From the NCBI GenBank assembly GCA_903908245.1, contig CAIVRE010000006.1, positions 85,951 through 149,950 on the forward strand: a DNA stretch of 64,000 nucleotides. The letters run 5' to 3'. Made by a program: the position numbers and the translations under genes. This document shows, piece by piece, positions 1 through 64,000 of the stretch; the first letter of the stretch is position 1; each line of letters begins with the position of its first letter. This DNA is from Candidatus Omnitrophota bacterium (lineage in GTDB: Bacteria; Omnitrophota; Gorgyraeia; Zapsychrales; Fredricksoniimonadaceae). Below the pieces are notes generated by a model that was given only the letters and a program-made list of their open reading frames with translations, was not told where the DNA came from and did not search any database.

Positions 1-844
1 GGAACCTTTCCAGCGCCGAAAAATATCTCTTTCCTGACGGCAGTTCCCTCAAAAAGCCCCCCTTCAAGTCCATCACATAAAAACGCTCGCGGACCTTTTC
101 CGGGAACGAGAGGAAAACCCAGCTCGGAAGGACCCTCCCGTCCGGAAGAACGACCATGTCCCAGGCACCGCCGGCAGGGCAGGAATACCCGCGGCCGATC
201 ACACCAATACAGCCTTGCCGGATCTCCCATGCGGTGATCCGGCGATACTGCTCAAGGAACACCTTGGCCGAGCGCTTGTCCCAATCTTCAAGAAATGCCG
301 GATGCACCTCGACCGAACGAAGCCCAAAAGAAGCCAACAACTTGACGTTTTCCTCCAAACGGCAAACCCCTGAAGGATGGACCGTCATTGTGGCCGTAAA
401 CGCTTTACGGGTACGCCGCACGGACTTCAATCCACGAAGAATATCAACATACCGGACCCCCGACCCCGGCCGATTGGCCAGGACCGTTTGTTCATCGCCG
501 TCGATACCCGCTTCGATATTAATACCCCGCCGGGCCATGAACGCCGCCCGTCGATCATCCATCAATGTCATATTCGTCTGAACGGACACATACCTCTTGG
601 GATATCGCCGCTGTATCGCCGCAACCATCTTTTTAAGCGCATCCCAGGCGGCTAACGGCTCCCCTCCTGAAATAATGAACTCGCCTTTTTGCACCGCCAT
701 CGCGAGCGCAGCCCGGAACACCTCAAAAGGCATCACTTTCCGTCCGGTCTTATATTTAAAAAAACAATACCCGCACCGGAGGTTACATTTGTCGGTGATG
801 AACAACCAGACATGATTCAATCCTGATGGGACCCGCTCTGCCAT
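1..844 (-). CDS. Radical SAM enzyme, anSME/SPASM-like, 5' part only (C-terminus lies beyond the left window edge). The frame is open from the start codon (cat at 842-844) down to position 2. It is absent from the ORF track because it is incomplete.
   Basis: Hand translation of the minus strand gives MAERVPSGLNHVWLFITDKCNLRCGYCFFKYKTGRKVMPFEVFRAALAMAVQKGEFIISGGEPLAAWDALKKMVAAIQRRY... This carries a CxxxCxxC radical SAM motif and a GGEPL motif. It is a paralog of ORF 1854-2882. There is a 5-nt gap to the stop of the upstream gene (850). Confidence 0.75.
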   Translation of the reverse strand, partial: MAERVPSGLNHVWLFITDKCNLRCGYCFFKYKTGRKVMPFEVFRAALAMAVQKGEFIISGGEPLAAWDALKKMVAAIQRRYPKRYVSVQTNMTLMDDRRAAFMARRGINIEAGIDGDEQTVLANRPGSGVRYVDILRGLKSVRRTRKAFTATMTVHPSGVCRLEENVKLLASFGLRSVEVHPAFLEDWDKRSAKVFLEQYRRITAWEIRQGCIGVIGRGYSCPAGGAWDMVVLPDGRVLPSWVFLSFPEKVRERFYVMDLKGGFLRELPSGKRYFSALERF

Positions 845-849
845 CACAC

Positions 850-1890
850 TCACAGGGACTCTCCACGCTGCCGGGCCATTTTCTTCCTGTTCATGGCCAG
901 GATCGTTCGTGCGACCTTCCTCTGCTCATCCACATGGATACACGCGCCACACGGTTCGAACATCTTCTGAAAATCGCCCCGCCGTCCTGCCATACGGATA
1001 CGCATGAACTCTTTTGAGAACCAAATGTCGTAAAGAGACCTTTTCTTTATATTCAGGACCGTCTTCTGCTGGACCGAACAACACCAGCCGACCCCTCCGC
1101 CAAGGTCATTCATCACAAAGAACCACCCTTCAAAACACGGGAACCGGCAGGAAGATCCCTGCTTTAGCTCCGGCGACAAGGCACCGGATCCCGGCCGGAT
1201 ATCCAGATCGTATGGATGAACATCCATCTTTTTGGCGATCAGCCCATCCGCGCCCAAATGCCGGATCAATGCCCGCATCCGGCCCTCAAGGCCCGCATTC
1301 AATCGATTGACCACAAAAACAATATGGATCCTGAATCCCGGTTTTCGCGCGTCCCGAAGCGCTGCCAACTTCCTGATATTCTCCGTTACCCGGACAAAAA
1401 AGTCCTGCCCCTGAAGCTCTTTATACAATTCCCGGTCGGGCGCGCTCAAATTAATGCGCACACTGTCCGCTTTAAGGACGTCCCGGCAAACCGCTGACGG
1501 AAAAGTCCCGTTGGATACGACCGCAACATCAAAAGGCTGCCGGCCCAGGATCGCCATCATATCGGCGAAACGAGGATGCAATGTGGGCTCTCCGTCGCCG
1601 GAAATATCCACTGAATCAACTTTCAGTCTTTTAAGGTCCCGGACAAGCTCTTTGAACTGGTCAAATGGAAGGTCCTTGCGCTTGCGTAAATGCCAGGGAT
1701 TCCCAGGGGCGTGCGCGCCGCAATACCGGCAGCGGAGAGTGCACCGATTAGTGATATTAAGCTTGGCCATCTGCGGGCCGATATAAACCTTTCCGTCACT
1801 GGCGCCGAGGACGCGCAACCCTCTCCTGTTCATTTTCTCTTTAATACTGATCTTCATGCCCGGCGTCTTTCTTTCAGGATCATCATCCAA
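850..1890 (-). CDS. Radical SAM enzyme with a C-terminal Cys-rich (SPASM/twitch-like) region. It is a paralog of 7279-8274 and 8290-9285.
   Basis: The motif ITNRCTLRCRYC is a CxxxCxxC cluster, followed by GDGEPTL. The C-terminus has CxxxxC...WCC...CGAC cysteines. It overlaps the next gene by 37 nt, which suggests an operon. Confidence 0.85.
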   Translation of the reverse strand: MDDDPERKTPGMKISIKEKMNRRGLRVLGASDGKVYIGPQMAKLNITNRCTLRCRYCGAHAPGNPWHLRKRKDLPFDQFKELVRDLKRLKVDSVDISGDGEPTLHPRFADMMAILGRQPFDVAVVSNGTFPSAVCRDVLKADSVRINLSAPDRELYKELQGQDFFVRVTENIRKLAALRDARKPGFRIHIVFVVNRLNAGLEGRMRALIRHLGADGLIAKKMDVHPYDLDIRPGSGALSPELKQGSSCRFPCFEGWFFVMNDLGGGVGWCCSVQQKTVLNIKKRSLYDIWFSKEFMRIRMAGRRGDFQKMFEPCGACIHVDEQRKVARTILAMNRKKMARQRGESL

Positions 1891-2882
1891 TGCATTTTTG
1901 TCAGGAACCTCATCAATGCGACGATCTGCGTGGTATTAATGTACTCCTTGCCCATGATCCTGTTGACCAGGTCAAAATTACAACAGACAAGGTCACGGTA
2001 TGTGACCCTCGTCCTGCGATGATGCAACGCAGAATAAGCCCTCTGATAGAACGCCAGCACCTCCGGCCTGAGATCCCCGGTCTTGAGCGCCCAAAGGCTC
2101 GACCGCGACCGCTGAGCCTCCGGCAAACAGAGGAATGCATCCCCGGCCAAAAGATGCCCCGGCGGATGCAGGCTCAGGTCCATGACCCCGGGATGAATGA
2201 ATTCCTGGTCCTCACTGGTTAAAAGGACCTGCCTCAGCGATGGATCGGCAATGACCATCTTATAATTCTCACGGAACTGTGCCACAGCCCCCGGCGTCCA
2301 GGGCATGAAGGCCGCAGGGGTAACATCAACAGAGCCCAGGCCGAGTGTCTTCAAAAAAGTCGCCTGGTGAAGCATGTCCCCCGAGGCTTCAGGATGGACC
2401 GTCATGGTACAGCCGCATTTAATACCGGCAGCCACACACAACCTGATATTCCTGACAAGTTTAACGTACCCGGCACTCTCCAGGCCGCAACGATGGCGCA
2501 CGGTCACATCCTTGTCCCCGTCAATACCGAACTCCAGGCTAACCCCGGATCGACGGATAAAAGCGATCCGTCCGGGCGTAAGCAAAGTCCCGTTCGTCTG
2601 TAAATGAATGTGCCGACCGGGAAAACGCCGCTGCAAAGTGGCCACCAGCCAGCGGAACTGGTCCCAGCAAAGCAATGGTTCTCCGCCACTGATAACAAAA
2701 GAACCAGGGCCGGAAGAAAGCCCCTGCATCAGATCAAGGGACCGGATGATCACCTCCCGTGGAAGGTCACGGGCCCTTTTGTCACGGAAATAACAATACG
2801 CACACCGGAGCGTGCAACGCTCCGTCAAATAAAAATACGCCGACCGGATATGAACCTTAGACTGCTCTTTCCCGACCATCAA
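1854..2882 (-). CDS. Radical SAM enzyme, anSME-like subfamily.
   Basis: Motifs LTERCTLRCAYCYF and SGGEPLL are present. It is a paralog of the partial ORF at 1-844. Confidence 0.85.
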   Translation of the reverse strand: MMVGKEQSKVHIRSAYFYLTERCTLRCAYCYFRDKRARDLPREVIIRSLDLMQGLSSGPGSFVISGGEPLLCWDQFRWLVATLQRRFPGRHIHLQTNGTLLTPGRIAFIRRSGVSLEFGIDGDKDVTVRHRCGLESAGYVKLVRNIRLCVAAGIKCGCTMTVHPEASGDMLHQATFLKTLGLGSVDVTPAAFMPWTPGAVAQFRENYKMVIADPSLRQVLLTSEDQEFIHPGVMDLSLHPPGHLLAGDAFLCLPEAQRSRSSLWALKTGDLRPEVLAFYQRAYSALHHRRTRVTYRDLVCCNFDLVNRIMGKEYINTTQIVALMRFLTKMHWMMILKERRRA

Positions 2883-4032
2883 TAAAATACCTTATTTTCC
2901 CGTTTGCCATCCTGGGGACCGCGCCATGGAACGCCTTTGCAACAACACACGGATCTATCCCGGCGACAAGCCGGAGAAGGCCCGTCAACTTTGGGCCAAC
3001 AGGCATATCGGCGGCCGGAATATTGACCAAAAGAGTGTCCTTGTATGTTGTGCTATCCTTTTTGATCTCAAAAAAGAAATCCGGATGCCCCAAAAGATCG
3101 TTGACCGTCCGGATCATCATGCTTTTGACGCCCACCACGCCATTCACAAGGACAGTATCCTCCGTTCTGGATAATACCTTCACCATGATCGCACCACGCC
3201 GCCGACAAAGCTCCACCCGATCGCCCAGGCGGTAACGGATAAAAGGCATGCAGGTATTTTCCAGGTCTGTCACAAGCAAAGCCCCGACCCCTTCATCGGC
3301 CGCGGTCCCGTCATCCCTGAGGACCTCAAAAAAAAGTCCGTCAGAGAACACGGACATATACGGATCTTCCGGCCTTCGGGTGATCGCGAACCCGGAAACC
3401 TCCATCGCCCCGTAATGATCATGGATCCGGACCTTCCCGATCCGTTCGATCCGTTCCCGATACGACGGCCACAACGGCTCTCCATTGACCACGCATTTTC
3501 TGATCGAATGCCTGGCCCCAAGCCTTGAAAAAAGGTCGAACAGCTGGTTGGTATAGGCATTCACTATCGCAGGACGCAAGGCCCGGATAAGGCTCACGGC
3601 TTCATCACATTTTTGCGGAGTGCTGATACCCCCTAAAGCAATGACCCCCGAACCAGCCGCTTTATAAGCCGCCTCCATCATACGTCCGCCGCTGTTCAAC
3701 TCGTAGGAACACAAATTAAGGCACACCTCCCCCGGCCCGGCCCCTATGCTGCGGTACATCCGGGCAAGCCGGCGAAGATGCATGTTATACGCCGCCCGGG
3801 AATGCACGATCAAAAGACGGGAACCGGTCGAACCGGATGTGGATGTGATATTGAACGCGGAAGGGATAAAACCCGCAGCGGCAAAGGCTTTCAGGTCCGC
3901 ACGCGCCATCACCGGAAGCCGAAGGATATCTTCTTTCTTCCTGAGTGGCAGTAAGACCTTCCGGTAGCCACGCACGCGCACCATAAAACCCGATACAAGC
4001 GCGGATATCTTTTTCAAGGCAAGGCTACTCAT
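2857..4032 (-). CDS. Adenylate-forming enzyme of the PaaK / coenzyme F390 synthetase family (AMP-binding).
   Basis: TSGSTG is a core adenylation motif. The length of ~390 aa is typical of PaaK-like ligases. It is in an operon with rSAM genes. Confidence 0.65.
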   Translation of the reverse strand: MSSLALKKISALVSGFMVRVRGYRKVLLPLRKKEDILRLPVMARADLKAFAAAGFIPSAFNITSTSGSTGSRLLIVHSRAAYNMHLRRLARMYRSIGAGPGEVCLNLCSYELNSGGRMMEAAYKAAGSGVIALGGISTPQKCDEAVSLIRALRPAIVNAYTNQLFDLFSRLGARHSIRKCVVNGEPLWPSYRERIERIGKVRIHDHYGAMEVSGFAITRRPEDPYMSVFSDGLFFEVLRDDGTAADEGVGALLVTDLENTCMPFIRYRLGDRVELCRRRGAIMVKVLSRTEDTVLVNGVVGVKSMMIRTVNDLLGHPDFFFEIKKDSTTYKDTLLVNIPAADMPVGPKLTGLLRLVAGIDPCVVAKAFHGAVPRMANGKIRYFIDGRERAV

Positions 4033-4958
4033 TAAAAGCCTCTCCGGATCTTTATGTCCGTTTTATCAGCGAACGCGGAACTGATACCGGTCAACGCCGG
4101 AACAGCGATCCGGTGCCGCCGGGCAATTTCCAGGAGCGCCCCGGTCATAAAACACATTTCCGTCGGACGGCCGGACATAACATCCGTATAGGTCGAGCCC
4201 ATATGACGGATCACTCCGTAACGGCCAAGGCGGATGCCATCCACCGCGCGCATGGGGTCAAAAGCAAGGCGGACCCCTTCCGCCGCCGCCAAACGCTTCC
4301 CTTCCAGGATAGCCCTGCGGGCCAGCCCATACACCGCCGCATCCTCCTTAAGGATATCATACCCGCGGCCGGTAATGACAGGAAGCGGGTTCATGACGGC
4401 ATTAAAAATAAGCTTCGCCCACACCGCACGCCGCGGATCCGCAACGGCGGCAGACCTGACCCCTGCCCTGGCGAACAGCGCGGCGATCTTTCTCGCCCCG
4501 GCCCCCCCCGCGAACACCTTCCCGCGAAAAGCGATCTCAACGCGCCCTGCCCCGGCCTCACGACAGGCAATGGTCGCAACCCCGCGGGAAATATCAGCAC
4601 TCCTGAAAAGATCCGTCGCCCAGGAAAGATCGAAGATCCCGTTCTGCGGGAAAAAAACATTCTTTGCCCTGGCATAACGCGCCGTCAGCTCCGCCGCGGC
4701 ACGCACCCCCGCGACCTTGGTCGTGATAATGATAAGGTCGAACAAACGCCCGGATAATTCCCGAGGGTGATCGACCACTTCCGCTCGCGCATGAAAGGCC
4801 TTCCGGCCCTCCTTCAAAAAGATCCCCCGGCGGCGAATGATACGGCGAGTCCTCTCCCCACGGTCATACACCGTAATGGCAGCGACCGATGACAACATCG
4901 CCGCCAAAGAACAACCAAGGGCCCCGCAGCCAACGATCAGGACATTCTTCTTTATCAT
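4032..4958 (-). CDS. 2-Dehydropantoate 2-reductase family (PanE/ApbA-like) NAD(P)-dependent oxidoreductase.
   Basis: The N-terminus has a Rossmann motif, LIVGCGALG. The C-terminus has STYTDVMSGRPTEM, which resembles the ketopantoate reductase signature STxQDxxxGRxTEID. Confidence 0.65.
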   Translation of the reverse strand: MIKKNVLIVGCGALGCSLAAMLSSVAAITVYDRGERTRRIIRRRGIFLKEGRKAFHARAEVVDHPRELSGRLFDLIIITTKVAGVRAAAELTARYARAKNVFFPQNGIFDLSWATDLFRSADISRGVATIACREAGAGRVEIAFRGKVFAGGAGARKIAALFARAGVRSAAVADPRRAVWAKLIFNAVMNPLPVITGRGYDILKEDAAVYGLARRAILEGKRLAAAEGVRLAFDPMRAVDGIRLGRYGVIRHMGSTYTDVMSGRPTEMCFMTGALLEIARRHRIAVPALTGISSAFADKTDIKIRRGF

Positions 4959-5917
4959 GACACCATAACTTTCAGCTCTGACAACACTTTTAATGCCCGC
5001 GTTCTGGCCTCAGCGCTCTTTAAATATTCATCGAGCTTCTTAAGCCGGCCCTGTGATCCCTTCGGATCCCAGAATCCCCTTTGGATCAATGTGCTCATCA
5101 ATGCCAAATGAGGATTATACCCCCGGGCCTTCCTGAAAAGATACATGCACGCATGAACGATCTCGCAGGAGGTCTCCTCCGACCTGAACTCCTCGGTCCG
5201 GGAGATACCGACCTCCTTCTTCAAGACACGGAATATCTCCGCTTCAGTGACCAAAAAGGTATTCAACGGGTAACAAACATCAACGGCCACTTTTCTCTTT
5301 TTTAAACGGGTCGCATCCATTGCCGCGATGAACTGCGCGATCACCGGCGTGGGAGGAGGGCCTCCGGTTTCCCAAAGCTGCGGATGCTCCAGGTCGAATT
5401 TGCCTGTCATGACCAAAGGGATCCCGCTTGCTCCTGCATGTCTCTCGATCACCAAAGGAAGCACCCTGGAACACACATCGCACGGCAGCCCTACGGAAGC
5501 GGAAAGGAACCCCTGACGAAAAGTCTGCCGGTACATCTTCCGGAACAAGCGTGCCTCATCAAGAACGACGTGGTCCATCCCCAAACGTCCGGTGACACGT
5601 TCCACATTCTTGAACGCCAGCGGCTCCATGAACCCGTTATCAACGGTCACCCCGAGAGCGCGAAGCTTGTATCTTTTCGACACCAGCCACGCCAGGTACG
5701 CGCTGTCTTTCCCCCCGCTCAAAGCCAGGACAACATGGTATTTCATGTCGCTTCGCCTAAGGCGTGCCAACCGCGCCTCAAGTTCCCCGCGCAGCTTTTC
5801 TCTCAACACGCCGACCTGTCTGGAAGACAAACGGATCATCTGACAACCCATATCCTTCGATCCCCGGATTAAACAGAACAACTGCACTTTGACCCCAAAG
5901 ACCGTAATAACAAGCAA
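4955..5917 (-). CDS. PP-loop (N-type) ATP pyrophosphatase, adenine-nucleotide alpha-hydrolase superfamily. The true start is probably internal, e.g. M at ~5851 or MKYHVV at ~5746.
   Basis: A SGGKDS PP-loop motif follows MKYHVVLAL. There is a 4-nt overlap with the downstream gene. Confidence 0.65.
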   Translation of the reverse strand: MLVITVFGVKVQLFCLIRGSKDMGCQMIRLSSRQVGVLREKLRGELEARLARLRRSDMKYHVVLALSGGKDSAYLAWLVSKRYKLRALGVTVDNGFMEPLAFKNVERVTGRLGMDHVVLDEARLFRKMYRQTFRQGFLSASVGLPCDVCSRVLPLVIERHAGASGIPLVMTGKFDLEHPQLWETGGPPPTPVIAQFIAAMDATRLKKRKVAVDVCYPLNTFLVTEAEIFRVLKKEVGISRTEEFRSEETSCEIVHACMYLFRKARGYNPHLALMSTLIQRGFWDPKGSQGRLKKLDEYLKSAEARTRALKVLSELKVMVS

Positions 5918-6002
5918 ATATCCTAACTATTTATATTTATATAATTATATCATATAATTAAAACATACAGCGTCGTATCACGATCGGCACCAGGACCATT
6001 GA
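5918..6002. promoter_or_regulatory. AT-rich divergent intergenic region. It is the likely bidirectional promoter region between the minus-strand operon (850-5917) and the plus-strand rSAM operon (6003-15007).
   Basis: The sequence tatttatatttatataattatatcatataattaaaa sits in otherwise ~58 % GC DNA, between divergently oriented genes. Confidence 0.4.
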
Positions 6003-7268
6003 ATGACAATGAAAAACGATCCCCGTTCTACCGCCAATATATTCCTGCCGCCCGTGACATTCTCGGCGTGCATGAATCACTGGACCATGCGCCTTTACAC
6101 CGCCTATGTTTATCTGGCACTGCGCGACAATGATCTGCGCGTACAGTTTTACGACCATCTCGACGACATCCCCGGCTTCGAAAAACACCTTCGATCGCAA
6201 ATAACAAAAAGCCCCCGCAGCAGGAACATCCATGGCATCGCCATGTTCCTGGGAAATAAAAAGAACGCGTTAAGGCTCATGCAACAGATCAGGGCCAAGG
6301 ACCCCCGCGGGCTGATCGTGGCCTTTGGCCCGACCGCCTCTTTTTTCCACCGGCAGATCCTGACCCGCGGCCTGGCCGATATTGTCATTACCGCAGACCC
6401 CGAGTTTGTTTTCCCGAAGCTCGTCCGGGCCGGAACAGATATCTCCACGGTCCCTAACCTGGCCCTTCTGCAACATGAAAAGATCATGAAAACCCGGCCA
6501 AAAACCTTTACCGACCTGGACTCCCTTCCTTTCGCCGGACAATATTTCTGTGATAAAGGACTGACGCCGGTCCCGGTCGTAACAGCCCGCGGATGTCCTT
6601 TCAGCTGTTCTTTCTGTGACCGCCCGCTCCTGTGGGGCGCACAAACACGCCTGCGGAGCGTTGATAATATTTTCGCCGAGATCCATTCCCTGGTAACCCG
6701 CTACAACCTCCCGCGGCTGTTCTTCGATGACGCCAATTTTATTCTCAATAAGGACCGGACCATCCATTTATGCCAACAGCTGACGAAACTGCCGAAACCC
6801 GTTTCCTGGGGCTGCACCGCCAGGGTTGATTGCGCCGACCCGAAAACCCTGCGCCTGATGCGATACGCCGGCTGCGAAACGGTTTATTTCGGGATCGAGT
6901 CCGGCGATGAAACGATCCTGCGGAATATAGGGAAGGAATACGGGCAAAAAGAGATCCTGCAGGCGGTTAAATGGACCCGGGACGCAGGCATAAAAGTGGG
7001 GATCTTCCTGACTGTCGGGAATCCTGGCGAATCCGGCCGATCACTGGTCAAAACGAAGAAACTTTTACGCGATCTGTACCCTTTTTCCGAACTCACGATC
7101 AACCCTCTGGTGGTGCTGCCCGGGACCCCCATCTATGCCCGATTCATCAAAGAAAAAAAGATCACCGAAGAAGCCTGTTTCGACAATGACACCCTGATGT
7201 TCTTCGATACCAAGGCCCAGGCCTACATGAAAGATATTGCCCAGTTGAGAAAGTTCTTTAAACAATGA
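6003..7268 (+). CDS. B12-binding-domain radical SAM enzyme (class-B-like).
   Basis: An N-terminal Rossmann-like B12-binding region precedes TARGCPFSCSFCDR, a CxxxCxxC cluster. The architecture is shared with 11803, 16455 and 17820. Confidence 0.85.
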   Translation: MTMKNDPRSTANIFLPPVTFSACMNHWTMRLYTAYVYLALRDNDLRVQFYDHLDDIPGFEKHLRSQITKSPRSRNIHGIAMFLGNKKNALRLMQQIRAKDPRGLIVAFGPTASFFHRQILTRGLADIVITADPEFVFPKLVRAGTDISTVPNLALLQHEKIMKTRPKTFTDLDSLPFAGQYFCDKGLTPVPVVTARGCPFSCSFCDRPLLWGAQTRLRSVDNIFAEIHSLVTRYNLPRLFFDDANFILNKDRTIHLCQQLTKLPKPVSWGCTARVDCADPKTLRLMRYAGCETVYFGIESGDETILRNIGKEYGQKEILQAVKWTRDAGIKVGIFLTVGNPGESGRSLVKTKKLLRDLYPFSELTINPLVVLPGTPIYARFIKEKKITEEACFDNDTLMFFDTKAQAYMKDIAQLRKFFKQ

Positions 7269-7278
7269 AAGACAACCG

Positions 7279-8274
7279 ATGATCCTTAAAGAAAATGAAC
7301 TGTTGCTTCGGCGGCGGCTTCGCGTGGCCGGCATCCGCGACAATAAATTGTATATCGGCCCGGAAGTGGTCCACCTCCACATCACGAACCGCTGCAATCT
7401 GCGTTGCCGGCACTGCTGGTACCATTCTCCGGATAATCCCGTGCACACCCGTCCGGCCCAGGACATGCCTTTGGCGGAATTCGACGCCATATTAAAAGAC
7501 TGCGCGGACCTGAAAGTCGACGCCCTTTATATCTCCGCCGAAGGAGAGCCGACCTTACATCCGCAATTCGAACAGATGATGGATCACGCAGCGAAATTCC
7601 CGTTAGCTTTAACGGTCTTTACGAATGCCGCATTCCCCGCCAGACTTCGCCCGGCTTTATTAAAAGCCGACCGCCTGATCATAGACATTAGCGCCGCGGA
7701 TGCCAAAATGTATCACGCCATCCATGGCGCGGATCATTTCAACAAAGTCATTGCCAACATCAAGGCATTATCGCGGATGAACGGGGCCTCGGGTAAAGAC
7801 GGCCTGATGTCTGTCACTTGTATCATCAATAAACTTAACGCGTCACGGACCGGGGAAATATCAAAACTGATGAACGACATGGGCATTAATTCTGTGGATT
7901 TCAAACCCATGCAGCCTCATGCCCATAACCAGGACATCCTGGTCCCCCAAAAAGATCAGCCGGCCCATTGTTTAAATCAGCCCCCTTTATTTAAGTGGTG
8001 CTTTCAAGGCTGGTTCTATATATCGATAAGATTGGACGGGCAGATCAGTTATTGCTGTTATGTCAACGAAATGAACGCCGCGCGATTGAACAAGGGATCG
8101 CTCAAGGCCGCCTGGAGATCACTGTCCCTGATGAAGGCACGCCTTCTGGGAAAGACCGGGCAACTCGGCAGGAAGTTCAGGGAATGCCCGGGGTGCGCCT
8201 TCCGAAAACAGAATACGGCCGTTCTTGCCGAATTGGCAAGAATGAAGAAAAATAGGTCCGTGCACACTCCTTAA
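7279..8274 (+). CDS. Radical SAM enzyme with a C-terminal Cys cluster (SPASM/twitch-like). It is tandem paralog 1.
   Basis: HITNRCNLRCRHC and AEGEPTL are present. The C-terminus has C...C..W...YCC...CPGC. It is ~55-60 % identical by eye to the next ORF. Confidence 0.85.
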   Translation: MILKENELLLRRRLRVAGIRDNKLYIGPEVVHLHITNRCNLRCRHCWYHSPDNPVHTRPAQDMPLAEFDAILKDCADLKVDALYISAEGEPTLHPQFEQMMDHAAKFPLALTVFTNAAFPARLRPALLKADRLIIDISAADAKMYHAIHGADHFNKVIANIKALSRMNGASGKDGLMSVTCIINKLNASRTGEISKLMNDMGINSVDFKPMQPHAHNQDILVPQKDQPAHCLNQPPLFKWCFQGWFYISIRLDGQISYCCYVNEMNAARLNKGSLKAAWRSLSLMKARLLGKTGQLGRKFRECPGCAFRKQNTAVLAELARMKKNRSVHTP

Positions 8275-8289
8275 AATGAAAGACCGTCG

Positions 8290-9285
8290 ATGATCCTGGA
8301 AAAAAATGAACAAGAACGCCGGTGGCGCCTTCGGGTGGCAGGGGCCCGTGATGAAAAACTGTATATCGGCCCGGAGATCGTTCATTTGCATATTACGAAC
8401 CGCTGCAATTTACGCTGCCGATACTGCTGGCACCATTCCCCCGGGAATCCGGAGCTCGCTCATCCGGCCCAGGACCTGCCTTTCAGGAAGTTCTGTGCCA
8501 TATTAAAAGACTGCCGGACATTGAAAGTCAATAACCTTTATATCTCCGGCGAAGGGGAACCGACCCTGCATCCCCGGTTTGCGCAAATGATGGACCTGGC
8601 CGAACAATATCCTTTGGCCGTTACGGTCTTTAGCAATGCCACCTTTCCGTCCAGCCTGCTCCCGGCCCTGTTAAAAGCGGACCATCTGGTCGTTGATCTT
8701 AGTGCGCCTGATGCCGCCGATTATCAGATCATCCACGGAGCGGATCATTTCAACCGCGTCGTCAATAACATCAAGGCCCTGTCGCAAATGCGCAAAGACC
8801 TCGGGAAACATCTCTCCATAACAGGCCGCTGTGTCATGAACCGGATCAATCAGCCGCGCCTTCATGAAATATCAGGCCTGATGAGGTCCATCGGAGTTGA
8901 CTCGATAGAACTCGTCCCGATGCAGCCAACCCCGTTCAACCGCGATATTGCGATCAAGCCGAAAGATCCATTACCCCATGGCCCGAAAAAAGGCCCTGAA
9001 TGCAACCGTTGTTTTAATGGATGGTTCTATCTTTCAGCAAGGCTCAACGGCCAGATGAGTTACTGCTGCCGGGTCCCTCAGATCAACACCGGGCATCTAT
9101 ACCGAAGCTCATTGAAAACAGCCTGGGGATCAAAAAAATTCATGGCCCTGCGCGTTCTGGGAAAGACCAGCCAGATCAATAAGAAATTCAAGGAATGCGC
9201 GGAATGTCATTACAAACGACAGAATATAGCGGTACTTCTCGAACTCGCAAGAATGAAACGAATAACCCCGCGAAAAAGCCCGTGA
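8290..9285 (+). CDS. Radical SAM enzyme with a C-terminal Cys cluster (SPASM/twitch-like). It is tandem paralog 2.
   Basis: HITNRCNLRCRYC and GEGEPTL are present. The C-terminus has C..C..W...YCC...CAEC. Confidence 0.85.
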   Translation: MILEKNEQERRWRLRVAGARDEKLYIGPEIVHLHITNRCNLRCRYCWHHSPGNPELAHPAQDLPFRKFCAILKDCRTLKVNNLYISGEGEPTLHPRFAQMMDLAEQYPLAVTVFSNATFPSSLLPALLKADHLVVDLSAPDAADYQIIHGADHFNRVVNNIKALSQMRKDLGKHLSITGRCVMNRINQPRLHEISGLMRSIGVDSIELVPMQPTPFNRDIAIKPKDPLPHGPKKGPECNRCFNGWFYLSARLNGQMSYCCRVPQINTGHLYRSSLKTAWGSKKFMALRVLGKTSQINKKFKECAECHYKRQNIAVLLELARMKRITPRKSP

Positions 9286-9334
9286 CCAACAGATATGTAA
9301 ACATCCCTGTTTATGTTATTATGATCGATAAAAT

Positions 9335-10234
9335 ATGCCGTTAACTGACGCCTCAAACATCCTCTGGTCCTTACTCTTGCTGATCACCGGTGCCATCACC
9401 TGTTTCTTCGACATAACCCGCCAAAAGATCCTCAACACCCATCTTGTTTTCCTGGGGATGCTGGGGGCCATCGTCCTTCTCTTCCATTCGCTCTTGTGGC
9501 ATCACGACCCGGCCACGCACATGCTCAACGGGGCCATTGCGCTGGTCGTCGGAGCCGTCCTCTATATCAGCCATACCTGGCGCGGAGGCGATGCCAAACT
9601 TTTCACGCTTTACGCCTTTCTTATGCCGCTGCCCGCCAAAAGCAACCTGTTCTCATTACCGCCGGTCGCTTTATTCATCAACACCTTCCTCGCCGGGATG
9701 TTCTTCCTGGCCCCGTTCCTCATCAAAGACATGATCCATAACCGCGCCGCCGTTATCGCCCAGGCCAGGTCCGCCGAAGAACAACAGGCCTTTCTCCGGG
9801 GGATCTCCGCCGCGTTCTTCGCGTCATGGATACTGTCCCCTGTCATGCAAACTGTCGTTAAAGCCTACCACACACCGCTCTCGTTCTTTATCGCCTACGT
9901 CGTTTTTGCCATAACCCGGAACGCCGCCATCAAGACCCGGACGGATTATATCCAGCACAATATCCAGAAACACCTGCTCATGATCGTGGCCCTGCTGGTC
10001 ACCGGCACGCTCCTTAGGATATTCCTGACCCCCTGGGCCCTGAACCCTTTTTACCTGGCCCAATATGCCGTGATCTTCCTGGCCTTTTCCGTCTCTTTTG
10101 CCGTCATCTTCCATACGATCCAGCATTTGGAGAACCACAAGGAACGGATCGCTTTCGCGCCTTTCCTGTTCATCGGGTGCGTTCTGAGCTATACGCCGTT
10201 CCTGTCACTGTTCATGCGGGCGCTCCATCATTAA
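9335..10234 (+). CDS. Polytopic membrane protein with motifs of the A24 prepilin-peptidase family (intramembrane aspartyl protease). It is a candidate peptide-processing protease.
   Basis: It has 8 or more hydrophobic segments. It has WRGGDAKLF, which matches the A24 second catalytic motif G-G-D-(V/A)-K-L. An upstream Asp in FFDITRQ lies ~50 residues before it. Confidence 0.45.
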   Translation: MPLTDASNILWSLLLLITGAITCFFDITRQKILNTHLVFLGMLGAIVLLFHSLLWHHDPATHMLNGAIALVVGAVLYISHTWRGGDAKLFTLYAFLMPLPAKSNLFSLPPVALFINTFLAGMFFLAPFLIKDMIHNRAAVIAQARSAEEQQAFLRGISAAFFASWILSPVMQTVVKAYHTPLSFFIAYVVFAITRNAAIKTRTDYIQHNIQKHLLMIVALLVTGTLLRIFLTPWALNPFYLAQYAVIFLAFSVSFAVIFHTIQHLENHKERIAFAPFLFIGCVLSYTPFLSLFMRALHH

Positions 10235-10353
10235 AAGATGATGCCGCATATGTCCGGGCATGCCCGGTACCAGTAAAATTTATTCTGGAATTAGCTAAAA
10301 GTTCTGTGTAAAGTGGTCCATCGGAAACAATATCTCCTTGAGGCTGTTAAAGC

Positions 10354-11784
10354 ATGCTGACGAGTTCCCTGGAATTGAACTTCCTGAGATTCTTGACCCG
10401 CAATATCCCCATGAGCCTGGAGGATGTTCTTTTCACCCCCTTATATGAAGACCTCCCGCGCGACCATTTCCACCGGTTCCTGACCGGATATTTTGCCGAT
10501 CAGGCCAATGATCACATCGTTCACCGCGGATTATATCTGCACATCCCTTACTGCGTGAATAAATGCGCTTATTGCCATTGCCAGACCTGGCCCGGCCCGG
10601 ATCACCCGTTAAGCCTGAACGATTACGTTAAACGATTAAAGAATGAAATAGCCTGGATCGCCCCCGTCACCGGCGGCCGGGGCTTCAGCCACCTTGCATT
10701 CGGCGGAGGGACTCCATCTCTGCTGAGTGAAAAGCAGATCCAGGGATTGTTCGCTGCGGCAGAACCGCATTTGAACAAGAACACAAGACCGCCCAGGATC
10801 TCTTTTGAAGGCAATCCCGGGTCGCTGACAACACCCAAACTGGAACTGTTGCGCAAACTGGGGGTTCAACGGCTAAGCATAGGGGTACAAACACTCAATG
10901 ACCGCACGCTTAACCTGGTCGGCAGACACCAGTCCTCTGAGGACGTTACCCGATGCATCAACGATGTTAAGGCCCTGGGGTTCCCATTCCTGAACATCGA
11001 CCTGCTGGCCGGCCTGCCTGGACAAACGTCGCAGGAGTTCCTCGACGACCTTGCCCGCATCGTTTCCTTCCGCCCGGAGATCATCCACTTGAACGGGCTC
11101 AGTGACATCGCCGGTACAGCGTTAAACGCCAACAGGCCTTTTAATACGGCCTCGTTCTTCCAACGCCGCCAAAAGATGCTCCTTCAGGGAAAAACGTTCC
11201 TGTCCGAACATGGCTACAAGCAGCAAGGATCAAGCGCTTTTGCGATCGCGCAGGATGGAGAAGATTATGACCGGCTGTTCTATACCGATCGCCCGGGCGC
11301 GGTCATAGGCCTCGGCGCTTTTGCCAGAAGCTCCCTGCCGGGCGGAGGCTTGTTCGAAAGCCTTCTTTCCGGGAAATCCGTCAACGCATTCGCGTATCGC
11401 GGGCAAAAGATCTCCCGAAAACAATCCATGGCAAAAATGATCGTGATCAATATTATTAACGGTATGGATATCGATCGGCTCGGCACCCTCTTTAACGAAG
11501 ATGCGCGGGCTGTATTCGCCGAAGAGATCAAGGCCCTTACACAACGCGGGATGGTCGCGGAAAAAGCCGGCTGCTGGATCTATCCGGGAGAACACAGTTT
11601 CAAGGGGCTTTTCGATCTTCACTCACACCTGAAGATCCTTTTCGGCAAGGAAGTCCTGGAACTTTTATGGCGGAAATACCGCAAGGCCTATTCCGCTTCC
11701 GAAAACTATCTGGACGCCCCCCATCTGGCATGGGCCATACAAAACCAATGGTTCACCAACAGCTATTACGGCCTTGGCTGGTAA
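10354..11784 (+). CDS. HemN-like (coproporphyrinogen III oxidase family, class-C-like) radical SAM enzyme.
   Basis: YLHIPYCVNKCAYCHC is present. The N-terminal extension NFLRFLTRNIP... is shared with 13562 and 15028. GGGTPS is present. Confidence 0.85.
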   Translation: MLTSSLELNFLRFLTRNIPMSLEDVLFTPLYEDLPRDHFHRFLTGYFADQANDHIVHRGLYLHIPYCVNKCAYCHCQTWPGPDHPLSLNDYVKRLKNEIAWIAPVTGGRGFSHLAFGGGTPSLLSEKQIQGLFAAAEPHLNKNTRPPRISFEGNPGSLTTPKLELLRKLGVQRLSIGVQTLNDRTLNLVGRHQSSEDVTRCINDVKALGFPFLNIDLLAGLPGQTSQEFLDDLARIVSFRPEIIHLNGLSDIAGTALNANRPFNTASFFQRRQKMLLQGKTFLSEHGYKQQGSSAFAIAQDGEDYDRLFYTDRPGAVIGLGAFARSSLPGGGLFESLLSGKSVNAFAYRGQKISRKQSMAKMIVINIINGMDIDRLGTLFNEDARAVFAEEIKALTQRGMVAEKAGCWIYPGEHSFKGLFDLHSHLKILFGKEVLELLWRKYRKAYSASENYLDAPHLAWAIQNQWFTNSYYGLGW

Positions 11785-11802
11785 TGGCCCCTTAACCTTT
11801 AT

Positions 11803-13122
11803 ATGAAAAACCCGAAGATCATCATATTTTCGCCTCCCTACCATCATCTCGGCACCAGGGAGTTATACGGTCAAAGCGGACGGGAAGACTGGTTCCCCCT
11901 CGGCGCTTTTTCCATCACCAATGCGCTGCGGCTGGCCGGCAATGAACACACCTTTCTTTATTACCAGGAAGACCATTCTCCCCGGACTCTGGAGCGCCTG
12001 ATCAAAAGGATCAAGCCGGACATTGTCGGCATATCCTGCTTTTCGTTGACCCGGTTCGCGTGCCTTGACCTTGCGAAACGTGTTAAAAAGATCGACCGGG
12101 ATACCCTCACCATCCTCGGGGGGACCCATCCTTCGTTCCTGGATAAACAGATCATGACAAACTACCCGTTCATTGATATGGTCCTGCGGGGTTACGGAGA
12201 AACGGCCTTTCCGGATATTGCCGATGCCTTCTCCCGCCGGAAAACTTTTGACGGGATCCCGGGATTATCCTGGAGGGATAAAGGGCGCTGGATCAGGAAT
12301 CGCGACGGACAAATCCACGATGAACTATCCCTGCCGCTTGCCAAAGACATGCGCGATGCGATCCTCGGAGAGTTCCCGTCCTGGATATCCCGGGACATGA
12401 TCTCCCATACTATCCCGGTTGAGACCGCCAGGGGATGCCCGTACCATTGTTTCTTCTGCAGTAAAATAGAGCAGAAAGAAAACAGGGTCATTGACCGCGA
12501 TCCCGGTCATGTCCTCAAATATATCAAAGGGCTGTTCAAGCTTTTCGGGCCGCGTCCGATATACTTCTGCGCCCCCAATTTTACGCTCAACAAGAAAAAG
12601 GCACTGGCCCTCTGCCGGGCCTTAAAACGTTCAAAACTTCAGGTCCAATGGACATGCGGGACGCGTATCGACCTTATCGACAAAGAACTCCTCCTCGAAA
12701 TGAAAACTGCCGGCTGCCAGCGGATCTATTACGGCGTGGACTCCTTATGTCAAAGGCTGCTCCATTCCATCCACAGGGACTACACGCCGGAAAAAGCCGT
12801 CAGGGACCTGAACCTTACCGTTGCCTGCGGCCTGGCATGCGAAGCCAATTTACTGATCGGGTTCCCGGGTGAAGACCGCCGGTCCCTGTCGGAGTCGCTG
12901 TTGTTCCTGCGCAAGATCGACCCGAAGGTCTCCGTTGTTGTCCGGCCGCTGAAGATCATGCCCGGTTCGCAGCTTTACCATAAAGCGATCGAAGAAGGCT
13001 TTGATGAAACATACTGGCTCAAAGACCATGGCACCGATTTTCCGGATTATACGGGCAGCTTGCCTGCCAAAGAACTTGTTAAATACTGCCGGACCTTTAA
13101 CGAAATCAGGAGAAGAACATGA
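11803..13122 (+). CDS. B12-binding-domain radical SAM enzyme.
   Basis: ARGCPYHCFFC is present. An N-terminal B12-binding-like domain is present. Confidence 0.85.
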   Translation: MKNPKIIIFSPPYHHLGTRELYGQSGREDWFPLGAFSITNALRLAGNEHTFLYYQEDHSPRTLERLIKRIKPDIVGISCFSLTRFACLDLAKRVKKIDRDTLTILGGTHPSFLDKQIMTNYPFIDMVLRGYGETAFPDIADAFSRRKTFDGIPGLSWRDKGRWIRNRDGQIHDELSLPLAKDMRDAILGEFPSWISRDMISHTIPVETARGCPYHCFFCSKIEQKENRVIDRDPGHVLKYIKGLFKLFGPRPIYFCAPNFTLNKKKALALCRALKRSKLQVQWTCGTRIDLIDKELLLEMKTAGCQRIYYGVDSLCQRLLHSIHRDYTPEKAVRDLNLTVACGLACEANLLIGFPGEDRRSLSESLLFLRKIDPKVSVVVRPLKIMPGSQLYHKAIEEGFDETYWLKDHGTDFPDYTGSLPAKELVKYCRTFNEIRRRT

Positions 13123-13592
13123 CCCAGGCCGCTTCCAGGATCTGCCTTGCTGCCCAAAGGCTGGCACAACACGCCGGGCAATGCCTTTTCGTGACCCTCG
13201 GCCACGGCGGGTCCCCCAGGGCGAGATATATGGGCGCTTTAAAGGTCGACAACGGAATGAAGGTATTCCTGGTCTGCCGGCCCGGATCGAACAAAGTGCG
13301 GGAGATCGCCCGGGACCCCCGCGCGCAGGTCGTCCTTGCGGATGAGCCCCGTCGCCGGGTGGTCACGCTCAACGGGAACGCTTATCTGGAACGCTCAAGG
13401 ACCGTCCGCAAGAAACTTTTTACCGCTACGGCCCCTTTGAAATTGTATCCCGCCTTTAATAACGATTTCGGGGTGATCCGTTTCATCCCTGAAACACTGG
13501 AATATCTGGACCTGGATATCAGGCTTGAACCCGTCATCATTGACCTGACAGGGAGGCGCCATTGCTCGCCCAAGACACTAAAAACTTCCTGA
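13119..13592 (+). CDS. Pyridoxamine 5'-phosphate oxidase-like FMN-binding split-barrel protein.
   Basis: Its size of 157 aa and its sequence pattern are typical of PNPOx-like small flavoproteins. There is an ATGA start/stop overlap with the upstream gene. Confidence 0.55.
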   Translation: MTQAASRICLAAQRLAQHAGQCLFVTLGHGGSPRARYMGALKVDNGMKVFLVCRPGSNKVREIARDPRAQVVLADEPRRRVVTLNGNAYLERSRTVRKKLFTATAPLKLYPAFNNDFGVIRFIPETLEYLDLDIRLEPVIIDLTGRRHCSPKTLKTS

Positions 13593-15007
13593 GGTTCCTG
13601 ACCCTCACCGTCCCCGGAGGGATCGAAGATACTCTGGCCGTCCCTCTGTTCCATCCTTTAAGCCCGAAAGAGATCGGAACACATCTTAAACGCTTCGCGC
13701 AAAAGCCGTTCCCCGGCGGCCAACCGCCCAAAACGCACCTCAATATCCATATCCCGTTCTGTTCCTCCCTGTGCTCTTATTGCCATTGTTCCCGCGTCAA
13801 ACTCAAGAACAGGGAACAATTGCGTGATCATGTCGGGCTCATTATCGACCAGATCCGGACATTTGCGCCCTTGTTAAAAGGCCATGAATTCACCTCCCTG
13901 TCCCTGCTGGGAGGAACAGTATCCCTCCTGGAAGATCCCGCGATCGACCAACTCCTGACCGAAGCCCTCGGCCGATTCACATTCCGGAAGAAAACCGATA
14001 TCCATTTCGAAGGGCATCCGGTGTCCCTGACCTCCGCCAAACTGCGCCTTTTACGGCGCCGGGGCGTCAACCGCATCAACCTCGGAGTCCAGACCCTGGA
14101 TGAAAAAGTACTGAAGAACATCAAACGGAACCAGACCAGAAAAGACGTGGAAAAGTGTATCAAGGCTGTCAGGCGATCAGGCTTTCCCTGCCTGAATGTT
14201 GACGTCATCGCCGGACTGCCTGGCCAGACAGTGACCAGCTTCCTGAAGGACATCCAGGACCTGATCCGCTGGAAGGTCGATCTGATCCATATCAACCCCT
14301 TCAGCGATATTGTCGGATCAGCCTGTTACCGGGAGAACCCCGTCGATCTGGCCATGCTTTTCAACCGCCGGCAGGCCATGATCCTCAAAGCCGTTTCACT
14401 CTTGGGATCCGCCGGCTATTCCAACCGGTCGCTTGCCGGATACCAAAGGGCCGGCCTGAAATATAAAGCCGGGAAACAAACGCTTCCCCCGGACGATCAT
14501 GCCGGCGCTGTGCTGAGCCTCGGGATATTCGCCCGCAGCAGCCTTCCGGGAAGCCTAGTCTTTGAAACCCTCCCCTGCGACGACACCTTCAGTACCGCCC
14601 GTTACGCCGGCCACCCGGTCGATCAACGCTACGCCATGGCCAACTATGCCACGCTGCATCTGCTTGACGGAATGGACATCGCCGCCTTCCGGCGCCTTTT
14701 TACCGCCGGTCCCGCTGATATCTTTCAAAAAGAACTTCTGGCCCTTGCCGAAGAAGGCCTGCTGTCATCCGACGGAAAGACATGGCGCTACTGCGGCCCC
14801 TGGACCATCCCCGGACTTTTCAATTATTACTCCCTCACCAAGATATTGTACGGGAAGAAGATGCTTGATGCATTGCGGCGGACCTATGCGGCAAAATATG
14901 ATCCGGCGGCCGATCATGGCTCGCCGAAAAACCTTTTGAGGATATTCCAGGACCTCTGGTACACGCGGACCTATTACCGGTTAGGCTACAAATCCTGCTG
15001 GCTATAA
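13562..15007 (+). CDS. HemN-like radical SAM enzyme.
   Basis: NIHIPFCSSLCSYCHC is present. The N-terminal motif NFLRFLTLTVP is shared with the other HemN-like paralogs. Confidence 0.85.
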   Translation: MLAQDTKNFLRFLTLTVPGGIEDTLAVPLFHPLSPKEIGTHLKRFAQKPFPGGQPPKTHLNIHIPFCSSLCSYCHCSRVKLKNREQLRDHVGLIIDQIRTFAPLLKGHEFTSLSLLGGTVSLLEDPAIDQLLTEALGRFTFRKKTDIHFEGHPVSLTSAKLRLLRRRGVNRINLGVQTLDEKVLKNIKRNQTRKDVEKCIKAVRRSGFPCLNVDVIAGLPGQTVTSFLKDIQDLIRWKVDLIHINPFSDIVGSACYRENPVDLAMLFNRRQAMILKAVSLLGSAGYSNRSLAGYQRAGLKYKAGKQTLPPDDHAGAVLSLGIFARSSLPGSLVFETLPCDDTFSTARYAGHPVDQRYAMANYATLHLLDGMDIAAFRRLFTAGPADIFQKELLALAEEGLLSSDGKTWRYCGPWTIPGLFNYYSLTKILYGKKMLDALRRTYAAKYDPAADHGSPKNLLRIFQDLWYTRTYYRLGYKSCWL

Positions 15008-15027
15008 AGACCGCGTCGGAAAACCTT

Positions 15028-16458
15028 TCATACCCCCAGGTCATATACCGCTTGCACGAACCAGCCGTTATCCATGATCTTTAACATGAACCGCTCCTGA
15101 GAATAATCAACCGACGAATGATACTCCCGGCTGAAATTGGCCTGCAACTTTTCCAACAGGGCATCATCGTACAGGATCTTGATCCACGCAAAAAGATCGA
15201 ATAATGCCCGGAACGACCTTGTGCCCGGATAAACAAGCCGCCCGTCCTGCCAGGCCACCAGGCCCAGATGCTCCAAACGCTTCAACCCCGCTCCAAAAAC
15301 GCCCTCCAGGCTTTCCCCGAAGATCCTTTGAAAATCTTTCCTTTGGATCCCTGATAAAATATTTAAAATAATAAAATTAGCCATTACGGCATGTTTCGGA
15401 TAAGCATAACCAAAATATTCATTATCCGTCATGTCCTTTCCCGACCTTGGCAGGCACTGCATCACGGCCTGCCCCGGAAAGGTACTGATCGCATACGCCC
15501 CGATCCCCAGCGTAGCCCCGACAGATCGTTCATAAAGCACAGACTGCTCCTTTTCTCCTCCGGAGACCATTTGAAAAGCCTCATGCCCCCGCCTCAAATA
15601 CCCTCCGGAAAGGAGCATCTCCCTGCCTTTTCTGGTCATGGTATGCCGCCCCTTGAAAAAAGCGGCAATATCCCCTTTCTTCATTTGATAATAGGGCGAC
15701 GGCTGTATATTCCAGAAAGGATGAAGATGGATCACTTCCGGCTTACGCGCGATCAGGAACCGCAGGTCCGCCAGAAAGCTTGCCTCTGTCTGCAACGGAA
15801 GGCCTGCCATCACATCAATATTCAGGAAATCAAAACTCAAACTCCGGATATTATCGATACAACGCTCGACCTCTTCCCTGCTCTGCAAGCGATCTACTGC
15901 GTTAAGAACTTTCTTGTTCAGGGTCTGCACGCCAAGGCTTATCCGGGAAACTCCCCCTTCTTTCAAAGCCTTCAATTTATCAAGCGTTAATGTCCGCGGG
16001 CTGCCTTCAAACATAAAATAAGCCTTTTCCCGTACAGCAAACGACCGGCGGATCGACCCGAGGAGCCCCGTGATCTGAGCCGCGCTCAATAATGAAGGGG
16101 TCCCTCCGCCAAAATTACATATATCAACAGGCACGCCCCTGGCATGAGGCGCATAAGCATCTATCATCCCCAACAAATACTGATAATACGCCTGCATCTC
16201 CGCTTTTTGAGCAACGGCCTTTCGCTCGCACCAGCAGTAAAGGCAACGCTTCAGACAAAAAGGAATATGAAAATAAAGAGAAAAAGCCGGAGAATAAGAA
16301 CGATACCCCCGCTGAAAGAAACGGTCGATATGCTTCCCCATGACAGTCCCGGGAACCGGATTAAAAAGGGCTCCGCCGAACATGTCCACCTGGCCCAGAG
16401 GCAGCTTAAGTGTCAGGAATCTCAGGAAATTAATATCCCGGATCTTCATGGCCTTCAT
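15028..16458 (-). CDS. HemN-like radical SAM enzyme. The start was chosen at MKAMKIRD, which gives an ATGA overlap with the upstream stop; the ORF track extends to 16515.
   Basis: YFHIPFCLKRCLYCWC and GGGTPS are present. The N-terminal motif INFLRFLTLKLP is present. Confidence 0.8.
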   Translation of the reverse strand: MKAMKIRDINFLRFLTLKLPLGQVDMFGGALFNPVPGTVMGKHIDRFFQRGYRSYSPAFSLYFHIPFCLKRCLYCWCERKAVAQKAEMQAYYQYLLGMIDAYAPHARGVPVDICNFGGGTPSLLSAAQITGLLGSIRRSFAVREKAYFMFEGSPRTLTLDKLKALKEGGVSRISLGVQTLNKKVLNAVDRLQSREEVERCIDNIRSLSFDFLNIDVMAGLPLQTEASFLADLRFLIARKPEVIHLHPFWNIQPSPYYQMKKGDIAAFFKGRHTMTRKGREMLLSGGYLRRGHEAFQMVSGGEKEQSVLYERSVGATLGIGAYAISTFPGQAVMQCLPRSGKDMTDNEYFGYAYPKHAVMANFIILNILSGIQRKDFQRIFGESLEGVFGAGLKRLEHLGLVAWQDGRLVYPGTRSFRALFDLFAWIKILYDDALLEKLQANFSREYHSSVDYSQERFMLKIMDNGWFVQAVYDLGV

Positions 16459-17813
16459 TGTCCATTCCCGGAGGAAAAATACTCGCGGCCCGCGCTGCGG
16501 AACGCCCGGAGCCAATGCTCCATCGAGCGCCCCTTGATGGCCGCCATATACGACGGGATCGCTTCCTCGTGGTCGCTTAACCAGTACGACTCGTCAAACC
16601 CCTCTTCCAGAGCCTGCTGATACAGCGGCGATCCAGGCATAATATACAGCGGAGAAACATCCACCACGCAAGAAGCCGGAAGCCGCTTTAAATTCTGAAA
16701 AGACTCTTTCAGGGTAACTTCTGTTTCTCCGGGGAAACCGATCATCAGGTGGACGCAAGGCCTTATCCCCGTTGACGCAACCAACGCCAAGTTCCGGATC
16801 GCCAGCCCCGGAGCATAGTTCTTCCCCGACGAACGCAGGATCCTGCGGGATAACGAATCCAGCCCGAAGAAAATACCCCGGCAGCCGGCCTTCTTCATCC
16901 CAAGCAAAAGCTCCTCATCGACAAGGTCGACCCTTGTTGTACATACCCAGGAAAAACAGAACCGCTCGCGGATGATCGCCGAACACAGCCGCAGGGCATA
17001 TTCCCTGTTAAGCGTAAAATTCATATCATGGAAATAAACAAAATCCCGGCAGCCTTCAGGGATCAGGTAAAGCTGTGCGATGACCTGATCGATGTTTTTT
17101 TCTGAAACCTTCCGCTGCCAAAGCCCGACGGTACTGCAGAACCGGCAAGCGAACGGACACCCCCGATGCGTTTCAACAGGGATCCCGTCGTGCATCAGGA
17201 TCGCGGCGTCCGGGTCTTTCAGCGGTTTGACCGGAAAAGCCTTAAGATCGATCAGCGGTAATTCGTCAAGACCGGTCAACGACGGACGGGATGCGCTGCG
17301 GTGAGGCTTCCCCCCGGACCGGAACGTTATCCCCGCCACAGACGAAAGGTCCCGGCCCGCATCGAGCGCCCTCAACAGCGCCTCAAAGGAATCCTCGCCT
17401 TCTCCCCTGACAACATAATCAACACACGGATACGAAGACAGTATCTGTCCGTCCAGGAAAGTGGCATGGATCCCGCCCATGATCACCGTGACCGCCGGGT
17501 CGACTTCCTTGACGAGCCGGGCAAGCTCGACACAGGCAAAACGGTTGAACGATTGGCATGAAATACCAATGACCGAAGGCCGCTCCCGCCGGATATACCG
17601 GGCCAGCGTCCCTGGCGAATAGTCGGTACCGCAATAGATCCGGCAGCGCGCCTTCAACCGCTCCTGAAGACAGGACGCTATTGACGCCAGCCCCAGGGAG
17701 AGCCGCAGCGGGGCTTCAAAAGGGTCCCGAAGGCGCGGGTTCCCCAAATGCCGTCCGGGTGGCAGAAAAAAAAGAATGTTAAAGCTGTTTATCCGGGATC
17801 CCATGATCATCAA
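16455..17813 (-). CDS. B12-binding-domain radical SAM enzyme.
   Basis: HRGCPFACRFC is present. An N-terminal B12-binding-like region is present. Confidence 0.85.
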   Translation of the reverse strand: MMIMGSRINSFNILFFLPPGRHLGNPRLRDPFEAPLRLSLGLASIASCLQERLKARCRIYCGTDYSPGTLARYIRRERPSVIGISCQSFNRFACVELARLVKEVDPAVTVIMGGIHATFLDGQILSSYPCVDYVVRGEGEDSFEALLRALDAGRDLSSVAGITFRSGGKPHRSASRPSLTGLDELPLIDLKAFPVKPLKDPDAAILMHDGIPVETHRGCPFACRFCSTVGLWQRKVSEKNIDQVIAQLYLIPEGCRDFVYFHDMNFTLNREYALRLCSAIIRERFCFSWVCTTRVDLVDEELLLGMKKAGCRGIFFGLDSLSRRILRSSGKNYAPGLAIRNLALVASTGIRPCVHLMIGFPGETEVTLKESFQNLKRLPASCVVDVSPLYIMPGSPLYQQALEEGFDESYWLSDHEEAIPSYMAAIKGRSMEHWLRAFRSAGREYFSSGNGQ

Positions 17814-17819
17814 AACCCG

Positions 17820-19133
17820 CTAACCGTTCCGCGCGGTAACCCGCTCGAATTTCTTCACCCATTTCCACTGCTCCTGCGCCGGGATCGACCCGGTGTAATA
17901 CGGCAGCGCCTCCGCATGATCCTCAAGCCAGTACGCTTCATCGAACCCCTCCCCAAGGGCGACGTCATATAACGGCGCCCCGGGCACGATCTCCAGCGGA
18001 TGCACCGCGAGAGTGATCCCGGGATGAAGCTTCCTGCACCCGATCAACGATTCCATCAGCGTTTCTTTGGTCTCCTGCGGAAATCCTACAATAAGGTTGA
18101 AATGAACCCTTATCCCCATCTCCGCTGTCAAATTGGCATTCGCGATAGCCACCTCGGGATCATACTCCTTATGGATCGAACGCAAGACAGTGCCGGAAAG
18201 CGACTCCACTCCGAACAGGATCATTTTGCAGCCCGCTTTCTTCATGATCTTCAAAAGCGGCTTGTCGATCAGATGGACCCTGGTCTGACAGCCCCAATGC
18301 AGATCCATGCCACTGGCAATGACCGCGGAACAAAATGCGCGCGTATACGCTTTATCCAACGTAAAGGTCAGATCCGGGAAAATAATATGCTTTCGATACG
18401 CTTCAGGAATAAGGCGGATCTGTTCTATGGCGCGCTCGACGCTTCTCTTGACGGTCTTCCGCCCCCAAAACCCGACGGCACTGCAAAAAAGACACACAAA
18501 AGGGCATCCGCGCGTTATTTCCACCGGTAATCCGGACAAAATATCTTCTTTTTCCCAGGATCGGCCCAAAGGCTGCAATTGATATTTGGAATAATCGATC
18601 AACGGGAATTCGTCAAGGCTCGCCACCCTGGCCCGAGGCGCTGTACGCATGACTTTCCCTGAATGAAGAAAAGAAATACCCCGGATCTTGCGCAGATCCT
18701 TTCCCTGCCGAAGGGCGTCGAGAAGATCAAGAAAAGTTATCTCCCCCTCGCCGCGAACAATATAATCCACATCCGGACAGGTGCGAAGGATCTGCCGGTC
18801 CAAACACGTCGCGTGAGCCCCCCCCAGGATCACCGTCACGGAAGGATCCAGGGCCTTCATCAATCGGGCCAGCTCCAGGCAGGCGAACCGATTATAAGAT
18901 ACGCAGGATAAACCGATCACGGAAGGCCGATTCGTCCGGAGAAATTCCTTTAACGCCGCGATGGAATAATCTCCCGATGAATACGGGATACAGGTTATAT
19001 CCGAATGATGCTCAACATATGCCGCGATCGATGCTATCCCAAGATCAATATGAAATGGCGGAACAACGGTCTCGTCGAACTTAAAGGACGGCAGCAGATG
19101 CCTGTCAGGAGGATTGAACAATACGACCCGCAT
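17820..19133 (-). CDS. B12-binding-domain radical SAM enzyme.
   Basis: TRGCPFVCLFC is present. It is a paralog of 16455-17813. Confidence 0.85.
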   Translation of the reverse strand: MRVVLFNPPDRHLLPSFKFDETVVPPFHIDLGIASIAAYVEHHSDITCIPYSSGDYSIAALKEFLRTNRPSVIGLSCVSYNRFACLELARLMKALDPSVTVILGGAHATCLDRQILRTCPDVDYIVRGEGEITFLDLLDALRQGKDLRKIRGISFLHSGKVMRTAPRARVASLDEFPLIDYSKYQLQPLGRSWEKEDILSGLPVEITRGCPFVCLFCSAVGFWGRKTVKRSVERAIEQIRLIPEAYRKHIIFPDLTFTLDKAYTRAFCSAVIASGMDLHWGCQTRVHLIDKPLLKIMKKAGCKMILFGVESLSGTVLRSIHKEYDPEVAIANANLTAEMGIRVHFNLIVGFPQETKETLMESLIGCRKLHPGITLAVHPLEIVPGAPLYDVALGEGFDEAYWLEDHAEALPYYTGSIPAQEQWKWVKKFERVTARNG

Positions 19134-20330
19134 TTAAATGGCCTTCCTTACTGCAGACGCCCCGCCGAACCACGCCCCCGGGATCTTGACCCCGGCCATA
19201 TCCTTACGCAACATCCTGACAAGCGCAGCGGCCATCCCCGAGGCTGAAAGCTGTTTGAACAAAAGGACTTCGCTGCGGATATGGTCGGACAATAAACGCG
19301 CCCGGGCCGGTTGTTCCCGGAAGTTCAGCGCCCCGCCATAACCTTCAAACGGAATGACCACCGCCCGCTTGGCATGCCTCAGCAAACTTAACGACGTATG
19401 ATACGGAGCCGGACAGATGCAGACATCACTCTCCGCAATAAGCTGGTCATAGCGGTCCGTCCACCTTACCAGACGGCCATTGGGCACTTTCTTCTTTGCC
19501 ATCAGTCCCTGGAACATCCGCCATTCCCCGTCAGTTGTCGACGGGCCGGCAACAAAGATATATTCATAGCCATCGCCTGAAATATCGCTGGCTTTAATGG
19601 CTGCCGCAATGATCTGCGGATAATACGCCCCGCCGCCGCGGACAACCGCCACCCGGACAACTCCCTTGCGGACAAATCCCGCCTTGCCTTCGCCCGGCTT
19701 GATCGCCGGAGCCTCAGGCACAAGATAGCCTGTAAAAACAACCTTGCGCTCGTTCTTCTTAAAGAATTCACGATACGCGCGCCGGCCAATTCCGGCAGGA
19801 TAAAGGCCGGACATATAATCCATTTCGATCCGCGGGCACAAAATAAAGATACGCTGATAAAGGCTCAGGATGAAGTCCAGCGAACGCCCTCGTCGGGCGG
19901 TCAACAGCGGGTATCCGGCAATGGAGAAGAGCGGGACTTTCTGCGAAGATAATGCCATTAAGGAAGGCAACAACTCGTCACGGCACTCGCCGCGGCCCAA
20001 CGGAAAAAATTCTGTAACAAAGACACCCGGCTTTGCCTGTTGAACAATATCCAGGCATTCCTTCGCCCGGATGGCAGAAGAAAAAGGATCTGCGGCCGCC
20101 GGATACCTGAAATTCGCCCGGCTGTTAAATGGCCGGCTCAAGGAATGCACCACCCCCGACCGGTCAAGGCTGGCCGCCGGCTGGTCACAGCCGCCCTGAA
20201 TAAAAAAGAAGTTCCTTTGAGGGAACTTCTCTTGATATATCCCGGCGAACGCCGCTACACGCGACGTATGCCCAAAACATTCGTAATGAGTATAATAAAC
20301 CCCGATCGTCTTGCGCAAGGGTGATCCATT
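19134..20330 (-). CDS. GT-B fold glycosyltransferase (GT1/MGT/GT28-like). The start is uncertain; the track ORF reaches 20432, but that extension overlaps the peptide gene in another frame, so a TTG start near 20330 is proposed.
   Basis: The N-terminus has KTIGVYYTHYECFGHTSRV, resembling the GT-B N-terminal glycine/His motif. The C-terminus has ESDVCICPAPYHTSLSLLRHAKRAVVIPF, typical of the GT-B donor-binding domain. Confidence 0.5.
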   Translation of the reverse strand, partial: NGSPLRKTIGVYYTHYECFGHTSRVAAFAGIYQEKFPQRNFFFIQGGCDQPAASLDRSGVVHSLSRPFNSRANFRYPAAADPFSSAIRAKECLDIVQQAKPGVFVTEFFPLGRGECRDELLPSLMALSSQKVPLFSIAGYPLLTARRGRSLDFILSLYQRIFILCPRIEMDYMSGLYPAGIGRRAYREFFKKNERKVVFTGYLVPEAPAIKPGEGKAGFVRKGVVRVAVVRGGGAYYPQIIAAAIKASDISGDGYEYIFVAGPSTTDGEWRMFQGLMAKKKVPNGRLVRWTDRYDQLIAESDVCICPAPYHTSLSLLRHAKRAVVIPFEGYGGALNFREQPARARLLSDHIRSEVLLFKQLSASGMAAALVRMLRKDMAGVKIPGAWFGGASAVRKAI

Positions 20331-20340
20331 GGTCAACACT

Positions 20341-20595
20341 TCAATAAGAAGTATGTGACGCCGTATTCGTATGATCAAAACAACCCGCGGTCGTCTGAAG
20401 GCTGTTCGCGTGGTTCGTATGGTCTCCCGCACTCGCGTTAAAAGCCGCGCCCAGCGCCGCCATTCCGGCTACCGTGGACAATCCCACCTTAAGGATCGTC
20501 TCCTTGCTGACAAACCCGTCCTCATCCATCACAAACCCCTTAAGGCTTTTAACAACATCATCCTTCTTAAGAAGTCTTTTTTTCTTGAGCGCCAT
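20341..20595 (-). CDS. Candidate RiPP precursor peptide of 84 aa with a C-terminal His-Xaa-(Ser/Thr/Asn)-rich core.
   Basis: The sequence is MALKKKRLLKKDDVVKSLKGFVMDEDGFVSKETILKVGLSTVAGMAALGAAFNASAGDHTNHANSLQTTAGCFDHTNTASHTSY. A strong Shine-Dalgarno, GGAAGGAAAG, lies 4 nt upstream of the ATG. It overlaps the 3' end of the SPASM rSAM gene by 29 nt, on the same strand. Residue use is atypical for an enzyme: K-rich N-terminus, hydrophobic middle, H/T/N/S-rich tail. Confidence 0.5.
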   Translation of the reverse strand: MALKKKRLLKKDDVVKSLKGFVMDEDGFVSKETILKVGLSTVAGMAALGAAFNASAGDHTNHANSLQTTAGCFDHTNTASHTSY

Positions 20596-21988
20596 AACGC
20601 TTTCCTTCCGTCCAGCGGTTGAAGATATCGGCTTGGTCCCCGCCTTCGATCAGGCGGCTGAAAATATGCTCGTACTGAAACGCCTGTATCTTCTGCATTG
20701 ACGAACAGGCGGTTTTTGGAACGATGTTCTTCTGCTCGGCATAATTGACCACCGGGCAATACCCCATCCACGGGCTGAACACGGAACTGTAATGCCAAAG
20801 ATTCACGCAGGAAGCCTGCAACAGATTGAGCAGGTTTTCCTTATTAAGTATAGCATCAAATTCCTCATTCACAATATTCCCCAGCTTGAACATTTCCTCC
20901 CCCAGCATCCGCGCCTCGTCACACGGATAGGCACTGCCGTCCGGCATATACACCATCGTGGAACGGCCGGCCCCGCATGGGCTCATCATATCCACATAAC
21001 CCGGGTCTCTTTTGGCCAGGACCTTGGTAAGGATGACCCGCGCAACACGTTCGCTCAAGTGCCGCCCCTGACGGTTGATCTTGATGATATGCTCAAATCC
21101 GCGTTGATAGAAATCACAAAATTCTTCCGGTGTGACCCCGATATCCCGCCAGGAACAACGCGCCGATCCCATGCAATTCGCAGGCCGAAGCGATATCTCT
21201 TCCTGCCCCAGGCTCACATACTCATCAATGATCCGTTCAGGATGCGCCAGGGAATGTTTGGTGATCGTGGGCAACAGCGTGACTTTCCGGCCAAATTTAT
21301 CCTTGAACCGCCTGATCCTGGCAACCACCTCGCTGTAAGTCCCGCGGCCCTCTATGTCCACCCGATTACGGTCATGAATGTCTTTCGGGCCATCCAGCGA
21401 AGAACAGACATCCACATCGTGTTTGGCCAGGAATGCCATTTTTTTGTCATCCAGGAGCATCAAATTGGTCACCAGCACCAGCTGAAGTTTCTTGCCCAGT
21501 GTGTTGAACTTGCGGGCATTCACGACCAGAAGCTCCAGCACCGGCCAATTGAGCACCGGCTCACCGCCCTGGAATTCCAGGACGACCGATGGATTGGCGA
21601 CATCAAAAAGATATTTCAGCACGCGCCCGGCCACCTCGATCGTCATATCCTGCGATAAAGTGCCTCCTTCTGCCTGGCAATAGGAACACCGCAGATTACA
21701 GCGTTTTGTCAGCACGGCAATATGCAATGAGGTGTCTGTAAAGAGATTGGCGTTCAGGGACCGGAACCCGGTAATGACATCCGCGATGTTCGACTGATCC
21801 ACGACGATCCCGCGCGTGCGCAGGCGTTGGGCAAGGGCATCGGAAGACTTAAGGCGCAAGGCATTCAGCTGCCGGAATTCGGCAGGGGTCAGCGCATCCC
21901 AGCACCCCATCATATTGCTGACAAGGTATTTCCCGTTGATCTTCGCGGAATTGAACGGCAGGATAACAATATCATTTTCGTTCTTCAT
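20567..21988 (-). CDS. Radical SAM/SPASM enzyme (anSME-like) with a ~100-aa N-terminal extension, possibly a peptide-recognition (RRE-like) domain. It is the candidate maturase for the adjacent peptide.
   Basis: LTKRCNLRCSYCQAEGG is present. The C-terminus has multiple Cys (C..C...CSSMQ), consistent with SPASM. It is 473 aa. Confidence 0.85.
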   Translation of the reverse strand: MKNENDIVILPFNSAKINGKYLVSNMMGCWDALTPAEFRQLNALRLKSSDALAQRLRTRGIVVDQSNIADVITGFRSLNANLFTDTSLHIAVLTKRCNLRCSYCQAEGGTLSQDMTIEVAGRVLKYLFDVANPSVVLEFQGGEPVLNWPVLELLVVNARKFNTLGKKLQLVLVTNLMLLDDKKMAFLAKHDVDVCSSLDGPKDIHDRNRVDIEGRGTYSEVVARIRRFKDKFGRKVTLLPTITKHSLAHPERIIDEYVSLGQEEISLRPANCMGSARCSWRDIGVTPEEFCDFYQRGFEHIIKINRQGRHLSERVARVILTKVLAKRDPGYVDMMSPCGAGRSTMVYMPDGSAYPCDEARMLGEEMFKLGNIVNEEFDAILNKENLLNLLQASCVNLWHYSSVFSPWMGYCPVVNYAEQKNIVPKTACSSMQKIQAFQYEHIFSRLIEGGDQADIFNRWTEGKRYGAQEKKTS

Positions 21989-21997
21989 AATGGCCGA

Positions 21998-22732
21998 TCA
22001 AGGATTGTCCGGTAATGGTGTGGTGAACGGCCCCTTGCAAAAGGCTTTAATATCGGCATCCTCGATCCCGTCGCAATAATCCTTATCTTCTGCATGACGG
22101 GCAAACCTGAAATAGGCAAGATCCGATTCCAGCTGCTTCGCATCCGCCCCTTCGAACAGCATCTTGCAATCAACGACATTCTGATAATTCACCGCTGTCC
22201 AGGAAAGAGGATTATCGCCCACCATCTCGCGCACAAATTGCTGGCACTGCCGCGGGCCTTTCACATACCCCCGCGCAAAAGAGATCAAACGGATATCCCA
22301 ATCCCGCTCTGATTTAGGATAAAAAACCTGCACTTTCGCGTGCAAACGGTCAAGAAGATCCCGGCTCGGCTGCTGCAATAACGAACAAAAAATGGATTCC
22401 AGTTCATTAAGGTCCTTGGACGGCTTGCAATTTTCGGCAGCAAGGGCCTTTTTTATCCGAAGGTACTGATTTTCCTGCGAAGGAAAACCCGCGGGACAAT
22501 TCTTTTGAGAAAAACAGGACAGGTCCTCGATCTCTTTCGAGTCGACTATGTCAAACTTGTACCCCAGGCGGATCGCCTTGTGCTCCCACTCAATCCGCTC
22601 CTCCAAAGTAGGCACGGCCGGCGCTTCAGTCCTCTCGACATCTTTGGCCAACAAAGAAGGCGTAAACCCCGTTGCGCAAAATAAAACAAGGACACCGGTA
22701 AGAATAACGGAAACTTTCCCCCAAGAGATCAT
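21998..22732 (-). CDS. Hypothetical exported Cys-containing protein (signal peptide, 8 Cys).
   Basis: The N-terminus is MISWGKVSVILTGVLVLFCATGF, then a hydrophilic domain. There is a 4-nt overlap with the upstream ORF. Confidence 0.45.
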   Translation of the reverse strand: MISWGKVSVILTGVLVLFCATGFTPSLLAKDVERTEAPAVPTLEERIEWEHKAIRLGYKFDIVDSKEIEDLSCFSQKNCPAGFPSQENQYLRIKKALAAENCKPSKDLNELESIFCSLLQQPSRDLLDRLHAKVQVFYPKSERDWDIRLISFARGYVKGPRQCQQFVREMVGDNPLSWTAVNYQNVVDCKMLFEGADAKQLESDLAYFRFARHAEDKDYCDGIEDADIKAFCKGPFTTPLPDNP

Positions 22733-23172
22733 TTCTTCCCCTTCTTGCCGGTCTTGCCGGTCTTGCTGGTCTTGCTGGTCTTGACTTCCTCAGCCTCAAG
22801 TTCTTTAATAAGATCTTCGATCTCCTTGTCTTCCGCCTCTTTCACCATCGTCGGAGATGCGGAAAAGAGAGCGCGCTGCAACAGCAGCTTGAGCCCTTCG
22901 GCATTGGCCTTGAGGCTGGAAAAATAATGGGCATAATTCAGCAGTTCCTGCGAAAAGTCCAGCGCCAGTTGATCAAAGTCTTTCTCTTTCCCTTTAGGCG
23001 AAAGCCACACATCCACCGTTCCTTTTTTTCCTTCATCCAGGCGCACATACGCGCGGTCCATGAAAACATACCCCGCGGAATGAATGGACTGTAACGGATA
23101 AACATTGGTATTCACCGGCAATTTGACCCAACCATCGGCCTTCTGGAAAACTTTCGCCATATACATCTCCAA
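22729..23172 (-). CDS. Hypothetical 147-aa protein with a C-terminal K/T/S/G low-complexity tail.
   Basis: The tail ends ...EAEEVKTSKTSKTGKTGKKGKK and is encoded by 9-nt direct repeats at 22745-22800. Internally it has ELLNYAHYF, a weak resemblance to the LLNDYxLRE signature I recall for HxsD; this is unverified. Confidence 0.45.
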   Translation of the reverse strand: MEMYMAKVFQKADGWVKLPVNTNVYPLQSIHSAGYVFMDRAYVRLDEGKKGTVDVWLSPKGKEKDFDQLALDFSQELLNYAHYFSSLKANAEGLKLLLQRALFSASPTMVKEAEDKEIEDLIKELEAEEVKTSKTSKTGKTGKKGKK

Positions 23173-23226
23173 GAAATATTACAGATTAAGAAGAAAATCT
23201 TTAAAAATTATAACAAATTCCCAACA

Positions 23227-23601
23227 TCATTCAAGCAGTCGTTCCACCTTAAGCGCGAGGAATTCATTGCGAAAAGGCTTGGCAAGATAATCATTGGCGC
23301 CTGCCTTCATGAACCGTTCAACATAGTCCATATCCAGCGCGCCCGACACCACGATGATCTTCACATGGTTCGCGGCAGGATCCATTCTAAGCCGCTGACA
23401 TACCTCAAAACCGTCCATCCCGGGCATCCGCAGGTCCAGCAGGATCAGGTCGGGCCGGAACTCCGCGAACTTTGCCTCGGCGGCAAGGCCATCATAGGCG
23501 ACATCCACCATATACTTCTTCTGATTGACCAGCACCCGGCGCAGGGCATTAGACATTTCATGGTCGTCATCAACGATCAATATTTTCTTCGGATCCGCCA
23601 C
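23227..23601 (-). CDS. Single-domain response regulator (CheY-like receiver).
   Basis: KILIVDDD, the phospho-acceptor motif DLILLDLRMPGMDG, and the K in YLAKPF are present. Confidence 0.8.
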   Translation of the reverse strand: MADPKKILIVDDDHEMSNALRRVLVNQKKYMVDVAYDGLAAEAKFAEFRPDLILLDLRMPGMDGFEVCQRLRMDPAANHVKIIVVSGALDMDYVERFMKAGANDYLAKPFRNEFLALKVERLLE

Positions 23602-23605
23602 CGGG

Positions 23606-23974
23606 CTATCCTTCCAGTAAAGATATGACTTTTAAATGATAGAACCGCAGATATTTTTCTTTTTCCCGTTCAGGCAAAGCTTCGAACTTCCCGCCGGCAC
23701 GATAGCCCTTGTATTGCTCGAAATACCCCGCCCAAACAACCTTTAAACACACCTCCAACCGCCCGATCTCGGGCAACTCCATCACCAAGCGGACGACCTG
23801 GTCCGGCTGAAGCCCTTCCGGCGACAAAAAACACATGCCATCAGGGGTAATATTGACCACTTGACTGGCAAAGATCTTGCCCGATCCCGCAAGAACCTCG
23901 CCCTGCGCGGCAATATCAACCCCGACTCTGCGCCATTCACGCGATTCATTCATAATATTATTATCAAGCCTCAT
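23606..23974 (-). CDS. PilZ-domain (c-di-GMP binding) protein.
   Basis: The RxxxR motif (REWRR) and D/NxSxxG-like NITPDGMCF are present. Confidence 0.45.
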   Translation of the reverse strand: MRLDNNIMNESREWRRVGVDIAAQGEVLAGSGKIFASQVVNITPDGMCFLSPEGLQPDQVVRLVMELPEIGRLEVCLKVVWAGYFEQYKGYRAGGKFEALPEREKEKYLRFYHLKVISLLEG

Positions 23975-24017
23975 TATCTTAATTTACCATATTTTCGACT
24001 TTCTTGCGAATAATTAA

Positions 24018-24081
24018 GGGGACACTTTACTTAATTCCCTTTTTAACCATCCGCGTTACGGGAATTAAGTAAAGTGTCCCC
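24018..24081. repeat. 21-bp perfect inverted repeat with a 22-nt spacer, 4 nt past the hcp stop codon. It is copy 1 of a palindromic element shared with 36859-36903.
   Basis: ggggacactttacttaattcc (24018-24038) pairs with ggaattaagtaaagtgtcccc (24061-24081). Confidence 0.7.
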
Positions 24082-24085
24082 CTAA

Positions 24086-25744
24086 TTACACGCCCGACAT
24101 GATCGCGGGAACATCGACCTCGGCTGTGGCCGTCGGCCTAATATTGAACTTCTCCACCAGCACCTTGGCCACATTGGGCGACAGGAACGCCGGAAGGGTC
24201 GGGCCCAGGCGGATATTCTTGACCCCCAGGAAAAGCAATGCCAGCAACACAGCCACCGCCTTCTGCTCATACCACGCGATATCGTAGGAGATCGGCAACT
24301 TGTTGATATCATCAAGCCCGAACGCCTCTTTAAGTTTAAGCGCGATGACCGCCAGTGAATACGAATCATTGCACTGACCAGCATCAAGCACGCGCGGGAT
24401 CCCGCCGATATCGCCCAGCTTCAGTTTGTTATAACGGTATTTGGCGCACCCCGCGGTCAGGATGACCGCGTCCTTCGGAAGGGCGGCGGCCACATCCGTA
24501 AAATACTGACGGTCCTTGTTTCGCCCGTCGCAACCGGCCATCACCACAAAACGTTTAATCGCTCCGCTCTTGACCGCGGCCACCACTTTATCGGCCAGTG
24601 CCATCACCTGGTTATGGCCGAAGCCGCCCACCAGTTCACCTGTTTCGATCTCTTTCGGAGCCGGACAGGACTTTGCGCACTTGATGATCGCAGCAAAATC
24701 CTTTCTTCCGCCTTCAGGCCGTTCCCCGATATGCACGGCCCCCGGATATCCGGCCGCACCCGTCGTAAACATCCTGCTCAAATAAGACCCTTTAACAGGA
24801 ATGATACAATTGGTCGTCATCAGGATCGGCCCGCTGAAATTCTCGAAATCCGAACCCTGATGCCACCAGGAACTGCCATAATTCCCGACGAAATTATCAT
24901 ACGCCTTGAACTTCGGATAATAATGGCCGGGAAGCATTTCACTGTGCGTGTACACATCAACGCCCGTCCCCCTGGTTTCTTCCAGAAGGTCTTCCAGGTC
25001 GCGCAGATCATGGCCGGAAATAAGAATGCCCGGATTCTTGCGCACGCCAAGGTTCACTTTGGTTATCTCCGGATTGCCGAACCTTTCGGTATTGGCCTTA
25101 TCCAGAAGAGCAAGCGTTGTCACCGCATTCCCTCCTGTCTTCATGACCATCGCGACCAGGTCATCGACGCTCAGGTCCTTCACCGTAGCGACCAAGGCAT
25201 CAACGATCTGCCCATAGATCGCCGGATCCTCATGCCCCAGGTCCGCCGCGTGATCGGCATACGCCGCCACCCCTTTAAGCCCGTACATAATAAGCTCGCG
25301 CAATGAACGGATATCCTCATTGCCCGTTGTCAACACACCCACACTGCCCGCCTTGGCACGGATCGCCTCGTCCGTATCGGCCGTCCAGGTCGCACATTCA
25401 GGCGCCGAAGCCTGGCATCCGCAACTCTGCGACGCGCCTAACACCTTGTGTTTCCAGATATCGCGAACTTTAAGGGCTTCCCTGATCCGTGCAATGATCA
25501 CCGACTCATCAAAATTGGCATTGGTGATCGTCATAAATATGGCGGAGGTCATAAACCTCCCTGTCTTAAAATCCAATGCAATGTCCTTTTGCCTGGCCTT
25601 ATCGGCCCACACCGCGATCCCCTTGACCGTAAAGATCAACAGGTCCTGAAGATTGGCGAGCTCATCACTCTTGCCGCAAACACCCTTGACCTTGCAGCCG
25701 GTATTCCCGGCTGTTTCCTGGCACTGATAACAGAACATGCTCAT
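24086..25744 (-). CDS. hcp: Hybrid cluster protein (hydroxylamine reductase / prismane protein).
   Basis: The N-terminus [25 protein letters not shown] is the Hcp N-terminal Cys motif. It is 552 aa. Confidence 0.9.
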
Positions 25745-25758
25745 AATTTCCCCCTTTT

Positions 25759-26484
25759 TTAAATGATCTCGCCCCGAAGCGAGATCGTATATTCTTTCAA
25801 CACAATGCCCCTGCCTGAACGGCGCACCGCATCCTCAACGAGGCTGACCGTCCCCCCGCAACAGGGCACTTCCATCCGCACCATGGTGACCGAACGGATA
25901 TTATTCACCTGGAATATCCCGGTGAGCTTTGCAACATACCCCTCCAGGTCTTCATCGAGCTTGGGACAGAACACGACCAGGACTTTCCCCTTAAGGAACT
26001 TGCGATGAAAATCAGCATAAGTGAACGGCACACAATCCGCGCTGACCACAAGGTCCGCGTCCTTAAAAAATGGCGCATGGGGATCAAGCAAACGCAACTG
26101 CACCGGCCATTGCATCAGTTCCGAAAGCAGCGGCCCCGAGCCGGCCTCCGGCTTCACGCAAGAGCCTGCCGGAGATCGTCCCCGAAAATCCTGCGTCATG
26201 CTCCCCGGGCAACCGCATGCCATGGGCTTACGGGCTTCTGTTTCTTTATGCATCTTCACTTTCTCCTCGCTGAATTTATCGGCCTCCCGCTCCTCGATCG
26301 CGATCGCCCCCCGGGGGCACTCCCCAAGACAGGCCCCAAGGCCGTCGCACAATGCATCCGCCGCCAGCCGCGCCTTGCCGTTGACGATCCTGATCGCCCC
26401 TTCATGACAGGAAGGGACGCACACCCCGCAACCATTGCATTTGTCTTCATCGATCCTGACAATACTTCGTTTCATAAACCCCAC
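25759..26484 (-). CDS. 4Fe-4S dicluster ferredoxin-domain protein, co-transcribed with hcp.
   Basis: Two CxxCxxCxxxCP motifs are present: [11 protein letters not shown] and [12 protein letters not shown]. Confidence 0.65.
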
Positions 26485-26529
26485 CTGCGATTAATGACAC
26501 CATGGCAGTATCATATTTTAATAAAAAAA

Positions 26530-26931
26530 TCATCTCTTCATCAACGACGCGATCGTGACTCCACGCAAATGCGCCAGCGCCATGGCCTCGATCTGCTTGA
26601 TCTCGCGGCGCAAAGGACATGTCTTCACGCATTCACACAACTTCTTCCTGAAAAGACAGTCCCCCATTGAGACCGGCCCCTGAAAAAGTGCTATCAGATC
26701 GGCCAAACGGATCTTTTCAACCGGTAAAACCAGCGTAAAACCGCCGTTCTTCCCCTTGGCCGATGCCAGATATCCGGACTTCTGAAGCGCCTGAAGGGTC
26801 TTGCGCATGAACGGCCTGGGAAGTTCAAGGTCGCGCTCAAGATCTCGCGCCGACACTCTTTCCGGCGCCTTCCCGGCCATGTGGATCAGAGCGCGCACCG
26901 CATAATCTGTATTTCGGGTCAACAGGTTCAT
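26530..26931 (-). CDS. Rrf2-family transcriptional regulator (NsrR/IscR-like).
   Basis: MNLLTRNTDYAVRALIHMA is an Rrf2 N-terminal winged HTH. Cys residues are present for a possible Fe-S cluster. It is located upstream of the ferredoxin-hcp pair. Confidence 0.8.
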   Translation of the reverse strand: MNLLTRNTDYAVRALIHMAGKAPERVSARDLERDLELPRPFMRKTLQALQKSGYLASAKGKNGGFTLVLPVEKIRLADLIALFQGPVSMGDCLFRKKLCECVKTCPLRREIKQIEAMALAHLRGVTIASLMKR

Positions 26932-26988
26932 CCGGTTTAAATGATACCATTAAGGTGTCATTTGTCAAGAAAAAAAATCGCCATAGCC

Positions 26989-27348
26989 CTACTCGCCCAG
27001 GATCATCCTGACCTTGCTCATCAGATCGCCCATATTCAAAGGCTTGGGGAAAAAAGCGGCCACGCCTTCAGTACGAAAGATCTCCCCCAACTCTTCTCTG
27101 GCAGTAATCACGATCAAAGGGATATGCCGGAGATTCTCATCCGAGCGGGCCTCGGAAAGAAAAGAATACCCGTCCAGGCCCGGCATCATCACATCAAGAA
27201 TAACCAGATCAGGAAGGTCGCAGCGCATACGCGCCATCCCTGCCGCGCCATTGGATTCCAGCAAAGGCTGAAATCCGGCCGACTGGATCTGCTTTTCCAG
27301 AAGCGCCGTGATCCCGGGATCATCGTCCACAACAAGTATTTTTTTCAT
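26989..27348 (-). CDS. Response regulator receiver domain protein.
   Basis: KILVVDDD and DLVILDVMMPGLDG are present. Confidence 0.8.
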   Translation of the reverse strand: MKKILVVDDDPGITALLEKQIQSAGFQPLLESNGAAGMARMRCDLPDLVILDVMMPGLDGYSFLSEARSDENLRHIPLIVITAREELGEIFRTEGVAAFFPKPLNMGDLMSKVRMILGE

Positions 27349-27406
27349 ATAATTCCAGTTTATCCAAATATATTATAACGGCCTAAACCCCGCTGACCAT
27401 TTGTTT

Positions 27407-29518
27407 TCATGATTTTCTTATCGGCAACCTGACGGTCATGGTAGTGCCTTTCCCGGGCTCAGAGGATGCCAGGATCTCGCCGCCATGATTCTTTATGATC
27501 TCATAACTCACGCTCAGGCCAAGCCCCGTCCCCTGCCCCACCGGCTTGGTGGTAAAGAACGGATCAAAGATCCTGCCAATATTCTCCGGCAGAATACCAT
27601 ACCCGTTATCTGAAACCTCGACAACAACCGACGCCCCGTCCACGAAAGTCCGTATGCCAATAACACCCTTCCCCGGGACAATGGCCTGTGTCGCGTTCAC
27701 GATAATATTCATGAACACCTGGCCCAGCCGCTGGGGGAAACAATTGACCAAAGGCAAGTCCCCGTACTCCCGCTCCAGCCGGGCCTTATACCGGATCTCA
27801 TTGCCCACGATCGTGATGACCTTCTCGATGATCTCCCGGATATCCGCGTCAACCTTGACATCCCCCTCGGTCCGGGCAAAGGTCCTCAGGTCGATAACAA
27901 TACGCTTCACCCGCTCCAATCCGTCGTGAAGTTCCGAAAGCAGCTCCCCCATGTCCCGGCGCACGTCCTTCAGCCGCATAGTATCGCGCAATTTCAACGC
28001 CACTCCCGCCCGTCTGCAGGAGTTCTCCCGACAAACAGCGTCGGCCCCTTTCTTGTGAAAGATCACATCATACCCGTCCAAAAGCTCTTCATAGACCTTC
28101 ACATACTGCTCAAGGGTCTCGAGATTGCTCATCACATACGCGAGCGGATTATTGACTTCATGCGCCACCCCCGCCGCCAGCTGGCCGATCGCGGCAAGTT
28201 TTTCTGCCTGCACCAGGCGGCCGTGCGCGCTTTCCAGGGCCGCATTGCTGCCCATCAGGGCCGTCCGGGACTTCTCGATCTCGCTGATCTTGTCATGCAA
28301 ATGCCTCATCATGGTCAAAAAAGCATTGGCCAGGCTTCCGGTCTCGTCATTCATGGAAAGGATCCTGTGATCGATGATCGCATCCAGGTCGCCGCTGGCC
28401 GCCACCTCTTCAAGCCTGCGGATCGGCCGCGTTATCCATACGGCGAAGAAATACGCCACCAAAGACCCCAACCCGAGAAACAGCGAACAGATCTGAAGGA
28501 CACGCCACTTGATCGTGCCCAGACCCTTCAAATAATCCGTCTCGTAAGCACTAGCCCCGATGACCCAATCCCACTTGGGGAAATACATGACCGCGGCCAT
28601 CTTTCGCAGCGGCGCCAGGTCCCCGATATCCTTCCACGGATATTCATACACAAAGTAGCCGCCCGCCTTGAGCTCACGCGCCTGCTGGATCATCTCCAGA
28701 ATGAACAGCCGCCCTTTCTCGTCGCTGGCCGTGATCATGTTCTCGCCGTCGCGAAAACGATTCTTCGAAACAACATAAGCACCCGTTGAGTTATAGACCC
28801 AGAGATACCCGTGTTCGCCGATCTTCTGGCTGGCCATGCGGTCCTTCAACTCGTCCTGGACGATCTTCTCCATATCATAGCTCTTGAAATCCGAATAATA
28901 CATGCCTGCGCCTATGATCCAGTCCTTTTCCGGAACATAGATCAGCACCGCCAACTTCCTGCGCAGTGCCACGCCCTCCGGATCAGCAAAGTCATAACGG
29001 ATCGTCTTGAGCTCATCACCCTTCAGCTGACGGGCCGCACGGACAAAATCCAGGTACTCGGGTATTTTTTCCTTGAAAGGGCCATCCTCGACCTTTTTCC
29101 CGTCATTTTTATGCCCGCCGGATAAAATAAAACGGTCCTGCCCGTCAATAATAAAAACATAACCGCTGCGGCCTATCCCGATCTCGGAAATAAGCGCTAG
29201 CATCCTGGCCTCACTATCGGCACTATGCGACGTCAGTTCGAGCTGGACCATCTTTTTAACATCCAGCACGACCGAACCCAGGCGTTTTTCCACCAGATAT
29301 TCCTCACGCCTGAGGATGCGCTGGACCTCCTCGTAATAAACATCCGCGGCGGTATACCATCCGCCCGCGATCAATCTCAGGTCGCGGCGGACAGTCTCGA
29401 TCGCTTCCATGCGGTAAGTTTGATAGATCTCCAGGCCAAGAATAAAGGTAGGAAGAAAAACAAGGGCAACACCGATGAGAAGGAATTTCCACTTGATGCT
29501 AAAGAACCTTTTGGCCAT
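27407..29518 (-). CDS. Sensor histidine kinase (dCache-like periplasmic domains, HAMP, HisKA, HATPase_c).
   Basis: Two TM segments flank a large periplasmic region. The H-box AAGVAHEVNNPL is present. The C-terminus has G-boxes GTGLGLSVS. Confidence 0.8.
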   Translation of the reverse strand: MAKRFFSIKWKFLLIGVALVFLPTFILGLEIYQTYRMEAIETVRRDLRLIAGGWYTAADVYYEEVQRILRREEYLVEKRLGSVVLDVKKMVQLELTSHSADSEARMLALISEIGIGRSGYVFIIDGQDRFILSGGHKNDGKKVEDGPFKEKIPEYLDFVRAARQLKGDELKTIRYDFADPEGVALRRKLAVLIYVPEKDWIIGAGMYYSDFKSYDMEKIVQDELKDRMASQKIGEHGYLWVYNSTGAYVVSKNRFRDGENMITASDEKGRLFILEMIQQARELKAGGYFVYEYPWKDIGDLAPLRKMAAVMYFPKWDWVIGASAYETDYLKGLGTIKWRVLQICSLFLGLGSLVAYFFAVWITRPIRRLEEVAASGDLDAIIDHRILSMNDETGSLANAFLTMMRHLHDKISEIEKSRTALMGSNAALESAHGRLVQAEKLAAIGQLAAGVAHEVNNPLAYVMSNLETLEQYVKVYEELLDGYDVIFHKKGADAVCRENSCRRAGVALKLRDTMRLKDVRRDMGELLSELHDGLERVKRIVIDLRTFARTEGDVKVDADIREIIEKVITIVGNEIRYKARLEREYGDLPLVNCFPQRLGQVFMNIIVNATQAIVPGKGVIGIRTFVDGASVVVEVSDNGYGILPENIGRIFDPFFTTKPVGQGTGLGLSVSYEIIKNHGGEILASSEPGKGTTMTVRLPIRKS

Positions 29519-29527
29519 ACGATCCTT

Positions 29528-30832
29528 TTATTCCTTGTAATACCCGGCTGCTTCAAACTGCTCTTCCCACTCCCGGGCCACGCTGGACATCGCTTCTTGC
29601 GCGGTGATCGTATCCATGAACAAATACTGGGTCCAGTATTTCTGGGAGACCGCAAGCAATCTGGCATACTCCGGCACGGACCAAAAGTCCTTGAGCATGC
29701 CCATCGAATCCCTCAAAGAACGGTTATACGGGGTCGCGGCGAGGAACTCTTCCGAATTCAGGACCGCCTTATCGCAGGAATAACCCCCCAATCGCGCCCA
29801 TTTCCGCTGAATACCGGGCCGCACGAACCAGTCAATGAACCTGAAAACCTTGTCTTTCTTTTTGGAAAAACTGACCACGGAAAGCCCTTGTCCGCCCAGT
29901 GAGGAATACCGGCCTTTCGGTCCGGACGGATTGGCAAAAAATCCGGTCGATGCGGCATACGGATTCTTTACGGGATTCAAAAGGTCAGGAAAAAAAGCAT
30001 AATAACTCATGACCATCGCCGTCTTCCCTTGAAAGAAGGCCTCATTGACATCCAGATAAGCGTGCTTCCACTCCGGAGCACCTAAAGCATGCAGCTCTTT
30101 ATAGAATTTCAACGCCTCCGCACTGGCGGGGACATCAAGGATCCCCTTGACCTTGTAAGATGCCTGGTCACCCAGGTCAGCCCCCCAGTCCCAGATAAAC
30201 GTCTCCACCCCCATTGTTGTCCCGTCATAATTCTCCGACGCCCAGATATTAACCCCGAAGAAATTCTTTTCAGGACGATAAAAAAATGTGGCAATATCTT
30301 TTAGCTCCAACCATGTCTTGGGAATAGCCAGCGGATATCCAAAACGCGCGAGGAACGCACTTTTTTCTTTCGGGTCTTCAAAAAGATCCTTACGATAAGC
30401 GAACCCCATGGCATCCCCCATCAAAGGGATCGCCCAGTAACGCTTCGATCCTCTGGTATACTCCGCATACCCCGCCATAGACGCTTCCGTCATCCTGTCA
30501 TTGATACCCTTGTCCTGGATCCACTTGGTCAGGTCCACATAATACCCGCCCGTTGATCCACGGCCGAGCCACTGGGAATCGCCGCCGACCAGGTCGTATT
30601 CCTGCGCATGATCGAAGAACGCGGAATAAAACTTGTCCCAGGTGACCTGGACAATAGTCACCTTGATCCCCGTTTCCTTCGTAAAATCCTCGGAAAGCTT
30701 CTGCAAATAATCGGAAGGCGCCCATTTCGCCCACAAGATCGTGATCGTTTCTTCCCCGCGCTGTTCTACCCTTGAAGAACATCCGCCGATACCAAACAAA
30801 AGAAGGAGAATAACAACTGCCAAATTTCTCAT
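29528..30832 (-). CDS. ABC-transporter-type extracellular solute-binding protein (family 1), lipoprotein-like. The start is probably MRNLAVV...; the track ORF extends to 30895.
   Basis: A signal peptide with GGCSS lipobox is present. The SBP fold sequence pattern is present. No adjacent permease is seen. Confidence 0.65.
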   Translation of the reverse strand: MRNLAVVILLLLFGIGGCSSRVEQRGEETITILWAKWAPSDYLQKLSEDFTKETGIKVTIVQVTWDKFYSAFFDHAQEYDLVGGDSQWLGRGSTGGYYVDLTKWIQDKGINDRMTEASMAGYAEYTRGSKRYWAIPLMGDAMGFAYRKDLFEDPKEKSAFLARFGYPLAIPKTWLELKDIATFFYRPEKNFFGVNIWASENYDGTTMGVETFIWDWGADLGDQASYKVKGILDVPASAEALKFYKELHALGAPEWKHAYLDVNEAFFQGKTAMVMSYYAFFPDLLNPVKNPYAASTGFFANPSGPKGRYSSLGGQGLSVVSFSKKKDKVFRFIDWFVRPGIQRKWARLGGYSCDKAVLNSEEFLAATPYNRSLRDSMGMLKDFWSVPEYARLLAVSQKYWTQYLFMDTITAQEAMSSVAREWEEQFEAAGYYKE

Positions 30833-30946
30833 AATAGACCTCTCCGGCTGACGAAAGATTAGAACTTCCTTAATAATAGCAAAAAACCGGGACACATTGA
30901 GTTTTTATTCAATGGCACCCGGTTCTATAACAGTCCCCTCCGATCG

Positions 30947-31384
30947 TCAGACCATTTCGAGGCCGCCTTTACCGATCCGGCGGTAATAACAGCCAAACCG
31001 CGTCTGCCCTTTTGCATCCTTTACATGGCAGGAACCTTTCCCCGCCATTGTCACCAGATAAAGAAGGGAATTCTGTTCGCAGTTCACCCGGACCTCAACA
31101 ATATTGAGCTCATCCCCTGAAGTTTTCCCCTTGACCCAGAGTTCATTGCGCGAGGTACTCCAAAATGTCGCCAGGCCGGACTCAAGCGTATGCCGCAAGG
31201 CTTTCTCATTGGCGTACGCGAGAATAAGCACTTGTTTGGAAACAGCATCCTGCACGATCACCGGGACCACAAGCTCCTGGCACGCGGACACTTTCCGAAG
31301 CTTTTCAAAGTCCATCGAAACAGACGTCCCGTTCTCAAGCGCCGCGTGATCGATCGTCCCTTTGGATTCTTTACGGTTCATCAT
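30947..31384 (-). CDS. hisI: Phosphoribosyl-AMP cyclohydrolase.
   Basis: LILAYANEKALRHTLESGLATFWSTSRNELWVKGKTSGDEL matches the HisI core. Confidence 0.8.
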   Translation of the reverse strand: MMNRKESKGTIDHAALENGTSVSMDFEKLRKVSACQELVVPVIVQDAVSKQVLILAYANEKALRHTLESGLATFWSTSRNELWVKGKTSGDELNIVEVRVNCEQNSLLYLVTMAGKGSCHVKDAKGQTRFGCYYRRIGKGGLEMV

Positions 31385-31390
31385 GATCCT

Positions 31391-32572
31391 TTATTTGTTT
31401 ATGTGCACTATCTTGGCCGGCGGGAACCCGTTAAAATAAGTGGATGAAGCATGTGAATACGCGCCTATATTCTCCGCATACACCAGGTCATGGATCTCAA
31501 GCTCGGGCAACTCGGCAGATAATGTAATGGTATCGAGCGCATCGCAGGTCGGGCCAAATACAGCGGACATCTGGCTGTCGCCCTCCTTGAATGCCTTCAC
31601 AGGATAATTGCAGTGATCGAATATCTGTCCCGAAAAAGTATGGTAAACACCGTCATTGATATAGTAACACGGCTTCCCGTCCCTGACCGCCTTGCCCACG
31701 ACCTTTGCCACAACGGTGCAGGCATCCGCGACCATGAACCGCCCGGGCTCTGCAAGCAAGTGCATATCTGCCGGGAAGAGCCTTGCCATCTCGTTGTTCA
31801 GTTTCTTTGCCAGCACCTTGAATGCCCTGACTTTTCCATCATACTGGACGGGGAATCCACCGCCTATATCAATAATGATCAATTTCTTGTCCAGCCGCGA
31901 CGCAACTTCCTTGATGATATTGGATGAAAGCTGCAATGCCTGTATGTAATTGTTAAAATTGGTGCATTGGCTGCCGACATGAAAACTGATGCCTTCAACA
32001 ACAAGGTCCATTTTGAAGGCTTCCTCGATCAGGTCAACGGCCTCGCCGGGAGACGCCCCGAATTTCGAAGACAATTCCACCATTGATCCGGTATTGGGAA
32101 CGCGTATCCTTAAAACAAGGCCAGCCTGCGGCGCATGTTTCTTTATTTTCTTGAGCTCTTCACTGTTGTCATAGGTCACAAGCGGCTTGTATTTGTCCAA
32201 TGCTTCAAGCGTTTCCACCGGCTTGATCGTATTGGCATAGATGATCTTGTCCCAGATAAAATCCTGTCTTTCCTGGTCCGGCAGGTCTTTGATATTCTCG
32301 TGGACCAGCATGAATTCCGGCATCGACGCCACATCAAAGCTCGCGCCCATTTCATACAGCGTCTTGACGATCTCCGGATTTGAATTCGCCTTCACCGCAT
32401 AATAAGCCTGCACCCTGGGCAAATGCTCCTTGAACTCGCGGTAATTCTGCCGGATCTTTTCATGATCGATCACAAAAAGCGGCGTACCATGCTCTTGTGC
32501 CAGCTTTTGCATGAGGGCCTTTTCATCCTCTGACAGCGTGAATTCAGTGGTCTTTACAGCATTTGCGCTCAT
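31391..32572 (-). CDS. PLP-dependent fold-III decarboxylase (ornithine/lysine/arginine decarboxylase family). It is likely an ornithine decarboxylase supplying putrescine.
   Basis: YAVKANSNPEIVKTL is a PLP-lysine region of the Orn/DAP decarboxylase family. It is adjacent to homospermidine synthase. Confidence 0.7.
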   Translation of the reverse strand: MSANAVKTTEFTLSEDEKALMQKLAQEHGTPLFVIDHEKIRQNYREFKEHLPRVQAYYAVKANSNPEIVKTLYEMGASFDVASMPEFMLVHENIKDLPDQERQDFIWDKIIYANTIKPVETLEALDKYKPLVTYDNSEELKKIKKHAPQAGLVLRIRVPNTGSMVELSSKFGASPGEAVDLIEEAFKMDLVVEGISFHVGSQCTNFNNYIQALQLSSNIIKEVASRLDKKLIIIDIGGGFPVQYDGKVRAFKVLAKKLNNEMARLFPADMHLLAEPGRFMVADACTVVAKVVGKAVRDGKPCYYINDGVYHTFSGQIFDHCNYPVKAFKEGDSQMSAVFGPTCDALDTITLSAELPELEIHDLVYAENIGAYSHASSTYFNGFPPAKIVHINK

Positions 32573-32581
32573 CCTGTCTCC

Positions 32582-34039
32582 TTACGCTACAAAAAAGAAA
32601 TTCTTGAACTGCCACGGGTCCTTATGGTCGAGCTTATTGGAGGGATTCTCCTTGAAATAAGTCTTCCTGTTCTTCAGCGGGGTCCAGTCATAAGCCCTGG
32701 AAACAAACTTGCCAAGATACGGCTTGGCAACCTTCAAAACATAATCATGCGGAAGATCATCCGGAAGGCAAAAACCTTTCCTAGGATTTTCGATCATCCA
32801 CATGGCCGCCGCAATGATACCCAGCGCCACCTGGATCGTGGTCGCATTCTGTCCGGGAGCAAGCTTTCTGGACTCCTCGATCGACAATATGCTTCCTGTC
32901 CACCATGAATTATAGCTATGGCCCATCAGCAAAGCGCCCAGGATATCGTCACCAGAGAGTATTTCATGATCCTGCAATATCCGAAGCCGGGACTGCATCT
33001 CGTAATTGTTCCCCCTCAACTCATGCAATGACATGATCGTTTCATCGCAGGGCATATACGCATAATGGACCGTCGGCCTGTACACCACTTTTCCGTTCTT
33101 TCTTAAAGTCCACTTGTCCGAGATCCCGAAAGCCTCTCCATGCCTGATGACCATGCCTACGATCTCATAATCGGGAACAAATGACCTGACCCATGTGTTC
33201 ATCCCCATCTGGGCAAGGAATACCTGATTCTTTGGGCCTATTTTCGGACAATGCGCCAGCGCGGGAAGCGCCTTCTCATGCGTGCCCCAGCCCATCTCGG
33301 CGGGCGCCGTTCCCTCTTCTCTTAAACCTTCAATGCTCCAGGTCCCGACGAACTCATCGACCTGTTTCGGCCTGTTCGTTATCTGGGTGTCTCTTTCCGA
33401 ACAGTGAATGACTTTCACGCCTATTGCGCTGCCGAGCGCCGCAAAATCCCTGGCATCGATCAATTCCTCAAGCCTGGCAGGGTCCTTCGCCTTGTTTTCC
33501 TTGATCAGCTTATTCGCTATGTCAATAGCGCCCTGTTTGGCAAAATGTGAGATCAGCCCCGGATTAGCCCCATGGTCAACAACAAAAGTGGTCGCATCTT
33601 TCCAGGTTTTGGTCAATTCCCTTAATTTCATCTGCCTTGAGTACAAGGACTTTTCATACGGCGTCGCCGTGAACCTTTCTTCAAAAGAATCCCATACTTC
33701 CACCGACGTGTTCACATAAAGCACTTCATGCTCATGGCACCACTTGACGATCGCACAACAGTCGATATTCCAGGCAAGGTCTACCAATAATCCGCCCTTT
33801 TCCAGGTGCTGTGAAAGGATTTTCCCCATATTCTCCGGGGTGACTTTCTGCCTGAAGAACTTGATACCCCTGGCTGTTAACTCTTTCAGGTCAGCGGCTT
33901 TATCTTCAAGATCAATGATAGTGATATTTTCATTGGGGATATTCACAAGCTTTAACAAGATCGGAACGGTGCACCGTGACACAGACCCGTACCCGATGAT
34001 CAGCACTTTTCTCTTGAACTCGATCATTTTCTCCCCCAA
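32582..34039 (-). CDS. hss: Homospermidine synthase (saccharopine dehydrogenase superfamily).
   Basis: Its length of 485 aa and blocks SERDTQ, GTWSIEG, AEMGWGTHE, VVYRPTVHYAYMPCDE, SIEESRKLAPGQNATTIQV, DWTPL and DPWQF match bacterial Hss as recalled. Confidence 0.75.
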   Translation of the reverse strand: MGEKMIEFKRKVLIIGYGSVSRCTVPILLKLVNIPNENITIIDLEDKAADLKELTARGIKFFRQKVTPENMGKILSQHLEKGGLLVDLAWNIDCCAIVKWCHEHEVLYVNTSVEVWDSFEERFTATPYEKSLYSRQMKLRELTKTWKDATTFVVDHGANPGLISHFAKQGAIDIANKLIKENKAKDPARLEELIDARDFAALGSAIGVKVIHCSERDTQITNRPKQVDEFVGTWSIEGLREEGTAPAEMGWGTHEKALPALAHCPKIGPKNQVFLAQMGMNTWVRSFVPDYEIVGMVIRHGEAFGISDKWTLRKNGKVVYRPTVHYAYMPCDETIMSLHELRGNNYEMQSRLRILQDHEILSGDDILGALLMGHSYNSWWTGSILSIEESRKLAPGQNATTIQVALGIIAAAMWMIENPRKGFCLPDDLPHDYVLKVAKPYLGKFVSRAYDWTPLKNRKTYFKENPSNKLDHKDPWQFKNFFFVA

Positions 34040-34188
34040 AAAATAATTTTAAAAATACGCTGCAGGCTTTTATATTATTCCTGTTCCCGCTGGAACTTTC
34101 GTGCGAAATTCTATCATAATCCGCACATAAATCTATTTTTTTCTTGCACTGTTTTTCACGTCATCATCCTCCAGCGTTCCCGACGGTG

Positions 34189-34878
34189 TCAGAAGCGGCA
34201 AAGAATGCCGGCCGTAAAGGATCCGCCGTCCTGCCAGTCGGACTCAAGATTGACCCACACCCGGTCGTTGACCGGGATATCAACGCCCGCGATCAACCCC
34301 AGGCGGCGCCCCTCAACGGACTTGATCATCTTGCGGCTGGTGTCGAGATTATGGATATAATCCATCAACGTATAGCGCGGCCCGATGTAAGACGTAAAAT
34401 ATTTCATATCATAGGAAACAAGCGCGGAACCCTGCCAGTCCTCAAGGATACCATTATTCTTTTCACCGTTCGCCTTGACCGTTTTAGGGTGAATACTAAA
34501 ATGCTGAAATCCGACAACAGACTTGAGCGGGCCTGATTCGTAAGCCTTGATACGAAAACCATACCCGCCGCCCCAAACAGGATCTTTGTAGGCCATCCGG
34601 TCCCCCGACGATGGATCATGACGGAACGTGCTGTAAAGGCTCGCCTTAAGATCCAGCGACAACCAGTCTGTCAGCCCATAGGATACCGTAAGATAATTTT
34701 GAACGCTGCGCACACTGCCAAGGTCATTCGCCAGATCGCGGCGGCGCACATAATAATCCTGCAACCCCCAGAAAGCCTCTTTCTTCGCCGGCATCTTCGT
34801 ACCATAAGCCGACGCCGCCTCCGCCAATGGCGCAAAGATCAACATGAAAGAGATCATCACAAGAATGGAACGCTTCAT
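34189..34878 (-). CDS. Putative outer-membrane beta-barrel protein.
   Basis: A signal peptide is present. Alternating amphipathic strands are present. The C-terminal residue is Phe. Confidence 0.45.
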   Translation of the reverse strand: MKRSILVMISFMLIFAPLAEAASAYGTKMPAKKEAFWGLQDYYVRRRDLANDLGSVRSVQNYLTVSYGLTDWLSLDLKASLYSTFRHDPSSGDRMAYKDPVWGGGYGFRIKAYESGPLKSVVGFQHFSIHPKTVKANGEKNNGILEDWQGSALVSYDMKYFTSYIGPRYTLMDYIHNLDTSRKMIKSVEGRRLGLIAGVDIPVNDRVWVNLESDWQDGGSFTAGILCRF

Positions 34879-34951
34879 CCCCTGTCCTTTCGCTGATCTA
34901 TTGCGTTGTGAACATTAGAACCCGCGCATAAGCGAGCGGGGGACCAAATGA

Positions 34952-35917
34952 CTAGACCACTAATGATCCCTGCACCGCATTAATGAAATACCCGATCATA
35001 ATGATCGCCGCGGTCGTAATGCCGAAAAATATCAGGATGAGCGGAAGCTTCATCGCCCGGCGGAGCATGATCGCCTCAGGCAAACTGAGCGCGGCAATGG
35101 CCATCATGAACGCCAGCGCGGTCCCCAGCGGCACGCCTTTCTCGAAAAGCACGACCGCGATCGGGACAATAGCCGCGCAGCTGCCGTACATCGGGACCCC
35201 GATCAGGACGGCGATCGGGACAGAAAATATCCCCGTCGAAGCAATGACCGACCGGATCAGCGCCTCCGGCACATAATTATGGATCACCGCGCCGACCCCG
35301 ACGCCTATCACAACCCACAGCCATATCTTCTTCGTGATCGACAACGCTTCCGAATACCCATAAATACAACGGCTTCTAAAAGAACTGAACACCGGAAGCT
35401 GCAACGCGCCGGCGCCTGGTGCGCCGGCAATATCCTCGACCAGATACTTCTCCAGACGCATCTTCCCTAAAACAAGCCCGGCCGCTATCCCGATCGCCAG
35501 GCCGCTGGCCACATAGACCGCCGTGATCTTCCAGCCGAAGACGCTGAGCATCAACACGACCAAATATTCATTAATGATGGGGGATGTCACCAGGAAAGAG
35601 AACATAACACCCAGAGGAGCCCCGGCCTTCATAAATGCCAGAAAAATGGGGATGGAAGAACACGAGCAGAATGGCGTGATCGCGCCGAAGACCGCGGCAA
35701 AGATACAACCAAGTCCGCCGGGGAGGTCCATCCAGCGCTTCATCCGTTCGAAAGGGATAAAGGAACGAAGAACGCCAATGATAAAGATCAGGACGAACAA
35801 CATGACGTTGATCTTGATCACATCATAAATGAAAAACTCGAGCGTTTCGCCCAAAGATGAACCGGGGACGAACCGCAACAGGCCGAAAACCACCCAATGG
35901 CTGAAGCCTAACAGCAC
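34952..35917 (-). CDS. DUF318-family permease (ArsP-like predicted permease).
   Basis: The polytopic protein contains CSCSSIPIFLAFMKAGAPLGVMFSFLVTSPIINE, characteristic of PF03773-type permeases. Confidence 0.6.
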   Translation of the reverse strand: MLLGFSHWVVFGLLRFVPGSSLGETLEFFIYDVIKINVMLFVLIFIIGVLRSFIPFERMKRWMDLPGGLGCIFAAVFGAITPFCSCSSIPIFLAFMKAGAPLGVMFSFLVTSPIINEYLVVLMLSVFGWKITAVYVASGLAIGIAAGLVLGKMRLEKYLVEDIAGAPGAGALQLPVFSSFRSRCIYGYSEALSITKKIWLWVVIGVGVGAVIHNYVPEALIRSVIASTGIFSVPIAVLIGVPMYGSCAAIVPIAVVLFEKGVPLGTALAFMMAIAALSLPEAIMLRRAMKLPLILIFFGITTAAIIMIGYFINAVQGSLVV

Positions 35918-36054
35918 TTATTGTCCTTCTTCTTGTCGCTGCCCGAGCAACATCCGCCAGAACAAGCCGCTTCCGCCATTTTCTTGTCGACCTTATCCAT
36001 CAAGCCGGCCCAGAAACCTTTTTTCGCTTTTGTTTCTTTCTTTTGATCAACCAT
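35898..36054 (-). CDS. Small Cys-rich peptide (~52 aa) upstream of the permease. It is not in the ORF track because it is <60 aa.
   Basis: Hand translation gives MVDQKKETKAKKGFWAGLMDKVDKKMAEAACSGGCCSGSDKKKDNKCC. It is on the same strand as, and overlaps, the permease start. Confidence 0.3.
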
Positions 36055-36135
36055 AAAACACTCCTCGCTTTTTTATTCCGCTGTGTTAAAATTCGTTCCT
36101 GTGAATAATGACATCATCCCTGTCATTATTCCTAT

Positions 36136-36207
36136 GTCCCCTTAGCTTAACGGATAAAGCACCAGCCTCCGGAGCTGGTGATGGGGGTTCGATTCCCCCA
36201 GGGGGCG
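36136..36207 (+). tRNA. tRNA-Arg (anticodon CCG).
   Basis: Manual folding gives a 7-bp acceptor stem with U2-G71, D-arm GCTT/AAGC, anticodon stem CCAGC/GCTGG with loop CTCCGGA, T-arm GGGGG-TTCGATT-CCCCC and discriminator G. Confidence 0.8.
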
Positions 36208-36217
36208 TTCTTTCCTC

Positions 36218-36835
36218 TTAATAATTCTTCGCGCGGACCTCAAACACACTTTTCGGATTCTGGCATACCGGACAAACATTGGGCGTCTGTTTACCCACAT
36301 GGATATGCCCGCACTCGCGGCAGACCCAGACGGTCTCTTCATCTTTAACAAAGATCTTATTATTCTTTAAGTTCTCCGCAAGCTTGCGATAGCGCTCTTC
36401 ATGCTCTTTCTCGACCTTGGCGATCATTTTAAACTGCGCTCCGATCTTCGGGAACCCTTCTTTCTCCGCGACAGCTCCGAACGCGGGATAAATATCGACG
36501 AACTCTTCATGCTCGCCTTCCGCGGCGGCGATCAGGTTCTGATACGTATCACCGACGACGCCTGCCGGATAGGTGGCCGTGATCTCCAGCGGCCCGCCCT
36601 CAAGAAAAGCAAAGAACGCCTGCGCGTGCAATTGCTCGTTATGCGCGGTCTCATCGAAAATAGCCGCGATCTGGTCAAAGCCATCCTCACGCGCTTTTTC
36701 AGCGAACATGTTGTAACGATTGCGCGCCTGCGACTCGCCGGCAAACGCTTTCAGCAGATTCTTCTCGGTGGCAGTACCCTTGATGGTCTTGCCCGCGCGG
36801 TATGAAGCAAATCTTTCCCTTAATTCGGCTTTCAT
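36218..36835 (-). CDS. rbr: Rubrerythrin.
   Basis: Ferritin-like diiron motifs (E...EGEHEE, EKEHEERY) are present. The C-terminal rubredoxin-like domain has CRECGHIH...CPVCQNP. Confidence 0.85.
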   Translation of the reverse strand: MKAELRERFASYRAGKTIKGTATEKNLLKAFAGESQARNRYNMFAEKAREDGFDQIAAIFDETAHNEQLHAQAFFAFLEGGPLEITATYPAGVVGDTYQNLIAAAEGEHEEFVDIYPAFGAVAEKEGFPKIGAQFKMIAKVEKEHEERYRKLAENLKNNKIFVKDEETVWVCRECGHIHVGKQTPNVCPVCQNPKSVFEVRAKNY

Positions 36836-36858
36836 CGCGAACCTCCATGTCGGTTAAT

Positions 36859-36903
36859 AGGGGGGCACTTTACTTAATTCAAAAGAATTAAGTAAAGTGT
36901 CCC
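36859..36903. repeat. ~20-bp inverted repeat with a 4-nt loop between the ABC-F stop and the rubrerythrin start. It is copy 2 of the palindromic element seen after hcp. Coordinates are +/-1.
   Basis: ggggggcactttacttaattc aaaa gaattaagtaaagtgtcccc shares the 20-nt arm with 24018-24081. Confidence 0.7.
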
Positions 36904-36928
36904 CATACTATCACCCCGCGAGGGGAAA

Positions 36929-38545
36929 TCAAGAATAAAGCTGATGGCGCATATCCTTCAGGCGCTCGTCGGAAAGATAATCATCGAAATTGGTCCCCGC
37001 GCGGTCAATACAACCCTTGGGCGTTATCTCAATGATACGGTTGGCCACCGTTGAAACCAGCGTGTGGTCATGGGAAGAGAAAAGAACGGTGCCTTTGAAG
37101 CGCTCCAGCCCTTTATTCAAAGCGGAAATAGATTCAAGGTCCAGGTGATTCGTGGGCTCATCCATCACCAGGACATTGGGTTTAAGGAGCATCATGCGCG
37201 AAAGCATGCAACGCACTTTCTCGCCGCCCGAAAGGACATTGACCTGCTTGAGGGATTCCTCGCCGCTGAAAAGCATTTTGCCCAGGAAGCCGCGGATGAA
37301 CATCTCGCTGGTATCATCCGAATATTGCCGCAACCAGTCAATGATCGTCAGCTCGCTGTCAAAATATCTGGAATTGTCTTTCGGGAAATACGCCCGCTTG
37401 GTGGAAGCGCCCCACTTGAACGACCCGACATCCGCGGACATTTCCCCCATCAGGATCTGGAAAAGCGTCGTCTTCACAAGGTCATTCGGACCGACAAAAG
37501 CGACCTTGTCCCCTTTTTCAATATTGATATTCAATTTGGGGAACAACGGCTGCCCATCCACCAGCCTGGACAAACCGTCGATCGAAAGAAGGTCATTGCC
37601 GGCTTCGCGCTCCTGCTCGAATCCGACGAACGGATATTTCCGCGAAGATGGCTCGATCTGTTCAATGGTCAGCTTCTCGAGCATCTTCTTGCGGGTGGTC
37701 GCCTGCTTGGATTTGGAAAGGTTGGCGGAAAACCGCGCGATGAATTCCTGCAGCTCCTTGCGCTTGTCTTCTTTCTTCTTGTTATCCTCGGAACGCTGAC
37801 GCAGGGCCAGCTGGCTCGACTCGGACCAGAACGTATAATTCCCGGTATAAAGCTTGATCTTGCCGAAATCGATATCGGCGATCATCGTGCAAACATTGTC
37901 CAGGAAATGGCGGTCGTGGGAAACAATAATGGCCGTATTCTCGAACTTGGCCAGGAATTCTTCCAGCCACAGGCAGGTCTCGACATCCAGGTGGTTGGTG
38001 GGCTCGTCCAATAACAGGACATCAGGGCTGCCGAAAAGGGCCTGCGCCAACAGCACGCGCACCTTCTGGCCGCCTTCCAGCTGTTTCATCGGTACAGCAT
38101 GCAATCCCTCGGCGACTCCCAGGTCATTCAAAAGTTTTGCGGCATCGGATTCGGCGGTCCAGCCGTTAAGGTCGGAAAATTCGCCCTCAAGTTCGGAAGC
38201 GCGCATGCCGTCGGCATCCGAAAAATCCGCCTTGGCGTAAATGGCGTCTTTTTCAGCCATCACATCAAAAAGGCGTTTGTGCCCCATCATCACCGTCATC
38301 AGCGGCGTAAGATCATCAAACGCGAACTGGTCCTGCTTAAGGACCGAGATACGCTGGCCCGGCGTAATGGCAACCTCGCCCTCCGTGGAATCAATCTCGC
38401 CTGAAAGGACCTTCAGGAACGTGGACTTGCCGGAACCGTTGGCACCGATAAGCCCGTAACAATTCCCGGGCGTGAATGTAATATTGACGCCGGAAAATAA
38501 TTTGCGTGAGCCGAACTGAAGGGAAACATTATTGACAGTGATCAT
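36929..38545 (-). CDS. ABC-F family ATPase (two tandem ABC domains, no TMD; EttA/Uup-like translation factor).
   Basis: Two Walker A motifs (GANGSGKST, GPNDLVKTT) and two ABC signatures (LEGGQKVR, LSGGEKVR) are present. No membrane domain is present. Confidence 0.85.
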   Translation of the reverse strand: MITVNNVSLQFGSRKLFSGVNITFTPGNCYGLIGANGSGKSTFLKVLSGEIDSTEGEVAITPGQRISVLKQDQFAFDDLTPLMTVMMGHKRLFDVMAEKDAIYAKADFSDADGMRASELEGEFSDLNGWTAESDAAKLLNDLGVAEGLHAVPMKQLEGGQKVRVLLAQALFGSPDVLLLDEPTNHLDVETCLWLEEFLAKFENTAIIVSHDRHFLDNVCTMIADIDFGKIKLYTGNYTFWSESSQLALRQRSEDNKKKEDKRKELQEFIARFSANLSKSKQATTRKKMLEKLTIEQIEPSSRKYPFVGFEQEREAGNDLLSIDGLSRLVDGQPLFPKLNINIEKGDKVAFVGPNDLVKTTLFQILMGEMSADVGSFKWGASTKRAYFPKDNSRYFDSELTIIDWLRQYSDDTSEMFIRGFLGKMLFSGEESLKQVNVLSGGEKVRCMLSRMMLLKPNVLVMDEPTNHLDLESISALNKGLERFKGTVLFSSHDHTLVSTVANRIIEITPKGCIDRAGTNFDDYLSDERLKDMRHQLYS

Positions 38546-38647
38546 AAGGGCGGAATTATAACACGATGTTCAGGAAAGGAAAGAAAAAACCTGCTCCACC
38601 CCGGGGGCGAAGAAGAACGCTTCTTCACCCCCGGGGTAGGGGAGGTT

Positions 38648-40981
38648 TTATTTAAAATTGATCTGCCCGCTGCCATCGACAGGCTGGGAATGATCATAAT
38701 AAACATCATCCACAGGAACAGGCTGACGCTGCGGTTGCGGATCAATGCTGCGGGCCGTCTCGACCAAACTGACAAATTCGGCGCGCAGCCCTTCGGGATC
38801 GTTCCCGATATTGTTACGGGCATTGCTCAGGACATGCTCATAGGACGCATACCCCCTGTTGTCGGAACCGCGCAACAGCATCCCGAACTCCGCCACGGAA
38901 GTCGCCCAGGCGAAATCCCCCTTGGGATACGGGGCATAATCCCCGCGTTTCACTGTTTTAGCGATAAGCTTGCTGGTATTCCCGTCGGGATCCTTATAAC
39001 GGAGCTTCACCGTAGCGATCTCACTGTTGTTCCCCGGACGGGTAACGATCAAAGGCTTCTGCCGGTATTTGAGCGGATCAACATTCGGGCCGACAGAAGA
39101 CGGCCATTCGAAACTCCCTGCCGGAACGATCTCATAAAGCGCGGTCACGGTATGCCCCGCGCCGATCTCGCCGGCATCTTTCCTGTCATTATTGAAGTCT
39201 TCCTTGGCCATCACGCGCTTCTCGTAACCGATCAAACGGTAGGACTTGACCAGCGCCGGATTGAATTCGACCTGGATCTTCACATCCTTGGCGATCGTAA
39301 AAAGCGTTGATCCAAGCTCACTCACCAGGACCTTGCGGGCTTCCTGCAAGCTGTCGATATAAGAATAATTGCCGTTCCCCTTGTCGGCAAGGGCCTGCAT
39401 GCGATTATCCTTGAGGTTAGCCTCGCCAAAACCAAGCACCGTCAGAAAAATACCGTCACGACGACGCTCCTCGATCATCCGCTCCAGTTCCGTGACGCTG
39501 GAAGCTCCGACATTGAAATCCCCGTCGGTCGCCAGGATAACACGGTTATTCCCACCCGGGATAAAACTCTGCCGGGCCACCTGATACGCCAGCTGGATCC
39601 CCTCACCACCGGCCGTAGAACCTTCGGCACGTAAACTTTCGATGGCCCCGATGATACTGCGCTTGTCCGCTCCCGTGGTGGGTGCAAGCAACTGATGGGC
39701 ACTGCTGGCATAAAACACGATAGAAACATAATCTTGCGGACGAAGCTGCTGGACCATCATCTTGAGGCCTTCCTTGAGCAGGGGCAGCTTGTTCGCGTCC
39801 GCCATTGACCCCGACACGTCGATCAGAAAAACCAGGTTACTGGACGGGAGGCTTGATCCGGACGGGACCTTTCCTTTCAGGCCAATCCGCATCAGCTGAT
39901 GGCCGGGCGCCCACGGGCAGGCCGCGAGGTCGGTCGTAATAGAGAACGACTGGCCGAACCAGGGCTGAGGATAATCGTAAGAAAAATAATTGACCATTTC
40001 CTCAATGCGCACAGCATCCTCAGGTGGCATCTGGCGCTGGGACAAAAAGCGGCGGACATTGCTGTAAGACGCCGTATCAACATCAGCCGAGAGCGTGGAG
40101 AGCGGGTCATTCGCCGCGTCAAAGAAAGAATTCTCCTCGATCCGCTTGTACTCCTCGGTATTGCCCGGGGCATACTGGATATTCTGGCTGGACGGATAAT
40201 ATTCCCGCGAATACGCCTGGACCAAAGACCGGTCATACGCCATCCGGGAACCATCCACATTCCCGCCATACCCATACCCGTTTCTCGCCATCGGCATGGA
40301 CTTGGCGCTAAGTTCGGCGTCCGCGAAAGCAGCACGATTATTAACAACACTCGTAGAATAATACGGCTCATACTGCACGCTTTTCCCCGCAACGGACGCA
40401 AGCGCGACCACATTCCCCTTCTCCTGCAATGCCCCGGAACCCCAAGAACCACGGCGGACATCCTTATCCTTCCTGAAAGAAGAAGTGGCAAATTGATCCC
40501 CTATATCATCCGAAGACGACTTCAACCTTCCCTGAACACCCCGGCTTAACATATTCGGCATCCAGTCGACCGCCTCGCTTTTCTTGAACGCGATCTGTTC
40601 CTGCGGTTTCATCGGGACCGCGGCCGTCATCTCGATCGTTGAGGCATCCCTCAAACGGCCCTGTATCCCATGACGCGCATAATTATCAAATACCAACACC
40701 ACGACCAATACGGTCGCGGCCACAGCGGCACCTTTTTTCCAATAAGCTGGTTTCATACTTCCCTCCTTGTGGACTGCTGCAAAGACCTTAAGTTCTGCAT
40801 CGGGAGAGAGAGTTTCATCGGGTATCATTCCCAAAGACGAGGATATTTTCCTGAGCTCTTCGAAATAAGTCCGGCATTCGGCCCGTTCAAGCAAAAGCTT
40901 CTCGGCCTGGGCGGCTTCCTCGGGGGAAACCTCTCCATCGGCATAAGCAGAGAGCAGTATTTTCCAGTCTTGAGCGTTCAT
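38648..40981 (-). CDS. Anti-sigma factor / von Willebrand factor type A fusion (YfbK-like) membrane protein.
   Basis: The N-terminal anti-sigma motif YADGEVSPEEAAQAEKLLLERAECR is followed by a TM segment. The VWA MIDAS region VFLIDVSGSM...TAGGEGI is present. There is a 4-nt overlap with the ECF sigma gene. Confidence 0.7.
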   Translation of the reverse strand: MNAQDWKILLSAYADGEVSPEEAAQAEKLLLERAECRTYFEELRKISSSLGMIPDETLSPDAELKVFAAVHKEGSMKPAYWKKGAAVAATVLVVVLVFDNYARHGIQGRLRDASTIEMTAAVPMKPQEQIAFKKSEAVDWMPNMLSRGVQGRLKSSSDDIGDQFATSSFRKDKDVRRGSWGSGALQEKGNVVALASVAGKSVQYEPYYSTSVVNNRAAFADAELSAKSMPMARNGYGYGGNVDGSRMAYDRSLVQAYSREYYPSSQNIQYAPGNTEEYKRIEENSFFDAANDPLSTLSADVDTASYSNVRRFLSQRQMPPEDAVRIEEMVNYFSYDYPQPWFGQSFSITTDLAACPWAPGHQLMRIGLKGKVPSGSSLPSSNLVFLIDVSGSMADANKLPLLKEGLKMMVQQLRPQDYVSIVFYASSAHQLLAPTTGADKRSIIGAIESLRAEGSTAGGEGIQLAYQVARQSFIPGGNNRVILATDGDFNVGASSVTELERMIEERRRDGIFLTVLGFGEANLKDNRMQALADKGNGNYSYIDSLQEARKVLVSELGSTLFTIAKDVKIQVEFNPALVKSYRLIGYEKRVMAKEDFNNDRKDAGEIGAGHTVTALYEIVPAGSFEWPSSVGPNVDPLKYRQKPLIVTRPGNNSEIATVKLRYKDPDGNTSKLIAKTVKRGDYAPYPKGDFAWATSVAEFGMLLRGSDNRGYASYEHVLSNARNNIGNDPEGLRAEFVSLVETARSIDPQPQRQPVPVDDVYYDHSQPVDGSGQINFK

Positions 40982-41559
40982 TGGCCTTCCTCCGTGATCA
41001 TCGGGCCCAGTTCCTCCCGCAGCCGTTCACGGCCGCGGAAGATCAGGACCTTGACCTTTTCGAGCGAACATTCCAGGATCTGGGCGATCGCGGCATAATC
41101 CTTCTGAAAATATTCCCTGAGGATCAATGCCTCTTTCTGCTCGACCGGCAGCTTGAAAAGCGCCTGCCTGACCACTTGCGCTAATTCCTTCTTTCCGAGT
41201 TCAGCGCCCGGTGGTGCACTGTCATCGGGGATATCCCATTGCTTATATCCGCCATCGGCATTATCCTTGAACCACAAGGATACAAAATGTTTTGCCGAGC
41301 GCATCCGTGACAGGCAGGCGTTCCTGGCTACCGTAAAGAGCCAGGTCACAAGCTTGGCCCTTCCGTCATCCTGGAACTTTCTGTTAAAGAGCTGGACGAA
41401 CACGTCACTGGTGACATCCTCCGCATCCGCGCGGCTTCCTGTCAGGCGAAAGGCAAAGTTGAAGATCCTGCCCTTGTGCCTCTGGAAGAGCGCCTCGAAG
41501 GCGCCTGCATCACCCGAATTGTAACCGAGCCACAATTCTTCGTCCGTTTGTTCCATCAT
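40978..41559 (-). CDS. ECF-subfamily RNA polymerase sigma-70 factor.
   Basis: Region 2 (FEALFQRHKGRIFNFAFRLTG) and region 4 are present. It is 193 aa. Confidence 0.85.
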   Translation of the reverse strand: MMEQTDEELWLGYNSGDAGAFEALFQRHKGRIFNFAFRLTGSRADAEDVTSDVFVQLFNRKFQDDGRAKLVTWLFTVARNACLSRMRSAKHFVSLWFKDNADGGYKQWDIPDDSAPPGAELGKKELAQVVRQALFKLPVEQKEALILREYFQKDYAAIAQILECSLEKVKVLIFRGRERLREELGPMITEEGQ

Positions 41560-41616
41560 CCTTATCCTCTTTGGGAACTGCCCTTGGCTAGCACTTTAAG
41601 CTGTCCCCTGATCCGC

Positions 41617-41652
41617 GGCCCCTGCAGGGGCCTTTCTCTCTTCTGTCCTTTA
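41617..41652 (+). terminator. Intrinsic-terminator-like GC-rich palindrome followed by a T-rich run, on the plus strand, with no plus-strand gene upstream.
   Basis: The perfect 16-nt palindrome ggcccctgcaggggcc (41617-41632) is followed by tttctctcttctgtccttta. Confidence 0.35.
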
Positions 41653-41715
41653 AACGCTCAACAAGGCAAAAAGTTACAGATTATTTTGAAAAACCTGATG
41701 TGTTGTCCCGGCTCT

Positions 41716-42399
41716 TTATATTAAATCCAGCGCAGGCCCGTTTGTTTTCAACCATTTACGGCAGCGGTCCGCATCGGGATAAAGAGCTCTCACCCTCCCC
41801 CAGAACCGCGAAGAATGGTCGCAATGATCAAGATGCGCCAGTTCATGAACAACCACATAATCGATCACGTCCAACGGCGCCATGACCAGCCGCCAGCTGA
41901 AACTCAAGCTCCCCTGCGCACTGCACGACCCCCAGCGCCTGCGCGCACCAGTGATCCTGAGTTCCTGATAACGGAACCCGTCTCTTTGTGCAAAGAGAGC
42001 AACACGTTCCGTAATAATACGCCGCGCTTCACGCTTATACCACCAGACAAACAACTCTTTCGCCCTGGCCCTTTCACGGGAACTTAACACAAACCCGTCC
42101 TCAAAACAGAATGACCCTTTGATATCATCGGAGATCCGCAGTCCATACTCGTGGCCAAGATACAAGAACCGCTCCCCCTCAACGAACTGTTTGACACCGG
42201 CTGACGGACGGGCCTTCTGCTCAAGGATCTTCCGGTTGATCCAGCGGATCTTTTCACCGATAAGGATTTCGATACGCGACAGCGGCATCTGCAACGGCGC
42301 GCGGACGGTCAGGACAGCATCGGTCGAGATCACAAGCGCGGCCGTACGTCGGCGGGAACGGACAAGGGTGTATTCGATCCCCGCCCCTTCCGCCCTCAT
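41716..42399 (-). CDS. YgjP-like metal-dependent hydrolase (DUF45, M48/WLM-like zincin).
   Basis: HELAHLDHCDHSSRFW carries HExxH. The family size is typical. Confidence 0.65.
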   Translation of the reverse strand: MRAEGAGIEYTLVRSRRRTAALVISTDAVLTVRAPLQMPLSRIEILIGEKIRWINRKILEQKARPSAGVKQFVEGERFLYLGHEYGLRISDDIKGSFCFEDGFVLSSRERARAKELFVWWYKREARRIITERVALFAQRDGFRYQELRITGARRRWGSCSAQGSLSFSWRLVMAPLDVIDYVVVHELAHLDHCDHSSRFWGRVRALYPDADRCRKWLKTNGPALDLI

Positions 42400-43094
42400 G
42401 CTTTTCCCACCAGCGCGGTAAAATATTCAGGGATATCGGATTCGAACGACAACGGCGCTTTTATAACAGGATGTGCAAAAGAAATGGCCTGGGAATGAAG
42501 AGCCAGGCGCGGATATTTTGTATCCGGCCGGCCGTATTTATCGTCGCCGACGACCGAATGGCCTTCATCAGCCAGATGCACACGGATCTGGTTCTTACGG
42601 CCGGTAAGCAAATTGATCTTAAGCAGGGTGAATTTAGGCGACTCTTTAACAACGGTATAAGCGGTATACGCCAGCTTGCCCTCATTGCTGTTCATCGTTG
42701 AATGCATCACATAGTCTTCGTCTTCCACCAGATAGCTCGAGATCTCCCCCGACTTGTGCTCCATCCGCCCGTGAACGACCGCATAATAGGTCTTGATAAC
42801 ATCCTTCCAGTTATCCTTGAGCTGCTGCTGGACACGCTCGCTCTTGGCAAAGATCAAGAGACCCGATGTCGCCTGATCAAGCCGATGGACCACGAACACC
42901 ACTTTGTTCGACCTGGAATTGCCCTTGCGCACATATTGATTGAGCAGATTATGGACCGTATGCTGACGCTCCCACAACGCGCCCACCGTAAGCAACCCGG
43001 GGGCTTTCTCCCCGACGATCAAATGATCGTCCTCATAAATGATCTCAAAACCCTTGGGCTGGTATTTCCTGGGGATCTTCGTCCTAACGGTCAT
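42396..43094 (-). CDS. RluA-family pseudouridine synthase.
   Basis: HRLDQATSGLLIFAKS carries the catalytic Asp motif. Confidence 0.8.
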   Translation of the reverse strand: MTVRTKIPRKYQPKGFEIIYEDDHLIVGEKAPGLLTVGALWERQHTVHNLLNQYVRKGNSRSNKVVFVVHRLDQATSGLLIFAKSERVQQQLKDNWKDVIKTYYAVVHGRMEHKSGEISSYLVEDEDYVMHSTMNSNEGKLAYTAYTVVKESPKFTLLKINLLTGRKNQIRVHLADEGHSVVGDDKYGRPDTKYPRLALHSQAISFAHPVIKAPLSFESDIPEYFTALVGKA

Positions 43095-43130
43095 GATCGT
43101 CTGGTCGCCGGGCGAGGCGCCGCCTCGCCC

Positions 43131-46100
43131 CTACTCCTTGATGTCCAATAAGAATTTCATGTCATCCCATCCGAGCGTTTTGGATATGCCGTCTTCCGAC
43201 AGGACCAGCGCGCTCATGAGGAACTTCTTGCGCTCCTGAAGTTCCAGGATCTTTTCCTCAATAGTACCGCGGGCGACCAGATGATAGGCCACCACCGGCC
43301 TCTTCTGCCCGATACGGTGCGTGCGGTCAATGGCCTGCTGTTCAACCGCCGGATTCCACCACGGCTCATAAAGGATAACAGTATCCGCCGAAGTCAGGTT
43401 AAGCCCAAGGCCGCCCGTCTTGAGGCTAAGCAGAAAAACCTGCACCGCGGGGTCGCTGTTAAAATGCTCCACCCTCTTCTGGCGGTCCTTGGTGCTGCCG
43501 TCCATATACTCGAAAACGATCTTCTCGCGGGTCAAATGATCACGGATGATATCAAGCATCCCGACGAACTGGCTAAACACAAGGACCCGATGGCCTGACG
43601 AAAGGATCTCTCCGAGCATTTCCTTTAAAAGATCGGTCTTGGCCGAAATGCCGATGCGGTGTTTGAGCTTTACCCCCGCCAGCTCCGGATGACAGCAGAT
43701 CTGCCGCAAACGCAGGATCAGGGTCAGGATCAGCATACGGCTGCCCTGCAAACCTTTGGAACGATAGGCATTGACCGCCTCGACACGCGCCTTATCCGCC
43801 ATCGCGGCATAGATCCTGGCCTGTGCCGGCTCCAGCTCACAAAAGGACGTCTGTTCGATCTTTTCCGGAAGCTCCTTGATCACATCCTGTTTCATCCGGC
43901 GAAAAACGAACGGCGCGATCCGGCGGGACAGCTCACGCAGCTTGTCGGTACTGCGCTCCTGCGTAATAGGGACCTCATACACTTCCCGAAAACGCTCATA
44001 ATCTCCCAGGAATGAGGGCATCAGAAAATCAAAAATAGACCAGATATCGGCCACGCTGTTCTCCAGCGGGGTCCCTGTAAGCGCGAGGCGCTGATCGGCA
44101 TTGAGCTGTTTGGTCACGCGCGCGCTGATGGTGTGGCGGTTCTTGATATTCTGCGCCTCGTCCAGAATAAGATAATGGAAATGATGCGGATGATAATGTT
44201 CGATATCCCGGCGCAGCAGCGCGTAGGATGTAATGACCACAGCCGCCGCCGGAGCTTCCTGGATCTGCGCACGGCGGTCCTTGCCGCTGATCACCAGGGT
44301 CTTCAAACCCGGCAGGAATTTCCGGATCTCGGCCTCCCAGTTCCACACAAGCGTCGTAGGACATACGACCAGGGACGGTAAAGTGCAGCCCGCTTCAATG
44401 TCACGCTGGATCATGGCCAGGGCCTGGACCGTCTTCCCCAGGCCCATCTCGTCGGCCAAAATGCCGCCGAACCTGAATTTCTTGAGGAATGCCATCCAGC
44501 TTACGCCATGGCGCTGATAATCGCGCAGGACTCCGTCAAGCGATGCCGGAATGGCGGCCGTCTCGATCCCTTTAAAACCCTTGAGTTCTTCATAAAGTTT
44601 TTGCGTCGCCGAATCCAGCTCGACGCCCACCCCCGCGTCTTTAAGTTCATCGAGGACGAACGGGATATGCGCCGGCATCAGGCGGCCTTTATTCTGCGGA
44701 TCATCCAGCAGGCCTGAAACCCGGGCGAAGGCGGCCGCGTCCAGGCGGACGAACTCACCGGTCTTCAGCCGCACGAACTTGCGGTTGGCGGCAAGATGTT
44801 CGGCGAACACCTTCAGCGGAATATCAATATCCTGCCCATCCCGGCTGAAACGGACATCATAAGCGAACCAGTCAATACCGGAACTCGACACCCGCACCCT
44901 CGGGGTAATAAGCGCGTCCGGCTGATACAGCTTCCGGGCCTTATCCGATAAATAAACCTCACCCTCCTGTGCGAGTGCATGCACATGGGCTGATAAAAGT
45001 GCGTACATCCCCTCCGCGGAACCAACCACAAAGCGCCCTTCGCGTCCGTCGGGAATAAGCCCGTAAAGTTTCACAAGGTCCTGGGCGATCCTGTCTTCGC
45101 GCGCGATATCGCGCCGCAAAAGGACTCCGGCCCCGTTCACAACAGCCTCGATATACATCCCCTGGCCGCGGCCGGCATAATGCAATGGCTCGCTGCCATA
45201 AAGGAATACCAGCGACAATACCAGTTCCCCGCGCGCGGCATCGATCTCATAACGGGGCTTCAACACTGGCCGCTCAACACGCAATTCCTGCGCGCCGGGG
45301 TCATCCATGCTTATGTCCGCGAATTTGCCGAGCTTCGGCAGGACGCCGACCAGAAAATGCTGGCGCTCTTCCTCATCGAGGATGCGCTCGGCATTAAGGA
45401 AATACTCCAGGAAGCGGTGTTCGATCTTCGGATGCAGGACACGAAACGCCGTATCCTGAGGATCAAAGACCCATAAACGCCCCCCCGCCAGGATATGGCC
45501 GATCTCAAACCGGCGATCCGGATGCAAAGGATCGACCAGGGACGCACAAACCCCGATCTTCTTTTTGGAAATGGTACGGACCGCCGCCTTTAACCCGATG
45601 GGCGGATCCTGAAGGAACAAAAGCTTCTGATGGCTCTTGATATCCACCATCTCGATGCCCGCCTCACGGCTGATATGCTCGAGCAAAATGGCCAGCTGGA
45701 ACGGCTGGACCCGCCAGTGCGCCCGATGATGGCCTTCGCTGGACTCAGGGATAAACCCGCGGAGCATGGCCAGAAAATGTTCCTGGCCGTGCGTGAACAT
45801 CGCCAGTGACGGGAAAGGATCGTCGGGCCCCTGCCGGTCCGGCGCAAGGAGCTGGTCGATGTCCAGGACCTTTTGCGCCTTTCCCTGATGAAGGACCGAC
45901 AAACTGAAAACGATCCCCCTGGCCGAAACAGCCTGAAGGCTTTTGATCGTAAGGCCCAGCTGAAGAAGGGGGGCATCATCCGCCGCGACAAGAAAATCCT
46001 TGAACGCGGACATATTCTCTGCCGGAGAACCCTCTTCCTCCGCCTCGGGCACATCGGACGTACAAGGCTCGCCGTGATCGATCAGGTACAACAGGACCGC

Positions 46101-46391
46101 CACACCATGTTTACACAACCCGCCCCAATCGGACGGGCATGTACAACGGACCGCCGGAGCGCCCCGCGTGAACGACGCTGTCACCTGATACGGGCGGCGT
46201 TTGGACCCGTCCACCTCGGCCTTGACATACAGCCCCTCCCAAACCAGGGAACGCACCATTCCGGCGCGGTAATACTCTTCCCCGCGCGTGAAGATCACAG
46301 CACCGGATATTTTTTTGACCTGTTGAAATGTTAACGCCATTAATGCTCTTTCCTGTAGCCATGCCAAGTTTGAAATTTTTAATTTTAGCAC
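43131..46391 (-). CDS. SNF2-family helicase/ATPase with an N-terminal SWIM zinc finger.
   Basis: The SWIM finger is CTCPSDWGGLCKHGVAVLL. The helicase motifs are ILADEMGLGKTVQ, LILDEAQNIKN and the C-terminal QAIDRTHRIGQKRPV. Confidence 0.85.
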   Translation of the reverse strand: MLKLKISNLAWLQERALMALTFQQVKKISGAVIFTRGEEYYRAGMVRSLVWEGLYVKAEVDGSKRRPYQVTASFTRGAPAVRCTCPSDWGGLCKHGVAVLLYLIDHGEPCTSDVPEAEEEGSPAENMSAFKDFLVAADDAPLLQLGLTIKSLQAVSARGIVFSLSVLHQGKAQKVLDIDQLLAPDRQGPDDPFPSLAMFTHGQEHFLAMLRGFIPESSEGHHRAHWRVQPFQLAILLEHISREAGIEMVDIKSHQKLLFLQDPPIGLKAAVRTISKKKIGVCASLVDPLHPDRRFEIGHILAGGRLWVFDPQDTAFRVLHPKIEHRFLEYFLNAERILDEEERQHFLVGVLPKLGKFADISMDDPGAQELRVERPVLKPRYEIDAARGELVLSLVFLYGSEPLHYAGRGQGMYIEAVVNGAGVLLRRDIAREDRIAQDLVKLYGLIPDGREGRFVVGSAEGMYALLSAHVHALAQEGEVYLSDKARKLYQPDALITPRVRVSSSGIDWFAYDVRFSRDGQDIDIPLKVFAEHLAANRKFVRLKTGEFVRLDAAAFARVSGLLDDPQNKGRLMPAHIPFVLDELKDAGVGVELDSATQKLYEELKGFKGIETAAIPASLDGVLRDYQRHGVSWMAFLKKFRFGGILADEMGLGKTVQALAMIQRDIEAGCTLPSLVVCPTTLVWNWEAEIRKFLPGLKTLVISGKDRRAQIQEAPAAAVVITSYALLRRDIEHYHPHHFHYLILDEAQNIKNRHTISARVTKQLNADQRLALTGTPLENSVADIWSIFDFLMPSFLGDYERFREVYEVPITQERSTDKLRELSRRIAPFVFRRMKQDVIKELPEKIEQTSFCELEPAQARIYAAMADKARVEAVNAYRSKGLQGSRMLILTLILRLRQICCHPELAGVKLKHRIGISAKTDLLKEMLGEILSSGHRVLVFSQFVGMLDIIRDHLTREKIVFEYMDGSTKDRQKRVEHFNSDPAVQVFLLSLKTGGLGLNLTSADTVILYEPWWNPAVEQQAIDRTHRIGQKRPVVAYHLVARGTIEEKILELQERKKFLMSALVLSEDGISKTLGWDDMKFLLDIKE

Positions 46392-46452
46392 ATCTTCAGC
46401 CGGACAGGTAAAAGTATCTTTTCAAAAGAAGCCCCCAACCCCCTAAAAGCGG

Positions 46453-46480
46453 TTGACAACCACCCGAACTCACTTATAAT
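46453..46480 (+). promoter_or_regulatory. Near-consensus sigma70 promoter (TTGACA, 16-nt spacer, TATAAT) 40 nt upstream of the carrier-protein gene.
   Basis: ttgaca accacccgaactcact tataat. Confidence 0.55.
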
Positions 46481-46519
46481 TTTTTATATCTTTTAAAAAT
46501 ATTTAAAGGAACACTGCCC

Positions 46520-46825
46520 ATGTCCCCCAGAGAAGCTGTCATTTCCGCTATCAAGACCGCGATCAATGATATCAACGAAACACTCCCCCGCGACCGGAAG
46601 ATCGGTCTGGCCGATGATGCAGCGCTCTACGGACCGGCAGGCGTGATCGATTCCCTCACGCTCACGCTTTTGATCGTGGCCGTTGAGCAGAAGATCGAAC
46701 AATCCCTCCACCGGACCATCAGCCTGGTGGACATGTCGATCGTCACCGAAGACAACAACGCTTTCAGGAATATTGCGACCCTGGCCAGCCACATCCTGTC
46801 GCTCATCGGGCCCAACGATCAATGA
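46520..46825 (+). CDS. Small carrier protein (acyl/D-alanyl carrier protein-like, DltC-like).
   Basis: It is 101 aa with GVIDSLTLTLLI, a DSL phosphopantetheine-attachment Ser motif. It is co-located with an MBOAT. Confidence 0.6.
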   Translation: MSPREAVISAIKTAINDINETLPRDRKIGLADDAALYGPAGVIDSLTLTLLIVAVEQKIEQSLHRTISLVDMSIVTEDNNAFRNIATLASHILSLIGPNDQ

Positions 46826-48504
46826 GCGGACCCGTCAGCGGCCTCATCCTCTCGGATTTCACGATCGACACCCTCAAGGCGTACCTGGTCAATTCCATAC
46901 AACAGCCTCAGTGTGCGATCACGACCGGCCCTTACGGCCAGGTCATTCCGCTCCTGAACAGCAATAATGATGCCGTCTGGGCCGGCCGCCCCGACTTCAC
47001 CATCGTCTGGACACAAATATCGAACTCCGTCCCTTCATTTCAAAAGCTCCTGGCCTTCGAACCCGTCGCCGAAGAACAGCTCGTCAAGGAATGCGACCTT
47101 TTCATCGATGCCGTCCAAAGCGCTGCCCGACGGACGCGTTTTCTATTCGTCGCCTCCTGGACACTGCCTGCCTTCCTGCGCGGTTACGGCCCTATCGACC
47201 ATAAGGCCGGAGGCTGGCAAAGCACGCTTCTGACACTGAACAAAAGAATGGCCGACCAGCTTTCCGGCAGCCCGAATATTTTTATCCTTAACACCGCGGC
47301 CTGGGCACAAACCGTCGGCGAAAACGCCTTTAATCCCAAGCTGTGGTATTTAAGCAAGATCCCTTTTGATCCGGCCGTGTTCAAGCTGGCCGCACAGGAC
47401 ATTAAAGCCGCCATGCTCGCCTGTCTGGGCAAAAGCCGCAAGCTGATCATCGTGGACCTGGACGACACCCTGTGGGGCGGGACCGTGGGCGAGACCGGAT
47501 GGCCGGAACTCAACATCGGCGGGCACAATGCGGCCGGCGAGTCCTACACGGATTTTCAGCGGGCGCTCAAAGCACTCAAGAATCGCGGCATTATCCTCGG
47601 GATCGTCAGCAAGAATGACGAAACCGTGGCATTGGACGCTATCGACAAACACCCGGAAATGATCCTGCGGCGCAGTGATTTCGCCGGCCGGCGCATTAAC
47701 TGGAAAGATAAGGCAGAGAATATCATATCCCTTCTTGCCGAACTCAACCTCGGGACTGACAGCGCCGTCTTTATTGACAACAACCCGGCGGAACGCGACC
47801 GTGTCCGCCAGGCACTGCCGGATGTCCTTGTGCCTGACTGGCCACAACACAGCCTTTTATATACCAAAGCCCTTTCATCCCTCTCCTGCTTCGATACGAT
47901 CTTTATCGGCGACGAGGACCGCGCCCGCGCTCAAATGTACAGCACCGAGAATCAGCGCCGGGAGATCCGCGCGCAAGCCCAGGATATCCATGAATGGCTC
48001 AAAAGCCTTGATATCAGGGTCACTGTCGAAAAACTTAACGCCGGCAACCTTCCCCGGGCAGCTCAATTGCTCAACAAAACCAGCCAGATGAACCTTGCGA
48101 CCCGCCGCCTCAGCGAACAGGAATTTTGGGCCTGGGCCCAAAAACCGGAGCATGCCGTCTGGACATTCCGCGTTAAAGATAATCTGGGCGACTCGGGATT
48201 GACCGGGATCATCAGCCTGGAACAGGAAGGCCACAAAACCAGGGTCATCGACCTGGTCTTAAGCTGCCGGGTATTCGGGCGACAGCTGGAAAATGTCATG
48301 GCCGCGGTCCTTATTGACCACGCGGCAAAACAGGGCGCCGCCGCCATTACCGCGCACTATATTCCGACGGAAAAGAACGCGCCATGCCTGGAGTTCCTGC
48401 GCGACCGCTCGGGATTTACCCCCCTGCCGGACAACACTTTTCAATGGGACACCCGAAAACCTTACCCCCATCCTTCCATGATCACGGTGCAGCATGAAGG
48501 ATAA
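46822..48504 (+). CDS. FkbH-like HAD-IIIC domain protein.
   Basis: LIIVDLDDTLWGG is a HAD motif I of the FkbH type. It is 560 aa with extra N- and C-terminal domains. There is an ATGA overlap with the carrier protein gene. Confidence 0.6.
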   Translation: MSGPVSGLILSDFTIDTLKAYLVNSIQQPQCAITTGPYGQVIPLLNSNNDAVWAGRPDFTIVWTQISNSVPSFQKLLAFEPVAEEQLVKECDLFIDAVQSAARRTRFLFVASWTLPAFLRGYGPIDHKAGGWQSTLLTLNKRMADQLSGSPNIFILNTAAWAQTVGENAFNPKLWYLSKIPFDPAVFKLAAQDIKAAMLACLGKSRKLIIVDLDDTLWGGTVGETGWPELNIGGHNAAGESYTDFQRALKALKNRGIILGIVSKNDETVALDAIDKHPEMILRRSDFAGRRINWKDKAENIISLLAELNLGTDSAVFIDNNPAERDRVRQALPDVLVPDWPQHSLLYTKALSSLSCFDTIFIGDEDRARAQMYSTENQRREIRAQAQDIHEWLKSLDIRVTVEKLNAGNLPRAAQLLNKTSQMNLATRRLSEQEFWAWAQKPEHAVWTFRVKDNLGDSGLTGIISLEQEGHKTRVIDLVLSCRVFGRQLENVMAAVLIDHAAKQGAAAITAHYIPTEKNAPCLEFLRDRSGFTPLPDNTFQWDTRKPYPHPSMITVQHEG

Positions 48505-50158
48505 TCCCGGGCCTTTTGCCTTTCTGCCCGAAGGCTGGGCCTGGCACGCCGAACTCGATGTCACCGACGAAATTATCCGTGCCTTCAGCCGCCTTACCTC
48601 CGATGCCAATGCCCTGCATATGGACAGCACCGCGGCCAGCGCCTTTCCTTACCGTCAACGTGTCGCCCACGGGATGCTCCCGGTCAGCCTGCTTTTATTA
48701 TCCGGACCGCTGACGTTAAAAGGCGCTGTCATCCAAAAAATTGCGGGGCGCTTCAACCATCCGGTCTTTATGGGTGACAGGGTCGCCGTTGACCTCGCCC
48801 TGATGACCACCGACACCATCGGCGATACACAAACCTTCAGTTACACGATACACACCTCCTCGATCCGGGAGAACGCGACTTACGGCGAGATCACGATCAG
48901 GCCAGGCCACCATGCCACCGGCACCGAACAAACAGCGCCCTCCCTCATTACTGTCCCGCTGGAGGAGCACACCCTGGAATTTGCATCGATCACCAAAGGG
49001 ATGTCGCAGCAGATCCCGTTCGTCATTGCGCCGCAACTGTTGGCCGAATGGACCGGCCTCCTTAAAGAACATGCCTGTCCCGGCACGCTGCCCTGCGAAG
49101 GCAATGCGCCGTCACCCGAACTTGCCGCCGCCCTGCTCTCATCAACCCTGGTGGGAATGCGCCTGCCTGGAAAACTGGCCACATTCCTGGATTTCAGCTT
49201 CACCTTTCAGGCCCCTCTGGCCGTACTTTCCGCCTACACCCTCGAAGGCTCGGTGGACTTCATTTCCGCCTCAAACCAGATTATCGTTGAAAACATCAGT
49301 ATCTATGATAAGAATACTACTCATAAACTTATGCAAGGAAAGATCACGGTCAAAATGAACGAACAGTCCATCCCGGCCCCCACCATGAAAGACCTGACAA
49401 CAGACCTTGGCCTCAACGGAAAGACCGTGCTCATCACCGGCGCAAGCCGCGGGATCGGCGCCACCACGGCCAGGCTTTTTGCCTGCCATGGCGCGAAGGT
49501 CATCGTCAACTACCATCAAAGCCAGGCCGAAGCGGATGCTGTCGTCAAAGATATCGTCGCAAACGGCGGGAAAGCACTCGCGGTCAAAGCGGATGTGACC
49601 CAGCGCGAACAAGTCAAGGCGCTTTTTGAACAGGCCCGCAAAACCTTCGGGAATGTGGACATCCTGGTGAACAATGCCGTCGGAGATTTTCTCGCCATTC
49701 CTTTCCAGGCCCTCACATGGGAGAGGCTACAACAGGATATTGATATCATCGTCAAGGGCGCGTTCAACTGCTGTCAGGAGGCGATCCCCTCCATGATACA
49801 ACAGAAGCAGGGCCGCATCATCAATGTGGTGACCATCGCGACCGAAACGCCTCCGCCGAATCAAAGCAAATATGTGATCGCCAAAAGCGCGCTGGTAGGA
49901 CTCACGCGCAGCCTGGCGTCCGAACTCGCCGGCCACAATATCCTGGTGAATATGGTCCTGCCGGGGATGGTGGAAACCGACCTTACCAAGACGATCCCGC
50001 CGGCGGTCCGCGACAAGATCAAGAACTATATCCCGCTGGCCAGGCATGCATCGACCGTTGACGTCGCCAAAGCCATCGTGACACTGGCCAGTTCATTAAC
50101 GCCCTACACAACAGGGCAAAAAATACTCGTGACCGGCGGACTTCCGCCTTTTATTTAA
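48494..50158 (+). CDS. MaoC-like (hotdog) dehydratase fused to a short-chain dehydrogenase/reductase (FabG-like).
   Basis: The N-terminus has hotdog-fold motifs. The C-terminus has VLITGASRGIGATTARLFACHGAKVIV...NAVG...YVIAKSAL, i.e. Rossmann TGxxxGxG and the YxxxK catalytic pair. Confidence 0.7.
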   Translation: MKDNPGPFAFLPEGWAWHAELDVTDEIIRAFSRLTSDANALHMDSTAASAFPYRQRVAHGMLPVSLLLLSGPLTLKGAVIQKIAGRFNHPVFMGDRVAVDLALMTTDTIGDTQTFSYTIHTSSIRENATYGEITIRPGHHATGTEQTAPSLITVPLEEHTLEFASITKGMSQQIPFVIAPQLLAEWTGLLKEHACPGTLPCEGNAPSPELAAALLSSTLVGMRLPGKLATFLDFSFTFQAPLAVLSAYTLEGSVDFISASNQIIVENISIYDKNTTHKLMQGKITVKMNEQSIPAPTMKDLTTDLGLNGKTVLITGASRGIGATTARLFACHGAKVIVNYHQSQAEADAVVKDIVANGGKALAVKADVTQREQVKALFEQARKTFGNVDILVNNAVGDFLAIPFQALTWERLQQDIDIIVKGAFNCCQEAIPSMIQQKQGRIINVVTIATETPPPNQSKYVIAKSALVGLTRSLASELAGHNILVNMVLPGMVETDLTKTIPPAVRDKIKNYIPLARHASTVDVAKAIVTLASSLTPYTTGQKILVTGGLPPFI

Positions 50159-50160
50159 TT

Positions 50161-51597
50161 ATGCTTTTTAATTCTTTCGAATTCGCCGTCTTCTTCCTGA
50201 TCGTTCTCGGCCTTTACCGCGTCCTGCCTCACCGCGGGCAGAACATCATGCTGCTCGTGGCCAGCTATGTGTTCTACGCGTCCTGGGACTGGCGTTTTGC
50301 TCCGCTGATCTTCTTATGCACGGCCGCCTCATACATTTGCGCCGGTCAAATATTCAAAAGCAGCAACAACACCCATCGCCTCTGGTGGCTGATCGCGAGC
50401 CTGACGGTCAATCTCGGGGTCCTCGGATTCTTTAAATACTGTAATTTCTTTCTGGAGAACCTAAGCGGGCTTCTGGGATTATTCGGGGTAAAAACAGCCA
50501 TCCCCGCGTTATCGATTATTTTACCGATGGGCATATCCTTCTTTACATTCCAGGCGTTAAGCTACACCATCGACATTTACCGCCGGACACTCAAGCCAAT
50601 GGGGACATTCTGGGATTTCGCCCTGTTCAAGGCCTTCTTCCCGCTGTTAATGGCAGGGCCCATTGAGCGTGCGTCGCACCTCCTGCCCCAGGTGGTAAGT
50701 CCACGGCGCCAGGACCTCAGCGGATTCAAACAAGGCGGATACCTCATCTTCCTGGGATTATTCCAGAAGATCTTCGTAGCCGACAATCTTGCCAGGATCG
50801 TCAACCCCGTATTCGCTGACCCGGCTTCTTTTCAGGCGGTGGACATCTTAGTCGCCATCTATGCATTCACGTTCCAGATCTTCTGTGATTTCGCCGGCTA
50901 CAGCAACATCGCCCGCGGGCTGGGTGCTGTCCTCGGGTTCAGGATCATGGTCAACTTTAACGTGCCATTCTTCGTCACCAATGTCCAGGAATTCTGGAAC
51001 CGCTGGCATATCAGCCTCAGCTCCTGGATACGCGATTATCTGTATATCCCTTTAATGGGGACCCTGCGCAAGATCCCCGGCAATGCCCGTGTTTATATTG
51101 CCTTAATGATCTCCATGTCCCTCATCGGCCTTTGGCACGGAGCCTCCTGGCATTTTGTGGTATTCGGAATGTATTACGGCGCGCTGTTGATCCTTTATAT
51201 CATCATCCGCGGACGCTTCAGCCGCCTGATCGACCCGAAGTCGGCGGCCGGCCAGGCCATATGGTTCTGGGCACGGGTCCTGTTCATGTTCAACATCACG
51301 GCCTTCGGGATGATGCTCTTCCGCGCCAGATCAATGGCGCACGCGGGGACCATCCTCTCTTCCTTGTTCGCTTTCACCGACCCGTCGCTGGTCCGCTGGG
51401 ACTTCCTGTCAAGCGCACTGGGCTTCGCGGCGCCGGTCATTCTTCTTCAATACGGAGAATTCCGGTTCAAGAACATTTTCTTCATCATTGAAAAAACGCA
51501 CTGGGCCGTTCGCCTGGCCATCCTGGCATTAATGGCCTACATGATGTTCGGCTGGGGCGTCATGACCGCGGAAGAATTTATTTATTTTCAATTCTAA
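50161..51597 (+). CDS. MBOAT-family membrane-bound O-acyltransferase (DltB/AlgI-like).
   Basis: It is polytopic. The conserved His region WHISLSSWIRDYLY is present. The N-terminus resembles AlgI/DltB. Confidence 0.85.
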   Translation: MLFNSFEFAVFFLIVLGLYRVLPHRGQNIMLLVASYVFYASWDWRFAPLIFLCTAASYICAGQIFKSSNNTHRLWWLIASLTVNLGVLGFFKYCNFFLENLSGLLGLFGVKTAIPALSIILPMGISFFTFQALSYTIDIYRRTLKPMGTFWDFALFKAFFPLLMAGPIERASHLLPQVVSPRRQDLSGFKQGGYLIFLGLFQKIFVADNLARIVNPVFADPASFQAVDILVAIYAFTFQIFCDFAGYSNIARGLGAVLGFRIMVNFNVPFFVTNVQEFWNRWHISLSSWIRDYLYIPLMGTLRKIPGNARVYIALMISMSLIGLWHGASWHFVVFGMYYGALLILYIIIRGRFSRLIDPKSAAGQAIWFWARVLFMFNITAFGMMLFRARSMAHAGTILSSLFAFTDPSLVRWDFLSSALGFAAPVILLQYGEFRFKNIFFIIEKTHWAVRLAILALMAYMMFGWGVMTAEEFIYFQF

Positions 51598-51615
51598 CGA
51601 GCAAAGGCCGGAACA

Positions 51616-52926
51616 ATGAAAAGTGCACTGACCATCCTCAAATACACGCTCTGTTTCCTTCTTTTCCTGGAAATGTTCCTCTGGATCGGCAGCTTCATCA
51701 CCCAGGGCACCCAGAAAATGGCCAACTCACGGCAAGCGGCCTCGAACAGCACCTACAAGATCATTTGCGTCGGCGAATCCAACACCCTCGTTGGCGGCCC
51801 GGACTCCTATCCCAGCCAGTTACAGGCCATCCTCAATGAACGCCTCCCGGGGCGGAATATCCAGGTCATCAACCAGGGAATGGCAGGCTACAGCACGGCC
51901 AGGATCGCCCAGGAACTGCCACAGTGGATCAATACCATGAAACCCGACATGGTCATCGCGATGATAGGGATATTTGACGGAGAGCAAGCCCGGAGAGACA
52001 CCGTCAAAAGCTCATCCCCCTTTGGGTTGCTCCAGAACGCCAAGCTTTACCAGCTCATGATCCAACTGCAAAAAAAGATATCCGCCTCCCTGCAGGCGTA
52101 TGTTCAACGGCAGCAGCAGCAATTCCACGCCAAAGCCAAAGAACAAAACGCCAGCATGACAGAACATGAGATGTTCCAGGACGCAATGAAAAATGCCTCC
52201 GACGACCTGAGAAAAATATATATGTTGATCGCCCTCACGGAAGGCAACGAAAAATATGAAATGGCCGACCAGCTCTATGCAAAATTCTTCGAGATCAACA
52301 AGGATCCCGTCATCCGGGGCTGGGTCATCAAACAATACGGGCGCTTCCTGATGAAGGCCAAGCTCTATGAGAAATTCGTTGATGTCATGGAAAACATCCC
52401 GGCCAACGCCTGGTCCATGGAATGGGTCCGGGGCTATTGCACCAGCGAAGAACATGTCAACAAAGTCAGGATGGTGATCGAACGGAAAGTCAAAAAAACG
52501 AACGATACGGAAAGCTACGGCTATGTTGCCGCCTGCCTGGAAATGAACGGACAAAAAGACCTGGCCAATGCGTTCATTAAGGAGAAAATGGGGACCTTCA
52601 ACGACACCTACGCGGCCCCCGGAACACGTAAAAGCTACCTGGAGGTCAAGGACCTGCTGATCTCAAAACAAATACAGCCCGTGTTCGTCCAATACCCGCT
52701 GCGCGATATCCAGCCGCTGATGTCCATATTCGGATCCCAGCCCGACAAAGACCGGATCATTTTTGTGGATAACGGCCCGGTATTCAAGAAAGCCGTGGCC
52801 GCCAGTTCCTATTCCACCTATTTCAAAGACCGGGCCTCGGGAGATACCGGCCACGCGATGCCGGCGGGAAACCATCTGCTGGCCCAGAATATCGCCGACA
52901 CGATCGTTCCATATTTGAGCAAATAA
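51616..52926 (+). CDS. Membrane-anchored SGNH/GDSL-like hydrolase/acyltransferase domain protein. It is the probable extracytoplasmic partner of the MBOAT (DltD/AlgJ/PatB-like role).
   Basis: An N-terminal TM segment is present. YKIICVGESNTL is SGNH block I, with Ser in a GxSN context. Confidence 0.45.
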   Translation: MKSALTILKYTLCFLLFLEMFLWIGSFITQGTQKMANSRQAASNSTYKIICVGESNTLVGGPDSYPSQLQAILNERLPGRNIQVINQGMAGYSTARIAQELPQWINTMKPDMVIAMIGIFDGEQARRDTVKSSSPFGLLQNAKLYQLMIQLQKKISASLQAYVQRQQQQFHAKAKEQNASMTEHEMFQDAMKNASDDLRKIYMLIALTEGNEKYEMADQLYAKFFEINKDPVIRGWVIKQYGRFLMKAKLYEKFVDVMENIPANAWSMEWVRGYCTSEEHVNKVRMVIERKVKKTNDTESYGYVAACLEMNGQKDLANAFIKEKMGTFNDTYAAPGTRKSYLEVKDLLISKQIQPVFVQYPLRDIQPLMSIFGSQPDKDRIIFVDNGPVFKKAVAASSYSTYFKDRASGDTGHAMPAGNHLLAQNIADTIVPYLSK

Positions 52927-52930
52927 AAAA

Positions 52931-53004
52931 CGTCATCCCGCGGCCGGATGGCCGAGGGATCTCAAGGGTTGATCTTGAGACCCCTCACTTCGTTCGGGAT
53001 GACG
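52931..53004. repeat. Compound inverted-repeat element between convergent genes. Its 3' arm (52982-53004) is repeated at 61813-61835.
   Basis: The outer arms are cgtcatcccg...cgggatgacg. The inner arms are gagggatctcaag / cttgagacccctc. The small hairpin cggcc ggat ggccg is also present. Confidence 0.6.
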
Positions 53005-53180
53005 CATGAGCCGTTTAACGTCCTGCTCAGGACATCCTACTGCAACCGGACTTACAATGCGCTACCCGGCGCAATAACCAGCGAGTGTAGATCCTTTCCA
53101 TGATCAACCCCCTTTTTGATGTTGAGAACAAATACTCTTCAACACATTAGTCCGCAGCCGATCAAAAACCTTTCAAAGAA

Positions 53181-54140
53181 TTAACCGCCTATCCCTTCGA
53201 ACAAAACGGTCGAAAGATACCGCTCACCGGAATCAGGCAGTATCGCAACGATCGTTTTTCCTGCGAACTCATCCCTCGCCGCAAGGCGAAGTGCCGCCGC
53301 CACTGCCGCGCCGCAGGAAATACCGGCCAGGATCCCTTCTTCCCGCGCCAGCCTGCGGGCAAAGTCAACCGCTTCCGCGCTATCAACCAACTCCACACGG
53401 TCCACCAGCGAAAGGTCCAGCGTATCCGGAATAAACCCGGCACCGATCCCCTGGATCTTGTGCGGACCGGGCTTAAGCTCCTGTCCGGCGAGCTTTTGCG
53501 TAATAACAGGGCTTTCCTTCGGCTCAACCGCTACCGAAATGATCTTCCTGCCCCTGGTCATCTTGATATAACGCGAAATACCGCTGATCGTCCCGCCGGT
53601 GCCAACGCCTGCCACCAGGACATCAATGGCCCCGTTGGTATCGTCCCATATTTCCGGGCCCGTTGTTTTCTCATGGATCGCCGGATTGGCCGGATTCTTG
53701 AACTGCTGGGGCATAAAATATTTGACCGGATCCGAAGCCGCGAGCTCCTCCGCCCGGCGGATCGCGCCCTTCATCCCTTCGGCGCCTGGAGTCAACACCA
53801 CATTCGCACCGAACGAAGCCAGGACCCGTCGGCGCTCAATGCTCATGGTCTCAGGCATGGTCAGCGTTAACTTGTACCCGCGGGCCGCGGCCACATAAGC
53901 CAGCGCGATCCCGGTATTCCCCGACGTCGGCTCAACGATCTCAATCCCGGGCTTCAATACACCGCGTTTTTCCGCATCCCAGATCATGGCCGCCCCGATA
54001 CGGCACTTCACCGAATACGCCGGATTACGGCCCTCGATCTTGACCAGGACCTTGGCCTTAAGCCCTTTGGTCAGATGATTCAACTGGACCAGCGGCGTAC
54101 GTCCGATGGATTCTGCGTTGTCTTTATAAACTTTTGACAT
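53181..54140 (-). CDS. cysK: Cysteine synthase A (O-acetylserine sulfhydrylase).
   Basis: The PLP-lysine context is [25 protein letters not shown] and GTGGTISG are present. Confidence 0.9.
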
Positions 54141-54152
54141 AAATACCGCCTT

Positions 54153-55313
54153 TTAAACTTTTTCCACAAGGATCGCCTGCTTCAGATCGTTCAAAATATC
54201 CAAAGGATCTTCCAGCCCGACGGACAATCTTAATAAACCGTCCGTTATTCCCCGTAAACTGCGCTCTTCCCGGGGCATTGACGCATGCGACATTTTAGCT
54301 GGATACGAGAGGATGCTTTCCACCCCGCCCAGACTCACCGCCGGCAAACATAATTTAACCCGACGCAACACCTGATGGGCCACCGCCCCATCTTTCAGTT
54401 CGAATGACAGGACCGCGCCAGCCCCGGAACTCTGCCGCTCATTAATGGCACGCCCGGGATGCGCCGCAAGCCCCGGATAAAAAACCTTATTGATCTCCGG
54501 CCACCTGGCCATCTCTTCCGCCACGATCTGCGCGGAGCGCTGCTGCGCATCCATTCGTACAGCAAGCGTCCGTATCCCGCGCAGGATCAGCCAGGAATCC
54601 TGGGGGCCAAGGACAGAGCCTGTAATATTCTGTATCGATTTGACCCGATGCGCAAGATCATCCGTCCGCACGACCGCGAGGCCCGCCACACAATCACTAT
54701 GCCCTCCCAGAAACTTTGTGGCGCTATGAAGAACAATGTCAAACCCACGCTCGATCGGCCGCTGAAGCCAGGGAGTCGCGAAAGTATTGTCAATGATCGT
54801 CAAAAGCGAATGCTTGCGGGCAATGGCCGCGATCGCATCCAGATCCGTGATCTTCAAAAGCGGATTCGACGGCGTCTCCACAAAAATCCCTCGCGTCTCC
54901 GGCCGGACGGCCGCTTCTACCAGCCCGGGCCGGGTCATATCCACGAATGTTGCGTCCAGCCCCCATTGCCTGAACAGGGTCGTTAAAATACGATACGTCC
55001 CCCCGTAAATATCCTCGGCGGCGATCACATGATCGCCCGGCTTAAACAATAAAAGTGCCGACGTAATTGCGGCCATCCCCGAAGCGAACGCGAAACCGTG
55101 CACCCCGCCCTCAAGCTCGGCGATCGCCGACTCCAGGGCTTCGCGCGTTGGGTTCCCGCTGCGCCCATAATCATAAGCGCCCGGATGATCAGGATCAGGC
55201 TGGGCAAAAGTTGAGCCCTGATAGATCGGCACACTCGATGCCCCTGTATACGGATCACGGTCCTGTCCGCAATGAACAGCCCTGGTCCTCGGATCAATAT
55301 TGTTATGTGCCAT
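54153..55313 (-). CDS. Cystathionine gamma-synthase/beta-lyase family PLP enzyme (trans-sulfuration).
   Basis: The Cys/Met-metabolism PLP fold is indicated by SATKFLGGHSD around the PLP-Lys. It is 386 aa. Confidence 0.85.
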   Translation of the reverse strand: MAHNNIDPRTRAVHCGQDRDPYTGASSVPIYQGSTFAQPDPDHPGAYDYGRSGNPTREALESAIAELEGGVHGFAFASGMAAITSALLLFKPGDHVIAAEDIYGGTYRILTTLFRQWGLDATFVDMTRPGLVEAAVRPETRGIFVETPSNPLLKITDLDAIAAIARKHSLLTIIDNTFATPWLQRPIERGFDIVLHSATKFLGGHSDCVAGLAVVRTDDLAHRVKSIQNITGSVLGPQDSWLILRGIRTLAVRMDAQQRSAQIVAEEMARWPEINKVFYPGLAAHPGRAINERQSSGAGAVLSFELKDGAVAHQVLRRVKLCLPAVSLGGVESILSYPAKMSHASMPREERSLRGITDGLLRLSVGLEDPLDILNDLKQAILVEKV

Positions 55314-55326
55314 TTTTCTCCCTGAT

Positions 55327-55722
55327 CTAAATACTGTAACTTAACCCGTCTTCTTTGGCCTTCTCTTGCTCGGCAATATCTTTCAAGGTAAACGAATCAA
55401 GGACCTGCGCGATCCCGTTCGTTGCCTCACCCCAAAAACCTCCGGTCTCACCCGCCAAAGATAATTCACCCTCCACCGCTTCTATAATATCCTTAAGCGT
55501 TATCACTGAAGAAAAGCCAACCAGAACAAACCCGCCCTTTGAACCACGGGTCGCGTTAATAAGGCCGGCGCTCTTTAGCAAAGGCACAAGATGCCCCAAA
55601 TACTTCTCCGAAATGTTCTGTCTTCTCGCGATATCTCTAAGCAAGACAGGTCCTTTGGCTCCATGCATAGCCAGATCGATCATTAAACGAACGCTGTATC
55701 TTACCTTTGTCGAAAGTTTCAT
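55327..55722 (-). CDS. Rrf2-family transcriptional regulator (CymR/IscR-like).
   Basis: MKLSTKVRYSVRLMIDLAMHG is an Rrf2 HTH. It is adjacent to cysK and the cystathionine lyase. Confidence 0.8.
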   Translation of the reverse strand: MKLSTKVRYSVRLMIDLAMHGAKGPVLLRDIARRQNISEKYLGHLVPLLKSAGLINATRGSKGGFVLVGFSSVITLKDIIEAVEGELSLAGETGGFWGEATNGIAQVLDSFTLKDIAEQEKAKEDGLSYSI

Positions 55723-55740
55723 TTTTAGTTAACTACATTA

Positions 55741-55757
55741 ACTACTAACTTAGTAGT
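55741..55757. promoter_or_regulatory. 8-1-8 palindrome ACTACTAAcTTAGTAGT just upstream of the Rrf2 start. It is a candidate autoregulatory operator.
   Basis: It is a perfect inverted repeat ~20 nt upstream of the start codon, in an AT-rich divergent region. An adjacent direct repeat of ttaactac is present. Confidence 0.35.
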
Positions 55758-55809
55758 AAATATAGCACTGAAAAAAAAACTGTCAATATTTTATTTTGCA
55801 CCACACGCC

Positions 55810-55837
55810 TTGACAAGACATCCACAATGCTTATAAT
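55810..55837 (+). promoter_or_regulatory. Near-consensus sigma70 promoter (TTGACA, 16 nt, TATAAT) upstream of the GT2 gene.
   Basis: ttgaca agacatccacaatgct tataat lies ~60 nt before the ATG at 55899. Confidence 0.5.
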
Positions 55838-55898
55838 TTCAGGATAACTATAACGATCAAACACTTGCGGCCCAAAGCCGATCCAAAAGGAACAACAC

Positions 55899-56603
55899 AT
55901 GAAGGTCACCCTCGTTATCCCGGTATTGAATGAGATCACAGGCATGAAAGCGATCATGCCCCAGATCAAGAAAGAATGGGTCGACCAGATCCTCTTCATC
56001 GATGGGCAGTCAACCGACGGCACCATTGAATACCTCAAGGAGAACGGCTACGAATATGTGGTGCAGAAAAAAAGGGGTATGCGCAACGCCTATATGGAAG
56101 CCCTGCCCTACATCAAGGGCGATGTGATCCTGACATTCAGTCCCGACGGGAACTCGGTTTCCGAATTGATCCCGGCCTGCATCGCGAAAATGAAAGAAGG
56201 CTACGACATGGTCATCGTCTCGCGCTACGCGCCCGGGGCAAAAAGCCTGGACGACGACATCATTACCGGGTTCGGTAACTGGCTGTTCCGCACGCTCATC
56301 AGCGTATGTTTCGGCCACCGTTACCACGACCCGATGGTCATTTACCGTGCGTACCGCAAGGACCTCATCCAGGAGCTGGATCTCGATAAAGACAGCAGCT
56401 TTGAAAAGGAAGAAAAACTTTTCAGCACGAATGTGAGCTGGGAACCCCTGCTCTCGATCCGCGCGGCCAAACGCAAACTCAGGATCGGAGAGATCCCGGG
56501 TGACGAGCCGGCACGCATCGGCGGAGAACGCAAACTTCAGATCTGGCGCTGGGGCGCCGTCTTCATGTACCAGGTCATCCGCGAAATGTTCGTGTGGAAG
56601 TAA
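55899..56603 (+). CDS. Family 2 glycosyltransferase (polyprenyl-phosphate sugar transferase-like).
   Basis: VTLVIPVLNE...FIDGQSTDGT carries GT2 N-terminal DxD-type motifs. It is 234 aa. Confidence 0.8.
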   Translation: MKVTLVIPVLNEITGMKAIMPQIKKEWVDQILFIDGQSTDGTIEYLKENGYEYVVQKKRGMRNAYMEALPYIKGDVILTFSPDGNSVSELIPACIAKMKEGYDMVIVSRYAPGAKSLDDDIITGFGNWLFRTLISVCFGHRYHDPMVIYRAYRKDLIQELDLDKDSSFEKEEKLFSTNVSWEPLLSIRAAKRKLRIGEIPGDEPARIGGERKLQIWRWGAVFMYQVIREMFVWK

Positions 56604-56612
56604 AGAAGCGCG

Positions 56613-57068
56613 TTATTTGTCGGACACCCTGCCGTAAGACGCAATAGAGGCGTGGATATACTCTTCCGGCAACCCGCAATCACGAGCCCCCTGGATTATC
56701 TGGCCAAGATATTCATGCGAAGGCATTCCATCGACCAAAGGCTCATGGGAATAAACAAATGCCCTGACACGCTCCTGAATACCCGGCCTTCGGATATCCA
56801 TCAAAGAACGGCTGGAACGGTGCGGATAATCATGGTCATTATCCAGGATCTTCAAATGCTCCTCCGTGATCTCAAAGATCCCGCCGCAGACCGCATCATC
56901 ATATGAACGCTCAAGGTTGACGATCGCGCCACGGGTATCCGGGCTGAACCCGTCGAAGATCAGCATGTAGCCTGAAAGCTCCCCCTCCCCGACGAATTTA
57001 ACCCCGGGGCAAAGGTTGAACAAAAAGGCATGATTCATGTTCGGCCCGTAAGCAAAAAAATACATATG
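56613..57068 (-). CDS. Gamma-glutamyl cyclotransferase-like (AIG2/GGCT fold) protein. The start is set at MYFFAYGPNMN; the track ORF to 57227 would overlap apbE.
   Basis: YFFAYGPNMN resembles the GGCT signature YFAYGSNL. Confidence 0.55.
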   Translation of the reverse strand, partial: HMYFFAYGPNMNHAFLFNLCPGVKFVGEGELSGYMLIFDGFSPDTRGAIVNLERSYDDAVCGGIFEITEEHLKILDNDHDYPHRSSRSLMDIRRPGIQERVRAFVYSHEPLVDGMPSHEYLGQIIQGARDCGLPEEYIHASIASYGRVSDK

Positions 57069-57111
57069 ACCCCTCTCTGTCAACACTCCGATTCTACCAC
57101 TGATCACGCCC

Positions 57112-58161
57112 TCACGGCGCAAGATATCGCTTGTAATTACGGCTTTGTTTCTTGTCCATCCGCCCCTTCCCGCCATCAACCAGCACCATGCTGGCATAGC
57201 CTGATCCAAAGGCATCAATAAGCGCAATGCCTTTGTCAGGGTCGATCAGGCACAATGCCGTTGACCAAAAATCCGATAATTCCGTGCTCGGCGCGATGAC
57301 CGTCACGCTCACGATCTCGTTGCGCGGAAAACCCGTCCTGGGGCTGATGATATGTGAATATCTTTTGTTACCGATCGTGTAAAAATGCTCATAATTCCCG
57401 GAAGTCGTGACCGACAGATCGCGCAATGCCAGCACATCAACGAGCCCGAGCCCGGAGGGGTCCTGCGGATCCTTGATACCAACGTGCCAGGGCCGGCCCT
57501 CGCAATTATTCCCCCCGGCATAAAGCTCGCCGGTCGTATCCGTCAGGAAATTCGTGAACCCGTGCGCGCGCAGGATCTGCGCGGCCTCGTCACTGGCGTA
57601 TCCGTCGGCAATGCTGTCGATGGTAAGCCTGGTCCCCGGGCTCAACAGGCGCACCTGATCCCTGGGCAACAATTCGAATTTGTCCATGCCAATGGATCGT
57701 TGGACCGTACGGATCTCTTCCGCTGTAGGCAAAGCCCCTCTTTTTTCACTTTCTTTCCACAGCCTCAGCATCGGATAGATCGTGATATCGAATTCATGCA
57801 GGGATATCTGGTTATAATAAATGGAATCCTTGATGATCATCCAGGTATCCGCGCCTACAGTGACAGGGTCCGGATAAGAACGATTGATGCGGTTCATATC
57901 ACTTTGAGGATCGTGAACACCCAGGCGCCAGTGAATGTCTGCCAGACGGGCCCATATCTCATCGACCGCCTGGTTTAACGCTTCCTCCTGCCCCGAAGCG
58001 TAACAGACATCGAGGCGCACGACGCTGCTGAAGAACTCGCCTGTTTTGGTGAACTTCTTGAGCGGCGCCTGCCCGGGGTTGGAACACCCCGATACAGCCA
58101 ATAAAAATGTCATGAAAAACAGAAAACGTCTACTAATCATAAGAAGAACCGGATAAAACAT
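57112..58161 (-). CDS. apbE: FAD:protein FMN transferase (ApbE family lipoprotein). It is the flavinylation factor for NqrB/NqrC.
   Basis: A signal peptide with a lipobox (LLAVSGCS) is present. The ApbE family pattern is present. It is located directly downstream of the nqr operon. Confidence 0.8.
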   Translation of the reverse strand: MFYPVLLMISRRFLFFMTFLLAVSGCSNPGQAPLKKFTKTGEFFSSVVRLDVCYASGQEEALNQAVDEIWARLADIHWRLGVHDPQSDMNRINRSYPDPVTVGADTWMIIKDSIYYNQISLHEFDITIYPMLRLWKESEKRGALPTAEEIRTVQRSIGMDKFELLPRDQVRLLSPGTRLTIDSIADGYASDEAAQILRAHGFTNFLTDTTGELYAGGNNCEGRPWHVGIKDPQDPSGLGLVDVLALRDLSVTTSGNYEHFYTIGNKRYSHIISPRTGFPRNEIVSVTVIAPSTELSDFWSTALCLIDPDKGIALIDAFGSGYASMVLVDGGKGRMDKKQSRNYKRYLAP

Positions 58162-58180
58162 TCATTGCTGTTTAACATAC

Positions 58181-58384
58181 TTGGATTATACTTTTTTTAT
58201 GACATTCCTGGGAACATTAATTGTATTCATGGCTTTTTTCGCCCTGGTCGGAATTGGTGTATTCCTAACCAAGAAAACCTTCGAGGGCTGCGCCTGCAAG
58301 AACACAATGAACGACCTTTCCTGCTGTAAAAAAGAAACCTGCACCGAAGACTGTGCCGCCCCGGACGAAACAAAAAACAATTAA
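58181..58384 (+). CDS. Small single-TM Cys-rich protein, a possible NqrM-like (DUF539) Na+-NQR maturation factor.
   Basis: It is 67 aa with a TM helix (FFMTFLGTLIVFMAFFALVGIGVFL) followed by CAC...CC...C..C. It is convergent with nqrF. Confidence 0.35.
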   Translation: MDYTFFMTFLGTLIVFMAFFALVGIGVFLTKKTFEGCACKNTMNDLSCCKKETCTEDCAAPDETKNN

Positions 58385-58441
58385 TGCGTAAAACGTAAGC
58401 GAACGGGTGACGCCGTAGGCGGGTACCCTGTTTTCATGCAC

Positions 58442-58492
58442 GGGACATATTGAATTTCTTTGAATTCCAGCTCAGGAAATTCTATGTGTCCC
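58442..58492. terminator. Imperfect 17-bp inverted repeat between the convergent nqrF and the NqrM-like ORF. It is a possible bidirectional terminator.
   Basis: gggacatattgaatttc ...17-nt loop... gaaattctatgtgtccc, with 2 mismatches. Confidence 0.3.
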
Positions 58493-58500
58493 GACCCGCA

Positions 58501-59733
58501 TCAACCGAAACTGTCGAACGCGATCATTTTCTTGGGAACACCCAGGGAATCAAGCATTTGAGTGACCGCCGCGATCATCATGGGCGGGCCGCACAGGTAA
58601 TACTCACATTCCTCGGGCTCGGGATGGTCCTTCAAATAATTCTCATAAAGGGCATTATGGATAAAACCGGTCATCCCCGTCCACTTGTCTTCCGGTAAAG
58701 CATCCGACAAGGCCACATTATATTTAAAATTCGGGAACTGCTTTTCAATATTGACAAAATCCTCGGTGTAGAACATTTCGCGCCTTGAACGCGCGCCGTA
58801 CCAGAAGCTCACCTTGCGGGTGGTCTTCATCGTATGGAACAAATGGAACAGATGGCTCCTCATTGGGGCCATGCCCGCACCGCCGCCGATATAGATCATC
58901 TCCCGGCTGCTGTTCTCCTTGATAAAAAACTCGCCGTAAGGCCCGCTGATGGTCACTTTATCGCCGGCCTTTAAATTAAAAATAAAAGACGACGACTTCC
59001 CCGGCGGCAGGCTCATTTTGTTGGGCGGCGGGGTCGCAATACGCACATTAAGCATGACAATATCGCCTTCCGCCGGATGACTCGCCATGGAATACGCGCG
59101 AAAGATCGCGTCTTCATTCCTGCTCTTAAGGCCCCACAGCTTGAATTTATCCCAATCCGGGCGAAACCGTTCGGGAATGATAAAGTCCTTGAAAAAAATA
59201 TTATACCTCGGGATATCGATCTGAATATAACCGCCGGCTTTAAAATTAAGCGCCTGGCCTGCAGGGAGCTCGAGCACCAGCTCTTTGATGAACGTCGCCA
59301 CGCTGTTATTGGAACGCACGATACAATCGAACTTTTTAATATTAAAAACCTCTTCCGGGACATGAACGCTGATATCGCCCCGGATCTTCACCTGGCACGC
59401 CAGCCGATAATGGGTTTTCTTCTGCTCACGGGTTAAATGGCCGACCTCGGTCAACAGCGGCTCCCCGCCGCCCTTTGGGACCTGGCATTTGCACAACCCG
59501 CATTTCCCTTCCCCGCCGCAAGCCGCAGGAAGATAAATATTCGCGGCCCCGAGCACCTTTAAAAGATTATCCCCCGTGGAAACCCGGATAGGCTTGGGCG
59601 AATCATTGAGGGTCAGGTCGCAGGGGCCCGGCTTCACAACGGTCGCTTCAAAAAGGGAAAGCAATGCCACCAGGAAAAGAATAATGCCGGTAAAAACAGC
59701 CATGCAGATCAAGACAAATAAAAAAAAAGGCAT
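58501..59733 (-). CDS. nqrF: Na+-translocating NADH-quinone reductase subunit F.
   Basis: An N-terminal TM segment is present. The 2Fe-2S ferredoxin Cys motif is [12 protein letters not shown]. The FAD/NAD-binding domain has RAYSMAS. Confidence 0.9.
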
Positions 59734-59765
59734 AAGATCCGTCTATTCCGCGTTAATATTGCCGA

Positions 59766-60374
59766 TCAAAGGCTTATCCCCGAGAAACACATGAAACCGA
59801 TCGCCATGAGCCCGGTAATGATCATGGCGATCCCCCCGCCCCTGAGCGATCCGGGAATATTGGAGTACCCAAGGCGTTTGCGAATGGTCGCCAGCGCCAC
59901 AATGGCCAGCGCCCAGCCGGTACCGGAGCCGAATCCCCACACCAGCGATTCGGTCAACGTATACTCCCGCTGGTCCATGAAGAACGCCGCGCCAAGGATA
60001 GCGCAATTCACAACGATGAGCGGCAGAAAGATCCCCAGCTTGTTATACAAAGGCGGACTGAATTTCTCAATGATCATCTCGGTCAGCTGATTGACCGCCG
60101 CGATAACCGCAATGAACGTAATGAAGATCAGGAATGAAAGGTCAAGCCCCGGCAACCCCGCCCAGGCCATGCCCCCCTTGCGAAGGAAAAAATGCTTGAC
60201 CACCCAGCAGGCCGGTGTACAGACCGTAGAAATAAAAATGACCGCCGCGCCCATGCCGATCGCCGAGTCCGTCCTTTTCGAACATCCCAGGAAAGAACAC
60301 ATGCCCAGGAAATAGACCAGAAGGATATTCTCAATAAAAATGCTCTTGACCAGAAGGTTCACATAATAGATCAT
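59766..60374 (-). CDS. nqrE: Na+-NQR subunit E. The start is set at MIYYVNLLVKSIFIENI; the track ORF extends to 60437.
   Basis: LVKSIFIENILLVYFLGMCSFL matches the NqrE N-terminus. Confidence 0.85.
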   Translation of the reverse strand: MIYYVNLLVKSIFIENILLVYFLGMCSFLGCSKRTDSAIGMGAAVIFISTVCTPACWVVKHFFLRKGGMAWAGLPGLDLSFLIFITFIAVIAAVNQLTEMIIEKFSPPLYNKLGIFLPLIVVNCAILGAAFFMDQREYTLTESLVWGFGSGTGWALAIVALATIRKRLGYSNIPGSLRGGGIAMIITGLMAIGFMCFSGISL

Positions 60375-60375
60375 T

Positions 60376-61044
60376 TTATTTGCCCTCGACGTATTTAGCG
60401 ATCGTGCGATGGCCCCAGATGAGCAAGCCAAGGACAAAGAACGCGCCGGGCGAAAGAAGCATCAGTCCGTTATTGGAATACCCGTGATCGTAGAAATATC
60501 GCGGCAGGACATGAAAACCCAGCAAGGTCCCTGACCCGAGGACCTCCCGAAGCGACGACACCGCGGTCAGGGCCAAACCGTAACCCATGGCATTGCCTAT
60601 TCCATCAAGGAACGACTTCCACGGAGGGTTATGCATCGCAAAACCTTCCAGACGCGCGACAACCAGCGTATTGGTGATGATCAGCCCGATAAAAACAGTC
60701 AGCTGTTTCCAGATCGAATAAAAGTACGCCTTAAGGACAAGGTCCAGCGTAATAACAAAAGCCGATACCACGGACATCATGACAATGATACGGATCCTGG
60801 CGGGAATATGATTCCGGAGCGCGGCAATGATCGCCTCTGAAAAACCCTGAACAAATATCAGGCCAAGCGACATGACCAGCGCCGTTTTAACACTGGTCGT
60901 CACCGCCAACGCCGAGCAAATACCCATCACCTGATAAGTGATAGGATTGTTGTCCCAGAGGCCATCCTTGAATATCTTCTGATTGGCCCGGCCGAACAGG
61001 ACTTCCTTCACTGCAGGGGTCTTTTGAGCCGCTGGATCGGACAT
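60376..61044 (-). CDS. nqrD: Na+-NQR subunit D.
   Basis: It is a polytopic protein of ~220 aa in the NqrD/RnfE family. It is in nqr gene order. Confidence 0.85.
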   Translation of the reverse strand: MSDPAAQKTPAVKEVLFGRANQKIFKDGLWDNNPITYQVMGICSALAVTTSVKTALVMSLGLIFVQGFSEAIIAALRNHIPARIRIIVMMSVVSAFVITLDLVLKAYFYSIWKQLTVFIGLIITNTLVVARLEGFAMHNPPWKSFLDGIGNAMGYGLALTAVSSLREVLGSGTLLGFHVLPRYFYDHGYSNNGLMLLSPGAFFVLGLLIWGHRTIAKYVEGK

Positions 61045-61056
61045 AAAGCTTGACCT

Positions 61057-61770
61057 TTACATTTTCCTTAATTTACTGAAGAAGGGCTCGTACGTTCTGA
61101 CCCAATGATCCAGCAGGGCCGTTACACCTTTGCCGGTAAGTGTTGCCGCCGTGATCCCGTCGACATAATGATCAGCCCGCTCATCCTCGTAGAAATCCTT
61201 CACCTTACCCTTGACGAGCGCGATCGGCGACACCCTGTGCTCTTTTTCCGACCAGATCTTCTTGCCCTTGAAATTATCCTGGAACCAGTCTTTCTCTATT
61301 TCCGCGCCAAGGCCGGGAGTCTCGCCTTCTTTATAAAATGTAATGCCCCGCACCGTTATCGCGTCGGGTTCAATGGCCAGATAACCGTAAAGAACAGACC
61401 AAAGGCCAAACCCGGAGATCGGATAAGCATAAGAAATGACCTTGCCGCCCTCTTTGTATATATAAAGCGGATAAAGGCCTTTCATCCCGTCTTTAATATC
61501 CAGAGGCTTCCTGGCCGGGACCACATTGCCCTGAGCATCAATGACCAATTCCTCGATCTTTTCCTTGTAGATCCTCAAATATTCCTCATTCTTCAGGTTA
61601 TCCGCCAACGGCTCTTTCAGGCCAACAGCCTTGAGGATATTACGCTTCACTTCCGCATCGGCGTTCATCTCGATCCTCGGGCGCAAGCCTTCGTAAAAAG
61701 ACGAAAGCATGACACTGCAGACAATGCAGACGATGAACGCAAAAATAAAAGTTTCCTTATAACCTTTCAA
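61057..61770 (-). CDS. nqrC: Na+-NQR subunit C (FMN-binding).
   Basis: An N-terminal TM segment is present. The FMN-binding domain has ITAATLTGKG. It is in nqr gene order. Confidence 0.8.
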   Translation of the reverse strand: MKGYKETFIFAFIVCIVCSVMLSSFYEGLRPRIEMNADAEVKRNILKAVGLKEPLADNLKNEEYLRIYKEKIEELVIDAQGNVVPARKPLDIKDGMKGLYPLYIYKEGGKVISYAYPISGFGLWSVLYGYLAIEPDAITVRGITFYKEGETPGLGAEIEKDWFQDNFKGKKIWSEKEHRVSPIALVKGKVKDFYEDERADHYVDGITAATLTGKGVTALLDHWVRTYEPFFSKLRKM

Positions 61771-61812
61771 TCGAAGGACCTTTCTTTAAGCTCTGCCGCT
61801 AAACCTTGCGAT

Positions 61813-61835
61813 CCCTCACTTCGTTCGGGATGACG
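61813..61835. repeat. Second copy of the 23-nt element ccctcacttcgttcgggatgacg, in the nqrC-nqrB intergenic spacer.
   Basis: It is identical to 52982-53004. Confidence 0.6.
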
Positions 61836-63003
61836 ACAGCGCTTTATTCCGTTTATTACGGCTGCTGATATGGCTCATCATCACGCCATAATCAATGCTC
61901 GAAGCAAAAACATTCATGAACAGGATCGAGAGCATCACGCCTTCCGGATACGCCGGATTCGCCACACGGACGATCACCGTAATGACCCCGATCATGAACC
62001 CGTAGATCCAGGCCCCCAGCCTTGTAGCCGGAGCGGAGACCGGGTCGGTCGCCATAAAGACCGCGCCGAAAGCAAACCCGCCCAAAACATAATGCCAATA
62101 GACCGGCAGCGCGAAATACGCCGGTTGATCCGGCCCATTGAACAACGCAAATATTGTCGCCATCGTGAAAACACCCGCCACGCAGGAAACAACGATCTTC
62201 CAGTTCGCGACACGGGTGATCAAAAGGAACGCCAGCCCCAACAGGCATGCGAAAGTGGACGTCTCCCCGATCGAACCGGGACGAAGCCCCCAGAACAAAT
62301 TCTGGAATGTATACCCGGCAGTAGCAAGTGCCTGCACAGGATCAACCCCATGCGCCGCCTGCGACACAACGCCCAGCGGAGTGGCATGAGTGTACCCGTC
62401 CACCGCCACCCACACCTTGGCCCCGGACATCTGCGAAGGATACGCAAAGAACACGCACGCACGCGCCAGCAATGCCGGATTGAACACATTAAATCCCGTA
62501 CCGCCGAACACCTCTTTGCCCATGACCACGCCGAACGAGATCCCCACCGCCACCATCCACAAGGGGATCGTCGGCGGGAGGACCAGCGGGAACAACAAGC
62601 CCGTGACCAGAAGCCCCTCATTGATCTCGTGCTTTCGAACAACAGCGAATAACACTTCCCAGAACCCGCCCACCGCGTAAGAAACAGCGATGATCGGCAG
62701 GACTTTGCCGGCCCCCAGGCTCACACATGTCCAAAGATCGGGTGCGAGCCGCTGCGCCAGGAGCATCTGATATCCGGTATTATAGATCCCCATCAGCGTG
62801 GCCGGAATAAGCGCAATGATCACAAAGACCATCATGCGCTTAAGGTCCACCGAATCACGGACATGCGGCGCTTTACGGGTCACCTTGCCCGGAGTAAGCA
62901 CAAAAGTATCTATCGCCTCATAAAGAGGATACAGTTTTTCCAGCGGGCCCTTCTTCTGAAAAGGCGCACCGGAAACCTGCAGGATCTTTTTCACCCATTC
63001 CAT
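61816..63003 (-). CDS. nqrB: Na+-NQR subunit B.
   Basis: It is a polytopic protein in the NqrB/RnfD family. Confidence 0.85.
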   Translation of the reverse strand: MEWVKKILQVSGAPFQKKGPLEKLYPLYEAIDTFVLTPGKVTRKAPHVRDSVDLKRMMVFVIIALIPATLMGIYNTGYQMLLAQRLAPDLWTCVSLGAGKVLPIIAVSYAVGGFWEVLFAVVRKHEINEGLLVTGLLFPLVLPPTIPLWMVAVGISFGVVMGKEVFGGTGFNVFNPALLARACVFFAYPSQMSGAKVWVAVDGYTHATPLGVVSQAAHGVDPVQALATAGYTFQNLFWGLRPGSIGETSTFACLLGLAFLLITRVANWKIVVSCVAGVFTMATIFALFNGPDQPAYFALPVYWHYVLGGFAFGAVFMATDPVSAPATRLGAWIYGFMIGVITVIVRVANPAYPEGVMLSILFMNVFASSIDYGVMMSHISSRNKRNKALSSSRTK

Positions 63004-63008
63004 AACAT

Positions 63009-64000
63009 TCAGCCTTCTGCTTCCACCAGGTCAAGCCCCTGGCGGATATACCCACCCACGTCCGTCTTTGAAGGACAAGCGAAAGAACACAACGCAAAAT
63101 CTTCCTCATCGCATTCCAGTATCCCCAAACTTATCATCTCTTCAATATCCCCGACGATAATGGCCCGCACCAGAAAGAACGTAATAAGGTCAAGGGGGAC
63201 ATAATCATCATAAAGGGAAGTCCAGACAATGGCACGATGGCTGCCATGCGTATCCGTATCAAGGGTATTCTCCTGCCGCGGAAAGAACGAAGACAGATAA
63301 GTATTCGTGAATGTATATTTGTTAAGCCCCGGCGCCATCCATCCCAGGAGCTCCCTTTTCCCGCCTTCAGGCAACACCGTGACCTGGCTATCGTAAAACC
63401 CGAGGAACCCGTCTTTGCCGACATTGCGGCCAGTAAGGATACTTCCGGAAATACACCGTTGGCCTTGCAGGTCACTGCCCTGCAGAAGAACCGACACCGG
63501 AACGCCGGCTATGGTCCTGAAATATACGCGGTTCTTGACGCCTTCTCCCGTAACAGCAATAACCCTCTCTGCCGAATGGACCCCCTGCAGGAACAATGTC
63601 GCGATCCGGAGCACATCCTGAACCTCAACATACCAGACGATCTCACCTTTATTGACCGGATCGACACAATGAATATGCGTGCTCACATTCCCCGCAGGAT
63701 GCGCGCCTGAGAAACGCTGGATCTCAACCCCTTTGGCCCGAGTCAATGCCGACGACCTGGCTTTCGCATCAATGCACAGATGCGTCTTGCCATCGGTGAG
63801 TTTACGGATAATATCCAGCCCGGCCTGAAGATCAGCCTGACGGCCGTCCAGAACAAGATCAATATCCGCCGCCAAAGGCTCCGTATTCATGGCATGGATA
63901 AAAATGGATTTGGGAGTAACGCGGGGATCCGCGATCTTTGAGAACGGGCGCTGGCGCAGGCAAGGCCAAAGGCCGCCGGCCAAAAGCTGTCCGGTGATCT
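63009..64000 (-). CDS. nqrA: Na+-NQR subunit A, 3' part only. Its N-terminus lies beyond the right window edge.
   Basis: It is of the NqrA family. The ORF stays open to the window edge. Confidence 0.8.
   Translation of the reverse strand, partial: ITGQLLAGGLWPCLRQRPFSKIADPRVTPKSIFIHAMNTEPLAADIDLVLDGRQADLQAGLDIIRKLTDGKTHLCIDAKARSSALTRAKGVEIQRFSGAHPAGNVSTHIHCVDPVNKGEIVWYVEVQDVLRIATLFLQGVHSAERVIAVTGEGVKNRVYFRTIAGVPVSVLLQGSDLQGQRCISGSILTGRNVGKDGFLGFYDSQVTVLPEGGKRELLGWMAPGLNKYTFTNTYLSSFFPRQENTLDTDTHGSHRAIVWTSLYDDYVPLDLITFFLVRAIIVGDIEEMISLGILECDEEDFALCSFACPSKTDVGGYIRQGLDLVEAEG

Follow-up and report, generated by a model that had tools for sequence, protein, structure and literature searches.

The window analysed here, a stretch of 64,000 nucleotides from a Candidatus Omnitrophota contig, opens with a dense group of radical SAM (rSAM) genes. 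A Pfam profile search of positions 1-23172 returned 13 rSAM ORFs above the PF04055 gathering score, each carrying a CxxxCxxC motif, which is the number given in an earlier reading of the bare sequence (hereafter the original prediction). The cluster had also been taken to be truncated by the left edge of the window, and the source contig does carry on with further cluster genes, among them two more rSAMs (15 in total). The complete island holds ~30 genes in roughly 30–32 kb of the Omnitrophota chromosome, bordered by the housekeeping gene glmU on one side and by an RR/PilZ/hcp group on the other. Because no rSAM gene was called in the remaining ~40 kb of the window, the clustering does not reflect background. 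Start and stop codons overlap by 4 nt, as predicted, at five gene junctions (850/853, 1854/1857, 4955/4958, 13119/13122 and 22729/22732), and the interspersed PaaK-like, PanE-like, PP-loop, PNPOx-like, A24-like and GT-B genes and the small peptide were all recovered.

The assignment of the rSAM genes to classes was retained in part. Three HemN-like ORFs (10354, 13562 and 15028) were found as expected, with weak HemN_C matches. The B12-binding class is present with four members rather than five: PF02310 scored well over its cut-off in three of them, and ORF 6003 (16.7 bits) belongs by its 28–30% identity to the other three. Likewise, a SPASM domain (PF13186) was found in ORFs 850, 7279, 8290 and 20567 but was not detected by profile search in ORFs 1-853 and 1854, which form a separate rSAM family with 33% mutual identity. 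Four proteins (335, 331a, 331b and 383) constitute a family of rSAM-SPASM paralogues. The accessory rSAMs all lack an N-terminal extension that might serve as a peptide-recognition domain. The original prediction had asked whether these might be ordinary housekeeping rSAMs; scores against the NCBIfam models for HemN, HemW, MoaA and similar enzymes were far under the cut-offs, and apart from HxsB no ORF reached an equivalog cut-off of a housekeeping family.

HxsB lies in the right-hand of three operons (15028-23172, reverse strand), whose genes are tightly packed, with overlaps or gaps of ≤29 nt. A promoter-like site (23234-23207; consensus match only) stands ahead of its first gene (22729..23172), which encodes a small HxsD-like protein of 147 aa. 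HxsD is the only NCBIfam match of this protein (TIGR03976, 27.8 bits vs a cut-off of 50), and orthologues at 84–88% identity carry a precomputed PF27806 HxsD domain. The second gene (21998..22732) encodes a secreted, Cys-containing protein of 244 aa with an N-terminal signal-like helix and no Pfam or NCBIfam match; it is kept beside HxsB or the peptide in Omnitrophota (38% identity in L011; 20–23% in L012, L013, L016, L020 and L039). HxsB itself (20567..21988, 473 aa), an rSAM/SPASM peptide maturase with an N-terminal extension of roughly 90 aa, matched TIGR03978 over its full length at 372.1 bits (cut-off 370). Its relatives form >100 clusters at 50–87% identity, every organism-named one being a Candidatus Omnitrophica/Omnitrophota MAG. 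Beyond the precursor gene are a cytoplasmic GT-B glycosyltransferase (19134..20318, ~394 aa, start inferred; PF04101 20.5 bits), two B12-binding rSAMs (17820..19133, 437 aa, PF02310 68.5 bits; 16455..17813, 452 aa, PF02310 70 bits; both with PF04055 and 47% identical to each other) and, last, a HemN-like rSAM (15028..16515; 495-aa ORF, PF04055 73.6 bits). The glycosyltransferase is 30% identical to a 406-aa paralogue in the left part of the island that passes PF04101 at 42 bits, and counterparts at 39–52% identity directly follow the peptide gene or the gene for the 244-aa protein in 9 loci. The nearest solved relatives of the 17820..19133 product are AprD4, TokK and CysS, at superfamily level only. 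The HemN-like ORF overlaps the stop of the upstream B12-rSAM gene, and its likely start is the Met at 16461. HxsC is absent from the island.

The precursor gene (20341..20595, reverse strand) encodes a His-rich peptide of 84 aa whose best NCBIfam match is HxsA3 (25 bits, cut-off 65). The peptide opens with a Lys-rich N-terminus, continues with a conserved DEDG/FVSKE motif and a single hydrophobic helix, and has as its C-terminal core GDHTNHANSLQTTAGCFDHTNTASHTSY, which follows the pattern H-x-N ... C-x-x-H-T-N-x-x-T-H-T-S-Y and contains two Asp and no Lys or Arg. All orthologues have G27, G38, N64 and C72; they also conserve the C-terminal Tyr and show little or no variation in the two H-[TS]-N motifs. 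Counted from the invariant Gly of the leader, most sequences, though not all, are acidic at +5, and the hydrophobic helix runs from +7. The precursor family comprises 53 representative clusters in 1.8 billion proteins. Conservation of the small ORF had been set as a check by the original prediction, and orthologues come after HxsB in all Omnitrophota loci that read past HxsB except L025, and also in the divergent contig L006. No second precursor ORF of this kind was found in ~74 kb, leaving one precursor for 15 rSAMs.

The rightward operon sets a FlaK-like peptidase among about five more rSAMs, all on the forward strand. It begins with the divergent member of the B12-rSAM class (6003..7268, 421 aa; PF04055 69 bits), in which the weak PF02310 score points to a divergent cobalamin domain; its counterparts adjoin the A24-like gene in L014 and L016. 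Two tandem rSAM-SPASM paralogues follow, 331a (7279..8274) and 331b (8290..9285), which are 58% identical and match both PF04055 and PF13186; the sole PDB sequence match of 331b is PqqE (E 2e-4). Downstream of the peptidase lie a HemN-like (class C-type) rSAM (10354..11784, 476 aa, PF04055 80.6 bits), a B12-binding rSAM (11803..13122, 439 aa, PF02310 73.7 bits, with PF04055), a small PNPOx-like flavoprotein of FMN/F420 type (13119..13592, 157 aa, PF01243 39.2 bits) and a further HemN-like rSAM (13562..15007, 481 aa, PF04055 80 bits, HemN_C 23.1 bits), the last 37–38% identical to counterparts in L006 and L007. The 10354..11784 product is set apart by its NFLRFLT N-terminus and is extended at the C-terminus; it falls under all HemN/HemW cut-offs and has just ~4 full-length relatives (33–34% identity) among 5.8 billion proteins.

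The peptidase (9335..10234, forward strand, 299 aa) is an A24-family GxGD aspartyl intramembrane protein that scored just under the PF01478 cut-off (23.3 bits). A profile of its family matched only FlaK (3S0X, E 1.4e-7), with both catalytic Asp residues aligned, and 11 homologues all retain D26 and D86. Of the 16 informative Omnitrophota loci, 13 have a family member no more than 10 kb from HxsB, as do 6 loci from other phyla; the 53 more distant HxsB-like loci have none. In the bona fide HxsA3 loci of Firmicutes (L032 and L037, as defined by NCBIfam NF038309) the gene order is HxsD-A24-rSAM-HxsB-X-HxsA3. The family is thus tightly and specifically associated with HxsA3-type loci, and we propose the island member as the leader peptidase of the precursor.

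An AT-rich intergenic region (5918..6002) with a promoter-like site on the forward strand (5930-5958; 10/12 sigma-70-like, a consensus match only) separates this operon from the leftward one. The latter comprises 11 reverse-strand genes and combines five rSAMs with adenylating, reductase, PP-loop, aminotransferase and deacetylase-like enzymes. It starts with a PP-loop ATP pyrophosphatase-like protein (4955..5851, 298 aa; weak PF02540 and PF03054), the N-terminus of which weakly resembles WbuX (TIGR03573, 68 bits across residues 40-172). This is followed by a PanE/ApbA-like NAD(P)H ketoreductase (4032..4958, 308 aa; PF02558, PF08546), with counterparts adjoining HxsB in L014, L016 and L039 and another in L007, and by a PaaK/F390-synthetase-like adenylating enzyme (2857..4032, 391 aa; PF00501 33.3 bits). 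The latter scored 66 bits against PaaK TIGR02155, far under the cut-off, and is 46% and 28% identical to its L007 and L006 counterparts, respectively. Next come an rSAM of 341 aa (1854..2879; PF04055 79 bits), an rSAM-SPASM of 335 aa (850..1857; PF04055, PF13186; 34–39% identity to 331a/b) and an rSAM of 340 aa in full (1..853; PF04055 63 bits; motif CNLRCGYC), the paralogue of the 341-aa protein. The C-terminal 57 aa of the 340-aa enzyme lie left of the window (the whole gene is at 11005-12027 of L008), where its gene overlaps that of a DegT aminotransferase by 4 nt; the L006 rSAM to which it is 34% identical also adjoins a DegT gene. The DegT protein has its best matches among sugar aminotransferases (LegC, PseC and WecE types). 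Further left are an rSAM-SPASM (383 aa), an rSAM (328 aa), a PP-loop/Asn-synthase-like protein, a DUF2334 protein, an APH-like kinase, the 406-aa GT-B enzyme, a 528-aa Cys-rich protein and glmU.

Comparison with ~20 Omnitrophota loci revealed a common core of HxsD, HxsB, peptide, GT-B and FlaK-like A24 peptidase, to which a differing subset of accessory families is added. The gene combination recurs in the divergent genome L006, in line with the co-occurrence sought by the original prediction; this contig carries counterparts of nearly all accessory families of the island (HxsB, peptide, A24-like, two GT-Bs, B12-rSAM, the 340-aa rSAM, DegT, HemN-like, PaaK-like, two rSAM-SPASMs, the 328-aa rSAM and DUF2334). 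Accessory families also adjoin HxsB in L012, L014, L016, L017, L021, L024, L028 and L039, and as a negative control none of 80 ordinary HemN/HemW loci had Hxs or A24 neighbours. L010 and L011 share the order hcp-PilZ-RR-HxsD-X-HxsB-peptide, and in L011, a close relative, the slot closes with a glmU-prs-L25-pth group, as in the island. The L011 precursor is equally complex, yet its locus contains just 2 rSAMs and lacks an A24-like gene; therefore the extra 13 rSAMs are not required for the basic product, and some of them may act on a substrate other than the precursor. The original interpretation is supported in part; that every enzyme works on a single product does not follow from these data.

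Taken together, these data favor (at a probability of about 0.6) a chromosomal biosynthetic island of Omnitrophota in which a hyper-expanded Hxs/RiPP-type pathway is built around the tailoring and export of an HxsA3-type peptide. The original prediction recognized no described pathway here and cited His-Xaa-Ser systems as the nearest analogy. That link was well placed but amounts to membership, since HxsB passes its equivalog cut-off, the peptide is HxsA3-like and the first gene is HxsD-like: the cluster is an unusually large, previously undescribed variant of the named family, with 15 rSAMs around one precursor. In the cytoplasm, HxsD and HxsB would recognize the conserved leader (...KDEDGFVSKE...) and begin modification of the C-terminal core. 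SPASM-type enzymes may add cross-links or oxidize Ser/Thr, the B12- and HemN-like enzymes could supply C1 units, and the rSAM and DegT pair would possibly convert an alcohol to an amine. The GT-B enzymes probably attach a sugar to the peptide that the sugar-type accessory enzymes would build or modify. The tailored peptide would then enter the inner membrane via its one helix, with the N-terminus kept inside and the core exposed outside, and there the A24 aspartyl peptidase is predicted to cut the Lys-rich leader at the invariant Gly (G27/F28), as in class III (pilin-type) signal peptides. The end product would be a pilin-like, heavily tailored, His-rich peptide of roughly 57 residues in the periplasm or at the surface. 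Such export and N-terminal processing would parallel those of canonical HxsA (PMC13128918). Chemistry and biological role alike are predictions, the candidate roles being an envelope function, metal binding, phage exclusion or host contact. Weighing against this reading, the precursor and the HxsD-like protein both fall under their NCBIfam cut-offs. The 2-rSAM locus of L011, the single precursor for 15 rSAMs, the missing HxsC, the accessory rSAMs' lack of recognition extensions, the lack of Flp similarity and of nearby pilus genes, and the exceptions to the acidic +5 count against it too.

Among known systems, HxsA3-type loci are similar in both peptide (Lys-rich N-terminus, acidic-Gly motif, hydrophobic helix, a core of His-rich repeats and, in many cases, Ser-Tyr at the C-terminus) and partners (HxsD, HxsB and a FlaK-like A24 peptidase). 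However, the Omnitrophota peptides score 15–50 bits against the cut-off of 65, their core reads H-T-N...C...HTNxxTHTSY rather than long HxS runs, and their loci lack a second rSAM adjoining HxsB and add GT-B and a large accessory set. The searchable literature reports no function for HxsA3-type systems. As with the class III signal peptides processed by FlaK, TadV/CpaA and PilD, the island pairs a small substrate with a dedicated GxGD aspartyl membrane peptidase; the substrate has a charged leader, an invariant Gly, a mostly acidic +5 and a hydrophobic helix that begins near +7. At about 57 aa, the mature peptide would also be close in size to Flp pilins, which have the motif G/XXXXEY. Yet the peptides showed no statistical similarity to Flp pilins and no detected Flp or TadE family relationship, and the neighbourhood is free of Tad and type IV pilus assembly genes. 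rSAM tailoring of a pilin-type substrate is not described in the searchable literature. Multi-rSAM RiPP pathways, such as the proteusins, and thiopeptide pathways with B12-rSAM or HemN-like C-methylations offer a third comparison. The island shares with these a ribosomal precursor, with a conserved leader and more variable core, beside SPASM, B12 and HemN-like rSAMs, but has sugar-type enzymes and a membrane peptidase and lacks an epimerase or dehydratase set. Since no NHLP or Nif11 leader was found, the suggested analogy to polytheonamide and the proteusins is unsupported. To our knowledge, 15 rSAM genes are far beyond any characterized multi-rSAM RiPP cluster.

A possible, though rather unlikely, alternative is a composite island, in which the peptide system is the right-hand operon only and the other two operons, sharing no substrate with it, make or modify a different compound, e.g. 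an amino-sugar, a glycan or another small molecule of the envelope. Genes of sugar or small-molecule type are indeed many (DegT, WbuX-like PP-loop, DUF2334, APH-like kinase and the second GT-B), the L011 core works with 2 rSAMs, accessory content changes from locus to locus, and the accessory rSAMs have no recognizable peptide-binding extension. Against such a division, the second operon has the Hxs-specific A24-like peptidase at its centre, flanked by rSAM genes, and the Hxs operon proper also holds B12- and HemN-like rSAMs. Moreover, accessory families accompany HxsB in at least nine other loci, with 34–58% identical orthologues in L006, and the rare HemN-like subfamily was found in such contexts only.

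We consider it improbable that the island is an anti-phage system like the proteobacterial HXS, with a matured and exported His-rich peptide that keeps phage DNA from entering in the periplasm and extra enzymes that diversify the effector. HXS, consisting of HxsD-HxsB-HxsC-HxsA (TIGR03976-03979) in Pseudomonadota, is a demonstrated defence system acting in the periplasm, where HxsA is exported and N-terminally processed in dependence on HxsB, HxsC and HxsD (Li et al. 2026, PMC13128918). The island has homologous HxsB and HxsD and, as inferred here, an exported, N-terminally processed substrate with His-x-Ser/Thr/Asn motifs. Canonical HXS is, however, a four-gene D-B-C-A module, the only form characterized so far, with 99.7% of examples in Pseudomonadota, whereas the island lacks the peptidoglycan-binding domain and HxsC, the proposed installer of the known +8 Da modification, and adds the secreted 244-aa protein, GT-B enzymes, the A24 peptidase and another 14 rSAMs. 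The core is not basic, which makes an electrostatic capture of DNA unlikely. In addition, the system is common across Omnitrophota and its chromosomal position is conserved, in contrast to defence islands, which are patchy and mobile; PADLOC matched generic rSAM only.

It is also very doubtful that the locus makes a small peptide-derived cofactor or metallophore, by cross-linking, excising and glycosylating the C-terminal residues (..C..HTN..THTSY) and discarding the rest, as for mycofactocin or PQQ. The near-invariance of the C-terminal Tyr, both H-[TS]-N motifs and one Cys would suit such a product. The mycofactocin pathway features a flavoprotein, a glycosyltransferase and a small chaperone-like protein, and proteins of these three kinds are present in the island. 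PqqE, mycofactocin maturase and a metalloenzyme maturase are among the best named matches of the SPASM enzymes, but all are far under family cut-offs, and neither a soluble peptidase dedicated to trimming nor a dependent oxidoreductase was recognized in the island. The conserved transmembrane helix and membrane peptidase partner argue for peptide export rather than a cytoplasmic cofactor.

Lastly, rSAM enzymes are numerous in Omnitrophota and other anaerobes and all classes here come from very large superfamilies, but a chance accumulation of housekeeping genes (HemW, MoaA, methylthiotransferases etc.) is effectively refuted, as no ORF apart from HxsB reaches an equivalog cut-off of a housekeeping family, 15 rSAM genes fall in about 32 kb vs 0 in the adjacent 40 kb, and the genes form tight operons whose co-occurrence is kept in divergent genomes.

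The original prediction had described a cluster of 13 radical-SAM (rSAM) genes with CxxxCxxC motifs at 1–23172. In Pfam scans of the translations all 13, located between positions 1 and 21988, carry the motif together with a PF04055 match above the gathering score, and no rSAM gene was called in the other 40 kb of the window. The predicted 4-nt overlaps are present, as are the PaaK-like, PanE-like, PP-loop, PNPOx-like, A24-like and GT-B genes and the small peptide. A further 9 kb was read to the left from ENA ERZ18626762 scaffold_13 (229 kb), where the leftmost operon continues beyond the window edge with the rest of rSAM340 (1–853, −), a DegT-family aminotransferase, a 383-aa rSAM-SPASM protein, a 328-aa rSAM (rSAM328), a PP-loop/Asn-synthase-like protein and a DUF2334 protein. 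Further left, on the opposite strand, lie an APH-like kinase, a second GT-B (406 aa) and a 528-aa Cys-rich protein, followed by a GlmU-type NTP transferase. With the two rSAMs of this extension the island holds 15 rSAM genes among ∼30 genes, roughly 30–32 kb in all. Its right border is the HxsD-like gene (22729–23172, −), beyond which are a response regulator, a PilZ protein and hcp.

Sequence comparison sorts the rSAMs into six families, one of which is represented left of the window only. The HxsB family has a single member (20567–21988, −), and the SPASM family comprises the genes at 850, 7279–8274 (+) and 8290–9285 (+), the last two being tandem copies that are 58% identical. A SPASM-less family is formed by rSAM340 and the gene at 1854–2879 (−), with 33% mutual identity, and a HemN-like family by the genes at 10354, 13562 and 15028, with 34–36%. 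By domain make-up the genes at 11803, 16455 and 17820 (PF02310 at 68–74 bits plus PF04055) are classed as class B (cobalamin) rSAMs; the gene at 6003 qualifies solely by paralogy (28–30% identity to those three). Four B12-type genes, rather than the five predicted, were thus found. The predicted SPASM class held in part: the domain was seen at 850, 7279, 8290 and 20567, and none was detectable in the genes at 1–853 and 1854. The gene calls differ between the ENA copy of this locus and the Logan ERR4193360 copy, with 331 and 316 aa, respectively, for the gene at 8290–9285, and 341 and 273 aa for that at 1854–2879; this suggests strain variants, assembly differences or divergent gene calling.

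The HemN-like ORFs carry a GGGTP second-SAM motif and scored below every equivalog cut-off tried (best 104–148 bits against cut-offs of 205–400 for the HemN, HemW, HemZ and ChuW models), and are therefore considered HemN-like rather than housekeeping enzymes. Their subfamily is very rare, with approximately four full-length relatives among 5.8 billion proteins. A metagenome scan with their alignment, which keyed on core motifs generic to HemN and was taken as a negative control, yielded no new subfamily members, only ordinary HemN/HemW relatives with 25–36% identity over the core; none of 80 such ordinary loci had Hxs-type or A24 neighbors. Searches of PDB sequences with the GT-B, SPASM, B12 and HemN-like enzymes gave superfamily-level matches only (PqqE, AprD4/TokK/CysS and HemN/NocN). 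A role in lipid modification (Tes/Grs-like or ladderane-type B12-rSAM) was also considered and dropped, given scores of 27–118 bits against cut-offs of 360–450 and the absence of lipid genes.

At the center of the island is a set of genes related to the Hxs system. HxsB matched TIGR03978 with 372.1 bits (cut-off 370) over profile positions 1–466 of 466, and database sources label its homologues HxsB. More than 100 relatives were found at 50–87% identity, all of those with organism names coming from Candidatus Omnitrophica/Omnitrophota MAGs, which places the host in this phylum. The sole match of the HxsD-like ORF was TIGR03976 (HxsD), at 27.8 bits against a cut-off of 50; of the motifs of that model (LYW and LLNDYxLRE), the second is replaced by ELLNYAHYF, and close orthologues carry the precomputed Pfam domain PF27806 (HxsD). 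HxsC is absent, the best cluster rSAM reaching 41–47 bits on TIGR03977 (cut-off 267.9) over the N-terminal core only. The gene adjoining HxsB (21998–22732, −) encodes a secreted non-rSAM protein of 244 aa, for which a homologue search returned only itself and a single-sequence AlphaFold model was unusable (pLDDT 43.6). In 2026 canonical HXS (HxsD-B-C-A), 99.7% of whose examples come from Pseudomonadota, was reported to defend against phage; its effector, of 214 aa, is exported, undergoes N-terminal processing dependent on HxsB, HxsC and HxsD, and bears a +8 Da modification on an SHRSS motif (PMC13128918). The Omnitrophota locus shares the B component, a D-like component and a His-rich substrate whose export is here predicted, but otherwise differs throughout. 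PADLOC returned generic viperin or rSAM similarity only. The NCBIfam models for HxsB, HxsD and HxsA3 and the characterised canonical system are known already; the searchable literature offered no account of an Omnitrophota Hxs variant, of rSAM peptide maturation coupled to an A24 peptidase, or of so large a cluster.

The candidate precursor is the 84-aa ORF at 20341–20595 (−), the one such precursor in the 74 kb read. Its sole NCBIfam match at E values up to 1 was HxsA3 (NF038309), at 25 bits against a cut-off of 65, with no NHLP or Nif11-type leader. Of the two analogies drawn originally, the His-Xaa-Ser system is therefore borne out by HxsB, which passes its model, and polytheonamide/proteusin is set aside because the peptide matches HxsA3 alone. 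The canonical HxsA model (TIGR03979) had no match in the peptide, which is too short for a peptidoglycan-binding domain. Omnitrophota orthologues scored 15–50 bits on the HxsA3 model, which was their best match every time, and the peptide of locus L032, a bona fide HxsA3 locus, passed it with 108.6 bits. A HMMER scan of 1.8 billion representatives gave 53 related clusters, all of small peptides save one spurious repeat protein. P0258 (1444 aa, 13 matching stretches), considered as a precursor array, was rejected as an unrelated repeat protein.

An alignment of 18 peptides revealed a Lys-rich N-terminus followed by a near-invariant (F/L)x(K/R)DEDG-FVSKE, with G27 invariant; a single hydrophobic helix with an invariant G38; and a core that has an H-[ST]-N motif (N64 invariant), a single invariant Cys and, at the C-terminus, H-T-N-x-x-T-H-T-S-Y with Tyr as its last residue. 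Class III (Flp-type) signals have a leader ending in Gly, a Glu at +5 and a hydrophobic helix right after. The invariant Gly, the E or D found at +5 in most of the 18 peptides, though not all, and the helix from about +7 broadly resemble this layout, and cleavage at G27 would leave ∼57 residues, the size of a Flp pilin. Cleavage of the prepilin type at the upstream KG/F site of the window peptide was rejected, since the Gly there is not conserved in orthologues. Pfam pilin models (Flp_Fap, TadE and class III signal) matched none of the 18 peptides at E values up to 10, so the pilin likeness is one of architecture only, and the layout may describe how the precursor works rather than the family to which it belongs. 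No Tad/Cpa pilus assembly genes were found in the window, its extensions, or the gene lists of the Omnitrophota loci L006, L011 and L012. A similar signal appears in the 528-aa Cys-rich protein (18973–20559, −, in L008, the left-extended ENA copy; ∼7.1–8.7 kb left of the window start), which has no family match and begins with MLLKNKG/QSVLEYMLLASIIMVGII; a Pfam scan of this N-terminus for Flp, TadE or class III signal models found no match. Its homologue in L011 (13554–14951, −) occupies the same place, at the left island border beside glmU, and the A24-like peptidase could act on this protein too, or it may simply lie nearby.

The A24-like gene (9335–10234, +) lies in the second operon. Of the 16 Omnitrophota loci with enough downstream sequence, 13 have such a gene no more than 10 kb from HxsB according to a family HMM. 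Members were also detected where HxsA3/A4-type peptides occur in DPANN archaea, Firmicutes and other groups, whereas 53 HxsB-like loci at greater distance had none. Gene order in the bona fide HxsA3 loci L032 and L037 is HxsD-A24-rSAM-HxsB-X-HxsA3, and the window locus likewise contains HxsD-like, HxsB and A24-like genes. Alone, the protein scored 23.3 bits on PF01478, just under the cut-off of 26.5. An 11-member profile matched one solved protein only, the preflagellin peptidase FlaK (3S0X, E 1.4e-7), and the alignment sets D26 (FFDITRQKI) and D86 (GGDAKLF), invariant in the 11 homologues, on the two Asp motifs of FlaK. From this match, the aligned invariant Asp residues and the locus association, the protein very probably functions as a GxGD aspartyl membrane protease that serves HxsA3-type Hxs systems specifically.

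Approximately 20 Omnitrophota loci were recovered by scanning GTDB species genomes with the HxsB alignment. They have in common HxsD, HxsB, the peptide, usually the secreted protein, a GT-B (19134–20318, −, in the window) and the A24-like gene; variable modules are B12-rSAM with PanE-like, rSAM-SPASM with rSAM328 and DUF2334, DegT, and HemN-like. Loci L010 and L011 (HxsB 87% and 67% identical, respectively) have the common order hcp-PilZ-RR-HxsD-X-HxsB-peptide. The L011 island comprises just one extra rSAM-SPASM, a GT-B (52% identical to that of the window), a fused 730-aa glycosyltransferase and the Cys-rich class III-signal protein, and then meets the same glmU-prs-L25-pth group. Since L011 has two rSAMs between these borders, in the window genome the same chromosomal slot has grown from 2 rSAMs to 15. 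The more divergent L006 (HxsB 53% identical) has 7–8 rSAMs and, by BLASTP, counterparts of almost every family of the window island: the peptide (40%), A24-like, two GT-Bs, B12-rSAM, rSAM340 next to DegT (43%), HemN-like (34–37%), PaaK-like, two rSAM-SPASMs, rSAM328 and DUF2334. A further locus, L007, links HemN-like, PanE-like (36%) and PaaK-like (46%) genes. Two other arrangements were seen. In L012 (GCA_030688425.1, 4476–9275) a second HxsD-like gene and three rSAM genes (MiaB-like, 381 aa; SPASM, 516 aa; and a 490-aa ORF) stand immediately upstream of the HxsD-HxsB-peptide set, another form of Hxs system expansion. In L030, from a Nanoarchaeota MAG, a 1678-aa ORF with B12-rSAM similarity (8130–13184, +) lies downstream of archaeal A24-like, HxsD, HxsB, HxsA3-like peptide and two rSAM-SPASM genes, and would be an unusually large rSAM fusion protein.

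The genes, their operon packing, family memberships and conserved co-occurrence are established, and a route can be proposed from them. HxsD and HxsB would bind the precursor leader and begin modification, the SPASM enzymes may cross-link or oxidise the core, and the B12- and HemN-like enzymes could add C1 units; the Hxs modification described so far corresponds to +C/−4H. The conserved rSAM340-DegT pair may convert an alcohol to an amine, as BtrN and BtrS do, and the GT-B enzymes would glycosylate. The PaaK-like, PanE-like, PP-loop, kinase-like and DUF2334 enzymes might act on the peptide carboxylate or on the sugar. The product would then insert in the membrane, where the A24 peptidase may cut off the leader at G27. 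A more far-reaching reading, with a probability of roughly one in four, is that HxsA3-type precursors are an unrecognised class of rSAM-tailored, glycosylated, pilin-like peptides that are matured in the cytoplasm, inserted into the membrane and freed from their leader by a dedicated FlaK-like peptidase, and that here 14 further rSAMs converge on one 28-residue His/Thr/Asn core to give a surface or periplasmic structure for metal binding or host contact.

A less probable alternative to the proposed route is a composite island, where the peptide system merely adjoins an independent pathway for a sugar or small molecule. L011, which has a similar core peptide with only two rSAMs, is the chief reason to suspect that some accessory enzymes may not target the peptide backbone. 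The composite reading is weakened by the A24 gene lying within the second operon and by the B12 and HemN-like genes of the Hxs operon itself. An anti-phage role like that of HXS is unsupported and unlikely, as HxsC, the peptidoglycan-binding domain and a basic core are all absent and the system keeps its chromosomal position throughout the lineage. Synthesis of a cofactor or metallophore, along the lines of mycofactocin or PQQ, is quite unlikely, and a chance grouping of housekeeping rSAMs is ruled out.

Some of the most demanding reactions of peptide maturation are carried out by radical-SAM enzymes, of which characterised clusters, to our knowledge, use one to three. The locus is notable for the number and mix of its rSAM enzymes and for a testable link to pilin-type processing. 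A conserved system of 15 rSAMs (six families, with four B12-type and three HemN-like members among them) around one short precursor would offer a wealth of new chemistry at His, Thr, Asn, Ser and Tyr; if the 14 added rSAMs do act on one core, the product would be the most heavily rSAM-modified ribosomal peptide known. The Hxs family is furthermore extended to a structurally different variant, widespread in Omnitrophota and found also in DPANN archaea and Firmicutes, in which N-terminal processing seems to be carried out by a dedicated prepilin-type peptidase, suggesting a connection between RiPP maturation and class III signal-peptide export that can be tested. Omnitrophota are uncultured, ultra-small and probably host-dependent bacteria, and so large a conserved outlay on an exported, tailored peptide offers a lead to their envelope biology.

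Lastly, GC content is even across the window, and an Rfam search of the cluster gave no riboswitch. All 2-kb bins of 1–64000 have negative GC skew (−0.06 to −0.20) and the cumulative curve declines without interruption, which puts the whole window on a single replichore, without an origin or terminus signal. The sole RNA gene detected in the window is a tRNA-Arg(CCG) at 36135–36208 (+). Four same-strand genes at 46822–52926 (+), encoding an unknown 560-aa protein, a MaoC-dehydratase/SDR fusion (554 aa), an MBOAT acyltransferase (478 aa) and a GDSL-like protein (436 aa), resemble a module for acylating surface polymers or lipids, with no relation to the rSAM island. A 34-nt inverted repeat (24006–24039 and 24060–24093; 91% complementary, 20-nt spacer) lies between the PilZ gene and the hcp end; its second arm overlaps the hcp stop codon, and it is probably a terminator or regulatory hairpin.

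Follow-up and report, generated by a model that had tools for sequence, protein, structure and literature searches.

To our knowledge, the only substrates of prepilin peptidases are the pilins of type-4 filaments and their pilin-like proteins. The proteases known to remove the leaders of radical-SAM peptides are serine, cysteine or metallo-proteases. Every type-4 filament has four core parts, which are the pilin, the peptidase, the ATPase and the platform (PMC10191384). Peptidases of family A24 (MEROPS; PF01478) cleave class III signal peptides behind a Gly or Ala at -1 and carry a pair of catalytic Asp residues, of which the second lies in a GxGD-like motif. Those that mature Tad (type IVc) pili, namely TadV, CpaA and FppA, lack a methylase domain and are short proteins of about 140-170 aa with about five helices that are encoded in a tad locus or serve one. 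Flp prepilins of 50-80 aa are cut by a methylase-less peptidase at G/XXXXEY, where the slash marks the cleaved bond here and below (PMC4322843). The archaeal class III signal peptidases EppA, FlaK and PibD belong to the same family, and EppA, which is likewise long and spans the membrane 9-10 times, is dedicated to particular pilin-like substrates (PMC4343526).

The canonical HXS antiphage system consists of four genes (HxsA-D; TIGR03976-03979) and has been reported almost only from Pseudomonadota; canonical HxsA is trimmed at its N-terminus by an unidentified protease, and its site of action is extracytoplasmic (PMC13128918). Polytopic membrane proteases are also found in the clusters of radical-SAM peptides, for example the M50 proteases EpeP and TglG, for which a coupling of RiPP leader removal to export has been proposed (PMC10885120). 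Prepilin, A24 and aspartyl enzymes are not mentioned in that review of RiPP leader proteases, and among the papers listed in our literature search we found none that links a prepilin peptidase with RiPP or radical-SAM peptide pathways.

Here we analyzed a 64-kb stretch of DNA (hereafter the window), in which ORF 9335-10234 lies among radical-SAM genes (Table 1). Judging from sequence comparisons, we consider it on balance probable that this ORF is an active long-form A24 GxGD protease of an expanded HXS-type cluster and that it cuts an 84-aa peptide encoded in the same cluster. Like EpeP and TglG, it is a polytopic membrane protease in a radical-SAM peptide cluster, but it is an aspartyl GxGD rather than a metallo enzyme.

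Table 1. Coordinates of the features discussed in the text; positions are those of the window.
Feature	Coordinates	Strand	Remarks
Long-form membrane protease of family A24 (GxGD aspartyl, prepilin-peptidase-like)	9335..10234	+	299 aa, about 9 predicted helices
D26 codon, candidate first catalytic Asp	9410..9412	+	motif FFDITRQKILN
GGDAKL motif, G84-L89	9584..9601	+	D86 is the second catalytic Asp
C-terminal motif RIAFAPFLFIGC	10145..10180	+	R271-C282
HxsA3-like small peptide	20341..20595	-	84 aa; Lys-rich N-terminus, acidic motif, helix, His-rich tail ending HTSY
Earlier-proposed site K19-G20/F21-V-M-D-E25	20521..20541	-	
Conserved candidate class-III-like site D24-E-D-G27/F28-V-S-K-E32	20500..20526	-	
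Hydrophobic helix ILKVGLSTVAGMAALGAAF	20440..20496	-	I34-F52, predicted membrane segment
His-rich C-terminal tail	20344..20421	-	H59-Y84 (HTNHANS...C..HTNTASHTSY)
Glycosyltransferase-28-like protein	19134..20303	-	conserved beside the peptide
HxsB-type radical SAM/SPASM maturase	20567..21988	-	final 29 nt shared with the start of the peptide gene
Cys-rich protein	21998..22732	-	244 aa, N-terminal signal/anchor sequence
HxsD-like small protein	22729..23172	-	
Remainder of the cluster	5..19133		twelve further radical-SAM genes; basis: Pfam and NCBIfam
Radical-SAM gene (partial)	5..823		
Radical-SAM gene	850..1890		
Radical-SAM gene	1854..2882		
Radical-SAM gene	6003..7268		
Radical-SAM gene	7279..8274		
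Radical-SAM gene	8290..9285		
Radical-SAM gene	10354..11784		
Radical-SAM gene	11803..13122		
Radical-SAM gene	13562..15007		
Radical-SAM gene	15028..16515		
Radical-SAM gene	16455..17813		
Radical-SAM gene	17820..19133		
PaaK-like gene	2857..4032		
PanE-like gene	4032..4958		
PP-loop gene	4955..5917		
PNPOx-like gene	13119..13592		

Family membership and catalytic residues of the protease

A preliminary description of this DNA had reported a 299-aa ORF with a GGDAKL motif and read it as an A24-like prepilin peptidase with a first Asp about 50 residues upstream of that motif. The ORF exists, encodes a membrane protein of about nine helices and contains WRGGDAKLF, with GGDAKL at G84-L89. Pfam matched positions 2-103 of the 104-position PF01478 Peptidase_A24 profile to residues 14-124. 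The window protein alone scored 23.3 bits (E = 9.4e-5), slightly below the gathering score of 26.5, and PF01478 was matched by all 24 aligned members of the protease family, with a best E of 3.1e-9. D26 and D86 are invariant in the 24 sequences, as are I32, N34 and G85 to L89 (G-D-A-K-L). The first Asp thus proposed was found, but it lies 60 residues before D86. In relatives at 24-28% identity the second-Asp motif reads W[RG][AG]GD[AG]KLF. Near the C-terminus, R271, F274, L278, G281 and C282 are invariant in the same alignment and A275 and P276 nearly so; the motif is retained as [IV]PFAP in distant relatives.

The enzyme was compared with a 156-aa CpaA/TadV-type ORF from an unannotated Sphingobium tad locus, which was reached by a tblastn search of the A24 domain against plasmids that gave two weak matches only. 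The hhalign comparison with this ORF reached 94.4% probability (E = 8.6e-8) and brought both Asp motifs into register, D26 pairing with the Asp of SDVSTRRIPN and GGDAKL with GGDAKF. The motifs D-x-S/T-x-x-R/K-I-x-N and GGDAK[LF] are common to the two proteins, and the A24 domain matches the N-terminal 125 residues of the protease end to end. A methyltransferase domain is absent from the protease, as from TadV/CpaA; the A24 domain begins at residue 14 and no other domain was found. In contrast to the short tad-encoded subtype, the protease is nearly twice as long (299 versus about 156 aa), has about nine helices, about four of which are extra and inserted ahead of the last conserved helix, and is encoded in a radical-SAM cluster. 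In our own reading, its C-terminal motif corresponds to the P-F/Y-G/A-P of the last A24 helix, as seen in the CpaA-type ORF (GIPYGVAIAVG); hhalign left the FAP motif unaligned.

The AF2 model of the protease was all-helical with a pLDDT of 81.7. In the predicted topology, D26 closes helix 1 at its cytoplasmic end, ahead of the loop TRQK, and D86 comes after the loop SHTWR, which itself follows helix 3, in line with the positive-inside rule. Both Asp residues are thereby predicted at cytoplasmic helix ends beside Arg/Lys-bearing loops, which agrees with the description of prepilin peptidases in PMC10191384. As a long form with about nine helices, the protease is also similar to EppA, but no sequence or fold match to FlaK was detectable: a Foldseek search of the PDB returned no match, FlaK (PDB 3S0X) included, and when the profile of the family alignment was searched against PDB sequences, only chance matches to chlorophyll-binding proteins came up. 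Membership in CPBP or another membrane-protease family was rejected because no such family matched. These comparisons support ORF 9335-10234 as an A24 peptidase.

Gene neighborhoods of the protease and its relatives

Homologues of the protease are few, 68 among 5.8 billion proteins. Relatives 24-37% identical to it, nearly all of them from Omnitrophota MAGs, belong to clusters of the same kind. In every locus with sufficient flank, the same gene set surrounds the homologue, comprising HxsD, HxsB, an HxsA3-like peptide and GT-like, radical-SAM, PaaK-like and PanE-like genes. In related loci, the A24-like gene is also bordered by homologues of several genes from 5..19133, and the peptide is within reach of the protease homologue in 14 distinct loci. 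In the window, the peptide gene is located 10.1 kb from the protease gene, at the opposite end of the cluster. A metagenome scan with a narrow peptide alignment found loci with distant peptides of the KDESG type, four of which (L039, L040, L050 and L051) carry an A24-like gene whose product is 24-28% identical and retains the two Asp residues; in two others with distant peptides (L043 and L053) no such gene was found within the 10 kb examined.

By its gene order, the protease appears as a fixed, dedicated part of the radical-SAM cluster and not as a stray gene. We pair enzyme and peptide because this neighborhood is conserved at 24-37% identity and the peptides carry a class-III-like motif, and processing of the cluster's peptide by the A24-like enzyme is indirectly supported in this way. 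The protease would represent a subfamily of about 295 aa that is devoid of a methylase domain and dedicated to an expanded His-Xaa-Ser-type radical-SAM cluster.

Likeness of the cluster to the HXS system differs from gene to gene. The HxsB-type maturase scored 372.1 bits against NCBIfam TIGR03978, above the cutoff of 370. The HxsD-like protein scored 27.8 bits against TIGR03976 (cutoff 50) and is 65-70% identical to proteins of two related loci (L001 and L002) that bear the Pfam HxsD domain. The best candidate for HxsC in the window, the radical-SAM gene at 1854-2882, reached 46.5 bits against a cutoff of 267.9, and PADLOC reported generic radical-SAM (viperin) similarity only. The NCBIfam small repeat proteins HxsA3 and HxsA4 were the sole families matched by the peptide and its relatives, all below the cutoffs: the window peptide scored 25 bits against HxsA3 (cutoff 65), and ten relatives scored 20-37 bits against the HxsA3/HxsA4 cutoffs of 55-65. 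The peptidoglycan-binding domain is absent. In contrast to the canonical four-gene system, the window adds about 12 radical-SAM genes as well as GT-like, PaaK-like, PanE-like and A24-like protease genes, and the window-type system is found almost entirely in Omnitrophota MAGs.

The 244-aa Cys-rich protein matched no family in Pfam or NCBIfam. It is homologous to L002:13059-13793 (BLASTP E = 2e-7), and its homologues of 245-268 aa adjoin the peptide in related loci. The GT-like protein matched Pfam Glyco_tran_28_C weakly (E = 5e-4) and is 38-46% identical to peptide-neighbor proteins in at least 12 loci. Homology begins near 20303, and the listed GTG start at 20432, which overlaps the peptide gene, is probably too far upstream.

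Candidate cleavage sites in the 84-aa peptide

The small peptide with VKSLKGFVMDE noted in the preliminary description is real, being 84 aa long with Gly20, Phe21 and Glu25 in place, and its gene is preceded by a ribosome-binding site, GGAAGGAAAG. We collected 245 homologues, which are represented by 95 sequences at 50% identity. The helix I34-F52 is the most hydrophobic 19-mer in the peptide (mean Kyte-Doolittle hydropathy, KD, of 1.65) and is nearly invariant across the family; the AF2 model, of low confidence (pLDDT 51.5), places a rough helix at residues 31-53. In the tail, H62, N64, H75, N77 and H81 are invariant in our alignment A3 and C72 and the terminal S-Y nearly so, and 108 of 120 homologous peptides end in H[ST]SY. 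His-x-Ser/Thr/Asn triplets are present in the window peptide although the HxsA-type models fall below cutoff. The His-rich tail is likely the target of the radical-SAM enzymes.

The cleavage site was previously placed at G20/F21, with KG/FVMDE taken as a full class-III consensus and the A24-like enzyme suggested to remove a 20-aa leader. Gly at -1, Phe at +1, Glu at +5 and also Lys at -2 are all present in the window peptide. GFxxxE is rare, with 15 occurrences in the 127,996 six-frame residues of the window and hence about 0.01 expected in 84 aa; for [KR]GFxxxE about 0.003 is expected per 84 aa, and G20 can be aligned with the conserved KSLG glycine of the homologues, given an indel. However, [KR]GFxxxE occurs in none of the 120 homologous peptides, leaving the window peptide as the only one to have it; the homologues have E, D, A or Q after the KSLG glycine, and an Asp falls at +5 only with a shifted register. 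The 20 residues after G20 include six charged ones and have a mean KD of 0.37, compared with 1.79 for a real Flp pilin, so the hydrophobic stretch of a class III signal is missing and the site is not bordered by a membrane segment. The A24 enzymes known so far cut where a hydrophobic helix meets the cytoplasm (PMC10191384). We regard cleavage at G20/F21 as very unlikely.

Seven residues downstream, GFxxxE is present at DEDG/FVSKE in 114 of the 120 homologues. Alignment A3 shows no variation at D24, E25, G27, V29, S30 and E32; the motif F-x-K-D-E-D/S-G/x-V-S-K-E is nearly invariant and is followed by the hydrophobic helix, and so is the longer KSLGxLMKDEDG/FVSKETILKVGLSTVAALG among the 120 peptides. 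Across 84 representatives at 50% identity, F or L at -7, D at -4 and E at -3 are kept, and G at -1 is found in 83. The +5 position is acidic (E or D) in 64 of the 84 and not acidic in 20; it is His in the distant L032 peptide.

The DEDG/FVSKE motif resembles the Flp prepilin leader FLKDESG/ATAIEY, and an annotated Flp pilin reads MTKLFTRFLKDESG/ATAIEYGLIAAL. By hhalign, our peptide profile A5 matched this annotated Flp pilin with 78% probability (E = 1.8e-5), G aligning to G and E5 to E5, and the profile of the Omnitrophota-type peptides (A3) matched Flp with 17% probability only. The peptide is comparable in size to Flp pilins (type IVb/IVc, PF04964), with 84 aa in the precursor and 57 aa after the proposed cut (54-67 aa in its relatives). 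It has the same leader end, KDE(D/S)G, the same Glu at +5 and a single hydrophobic helix with a short tail; in common with the TadV/CpaA system, the substrate proposed here carries an Flp-like leader, F-x-K-D-E-x-G/ with Glu at +5. In contrast to Flp pilins, none of five peptides searched with E up to 10 matched Pfam Flp_Fap (PF04964), and Tyr at +6 of the Flp motif is never present, Thr or Asn being found instead. The sequence after G27 is not directly hydrophobic: Lys occupies +4 and +9, the core begins at about +7 to +10 after a 6-residue insertion relative to Flp in hhalign, and mean KD over +1 to +20 is 0.99 versus 1.79 for Flp. The peptide tail also differs in its conserved His-x-Ser/Thr/Asn and Cys motifs, which are apparently for radical-SAM modification. 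Archaeal class III sites have a basic residue at -2, whereas the peptides have Asp or Ser.

When the window and five related loci were scanned for G/xxxx[EDQ] followed by a hydrophobic stretch, no further plausible gene came to light. Most likely, the protease would cut at G27/F28, with E32 at +5, and remove a leader of 27 aa. Alternatively, the strong conservation of the leader could reflect its recognition by HxsB or HxsD.

An SPP/presenilin-style cut inside or beyond the hydrophobic helix would release the modified tail outside and leave the N-terminal 55 residues as leader and anchor. The substrates of SPP-type GxGD proteases are expected to lie N-in and C-out, as the peptide would, and many conserved Gly, Ser and Thr residues occur in its helix (VGLSTVAALG). 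Compared with the TadV type, the enzyme is longer by about 170 residues and about four helices, and a RiPP leader normally stops right before the modified core. We know, however, of no A24-family member that cleaves within a membrane span; the two Asp residues are predicted to face the cytoplasm, and the Flp-like motif with its invariant Gly is also on the cytoplasmic side. The helix is conserved as much as the leader, which suggests that it is retained in the product. Such a cut is unlikely in our assessment.

The hydrophobic segment might also be an ordinary Sec-type signal that signal peptidase I cleaves after A56, at NASA/G, in which case the A24-like protein would have another role. An AxA-like N-A-S-A/G does follow the helix in the window peptide, but the homologues read ALTDISSGQ or similar with no AxA site, and the conserved charged region of 30 residues before the helix is unlike Sec signals. 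A non-canonical processing route has also been reported for canonical HxsA (PMC13128918). Sec-type cleavage at NASA/G was rejected because the site is not conserved, and we hold this explanation to be highly improbable.

The comparisons above show to which family the protease belongs, its catalytic residues, the conserved company of the genes and the conservation of the motif. From these we infer the substrate, the cleavage site (G27/F28), the succession of steps and what becomes of the product, as follows. The peptide would be synthesized with a Lys-rich cytoplasmic leader ending in F/L-x-K/M-D-E-D-G, followed by F-V-S-K-E and one hydrophobic helix. HxsB and the other radical-SAM enzymes would modify its His/Thr/Asn/Cys-rich tail in the cytoplasm, and the peptide would then be inserted into the membrane with its N-terminus in and its C-terminus out. 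The protease would cut at G27/F28, with Glu32 at +5, and take off the 27-aa leader as TadV does on Flp prepilins (G/XXXXEY). The resulting 57-aa product, of Flp-pilin size, would remain membrane-anchored with the modified tail outside or, where PilB/PilC-like genes adjoin the cluster, might be built into a type-IV-like filament.

PilB/PilC-like genes beside related clusters

The preliminary description stated that no pilin or secretion genes are nearby. This holds for the 64-kb window, within which none was found, PilB/PilC-like genes included. In seven related loci, however, HxsD has genes for T2SSE (two copies), T2SSF and MshEN as neighbors. Candidate genes for the pilin-like peptide, the peptidase, the ATPase and the platform are located together in these seven loci; T2SSE, T2SSF and MshEN genes were not seen beside HxsD in L007, L011 and L026. 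Neither the window nor the related loci yielded tad genes, and the ATPase and platform genes of the latter are PilB/PilC-like (MshEN, two-domain T2SSF) and not TadA/TadB/TadC-like as in the Tad system. In L016, a 610-aa protein with a pilin-like N-terminus is encoded between HxsD and T2SSE.

The A24-like enzyme might instead serve other pilins, either those of the adjoining PilB/PilC-like machinery or some encoded elsewhere, its position in the cluster being inherited gene order and the peptide leader being removed by another protease or never. The PilB/PilC/MshEN genes of the seven loci and the 610-aa protein speak for this explanation, and shared ancestry could preserve gene order because nearly all loci are from one phylum. 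However, the A24-like gene lies inside the cluster in the window despite the lack of PilB/PilC in 64 kb, and likewise in L007 and L011. It sits between radical-SAM genes and away from the ATPase and platform genes, its link with the cluster holds down to 24-28% identity, and no other class-III-like gene was seen in the window and five related loci. Service to other pilins is, in our view, quite unlikely.

Given the PilB/PilC-like neighbors of the cluster in seven loci, the peptide may be a radical-SAM-modified pilin. The earlier idea that an A24 enzyme is used here in an unusual way may then be only half right: the substrate would be unusual, while the enzyme may do an ordinary job, since the peptide looks like a short Flp-type prepilin and PilB/PilC-like genes adjoin the cluster in relatives. 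We raise tentatively, as a doubtful though real possibility, that HxsA3-like peptides are subunits of a new class of type-4 filament with a radical-SAM-rebuilt tail, an A24 cut and a PilB/PilC-like motor. As many as a dozen radical-SAM enzymes would rebuild the exposed tail while the peptide is still cytoplasmic, perhaps with glycosylation. Membrane insertion, removal of the DEDG/F leader by the long-form A24 enzyme and polymerization by the adjoining PilB/PilC-like motor would complete the assembly, a sequence of events that, taken jointly, we advance with similar reserve. If true, the filament would display a dense array of modified His-rich motifs and would be the first pilin with a surface built by radical-SAM chemistry; its roles could be, for example, metal binding, electron transfer or blocking of phage entry.

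A dedicated A24 enzyme together with a peptide that has a Flp-like leader and a radical-SAM-type tail would form a bridge between two fields. G27/F28 is a concrete predicted cleavage site for an uncharacterized peptide family of at least 95 clusters at 50% identity. The processing and export of HXS-type effectors were left open by the 2026 HXS study (PMC13128918). Our results bear on this question, as they suggest a pilin-like nature for some of the small His-Xaa-Ser repeat proteins.

A long-form A24 protease with an intact Asp dyad

The preliminary description had assigned the protease to the A24 family, and profile comparisons bore this out. Residues 14-124 align with positions 2-103/104 of PF01478 (Peptidase_A24; E 9.4e-5) at 23.3 bits, just below the gathering score of 26.5, while NCBIfam gave no useful match. 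A sequence search of 5.8 billion proteins retrieved only 68 relatives, each of ~290-300 aa and ~35% identical across the full length, most of which are labeled CpaA or prepilin peptidase in their sources. All 24 relatives that we aligned match PF01478 (best E 3.1e-9) and share D26, I32, N34, W82, G85-D86-A87-K88-L89 and the C-terminal motif R-x-x-F-A-P-x-L-x-x-G-C without exception. We also aligned the family directly to a 156-aa CpaA/TadV-type ORF located between TadC-like and TadE-like genes in a Sphingobium tad locus (hhalign probability 94.4%, E 8.6e-8). Both Asp motifs fell in register: D26 was paired with the SDVSTRRIPN Asp, and GGDAKL with GGDAKF.

In the AF2 model (pLDDT 81.7), the protease is helical throughout with ~nine membrane helices. 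As D26 lies at the end of helix 1 ahead of the TRQK loop and D86 follows the SHTWR loop, both residues are predicted to be on the cytoplasmic side, where the catalytic Asp pair of prepilin peptidases has been described (PMC10191384). A methyltransferase domain is absent from the protease. It may work like TadV, but it is ~170 residues longer than TadV-type enzymes, and its size and locus are not those of the TadV subtype. Among archaeal enzymes, a long form is known in EppA, which has 9-10 segments (PMC4343526). Neither Foldseek with the protease nor a sequence profile search with its family found a match in PDB (0 each). The protease is an A24-family member with an intact catalytic dyad and belongs to a distinct long-form subfamily.

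The protease in a radical-SAM cluster

The peptide reported in the preliminary description is real, as is the protease ORF, but the two genes are 10.1 kb apart and the conserved site lies elsewhere in the peptide. Between and around them is a very large radical-SAM cluster with thirteen radical-SAM genes (among them five B12-binding-like, three HemN-like and at least four SPASM-type genes) at 5-21988, together with PaaK-like, PanE-like, PP-loop, PNPOx-like and GT28-like genes. The thirteen genes surround, within 22 kb, one 84-aa peptide with a ~26-residue tail; related Omnitrophota loci have fewer. The HxsB gene adjoins the peptide gene and scores 372.1 bits against the NCBI curated cutoff of 370, and HxsD matches under its curated cutoff. 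Compared with the HXS system, the cluster has HxsB but misses the HxsC and HxsA cutoffs. Homology of the GT-like ORF to its relatives begins only near 20303, so its translation probably starts past the peptide stop codon. Just past the left edge of the window, the source scaffold (L033:1-500) carries a DegT/DnrJ/EryC1-type aminotransferase gene, a gene type that also forms the cluster end in the related loci L004 and L005; therefore, the cluster continues beyond the window.

Features of the window and of related loci (L handles)
Feature	Location	Strand	Remark
A24-family protease ORF, 299 aa	9335..10234	+	carries WRGGDAKLF
GT-like ORF	19134-20432	-	listed GTG start overlaps peptide gene by 92 nt
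HxsA3-like peptide, 84 aa	20595..20341	-	quoted in the preliminary description
Tandem GFxxxE heptads	20500-20541	-	G20-F-V-M-D-E-D and G27-F-V-S-K-E-T; second alone in homologues
Cys-rich protein, 244 aa	21998-22732	-	between HxsD and HxsB, whereas its gene follows the peptide in Omnitrophota loci
HxsD-side genes	23227-29518	-	stand-alone response-regulator receiver, 122-aa ORF, hybrid-cluster protein (hydroxylamine reductase), ferredoxin-like protein, Rrf2 regulator, Cache-domain histidine kinase; in the place of the PilB/PilC-like module of related loci
Cys-rich protein	L002:13059-13796	-	23% identity to window protein, E 2e-7
PilB/PilC-like module	L001:9696-16405; L002:16252-20888; L004:16060-20894		adjoins HxsD, Omnitrophota loci
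Paralogous peptide genes	L001:3379-3666, 9251-9520; L050:7726-8142, 8838-9131, 9962-10270; L044:301-594, 543-1010		
610-aa protein	L016:8860-10692	+	between HxsD and T2SSE gene
HxsB-like and HxsD-like genes	L032:13075-14442 and 14698-14976		both distant
Cys/Gly-rich peptide, 102 aa	L032:12664-12978	-	FMLDEDG|RIDKH, then hydrophobic stretch

The context sample comprised three protease relatives and 27 loci from species-representative genomes, which are all Omnitrophota MAGs except for one distant, archaeal-labelled contig; some of the 27 are labelled Planctomycetales where the assembly is a third-party one. The same neighbours were found across the sample wherever the flanking sequence was long enough: a radical-SAM gene, a GT-like gene, a 245-268-aa Cys-rich secreted protein, a small peptide, HxsB and HxsD on one flank, and more radical-SAM genes, a PanE-like gene, a PaaK-like gene and another radical-SAM gene on the other. 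The peptide gene was present in the retrieved sequence of 14 distinct loci. All conserved flanking genes have homologues in the window, including the 244-aa protein (E 2e-7). Proteins of this ~245-aa type, conserved near the peptide, have a signal/anchor sequence and PLP at the C-terminal end; a search for a family match found none. In the reverse approach, we scanned metagenome contigs with distant, KDESG-type peptides of this superfamily as the starting point. HxsD-HxsB-peptide was universal in these contigs, and A24-like genes with both Asp motifs (24-28% identity) were found in L039, L040, L050 and L051 but not in the retrieved parts of L043 and L053. Because the neighbours recur and A24-like genes reappear when starting from distant peptides, there is strong evidence that the association of protease and cluster is a functional link rather than an accident of placement. 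The protease subfamily is dedicated to this cluster type.

The L032 contig, labelled Methanosarcinales, contains a partial A24-like match; its peptide retains the Gly but has His at +5.

The peptide and its candidate cleavage site

The peptide (MALKKKRLLKKDDVVKSLKGFVMDEDGFVSKETILKVGLSTVAGMAALGAAFNASAGDHTNHANSLQTTAGCFDHTNTASHTSY) is preceded by the ribosome-binding site GGAAGGAAAG, and its gene shares 29 nt with the preceding gene. It matches HxsA3 only, with a score of 25 bits (cutoff 65), and ten relatives match HxsA3 or HxsA4 at 20-37 bits. As these scores fall below the cutoffs, membership in HxsA3/HxsA4 by the curated rules was rejected, and the family is only distantly related to the small His-Xaa-Ser repeat proteins. 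Close homologues numbered 245 in a profile search, and 95 cluster representatives at 50% identity came out of an exhaustive search. Loci with two or three peptide genes encode the same leaders and helices with different His-rich tails.

The N-terminal half is nearly invariant in 120 close homologues: KSLG-x-LMKDEDG-FVSKETILKVGLSTVAALG. In the window, KSLGELMK is replaced by KSLKGFVM, which results in two tandem GFxxxE motifs. The preliminary description had placed cleavage at the first, G20|F21, which is very probably seven residues off: [KR]GFxxxE occurs in none of the 120 homologues, whereas D-E-D-G27|F28-V-S-K-E32 is conserved in 114. The 20 residues following G20 contain six charges and those following G27 three, and the hydrophobic core I34-F52 is located downstream of G27. 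Among 84 representatives, the consensus is F-[MLVI]-K-D-E-[DS]-G | x-[VIM]-[ST]-[KR]-[ED]-x-[IV]-L-K-[IV]-G, with Gly at -1 in 83 and an acidic residue at +5 in 64. Within the cluster, the peptide gene is the sole pilin-like one, and it carries a conserved Flp-like motif whose Gly is near-invariant.

Flp prepilins are 50-80 aa long and are processed at G/XXXXEY by a methylase-less peptidase (PMC4322843). The annotated Flp pilin WP_262291344.1 reads MTKLFTRFLKDESG|ATAIEYGLIAALISVG; a distant member of the peptide family reads KSFMKDESG|AMTKENVLKIGMGTMAAL. The KDESG-type profile aligned with the Flp pilin (hhalign probability 78%, E 1.8e-5), pairing the leader, the Gly and Glu+5, but a gap of 6 residues was needed to reach the hydrophobic helix. 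The probability was only 17% for the Omnitrophota-type profile, and the Pfam Flp model matched none of the peptides. Given these results and the gap, the similarity to Flp is one of motif and architecture. Membership in the Flp family was rejected. The peptide would work like a Flp prepilin, but it neither matches the profile nor turns hydrophobic immediately after the site. Set against Flp, the family has Lys at both +4 and +9, replaces the Tyr at +6 by Thr or Asn, and begins its hydrophobic core later.

Possible filament assembly and the proposed maturation

All type-4 filaments have four core proteins, namely pilin, peptidase, ATPase and platform (PMC10191384). The statement in the preliminary description that no secretion genes are nearby holds within the window but not for seven distinct related loci (L001, L002, L004, L008, L012, L013 and L016), which carry T2SSE, T2SSF and MshEN genes beside HxsD. 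This module encodes a coiled-coil membrane protein, a two-domain T2SSF (PilC-like) platform, small MshEN proteins and two MshEN-T2SSE (PilB-like) ATPases, and is on the HxsD strand where examined, often after a gap of 70-260 nt. In L001, a second peptide gene copy comes straight after the module, and a scan of the window and five related loci for G|xxxx[EDQ] with hydrophobic sequence behind it turned up no other credible gene. The peptide might be a type-4 filament subunit polymerised by the products of the adjoining PilB/PilC-like genes. We regard this as unlikely, and as secondary to the main claim, considering that PilB/PilC-like genes are absent from the 64-kb window, that L007, L011 and L026 have no such module beside HxsD, and that the loci are all from one phylum. 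The 610-aa protein of L016 has a pilin-like N-terminus, MKKILAQSMTELVIVLVAAALALFAIG, and could be a second prepilin-peptidase substrate in that genome.

Removal of the leader by the A24-like protease is plausible and better supported than before. The peptide would be the substrate of the protease, and cleavage at G27|F28 would yield a product of 57 aa. The His/Thr/Asn/Cys tail would be modified by radical-SAM enzymes ahead of membrane insertion, because radical-SAM enzymes are cytoplasmic and canonical HXS maturation is reported to take place in the cytoplasm before export (PMC13128918). In the cluster, a protease family and a signal type that are both already known are joined to radical-SAM peptide maturation, a combination for which we found no description. 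Prepilin, A24 and aspartyl enzymes go unmentioned in a review of the proteases that remove RiPP leaders (PMC10885120), and no paper listed in a full-text literature search with RiPP and radical-SAM terms used "prepilin peptidase". N-terminal processing of canonical HxsA requires HxsB, HxsC and HxsD, and the protease behind it is unidentified (PMC13128918). Since the canonical four-gene HXS system has no A24 gene, the window cluster may represent one solution to this processing step.

Follow-up and report, generated by a model that had tools for sequence, protein, structure and literature searches.

A conserved small gene of Omnitrophota encoding a probable peptide substrate of an HxsB/HxsD-type radical SAM module

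Introduction

The closest described counterpart of the locus reported here is the HXS system, encoded by HxsD-HxsB-HxsC-HxsA (TIGR03976-03979), which functions in antiphage defense, was recognized as a barrier to phage entry in 2026 and occurs to 99.7% in Pseudomonadota (Li et al., Nat Commun 2026, PMC13128918). Its substrate, HxsA, is modified in the cytoplasm by radical SAM (rSAM) enzymes, undergoes non-canonical N-terminal processing and acts in the periplasm; HxsD has HxsC, not HxsB, as its partner, HxsC is essential, and the modification, whose chemistry is unsolved, amounts to +8 Da on SHRSS (PMC13128918). Canonical HxsA proteins are 192-214 aa long and combine a Sec-type signal peptide and about five basic H-x-S repeats with a C-terminal peptidoglycan-binding domain. 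The HxsA3 (NF038309) and HxsA4 (NF038313) families are known from curated NCBIfam models, and we found no publication on either of them or on rSAM-modified peptides of Omnitrophota. Further points of comparison are the heavily rSAM-tailored RiPPs, such as the proteusins/polytheonamides and the SPASM-dependent thioether peptides (SCIFF, ranthipeptides).

Here, we analyze a small open reading frame (ORF) in a 64-kb window (the whole stretch of 64,000 nucleotides studied) from a Candidatus Omnitrophota bacterium, for which an earlier note had proposed a His-Xaa-(Ser/Thr/Asn) precursor reminiscent of HxsA. We find that the ORF is a genuine conserved gene under purifying selection, and consider it probable, on comparative sequence grounds, that its product is a ribosomal substrate for an HxsB/HxsD-type rSAM module and represents an undescribed and mainly Omnitrophota branch of an HxsA3/HxsA4-like superfamily.

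A small gene overlapping the 3′ end of an rSAM gene

The ORF (20341..20595, minus strand) runs from ATG to TGA and codes for 84 aa (MALKKKRLLKKDDVVKSLKGFVMDEDGFVSKETILKVGLSTVAGMAALGAAFNASAGDHTNHANSLQTTAGCFDHTNTASHTSY). A Shine-Dalgarno-like GGAAGGAAAG (20600..20609, minus strand, given as the reverse complement) lies 4 nt 5′ of the ATG, within the 3′ end of an rSAM gene (20567..21988, minus strand) that terminates inside the peptide ORF with an overlap of 29 nt. Reading the sequence confirmed these elements and the tail as first described, and the view of a precursor-type gene that is coupled in translation to the gene for a SPASM rSAM and followed by one for a glycosyltransferase (GT) is upheld. 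The peptide comprises a leader that is rich in Lys and ends with DEDG (residues 1-27), FVSKE followed by a hydrophobic helix (28-55) and a tail (56-84) with H62-x-N64, C72, H75-x-N77 and a C-terminal H81-x-S83-Y84. Its Kyte-Doolittle maximum (1.65) falls on residues 34-52, and an AF2 model of low confidence (overall pLDDT 60.8) places a helix at 31-55, which is the one element we took from it, setting aside the predicted tail hairpin.

The earlier note had raised the doubts that the small ORF might lack conservation or purifying selection, or be an artifact of the overlapping GT frame; all three are dispelled. Homologous loci keep the ORF: we recovered 141 homologues of 83-106 aa, with the gene present in 28 genomic loci, nearly all of Candidatus Omnitrophota. 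An alignment of 46 family sequences has 24 invariant positions, the C-terminal motif and the position of the stop are invariant among homologues, synonymous codon variation occurs in 25 of 27 conserved amino-acid columns, and the median dN/dS of 0.18 indicates purifying selection. As to the GT, the long GTG-started ORF at 19134..20432 (minus strand) is a mechanical extension: its homologues all align from about residue 9-13 of the start at 20339, and the start in public gene calls is 20318, so the GT gene begins past the peptide stop and the peptide is no product of the GT frame. The decisive evidence that the gene is real is its conservation. The peptide is also the sole stop-to-stop ORF in the six frames of the window with at least three H-x-[SNT] triplets per 30 residues, and 2.4% of composition-preserving shuffles of its tail reach the observed four triplets. 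Far from being absent from automated annotation, as had been supposed, the exact protein is on record, nameless, from NCBI, ENA and Logan assemblies, and its homologues in NCBI MAGs carry the label 'hypothetical protein'.

The H-x-(S/T/N) triplets noticed at the outset are present, but no loose repeat forms the conserved core, which is a C-terminal H-x-N ... C-x-x-H-x-N-x-x-x-H-x-S-Y with three conserved triplets, the first HTN (59-61) occurring in the window peptide alone. N-terminal to the tail core, the family has an invariant DEDGFVSKETILKVGLST block, and conservation is highest in the N-terminal DEDG/FVSKE and hydrophobic block (invariant ...DEDG-FVSKE-TILKVGLST...), exceeding that of the tail, a feature that had been overlooked. 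The region between helix and tail is the most variable stretch and has no conserved cleavage motif.

No other ORF of the window has an H-x-[SNT]-rich tail, the inter-gene gaps of the cluster are too short for a second precursor, and ORF 156..581, considered as a candidate, appears to be non-coding. We rejected the best match in a search of 1.84 billion representatives, P0121 (4220 aa, matched in 33 stretches): this repeat adhesin, rich in Thr, Ala and Asn, owes its score to a summed low-complexity artifact. Pfam searches at thresholds up to E<=10, with the window peptide and with 32 members of the superfamily, gave nothing consistent.

An HxsB/HxsD-type module without a recognizable HxsC

The overlapping rSAM gene encodes a 473-aa HxsB-type radical SAM/SPASM maturase with a CX3CX2C motif at C97/C101/C104. 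It matches the HxsB model TIGR03978 over its full length (residues 9-460 against 1-466) with 372.1 bits, marginally above the cutoff of 370, while its orthologue in a related locus (L002) scores 360 bits; identity to annotated HxsB proteins is 31-34% over the full length. The next-best models are those of the thioether-forming SCIFF and PapB maturases. Further 5′ lies a gene for an HxsD-like small protein (22729..23160, minus strand; 143 aa in public gene calls), which scores below threshold on TIGR03976 (27.8 bits, E 2.5e-6, cutoff 50) and has a precomputed Pfam match to PF27806 HxsD. It displays partial motifs alone (VYP; ELLNYAHY) as against the canonical LYW and LLNDYxLRE, BLASTP against annotated HxsD proteins found no similarity, and its identity among 27 loci is 57-87%.

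An HxsC was sought with TIGR03977 (cutoff 267.9 bits): no match was listed among the nine window rSAMs scanned, those at 850, 1854 and 10354 being covered by Pfam alone, and the best scores in two related loci, 26.9 and 49 bits, correspond to generic rSAM background. The proposed kinship to Hxs systems stands for the HxsB score and the upstream HxsD-like gene and fails for HxsC and, as set out below, for homology to HxsA; with no TIGR03977 match in the window or the related loci, the idea of maturation by paired SPASM rSAMs is not borne out.

The conserved gene neighborhood

Between the HxsD-like and HxsB-type genes, the window encodes a secreted or membrane-anchored Cys-rich protein of 244 aa (21998..22732, minus strand) with no family match; it is a distant relative (blastp 4e-7 to p263 of L002) of the 230-263-aa proteins encoded 3′ of the peptide gene elsewhere. 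On the other side of the peptide gene, the 394-aa GT (19134..20318, minus strand), specific to these loci, has a GT-B fold by AF2 (pLDDT 91.6) and fold search (CalG1, MurG and OleD, E 5e-14); its profile gave nothing significant against PDB sequences, which made the fold search necessary. Beyond the GT follow accessory tailoring genes on the same strand (15028..19133, minus strand), a set that differs among loci and here consists of two B12-binding rSAMs (17820..19133 and 16455..17747) and a HemN-like rSAM (15028..16458). Convergent to these are further accessory genes for a HemN-like rSAM, a B12-rSAM, a PNPOx-like protein and a second HemN-like rSAM (10354..15007, plus strand). At 10 kb from the peptide gene, we detected a 299-aa homologue of Peptidase_A24, the prepilin peptidase (9335..10234, plus strand), which keeps both catalytic-Asp motifs (FFDITRQKILN and RGGDAKLF) and scores 23.3 bits on Pfam, below the GA of 26.5. 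Directly 5′ of it are two paralogous small rSAM/SPASM genes of 331 aa each (7279..9285, plus strand), whose position matches that of the small rSAM encoded beside A24 elsewhere. The neighborhood of the peptide holds up to about 12 rSAM genes; neither these nor the A24 homologue had been remarked upon before. The best sigma-70-like site (23207..23234, minus strand; 10/12, with extended -10), just 5′ of the hxsD-like gene, is a possible, weak candidate for the operon promoter, promoter and terminator scans of the region giving totals no higher than in shuffles.

Comparison of 33 non-redundant loci shows that much of this set recurs: HxsB is found in 30, HxsD in 27, the GT and the Cys-rich protein in 23 each, the small rSAM in 20 and A24 in 16 (it was not seen in L001, L009, L012, L034 and L035), and in all three of three additional distant loci A24 adjoins the small rSAM. 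The peptide gene is adjacent to, or overlaps, a co-oriented HxsB-like gene in about 30 loci; the HxsD-like and HxsB-like genes are almost always 5′ of it, and the genes for the Cys-rich secreted protein and the GT-B are 3′. This chromosomal locus keeps its synteny across Omnitrophota and is set among housekeeping or pilus genes, outside defense islands. Genes for T2SSE/T2SSF adjoin it, directly upstream, in one subclade only (8 loci). The gene set of HxsD, HxsB, peptide, Cys-rich protein, GT-B, small rSAM and A24 appears to be undescribed.

Affinity to HxsA3 and HxsA4 rather than to HxsA

Membership of the HxsA family finds no support: TIGR03979 has no match in the peptide family at E<=1, and hhalign against an Aeromonas HxsA returns a probability of 8%. 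The sole family match of the window peptide is to HxsA3 (NF038309; E 1.2e-5, 25 bits against a cutoff of 65), covering residues 14-84 of the peptide and 5-79 of the 81 profile positions. All 46 family and all 32 superfamily members likewise match HxsA3 below the cutoff, and five members match HxsA4 (NF038313), the window peptide not being among them. One relative is named HxsA4 by NCBI; its locus (L034) has HxsD, an HxsB-like rSAM, a 246-aa Cys-rich protein and the peptide, followed by about 10 rSAMs. With HxsA3 and HxsA4 the peptide shares the size class (about 80-100 aa), the K-rich start, the F-x-K-D-E-x-G block, the hydrophobic segment and a His-rich tail running to ...HSSY; however, its tail has three spaced H-x-N/S triplets and a Cys where theirs consists of H-x-S runs. 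The sub-cutoff HxsA3 score, the missing HxsA4 match and the divergent tail explain why this subfamily has stayed a 'hypothetical protein'.

Proposed maturation and a prepilin-like leader

Under the reading we favor, of a substrate of the HxsB/HxsD-type module, HxsB together with HxsD would bind the conserved N-terminal block in the cytoplasm and place a radical-mediated modification on the His-x-(Asn/Ser) tail, likely on the invariant terminal H-x-S-Y and/or Cys72. The GT-B and the locus-specific rSAMs (B12-dependent, HemN-like and SPASM) may then decorate the tail further. The hydrophobic helix (residues 31-55) would enter the membrane with the tail outside, and the A24 aspartic peptidase would cut off the Lys-rich leader after Gly27, as with Flp/type IV prepilins. 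The product of about 57 residues with its modified His-rich tail might be membrane-anchored or assembled into a filament, the candidate roles being a surface or pilus function, metal binding or defense.

The leader cleavage is suggested by a block at Gly27 that resembles Flp/type IVb prepilins, the substrates of TadV/CpaA-type A24 peptidases: the leader ends in F-x-(K/M)-D-E-(S/D)-G, with Glu five residues after the Gly and a hydrophobic helix. The features expected of a prepilin, a Gly at -1, a Glu at +5 and then some 20 hydrophobic residues, have counterparts here in G27 (followed by F28), E32 and the hydrophobic segment; at least 90% of the superfamily retains G27. In hhalign against real Flp pilins, K-x-x-x-F-x-K-D-E-x-G-x-x-x-x-E comes into register with a probability of 58.8% over 17 columns only, a figure that falls to 18.7% with a narrow family profile. 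From this register of the Gly27 block with the Flp cleavage site we infer modification of the tail in the cytoplasm, membrane insertion and removal of the leader between Gly27 and Phe28. The predicted mature size (about 57 aa) is likewise small as in Flp prepilins, an A24 gene without a methyltransferase domain is kept nearby, and in the T2SSE/T2SSF-bearing subclade no other pilin-like ORF accompanies the upstream genes.

A tentative extension of this reading would make the product a Flp-like mini-pilin, with an exposed C-terminal tail matured in RiPP fashion (rSAM crosslinks/methylations plus sugar), a class-III-type leader cut by A24 and a subunit of about 57 residues assembled into a type IV filament. 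Several points distinguish the peptide from Flp prepilins: neither Flp_Fap (PF04964) nor N_methyl (PF07963) matches any of 32 superfamily members at E<=10, pilins do not typically have Lys at +4 and +9 or Thr for Tyr at +6, the hydrophobic stretch begins later, the C-terminal tail is the proposed rSAM substrate, and the 64-kb window contains no T2SSE/T2SSF genes for a pilus ATPase and platform. In several Omnitrophota, T2SSE/T2SSF are contiguous with the cluster and another pilin gene is absent; a search of the T2SSE/F-bearing loci for canonical pilin/Flp N-termini gave none, such N-termini occurring only in L026 and L034, far off from the cluster.

Alternative readings

A conventional secreted RiPP would instead lose a leader reaching to about residue 57, hydrophobic segment included, and release a modified tail of about 27 residues with antimicrobial or metal-binding activity. 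Much of the locus recalls rSAM-tailored RiPPs: a small, conserved and co-oriented precursor gene beside a SPASM maturase, an invariant leader block (the most conserved part) and C-terminal motif in a leader-plus-core layout, conserved Cys, His and Tyr in the tail, several B12-dependent rSAM methyltransferase-like genes among many tailoring rSAMs, a GT, and a maturase whose next-best models make thioethers. Unlike such RiPPs, however, the precursor has another leader type, an HxsD partner and a membrane-helix segment conserved as strongly as a structural element, and no known RiPP recognition element. The conserved set includes neither a C39 or S8-type leader protease nor an ABC exporter, its sole conserved protease being the membrane A24, and cleavage would have to occur at the helix-tail junction, which is the most variable part of the peptide and has no conserved motif. 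We regard release of such a tail as unlikely.

Functional equivalence with the HXS antiphage system, whereby the matured peptide would block phage DNA entry in the periplasm, we consider quite unlikely. The likenesses to a proven defense system (PMC13128918) are an HxsB-type rSAM/SPASM with an HxsD-like protein upstream in the order D ... B ... A, a ribosomal substrate that carries His-x-Ser-type triplets and, at its N-terminus, a hydrophobic export-like segment, and the expectation that cytoplasmic modification here also precedes N-terminal processing and export. However, HxsC, canonically the essential partner of HxsD, was not found among the rSAMs scanned in the window and the related loci, and the 84-aa substrate is non-homologous to HxsA and has no peptidoglycan-binding domain. 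Most of its motifs are H-x-N, and they sit at the very C-terminal end; in contrast to the basic HRS/HSS repeats of HxsA, they belong to a tail that contains five His and two Asp but is devoid of Lys and Arg, which makes electrostatic capture of DNA unlikely. The locus also differs in its conserved GT-B, Cys-rich protein, small rSAM and A24, in the number of its rSAM genes, in its distribution (Omnitrophota and some archaea) and in being a syntenic chromosomal locus beside housekeeping/pilus genes rather than a mobile defense island. PADLOC (2023) returned for six cluster proteins generic viperin-type rSAM matches only and no defense family.

Finally, a spurious chance frame over the rSAM 3′ end and GT 5′ extension, or a small membrane protein that stays unmodified and has no connection with the rSAM, would suit the short length, the overlap with two longer mechanical ORFs and the lack of a Pfam match, but is contradicted by the conservation, synonymous variation and dN/dS, by the invariant C-terminal motif and stop, by the fixed place directly after HxsB-like genes in about 30 loci and by the GT start past the peptide stop, and is highly improbable.

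Implications

If the peptide is indeed the substrate of the HxsB/HxsD-type module, as the comparisons above suggest, the locus would show that this module also operates without HxsC, on a small and readily synthesized substrate; the HxsC-free module, the small substrate and the single invariant C-terminal H-x-S-Y site would together offer a simpler entry to Hxs chemistry. Omnitrophota are a largely uncultured phylum, possibly of host-dependent nanobacteria, in which surface structures are thought to be important. If prepilin-type processing holds true, RiPP maturation and type IV filament biogenesis, so far separate fields, would be joined. The mini-pilin reading, if correct, would be the first link of HxsB/HxsD-type rSAM peptide maturation to prepilin processing, and would point to surface-displayed modified peptides as the products of the entire HxsA3/HxsA4-like superfamily, its archaeal members included.

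Identification of a conserved small-peptide gene

The 84-codon ORF at window positions 20341..20595 (minus strand; ATG to TGA), which the earlier note had delimited exactly as we read it from the sequence, is a real gene. The stretch GGAAGGAAAG (20600..20609, reverse complement, minus strand) lies 4 nt before its ATG, and the upstream rSAM ORF (20567..21988) ends 29 nt within it. A search of 5.8 billion proteins recovered 141 homologues of 83-106 aa, mostly from Candidatus Omnitrophota MAGs and every one unnamed or labeled 'hypothetical'. The exact peptide is already recorded from NCBI, ENA and Logan assemblies; therefore, gene finders do call the gene, albeit namelessly, rather than missing it as had been supposed. 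Across 46 aligned sequences, S17, L18, D24-K31, T33-L35, V37-L39, and T41 are invariant, as are H62, N64, H75, N77, H81, S83, and Y84 in the tail, with E32 and C72 nearly so; the tail residues define a conserved C-terminal core of the form H-x-N ... C-x-x-H-x-N-x-x-x-H-x-S-Y, and the first HTN of the window peptide (59-61) shows no conservation in this alignment. Among 29 distinct gene sequences, 25 of the 27 conserved amino-acid columns display synonymous codon variation, and the median pN/pS is 0.34 (dN/dS=0.18 over 108 unsaturated pairs). No other stop-to-stop ORF of the 64-kb window attains at least three H-x-[SNT] triplets per 30 residues; shuffles of the tail attain the observed four in 2.4% of trials.

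A mechanical ORF in another frame (19134..20432) overlaps the peptide, and was rejected as the real start of the downstream glycosyltransferase (GT) because homologues and public gene calls disagree with it: the alignments of all GT homologues set in around residue 9-13 counted from a start at 20339, and the public calls begin at 20318 (394 aa). The 79 homologues of this GT come essentially all from the peptide loci. Foldseek searches of the PDB with its AF2 model (pLDDT 91.6, 45-sequence alignment) recovered GT-B enzymes of the GT1/GT28 type (CalG1, MurG, OleD; E down to 5e-14).

Relationship to the His-Xaa-Ser systems

The rSAM at 20567..21988 scores 372.1 bits on the HxsB model TIGR03978, above its cutoff of 370, and shares 31-34% identity with plasmid-encoded HxsB proteins annotated by PGAP. 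Its orthologue in the related locus L002 (8605..10023) scores 360 bits; this equivalog cutoff splits the orthologues, in that the window protein would receive the name HxsB and the L002 protein would not, and the clade will be annotated inconsistently as a result. The ORF at 22729..23160 is HxsD-like (TIGR03976, 27.8 bits, cutoff 50; Pfam PF27806 match). HxsC was found neither among the NCBIfam-scanned rSAMs of the window (Pfam alone was used for three others) nor in two related loci, and the sole family match of the peptide is to HxsA3 (NF038309; 25 bits, cutoff 65). Of the earlier proposal of an HxsA-like precursor matured by paired SPASM rSAMs, the Hxs connection stands through HxsB and the HxsD-like protein, but the pairing finds no support among the rSAMs scanned with NCBIfam, nor is the peptide a member of the HxsA family. 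Canonical HxsA (Aeromonas plasmid, 192 aa), with its signal peptide, basic HRS/HSS repeats and PG-binding domain, has no detectable homology to the peptide family. Canonical HXS systems, 99.7% of which are in Pseudomonadota and 99.6% in the gene order D-B-C-A, act in the periplasm, form an HxsC-HxsD complex, and feature rSAM-dependent maturation (+8 Da on SHRSS) with non-canonical N-terminal processing (PMC13128918, 2026). We found no publication on the peptide subfamily or on HxsA3/HxsA4.

Searching 1.84 billion representatives with a profile, we found a broader superfamily whose members are 75-140 aa long, with a K-rich start, the consensus K-x-L-K-D-F-x-K-D-E-(D/S)-G-x-(V/I)-S-K-E-x-(I/V)-L-K-(V/I)-G-L, and His-rich tails often ending in HSSY. 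All match HxsA3 below cutoff, five match HxsA4, and one relative is named HxsA4 by NCBI. The top match of this search (P0121), a 4220-aa protein of Thr/Ala/Asn-rich tandem repeats aligned in 33 weak stretches, was discarded as a repeat artefact. One superfamily member (P0209; tail ...HNSHSNS...SHSNHTSHTSHGSHGSHNSW) lies on a 63-kb contig (L035; ENA ERZ27252302) that carries archaeal ribosomal protein genes (L34e, L24e, S28e, L7Ae) along with Pelota and FtsZ. The same contig encodes HxsD and a 574-aa HxsB-like rSAM about 5 kb from P0209; the HxsB/HxsD small-peptide system therefore spans both domains.

Gene neighborhoods

Scanning one genome per GTDB species yielded 28 peptide loci, all from Omnitrophota or MAGs labeled 'Planctomycetales'; the window itself corresponds to an ENA metagenome scaffold, and its nearest relatives are Omnitrophota (HxsB 87% identical to that of locus L004). 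By tblastn across 33 non-redundant loci, many truncated, the associated genes are HxsB-like (30/33), HxsD-like (27/33), GT and a secreted Cys-rich protein of 230-260 aa (23/33 each), a small rSAM of ~337 aa (20/33), a Peptidase_A24 homologue (A24; 16/33), T2SSE (8/33), and T2SSF (7/33). In all three of three additional, more distant loci (HxsB identity 31-60%), an A24-like gene adjoins the small rSAM; one of these (L043) retains the wider synteny of the window (Cache kinase, Rrf2, Fe-S protein, Hcp ... response regulator, HxsD). Some genomes possess two peptide genes (L013, 9950..10219 and 15675..16091; L031, 9911..10219), one at the usual site after HxsB and the other isolated upstream, where it adjoins a second Cys-rich protein and a second A24 gene (L013).

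The window holds 12 rSAM genes within ~21 kb (850 to 21988; starts at 850, 1854, 6003, 7279, 8290, 10354, 11803, 13562, 15028, 16455, 17820, and 20567), an exceptionally dense cluster in which only one precursor gene is detectable. They include three B12-binding, four HemN-like and three SPASM-domain rSAMs besides HxsB; that at 6003 is B12-rSAM-like without a Pfam B12-domain match, and that at 1854 is small and without a SPASM match. In locus L034, the gene that NCBI names HxsA4 is likewise followed by ~10 rSAMs in a row. Flanking the cluster on the minus strand are genes for an AMP-binding-like protein (2857..4032), a reductase of the ApbA/PanE type (4032..4958), and a protein of 320 aa (4955..5917) that carries the PP-loop motif SGGKDS and has no Pfam match; these may share its pathway, because in L002/L003, too, the last gene of the cluster is an ApbA gene.

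Genes for a hybrid-cluster protein (Prismane), a multi-Fer4 protein and an Rrf2 regulator adjoin the cluster (24086..26931, minus strand) and recur beside the Hxs-like cluster in L043, probably as mere conserved synteny. Directly upstream of the hxsD-like gene are a PilZ-domain protein and a single-domain response regulator (23227..23974, minus strand), a pair kept in L004 and L017, with a response regulator also kept in L043; this conservation hints that cluster regulation is tied to c-di-GMP or a two-component system.

A possible prepilin-like leader and a proposed mechanism

The window A24 homologue (9335..10234) scores 23.3 bits against the Pfam gathering score of 26.5, is 35% identical to Pfam-annotated homologues, and preserves both Asp motifs (FFDITRQKILN and RGGDAKLF). 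Conservation in the peptide peaks around ...F-x-(K/M)-D-E-D-G27 / F28-V-S-K-E32, after which comes a hydrophobic helix (Kyte-Doolittle maximum 1.65, residues 34-52; AF2 helix 31-55, low confidence). Annotated Flp pilins read M-x-K-L-F-x-R-F-L-K-D-E-S-G / A-T-A-I-E-Y-G-L-I..., and hhalign places 17 columns of the superfamily profile in register with them (probability 58.8%; only 18.7% for the narrow family profile), so that the cleavage Gly of Flp is matched by Gly27 and its Glu+5 by Glu32. The Pfam Flp_Fap and N_methyl models do not match the superfamily. In one Omnitrophota subclade (L001/L002/L006/L008/L011/L013/L014/L023), hxsD is directly preceded by genes for MshEN-domain proteins, a pair of T2SSE ATPases, T2SSF, and a secreted protein of 342 aa. 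Among the eight loci with T2SSE/T2SSF before HxsD, none shows a canonical pilin or Flp N-terminus within 10 kb to either side. From these features and the widely conserved A24 gene, cleavage of the leader after Gly27 is reasonable to infer, with a chance that we put near even.

Building on a real gene with conserved motifs, an established gene partnership and recognizable enzyme folds, we propose that HxsB, with HxsD, would bind the N-terminal block of the peptide and modify its tail in the cytoplasm. The invariant H-x-S-Y terminus is analogous to SHRSS, the stretch that is modified in canonical HxsA; a thioether is an alternative modification, allowed by the conserved Cys and the SCIFF/PapB-like second-best matches of the rSAM. 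DNA-trapping as in canonical HXS is disfavored, as the tail is acidic or neutral and the peptide lacks a PG-binding domain. Under the proposed HxsB/HxsD scheme, the GT-B enzyme and variable extra rSAMs could further decorate the tail, the helix would enter the membrane with the tail outside, and A24 would cut off the leader. The interest of such a system lies mainly in its peptide as a tractable minimal substrate for HxsB chemistry, and in the possibility that it connects prepilin processing with maturation of the RiPP type.
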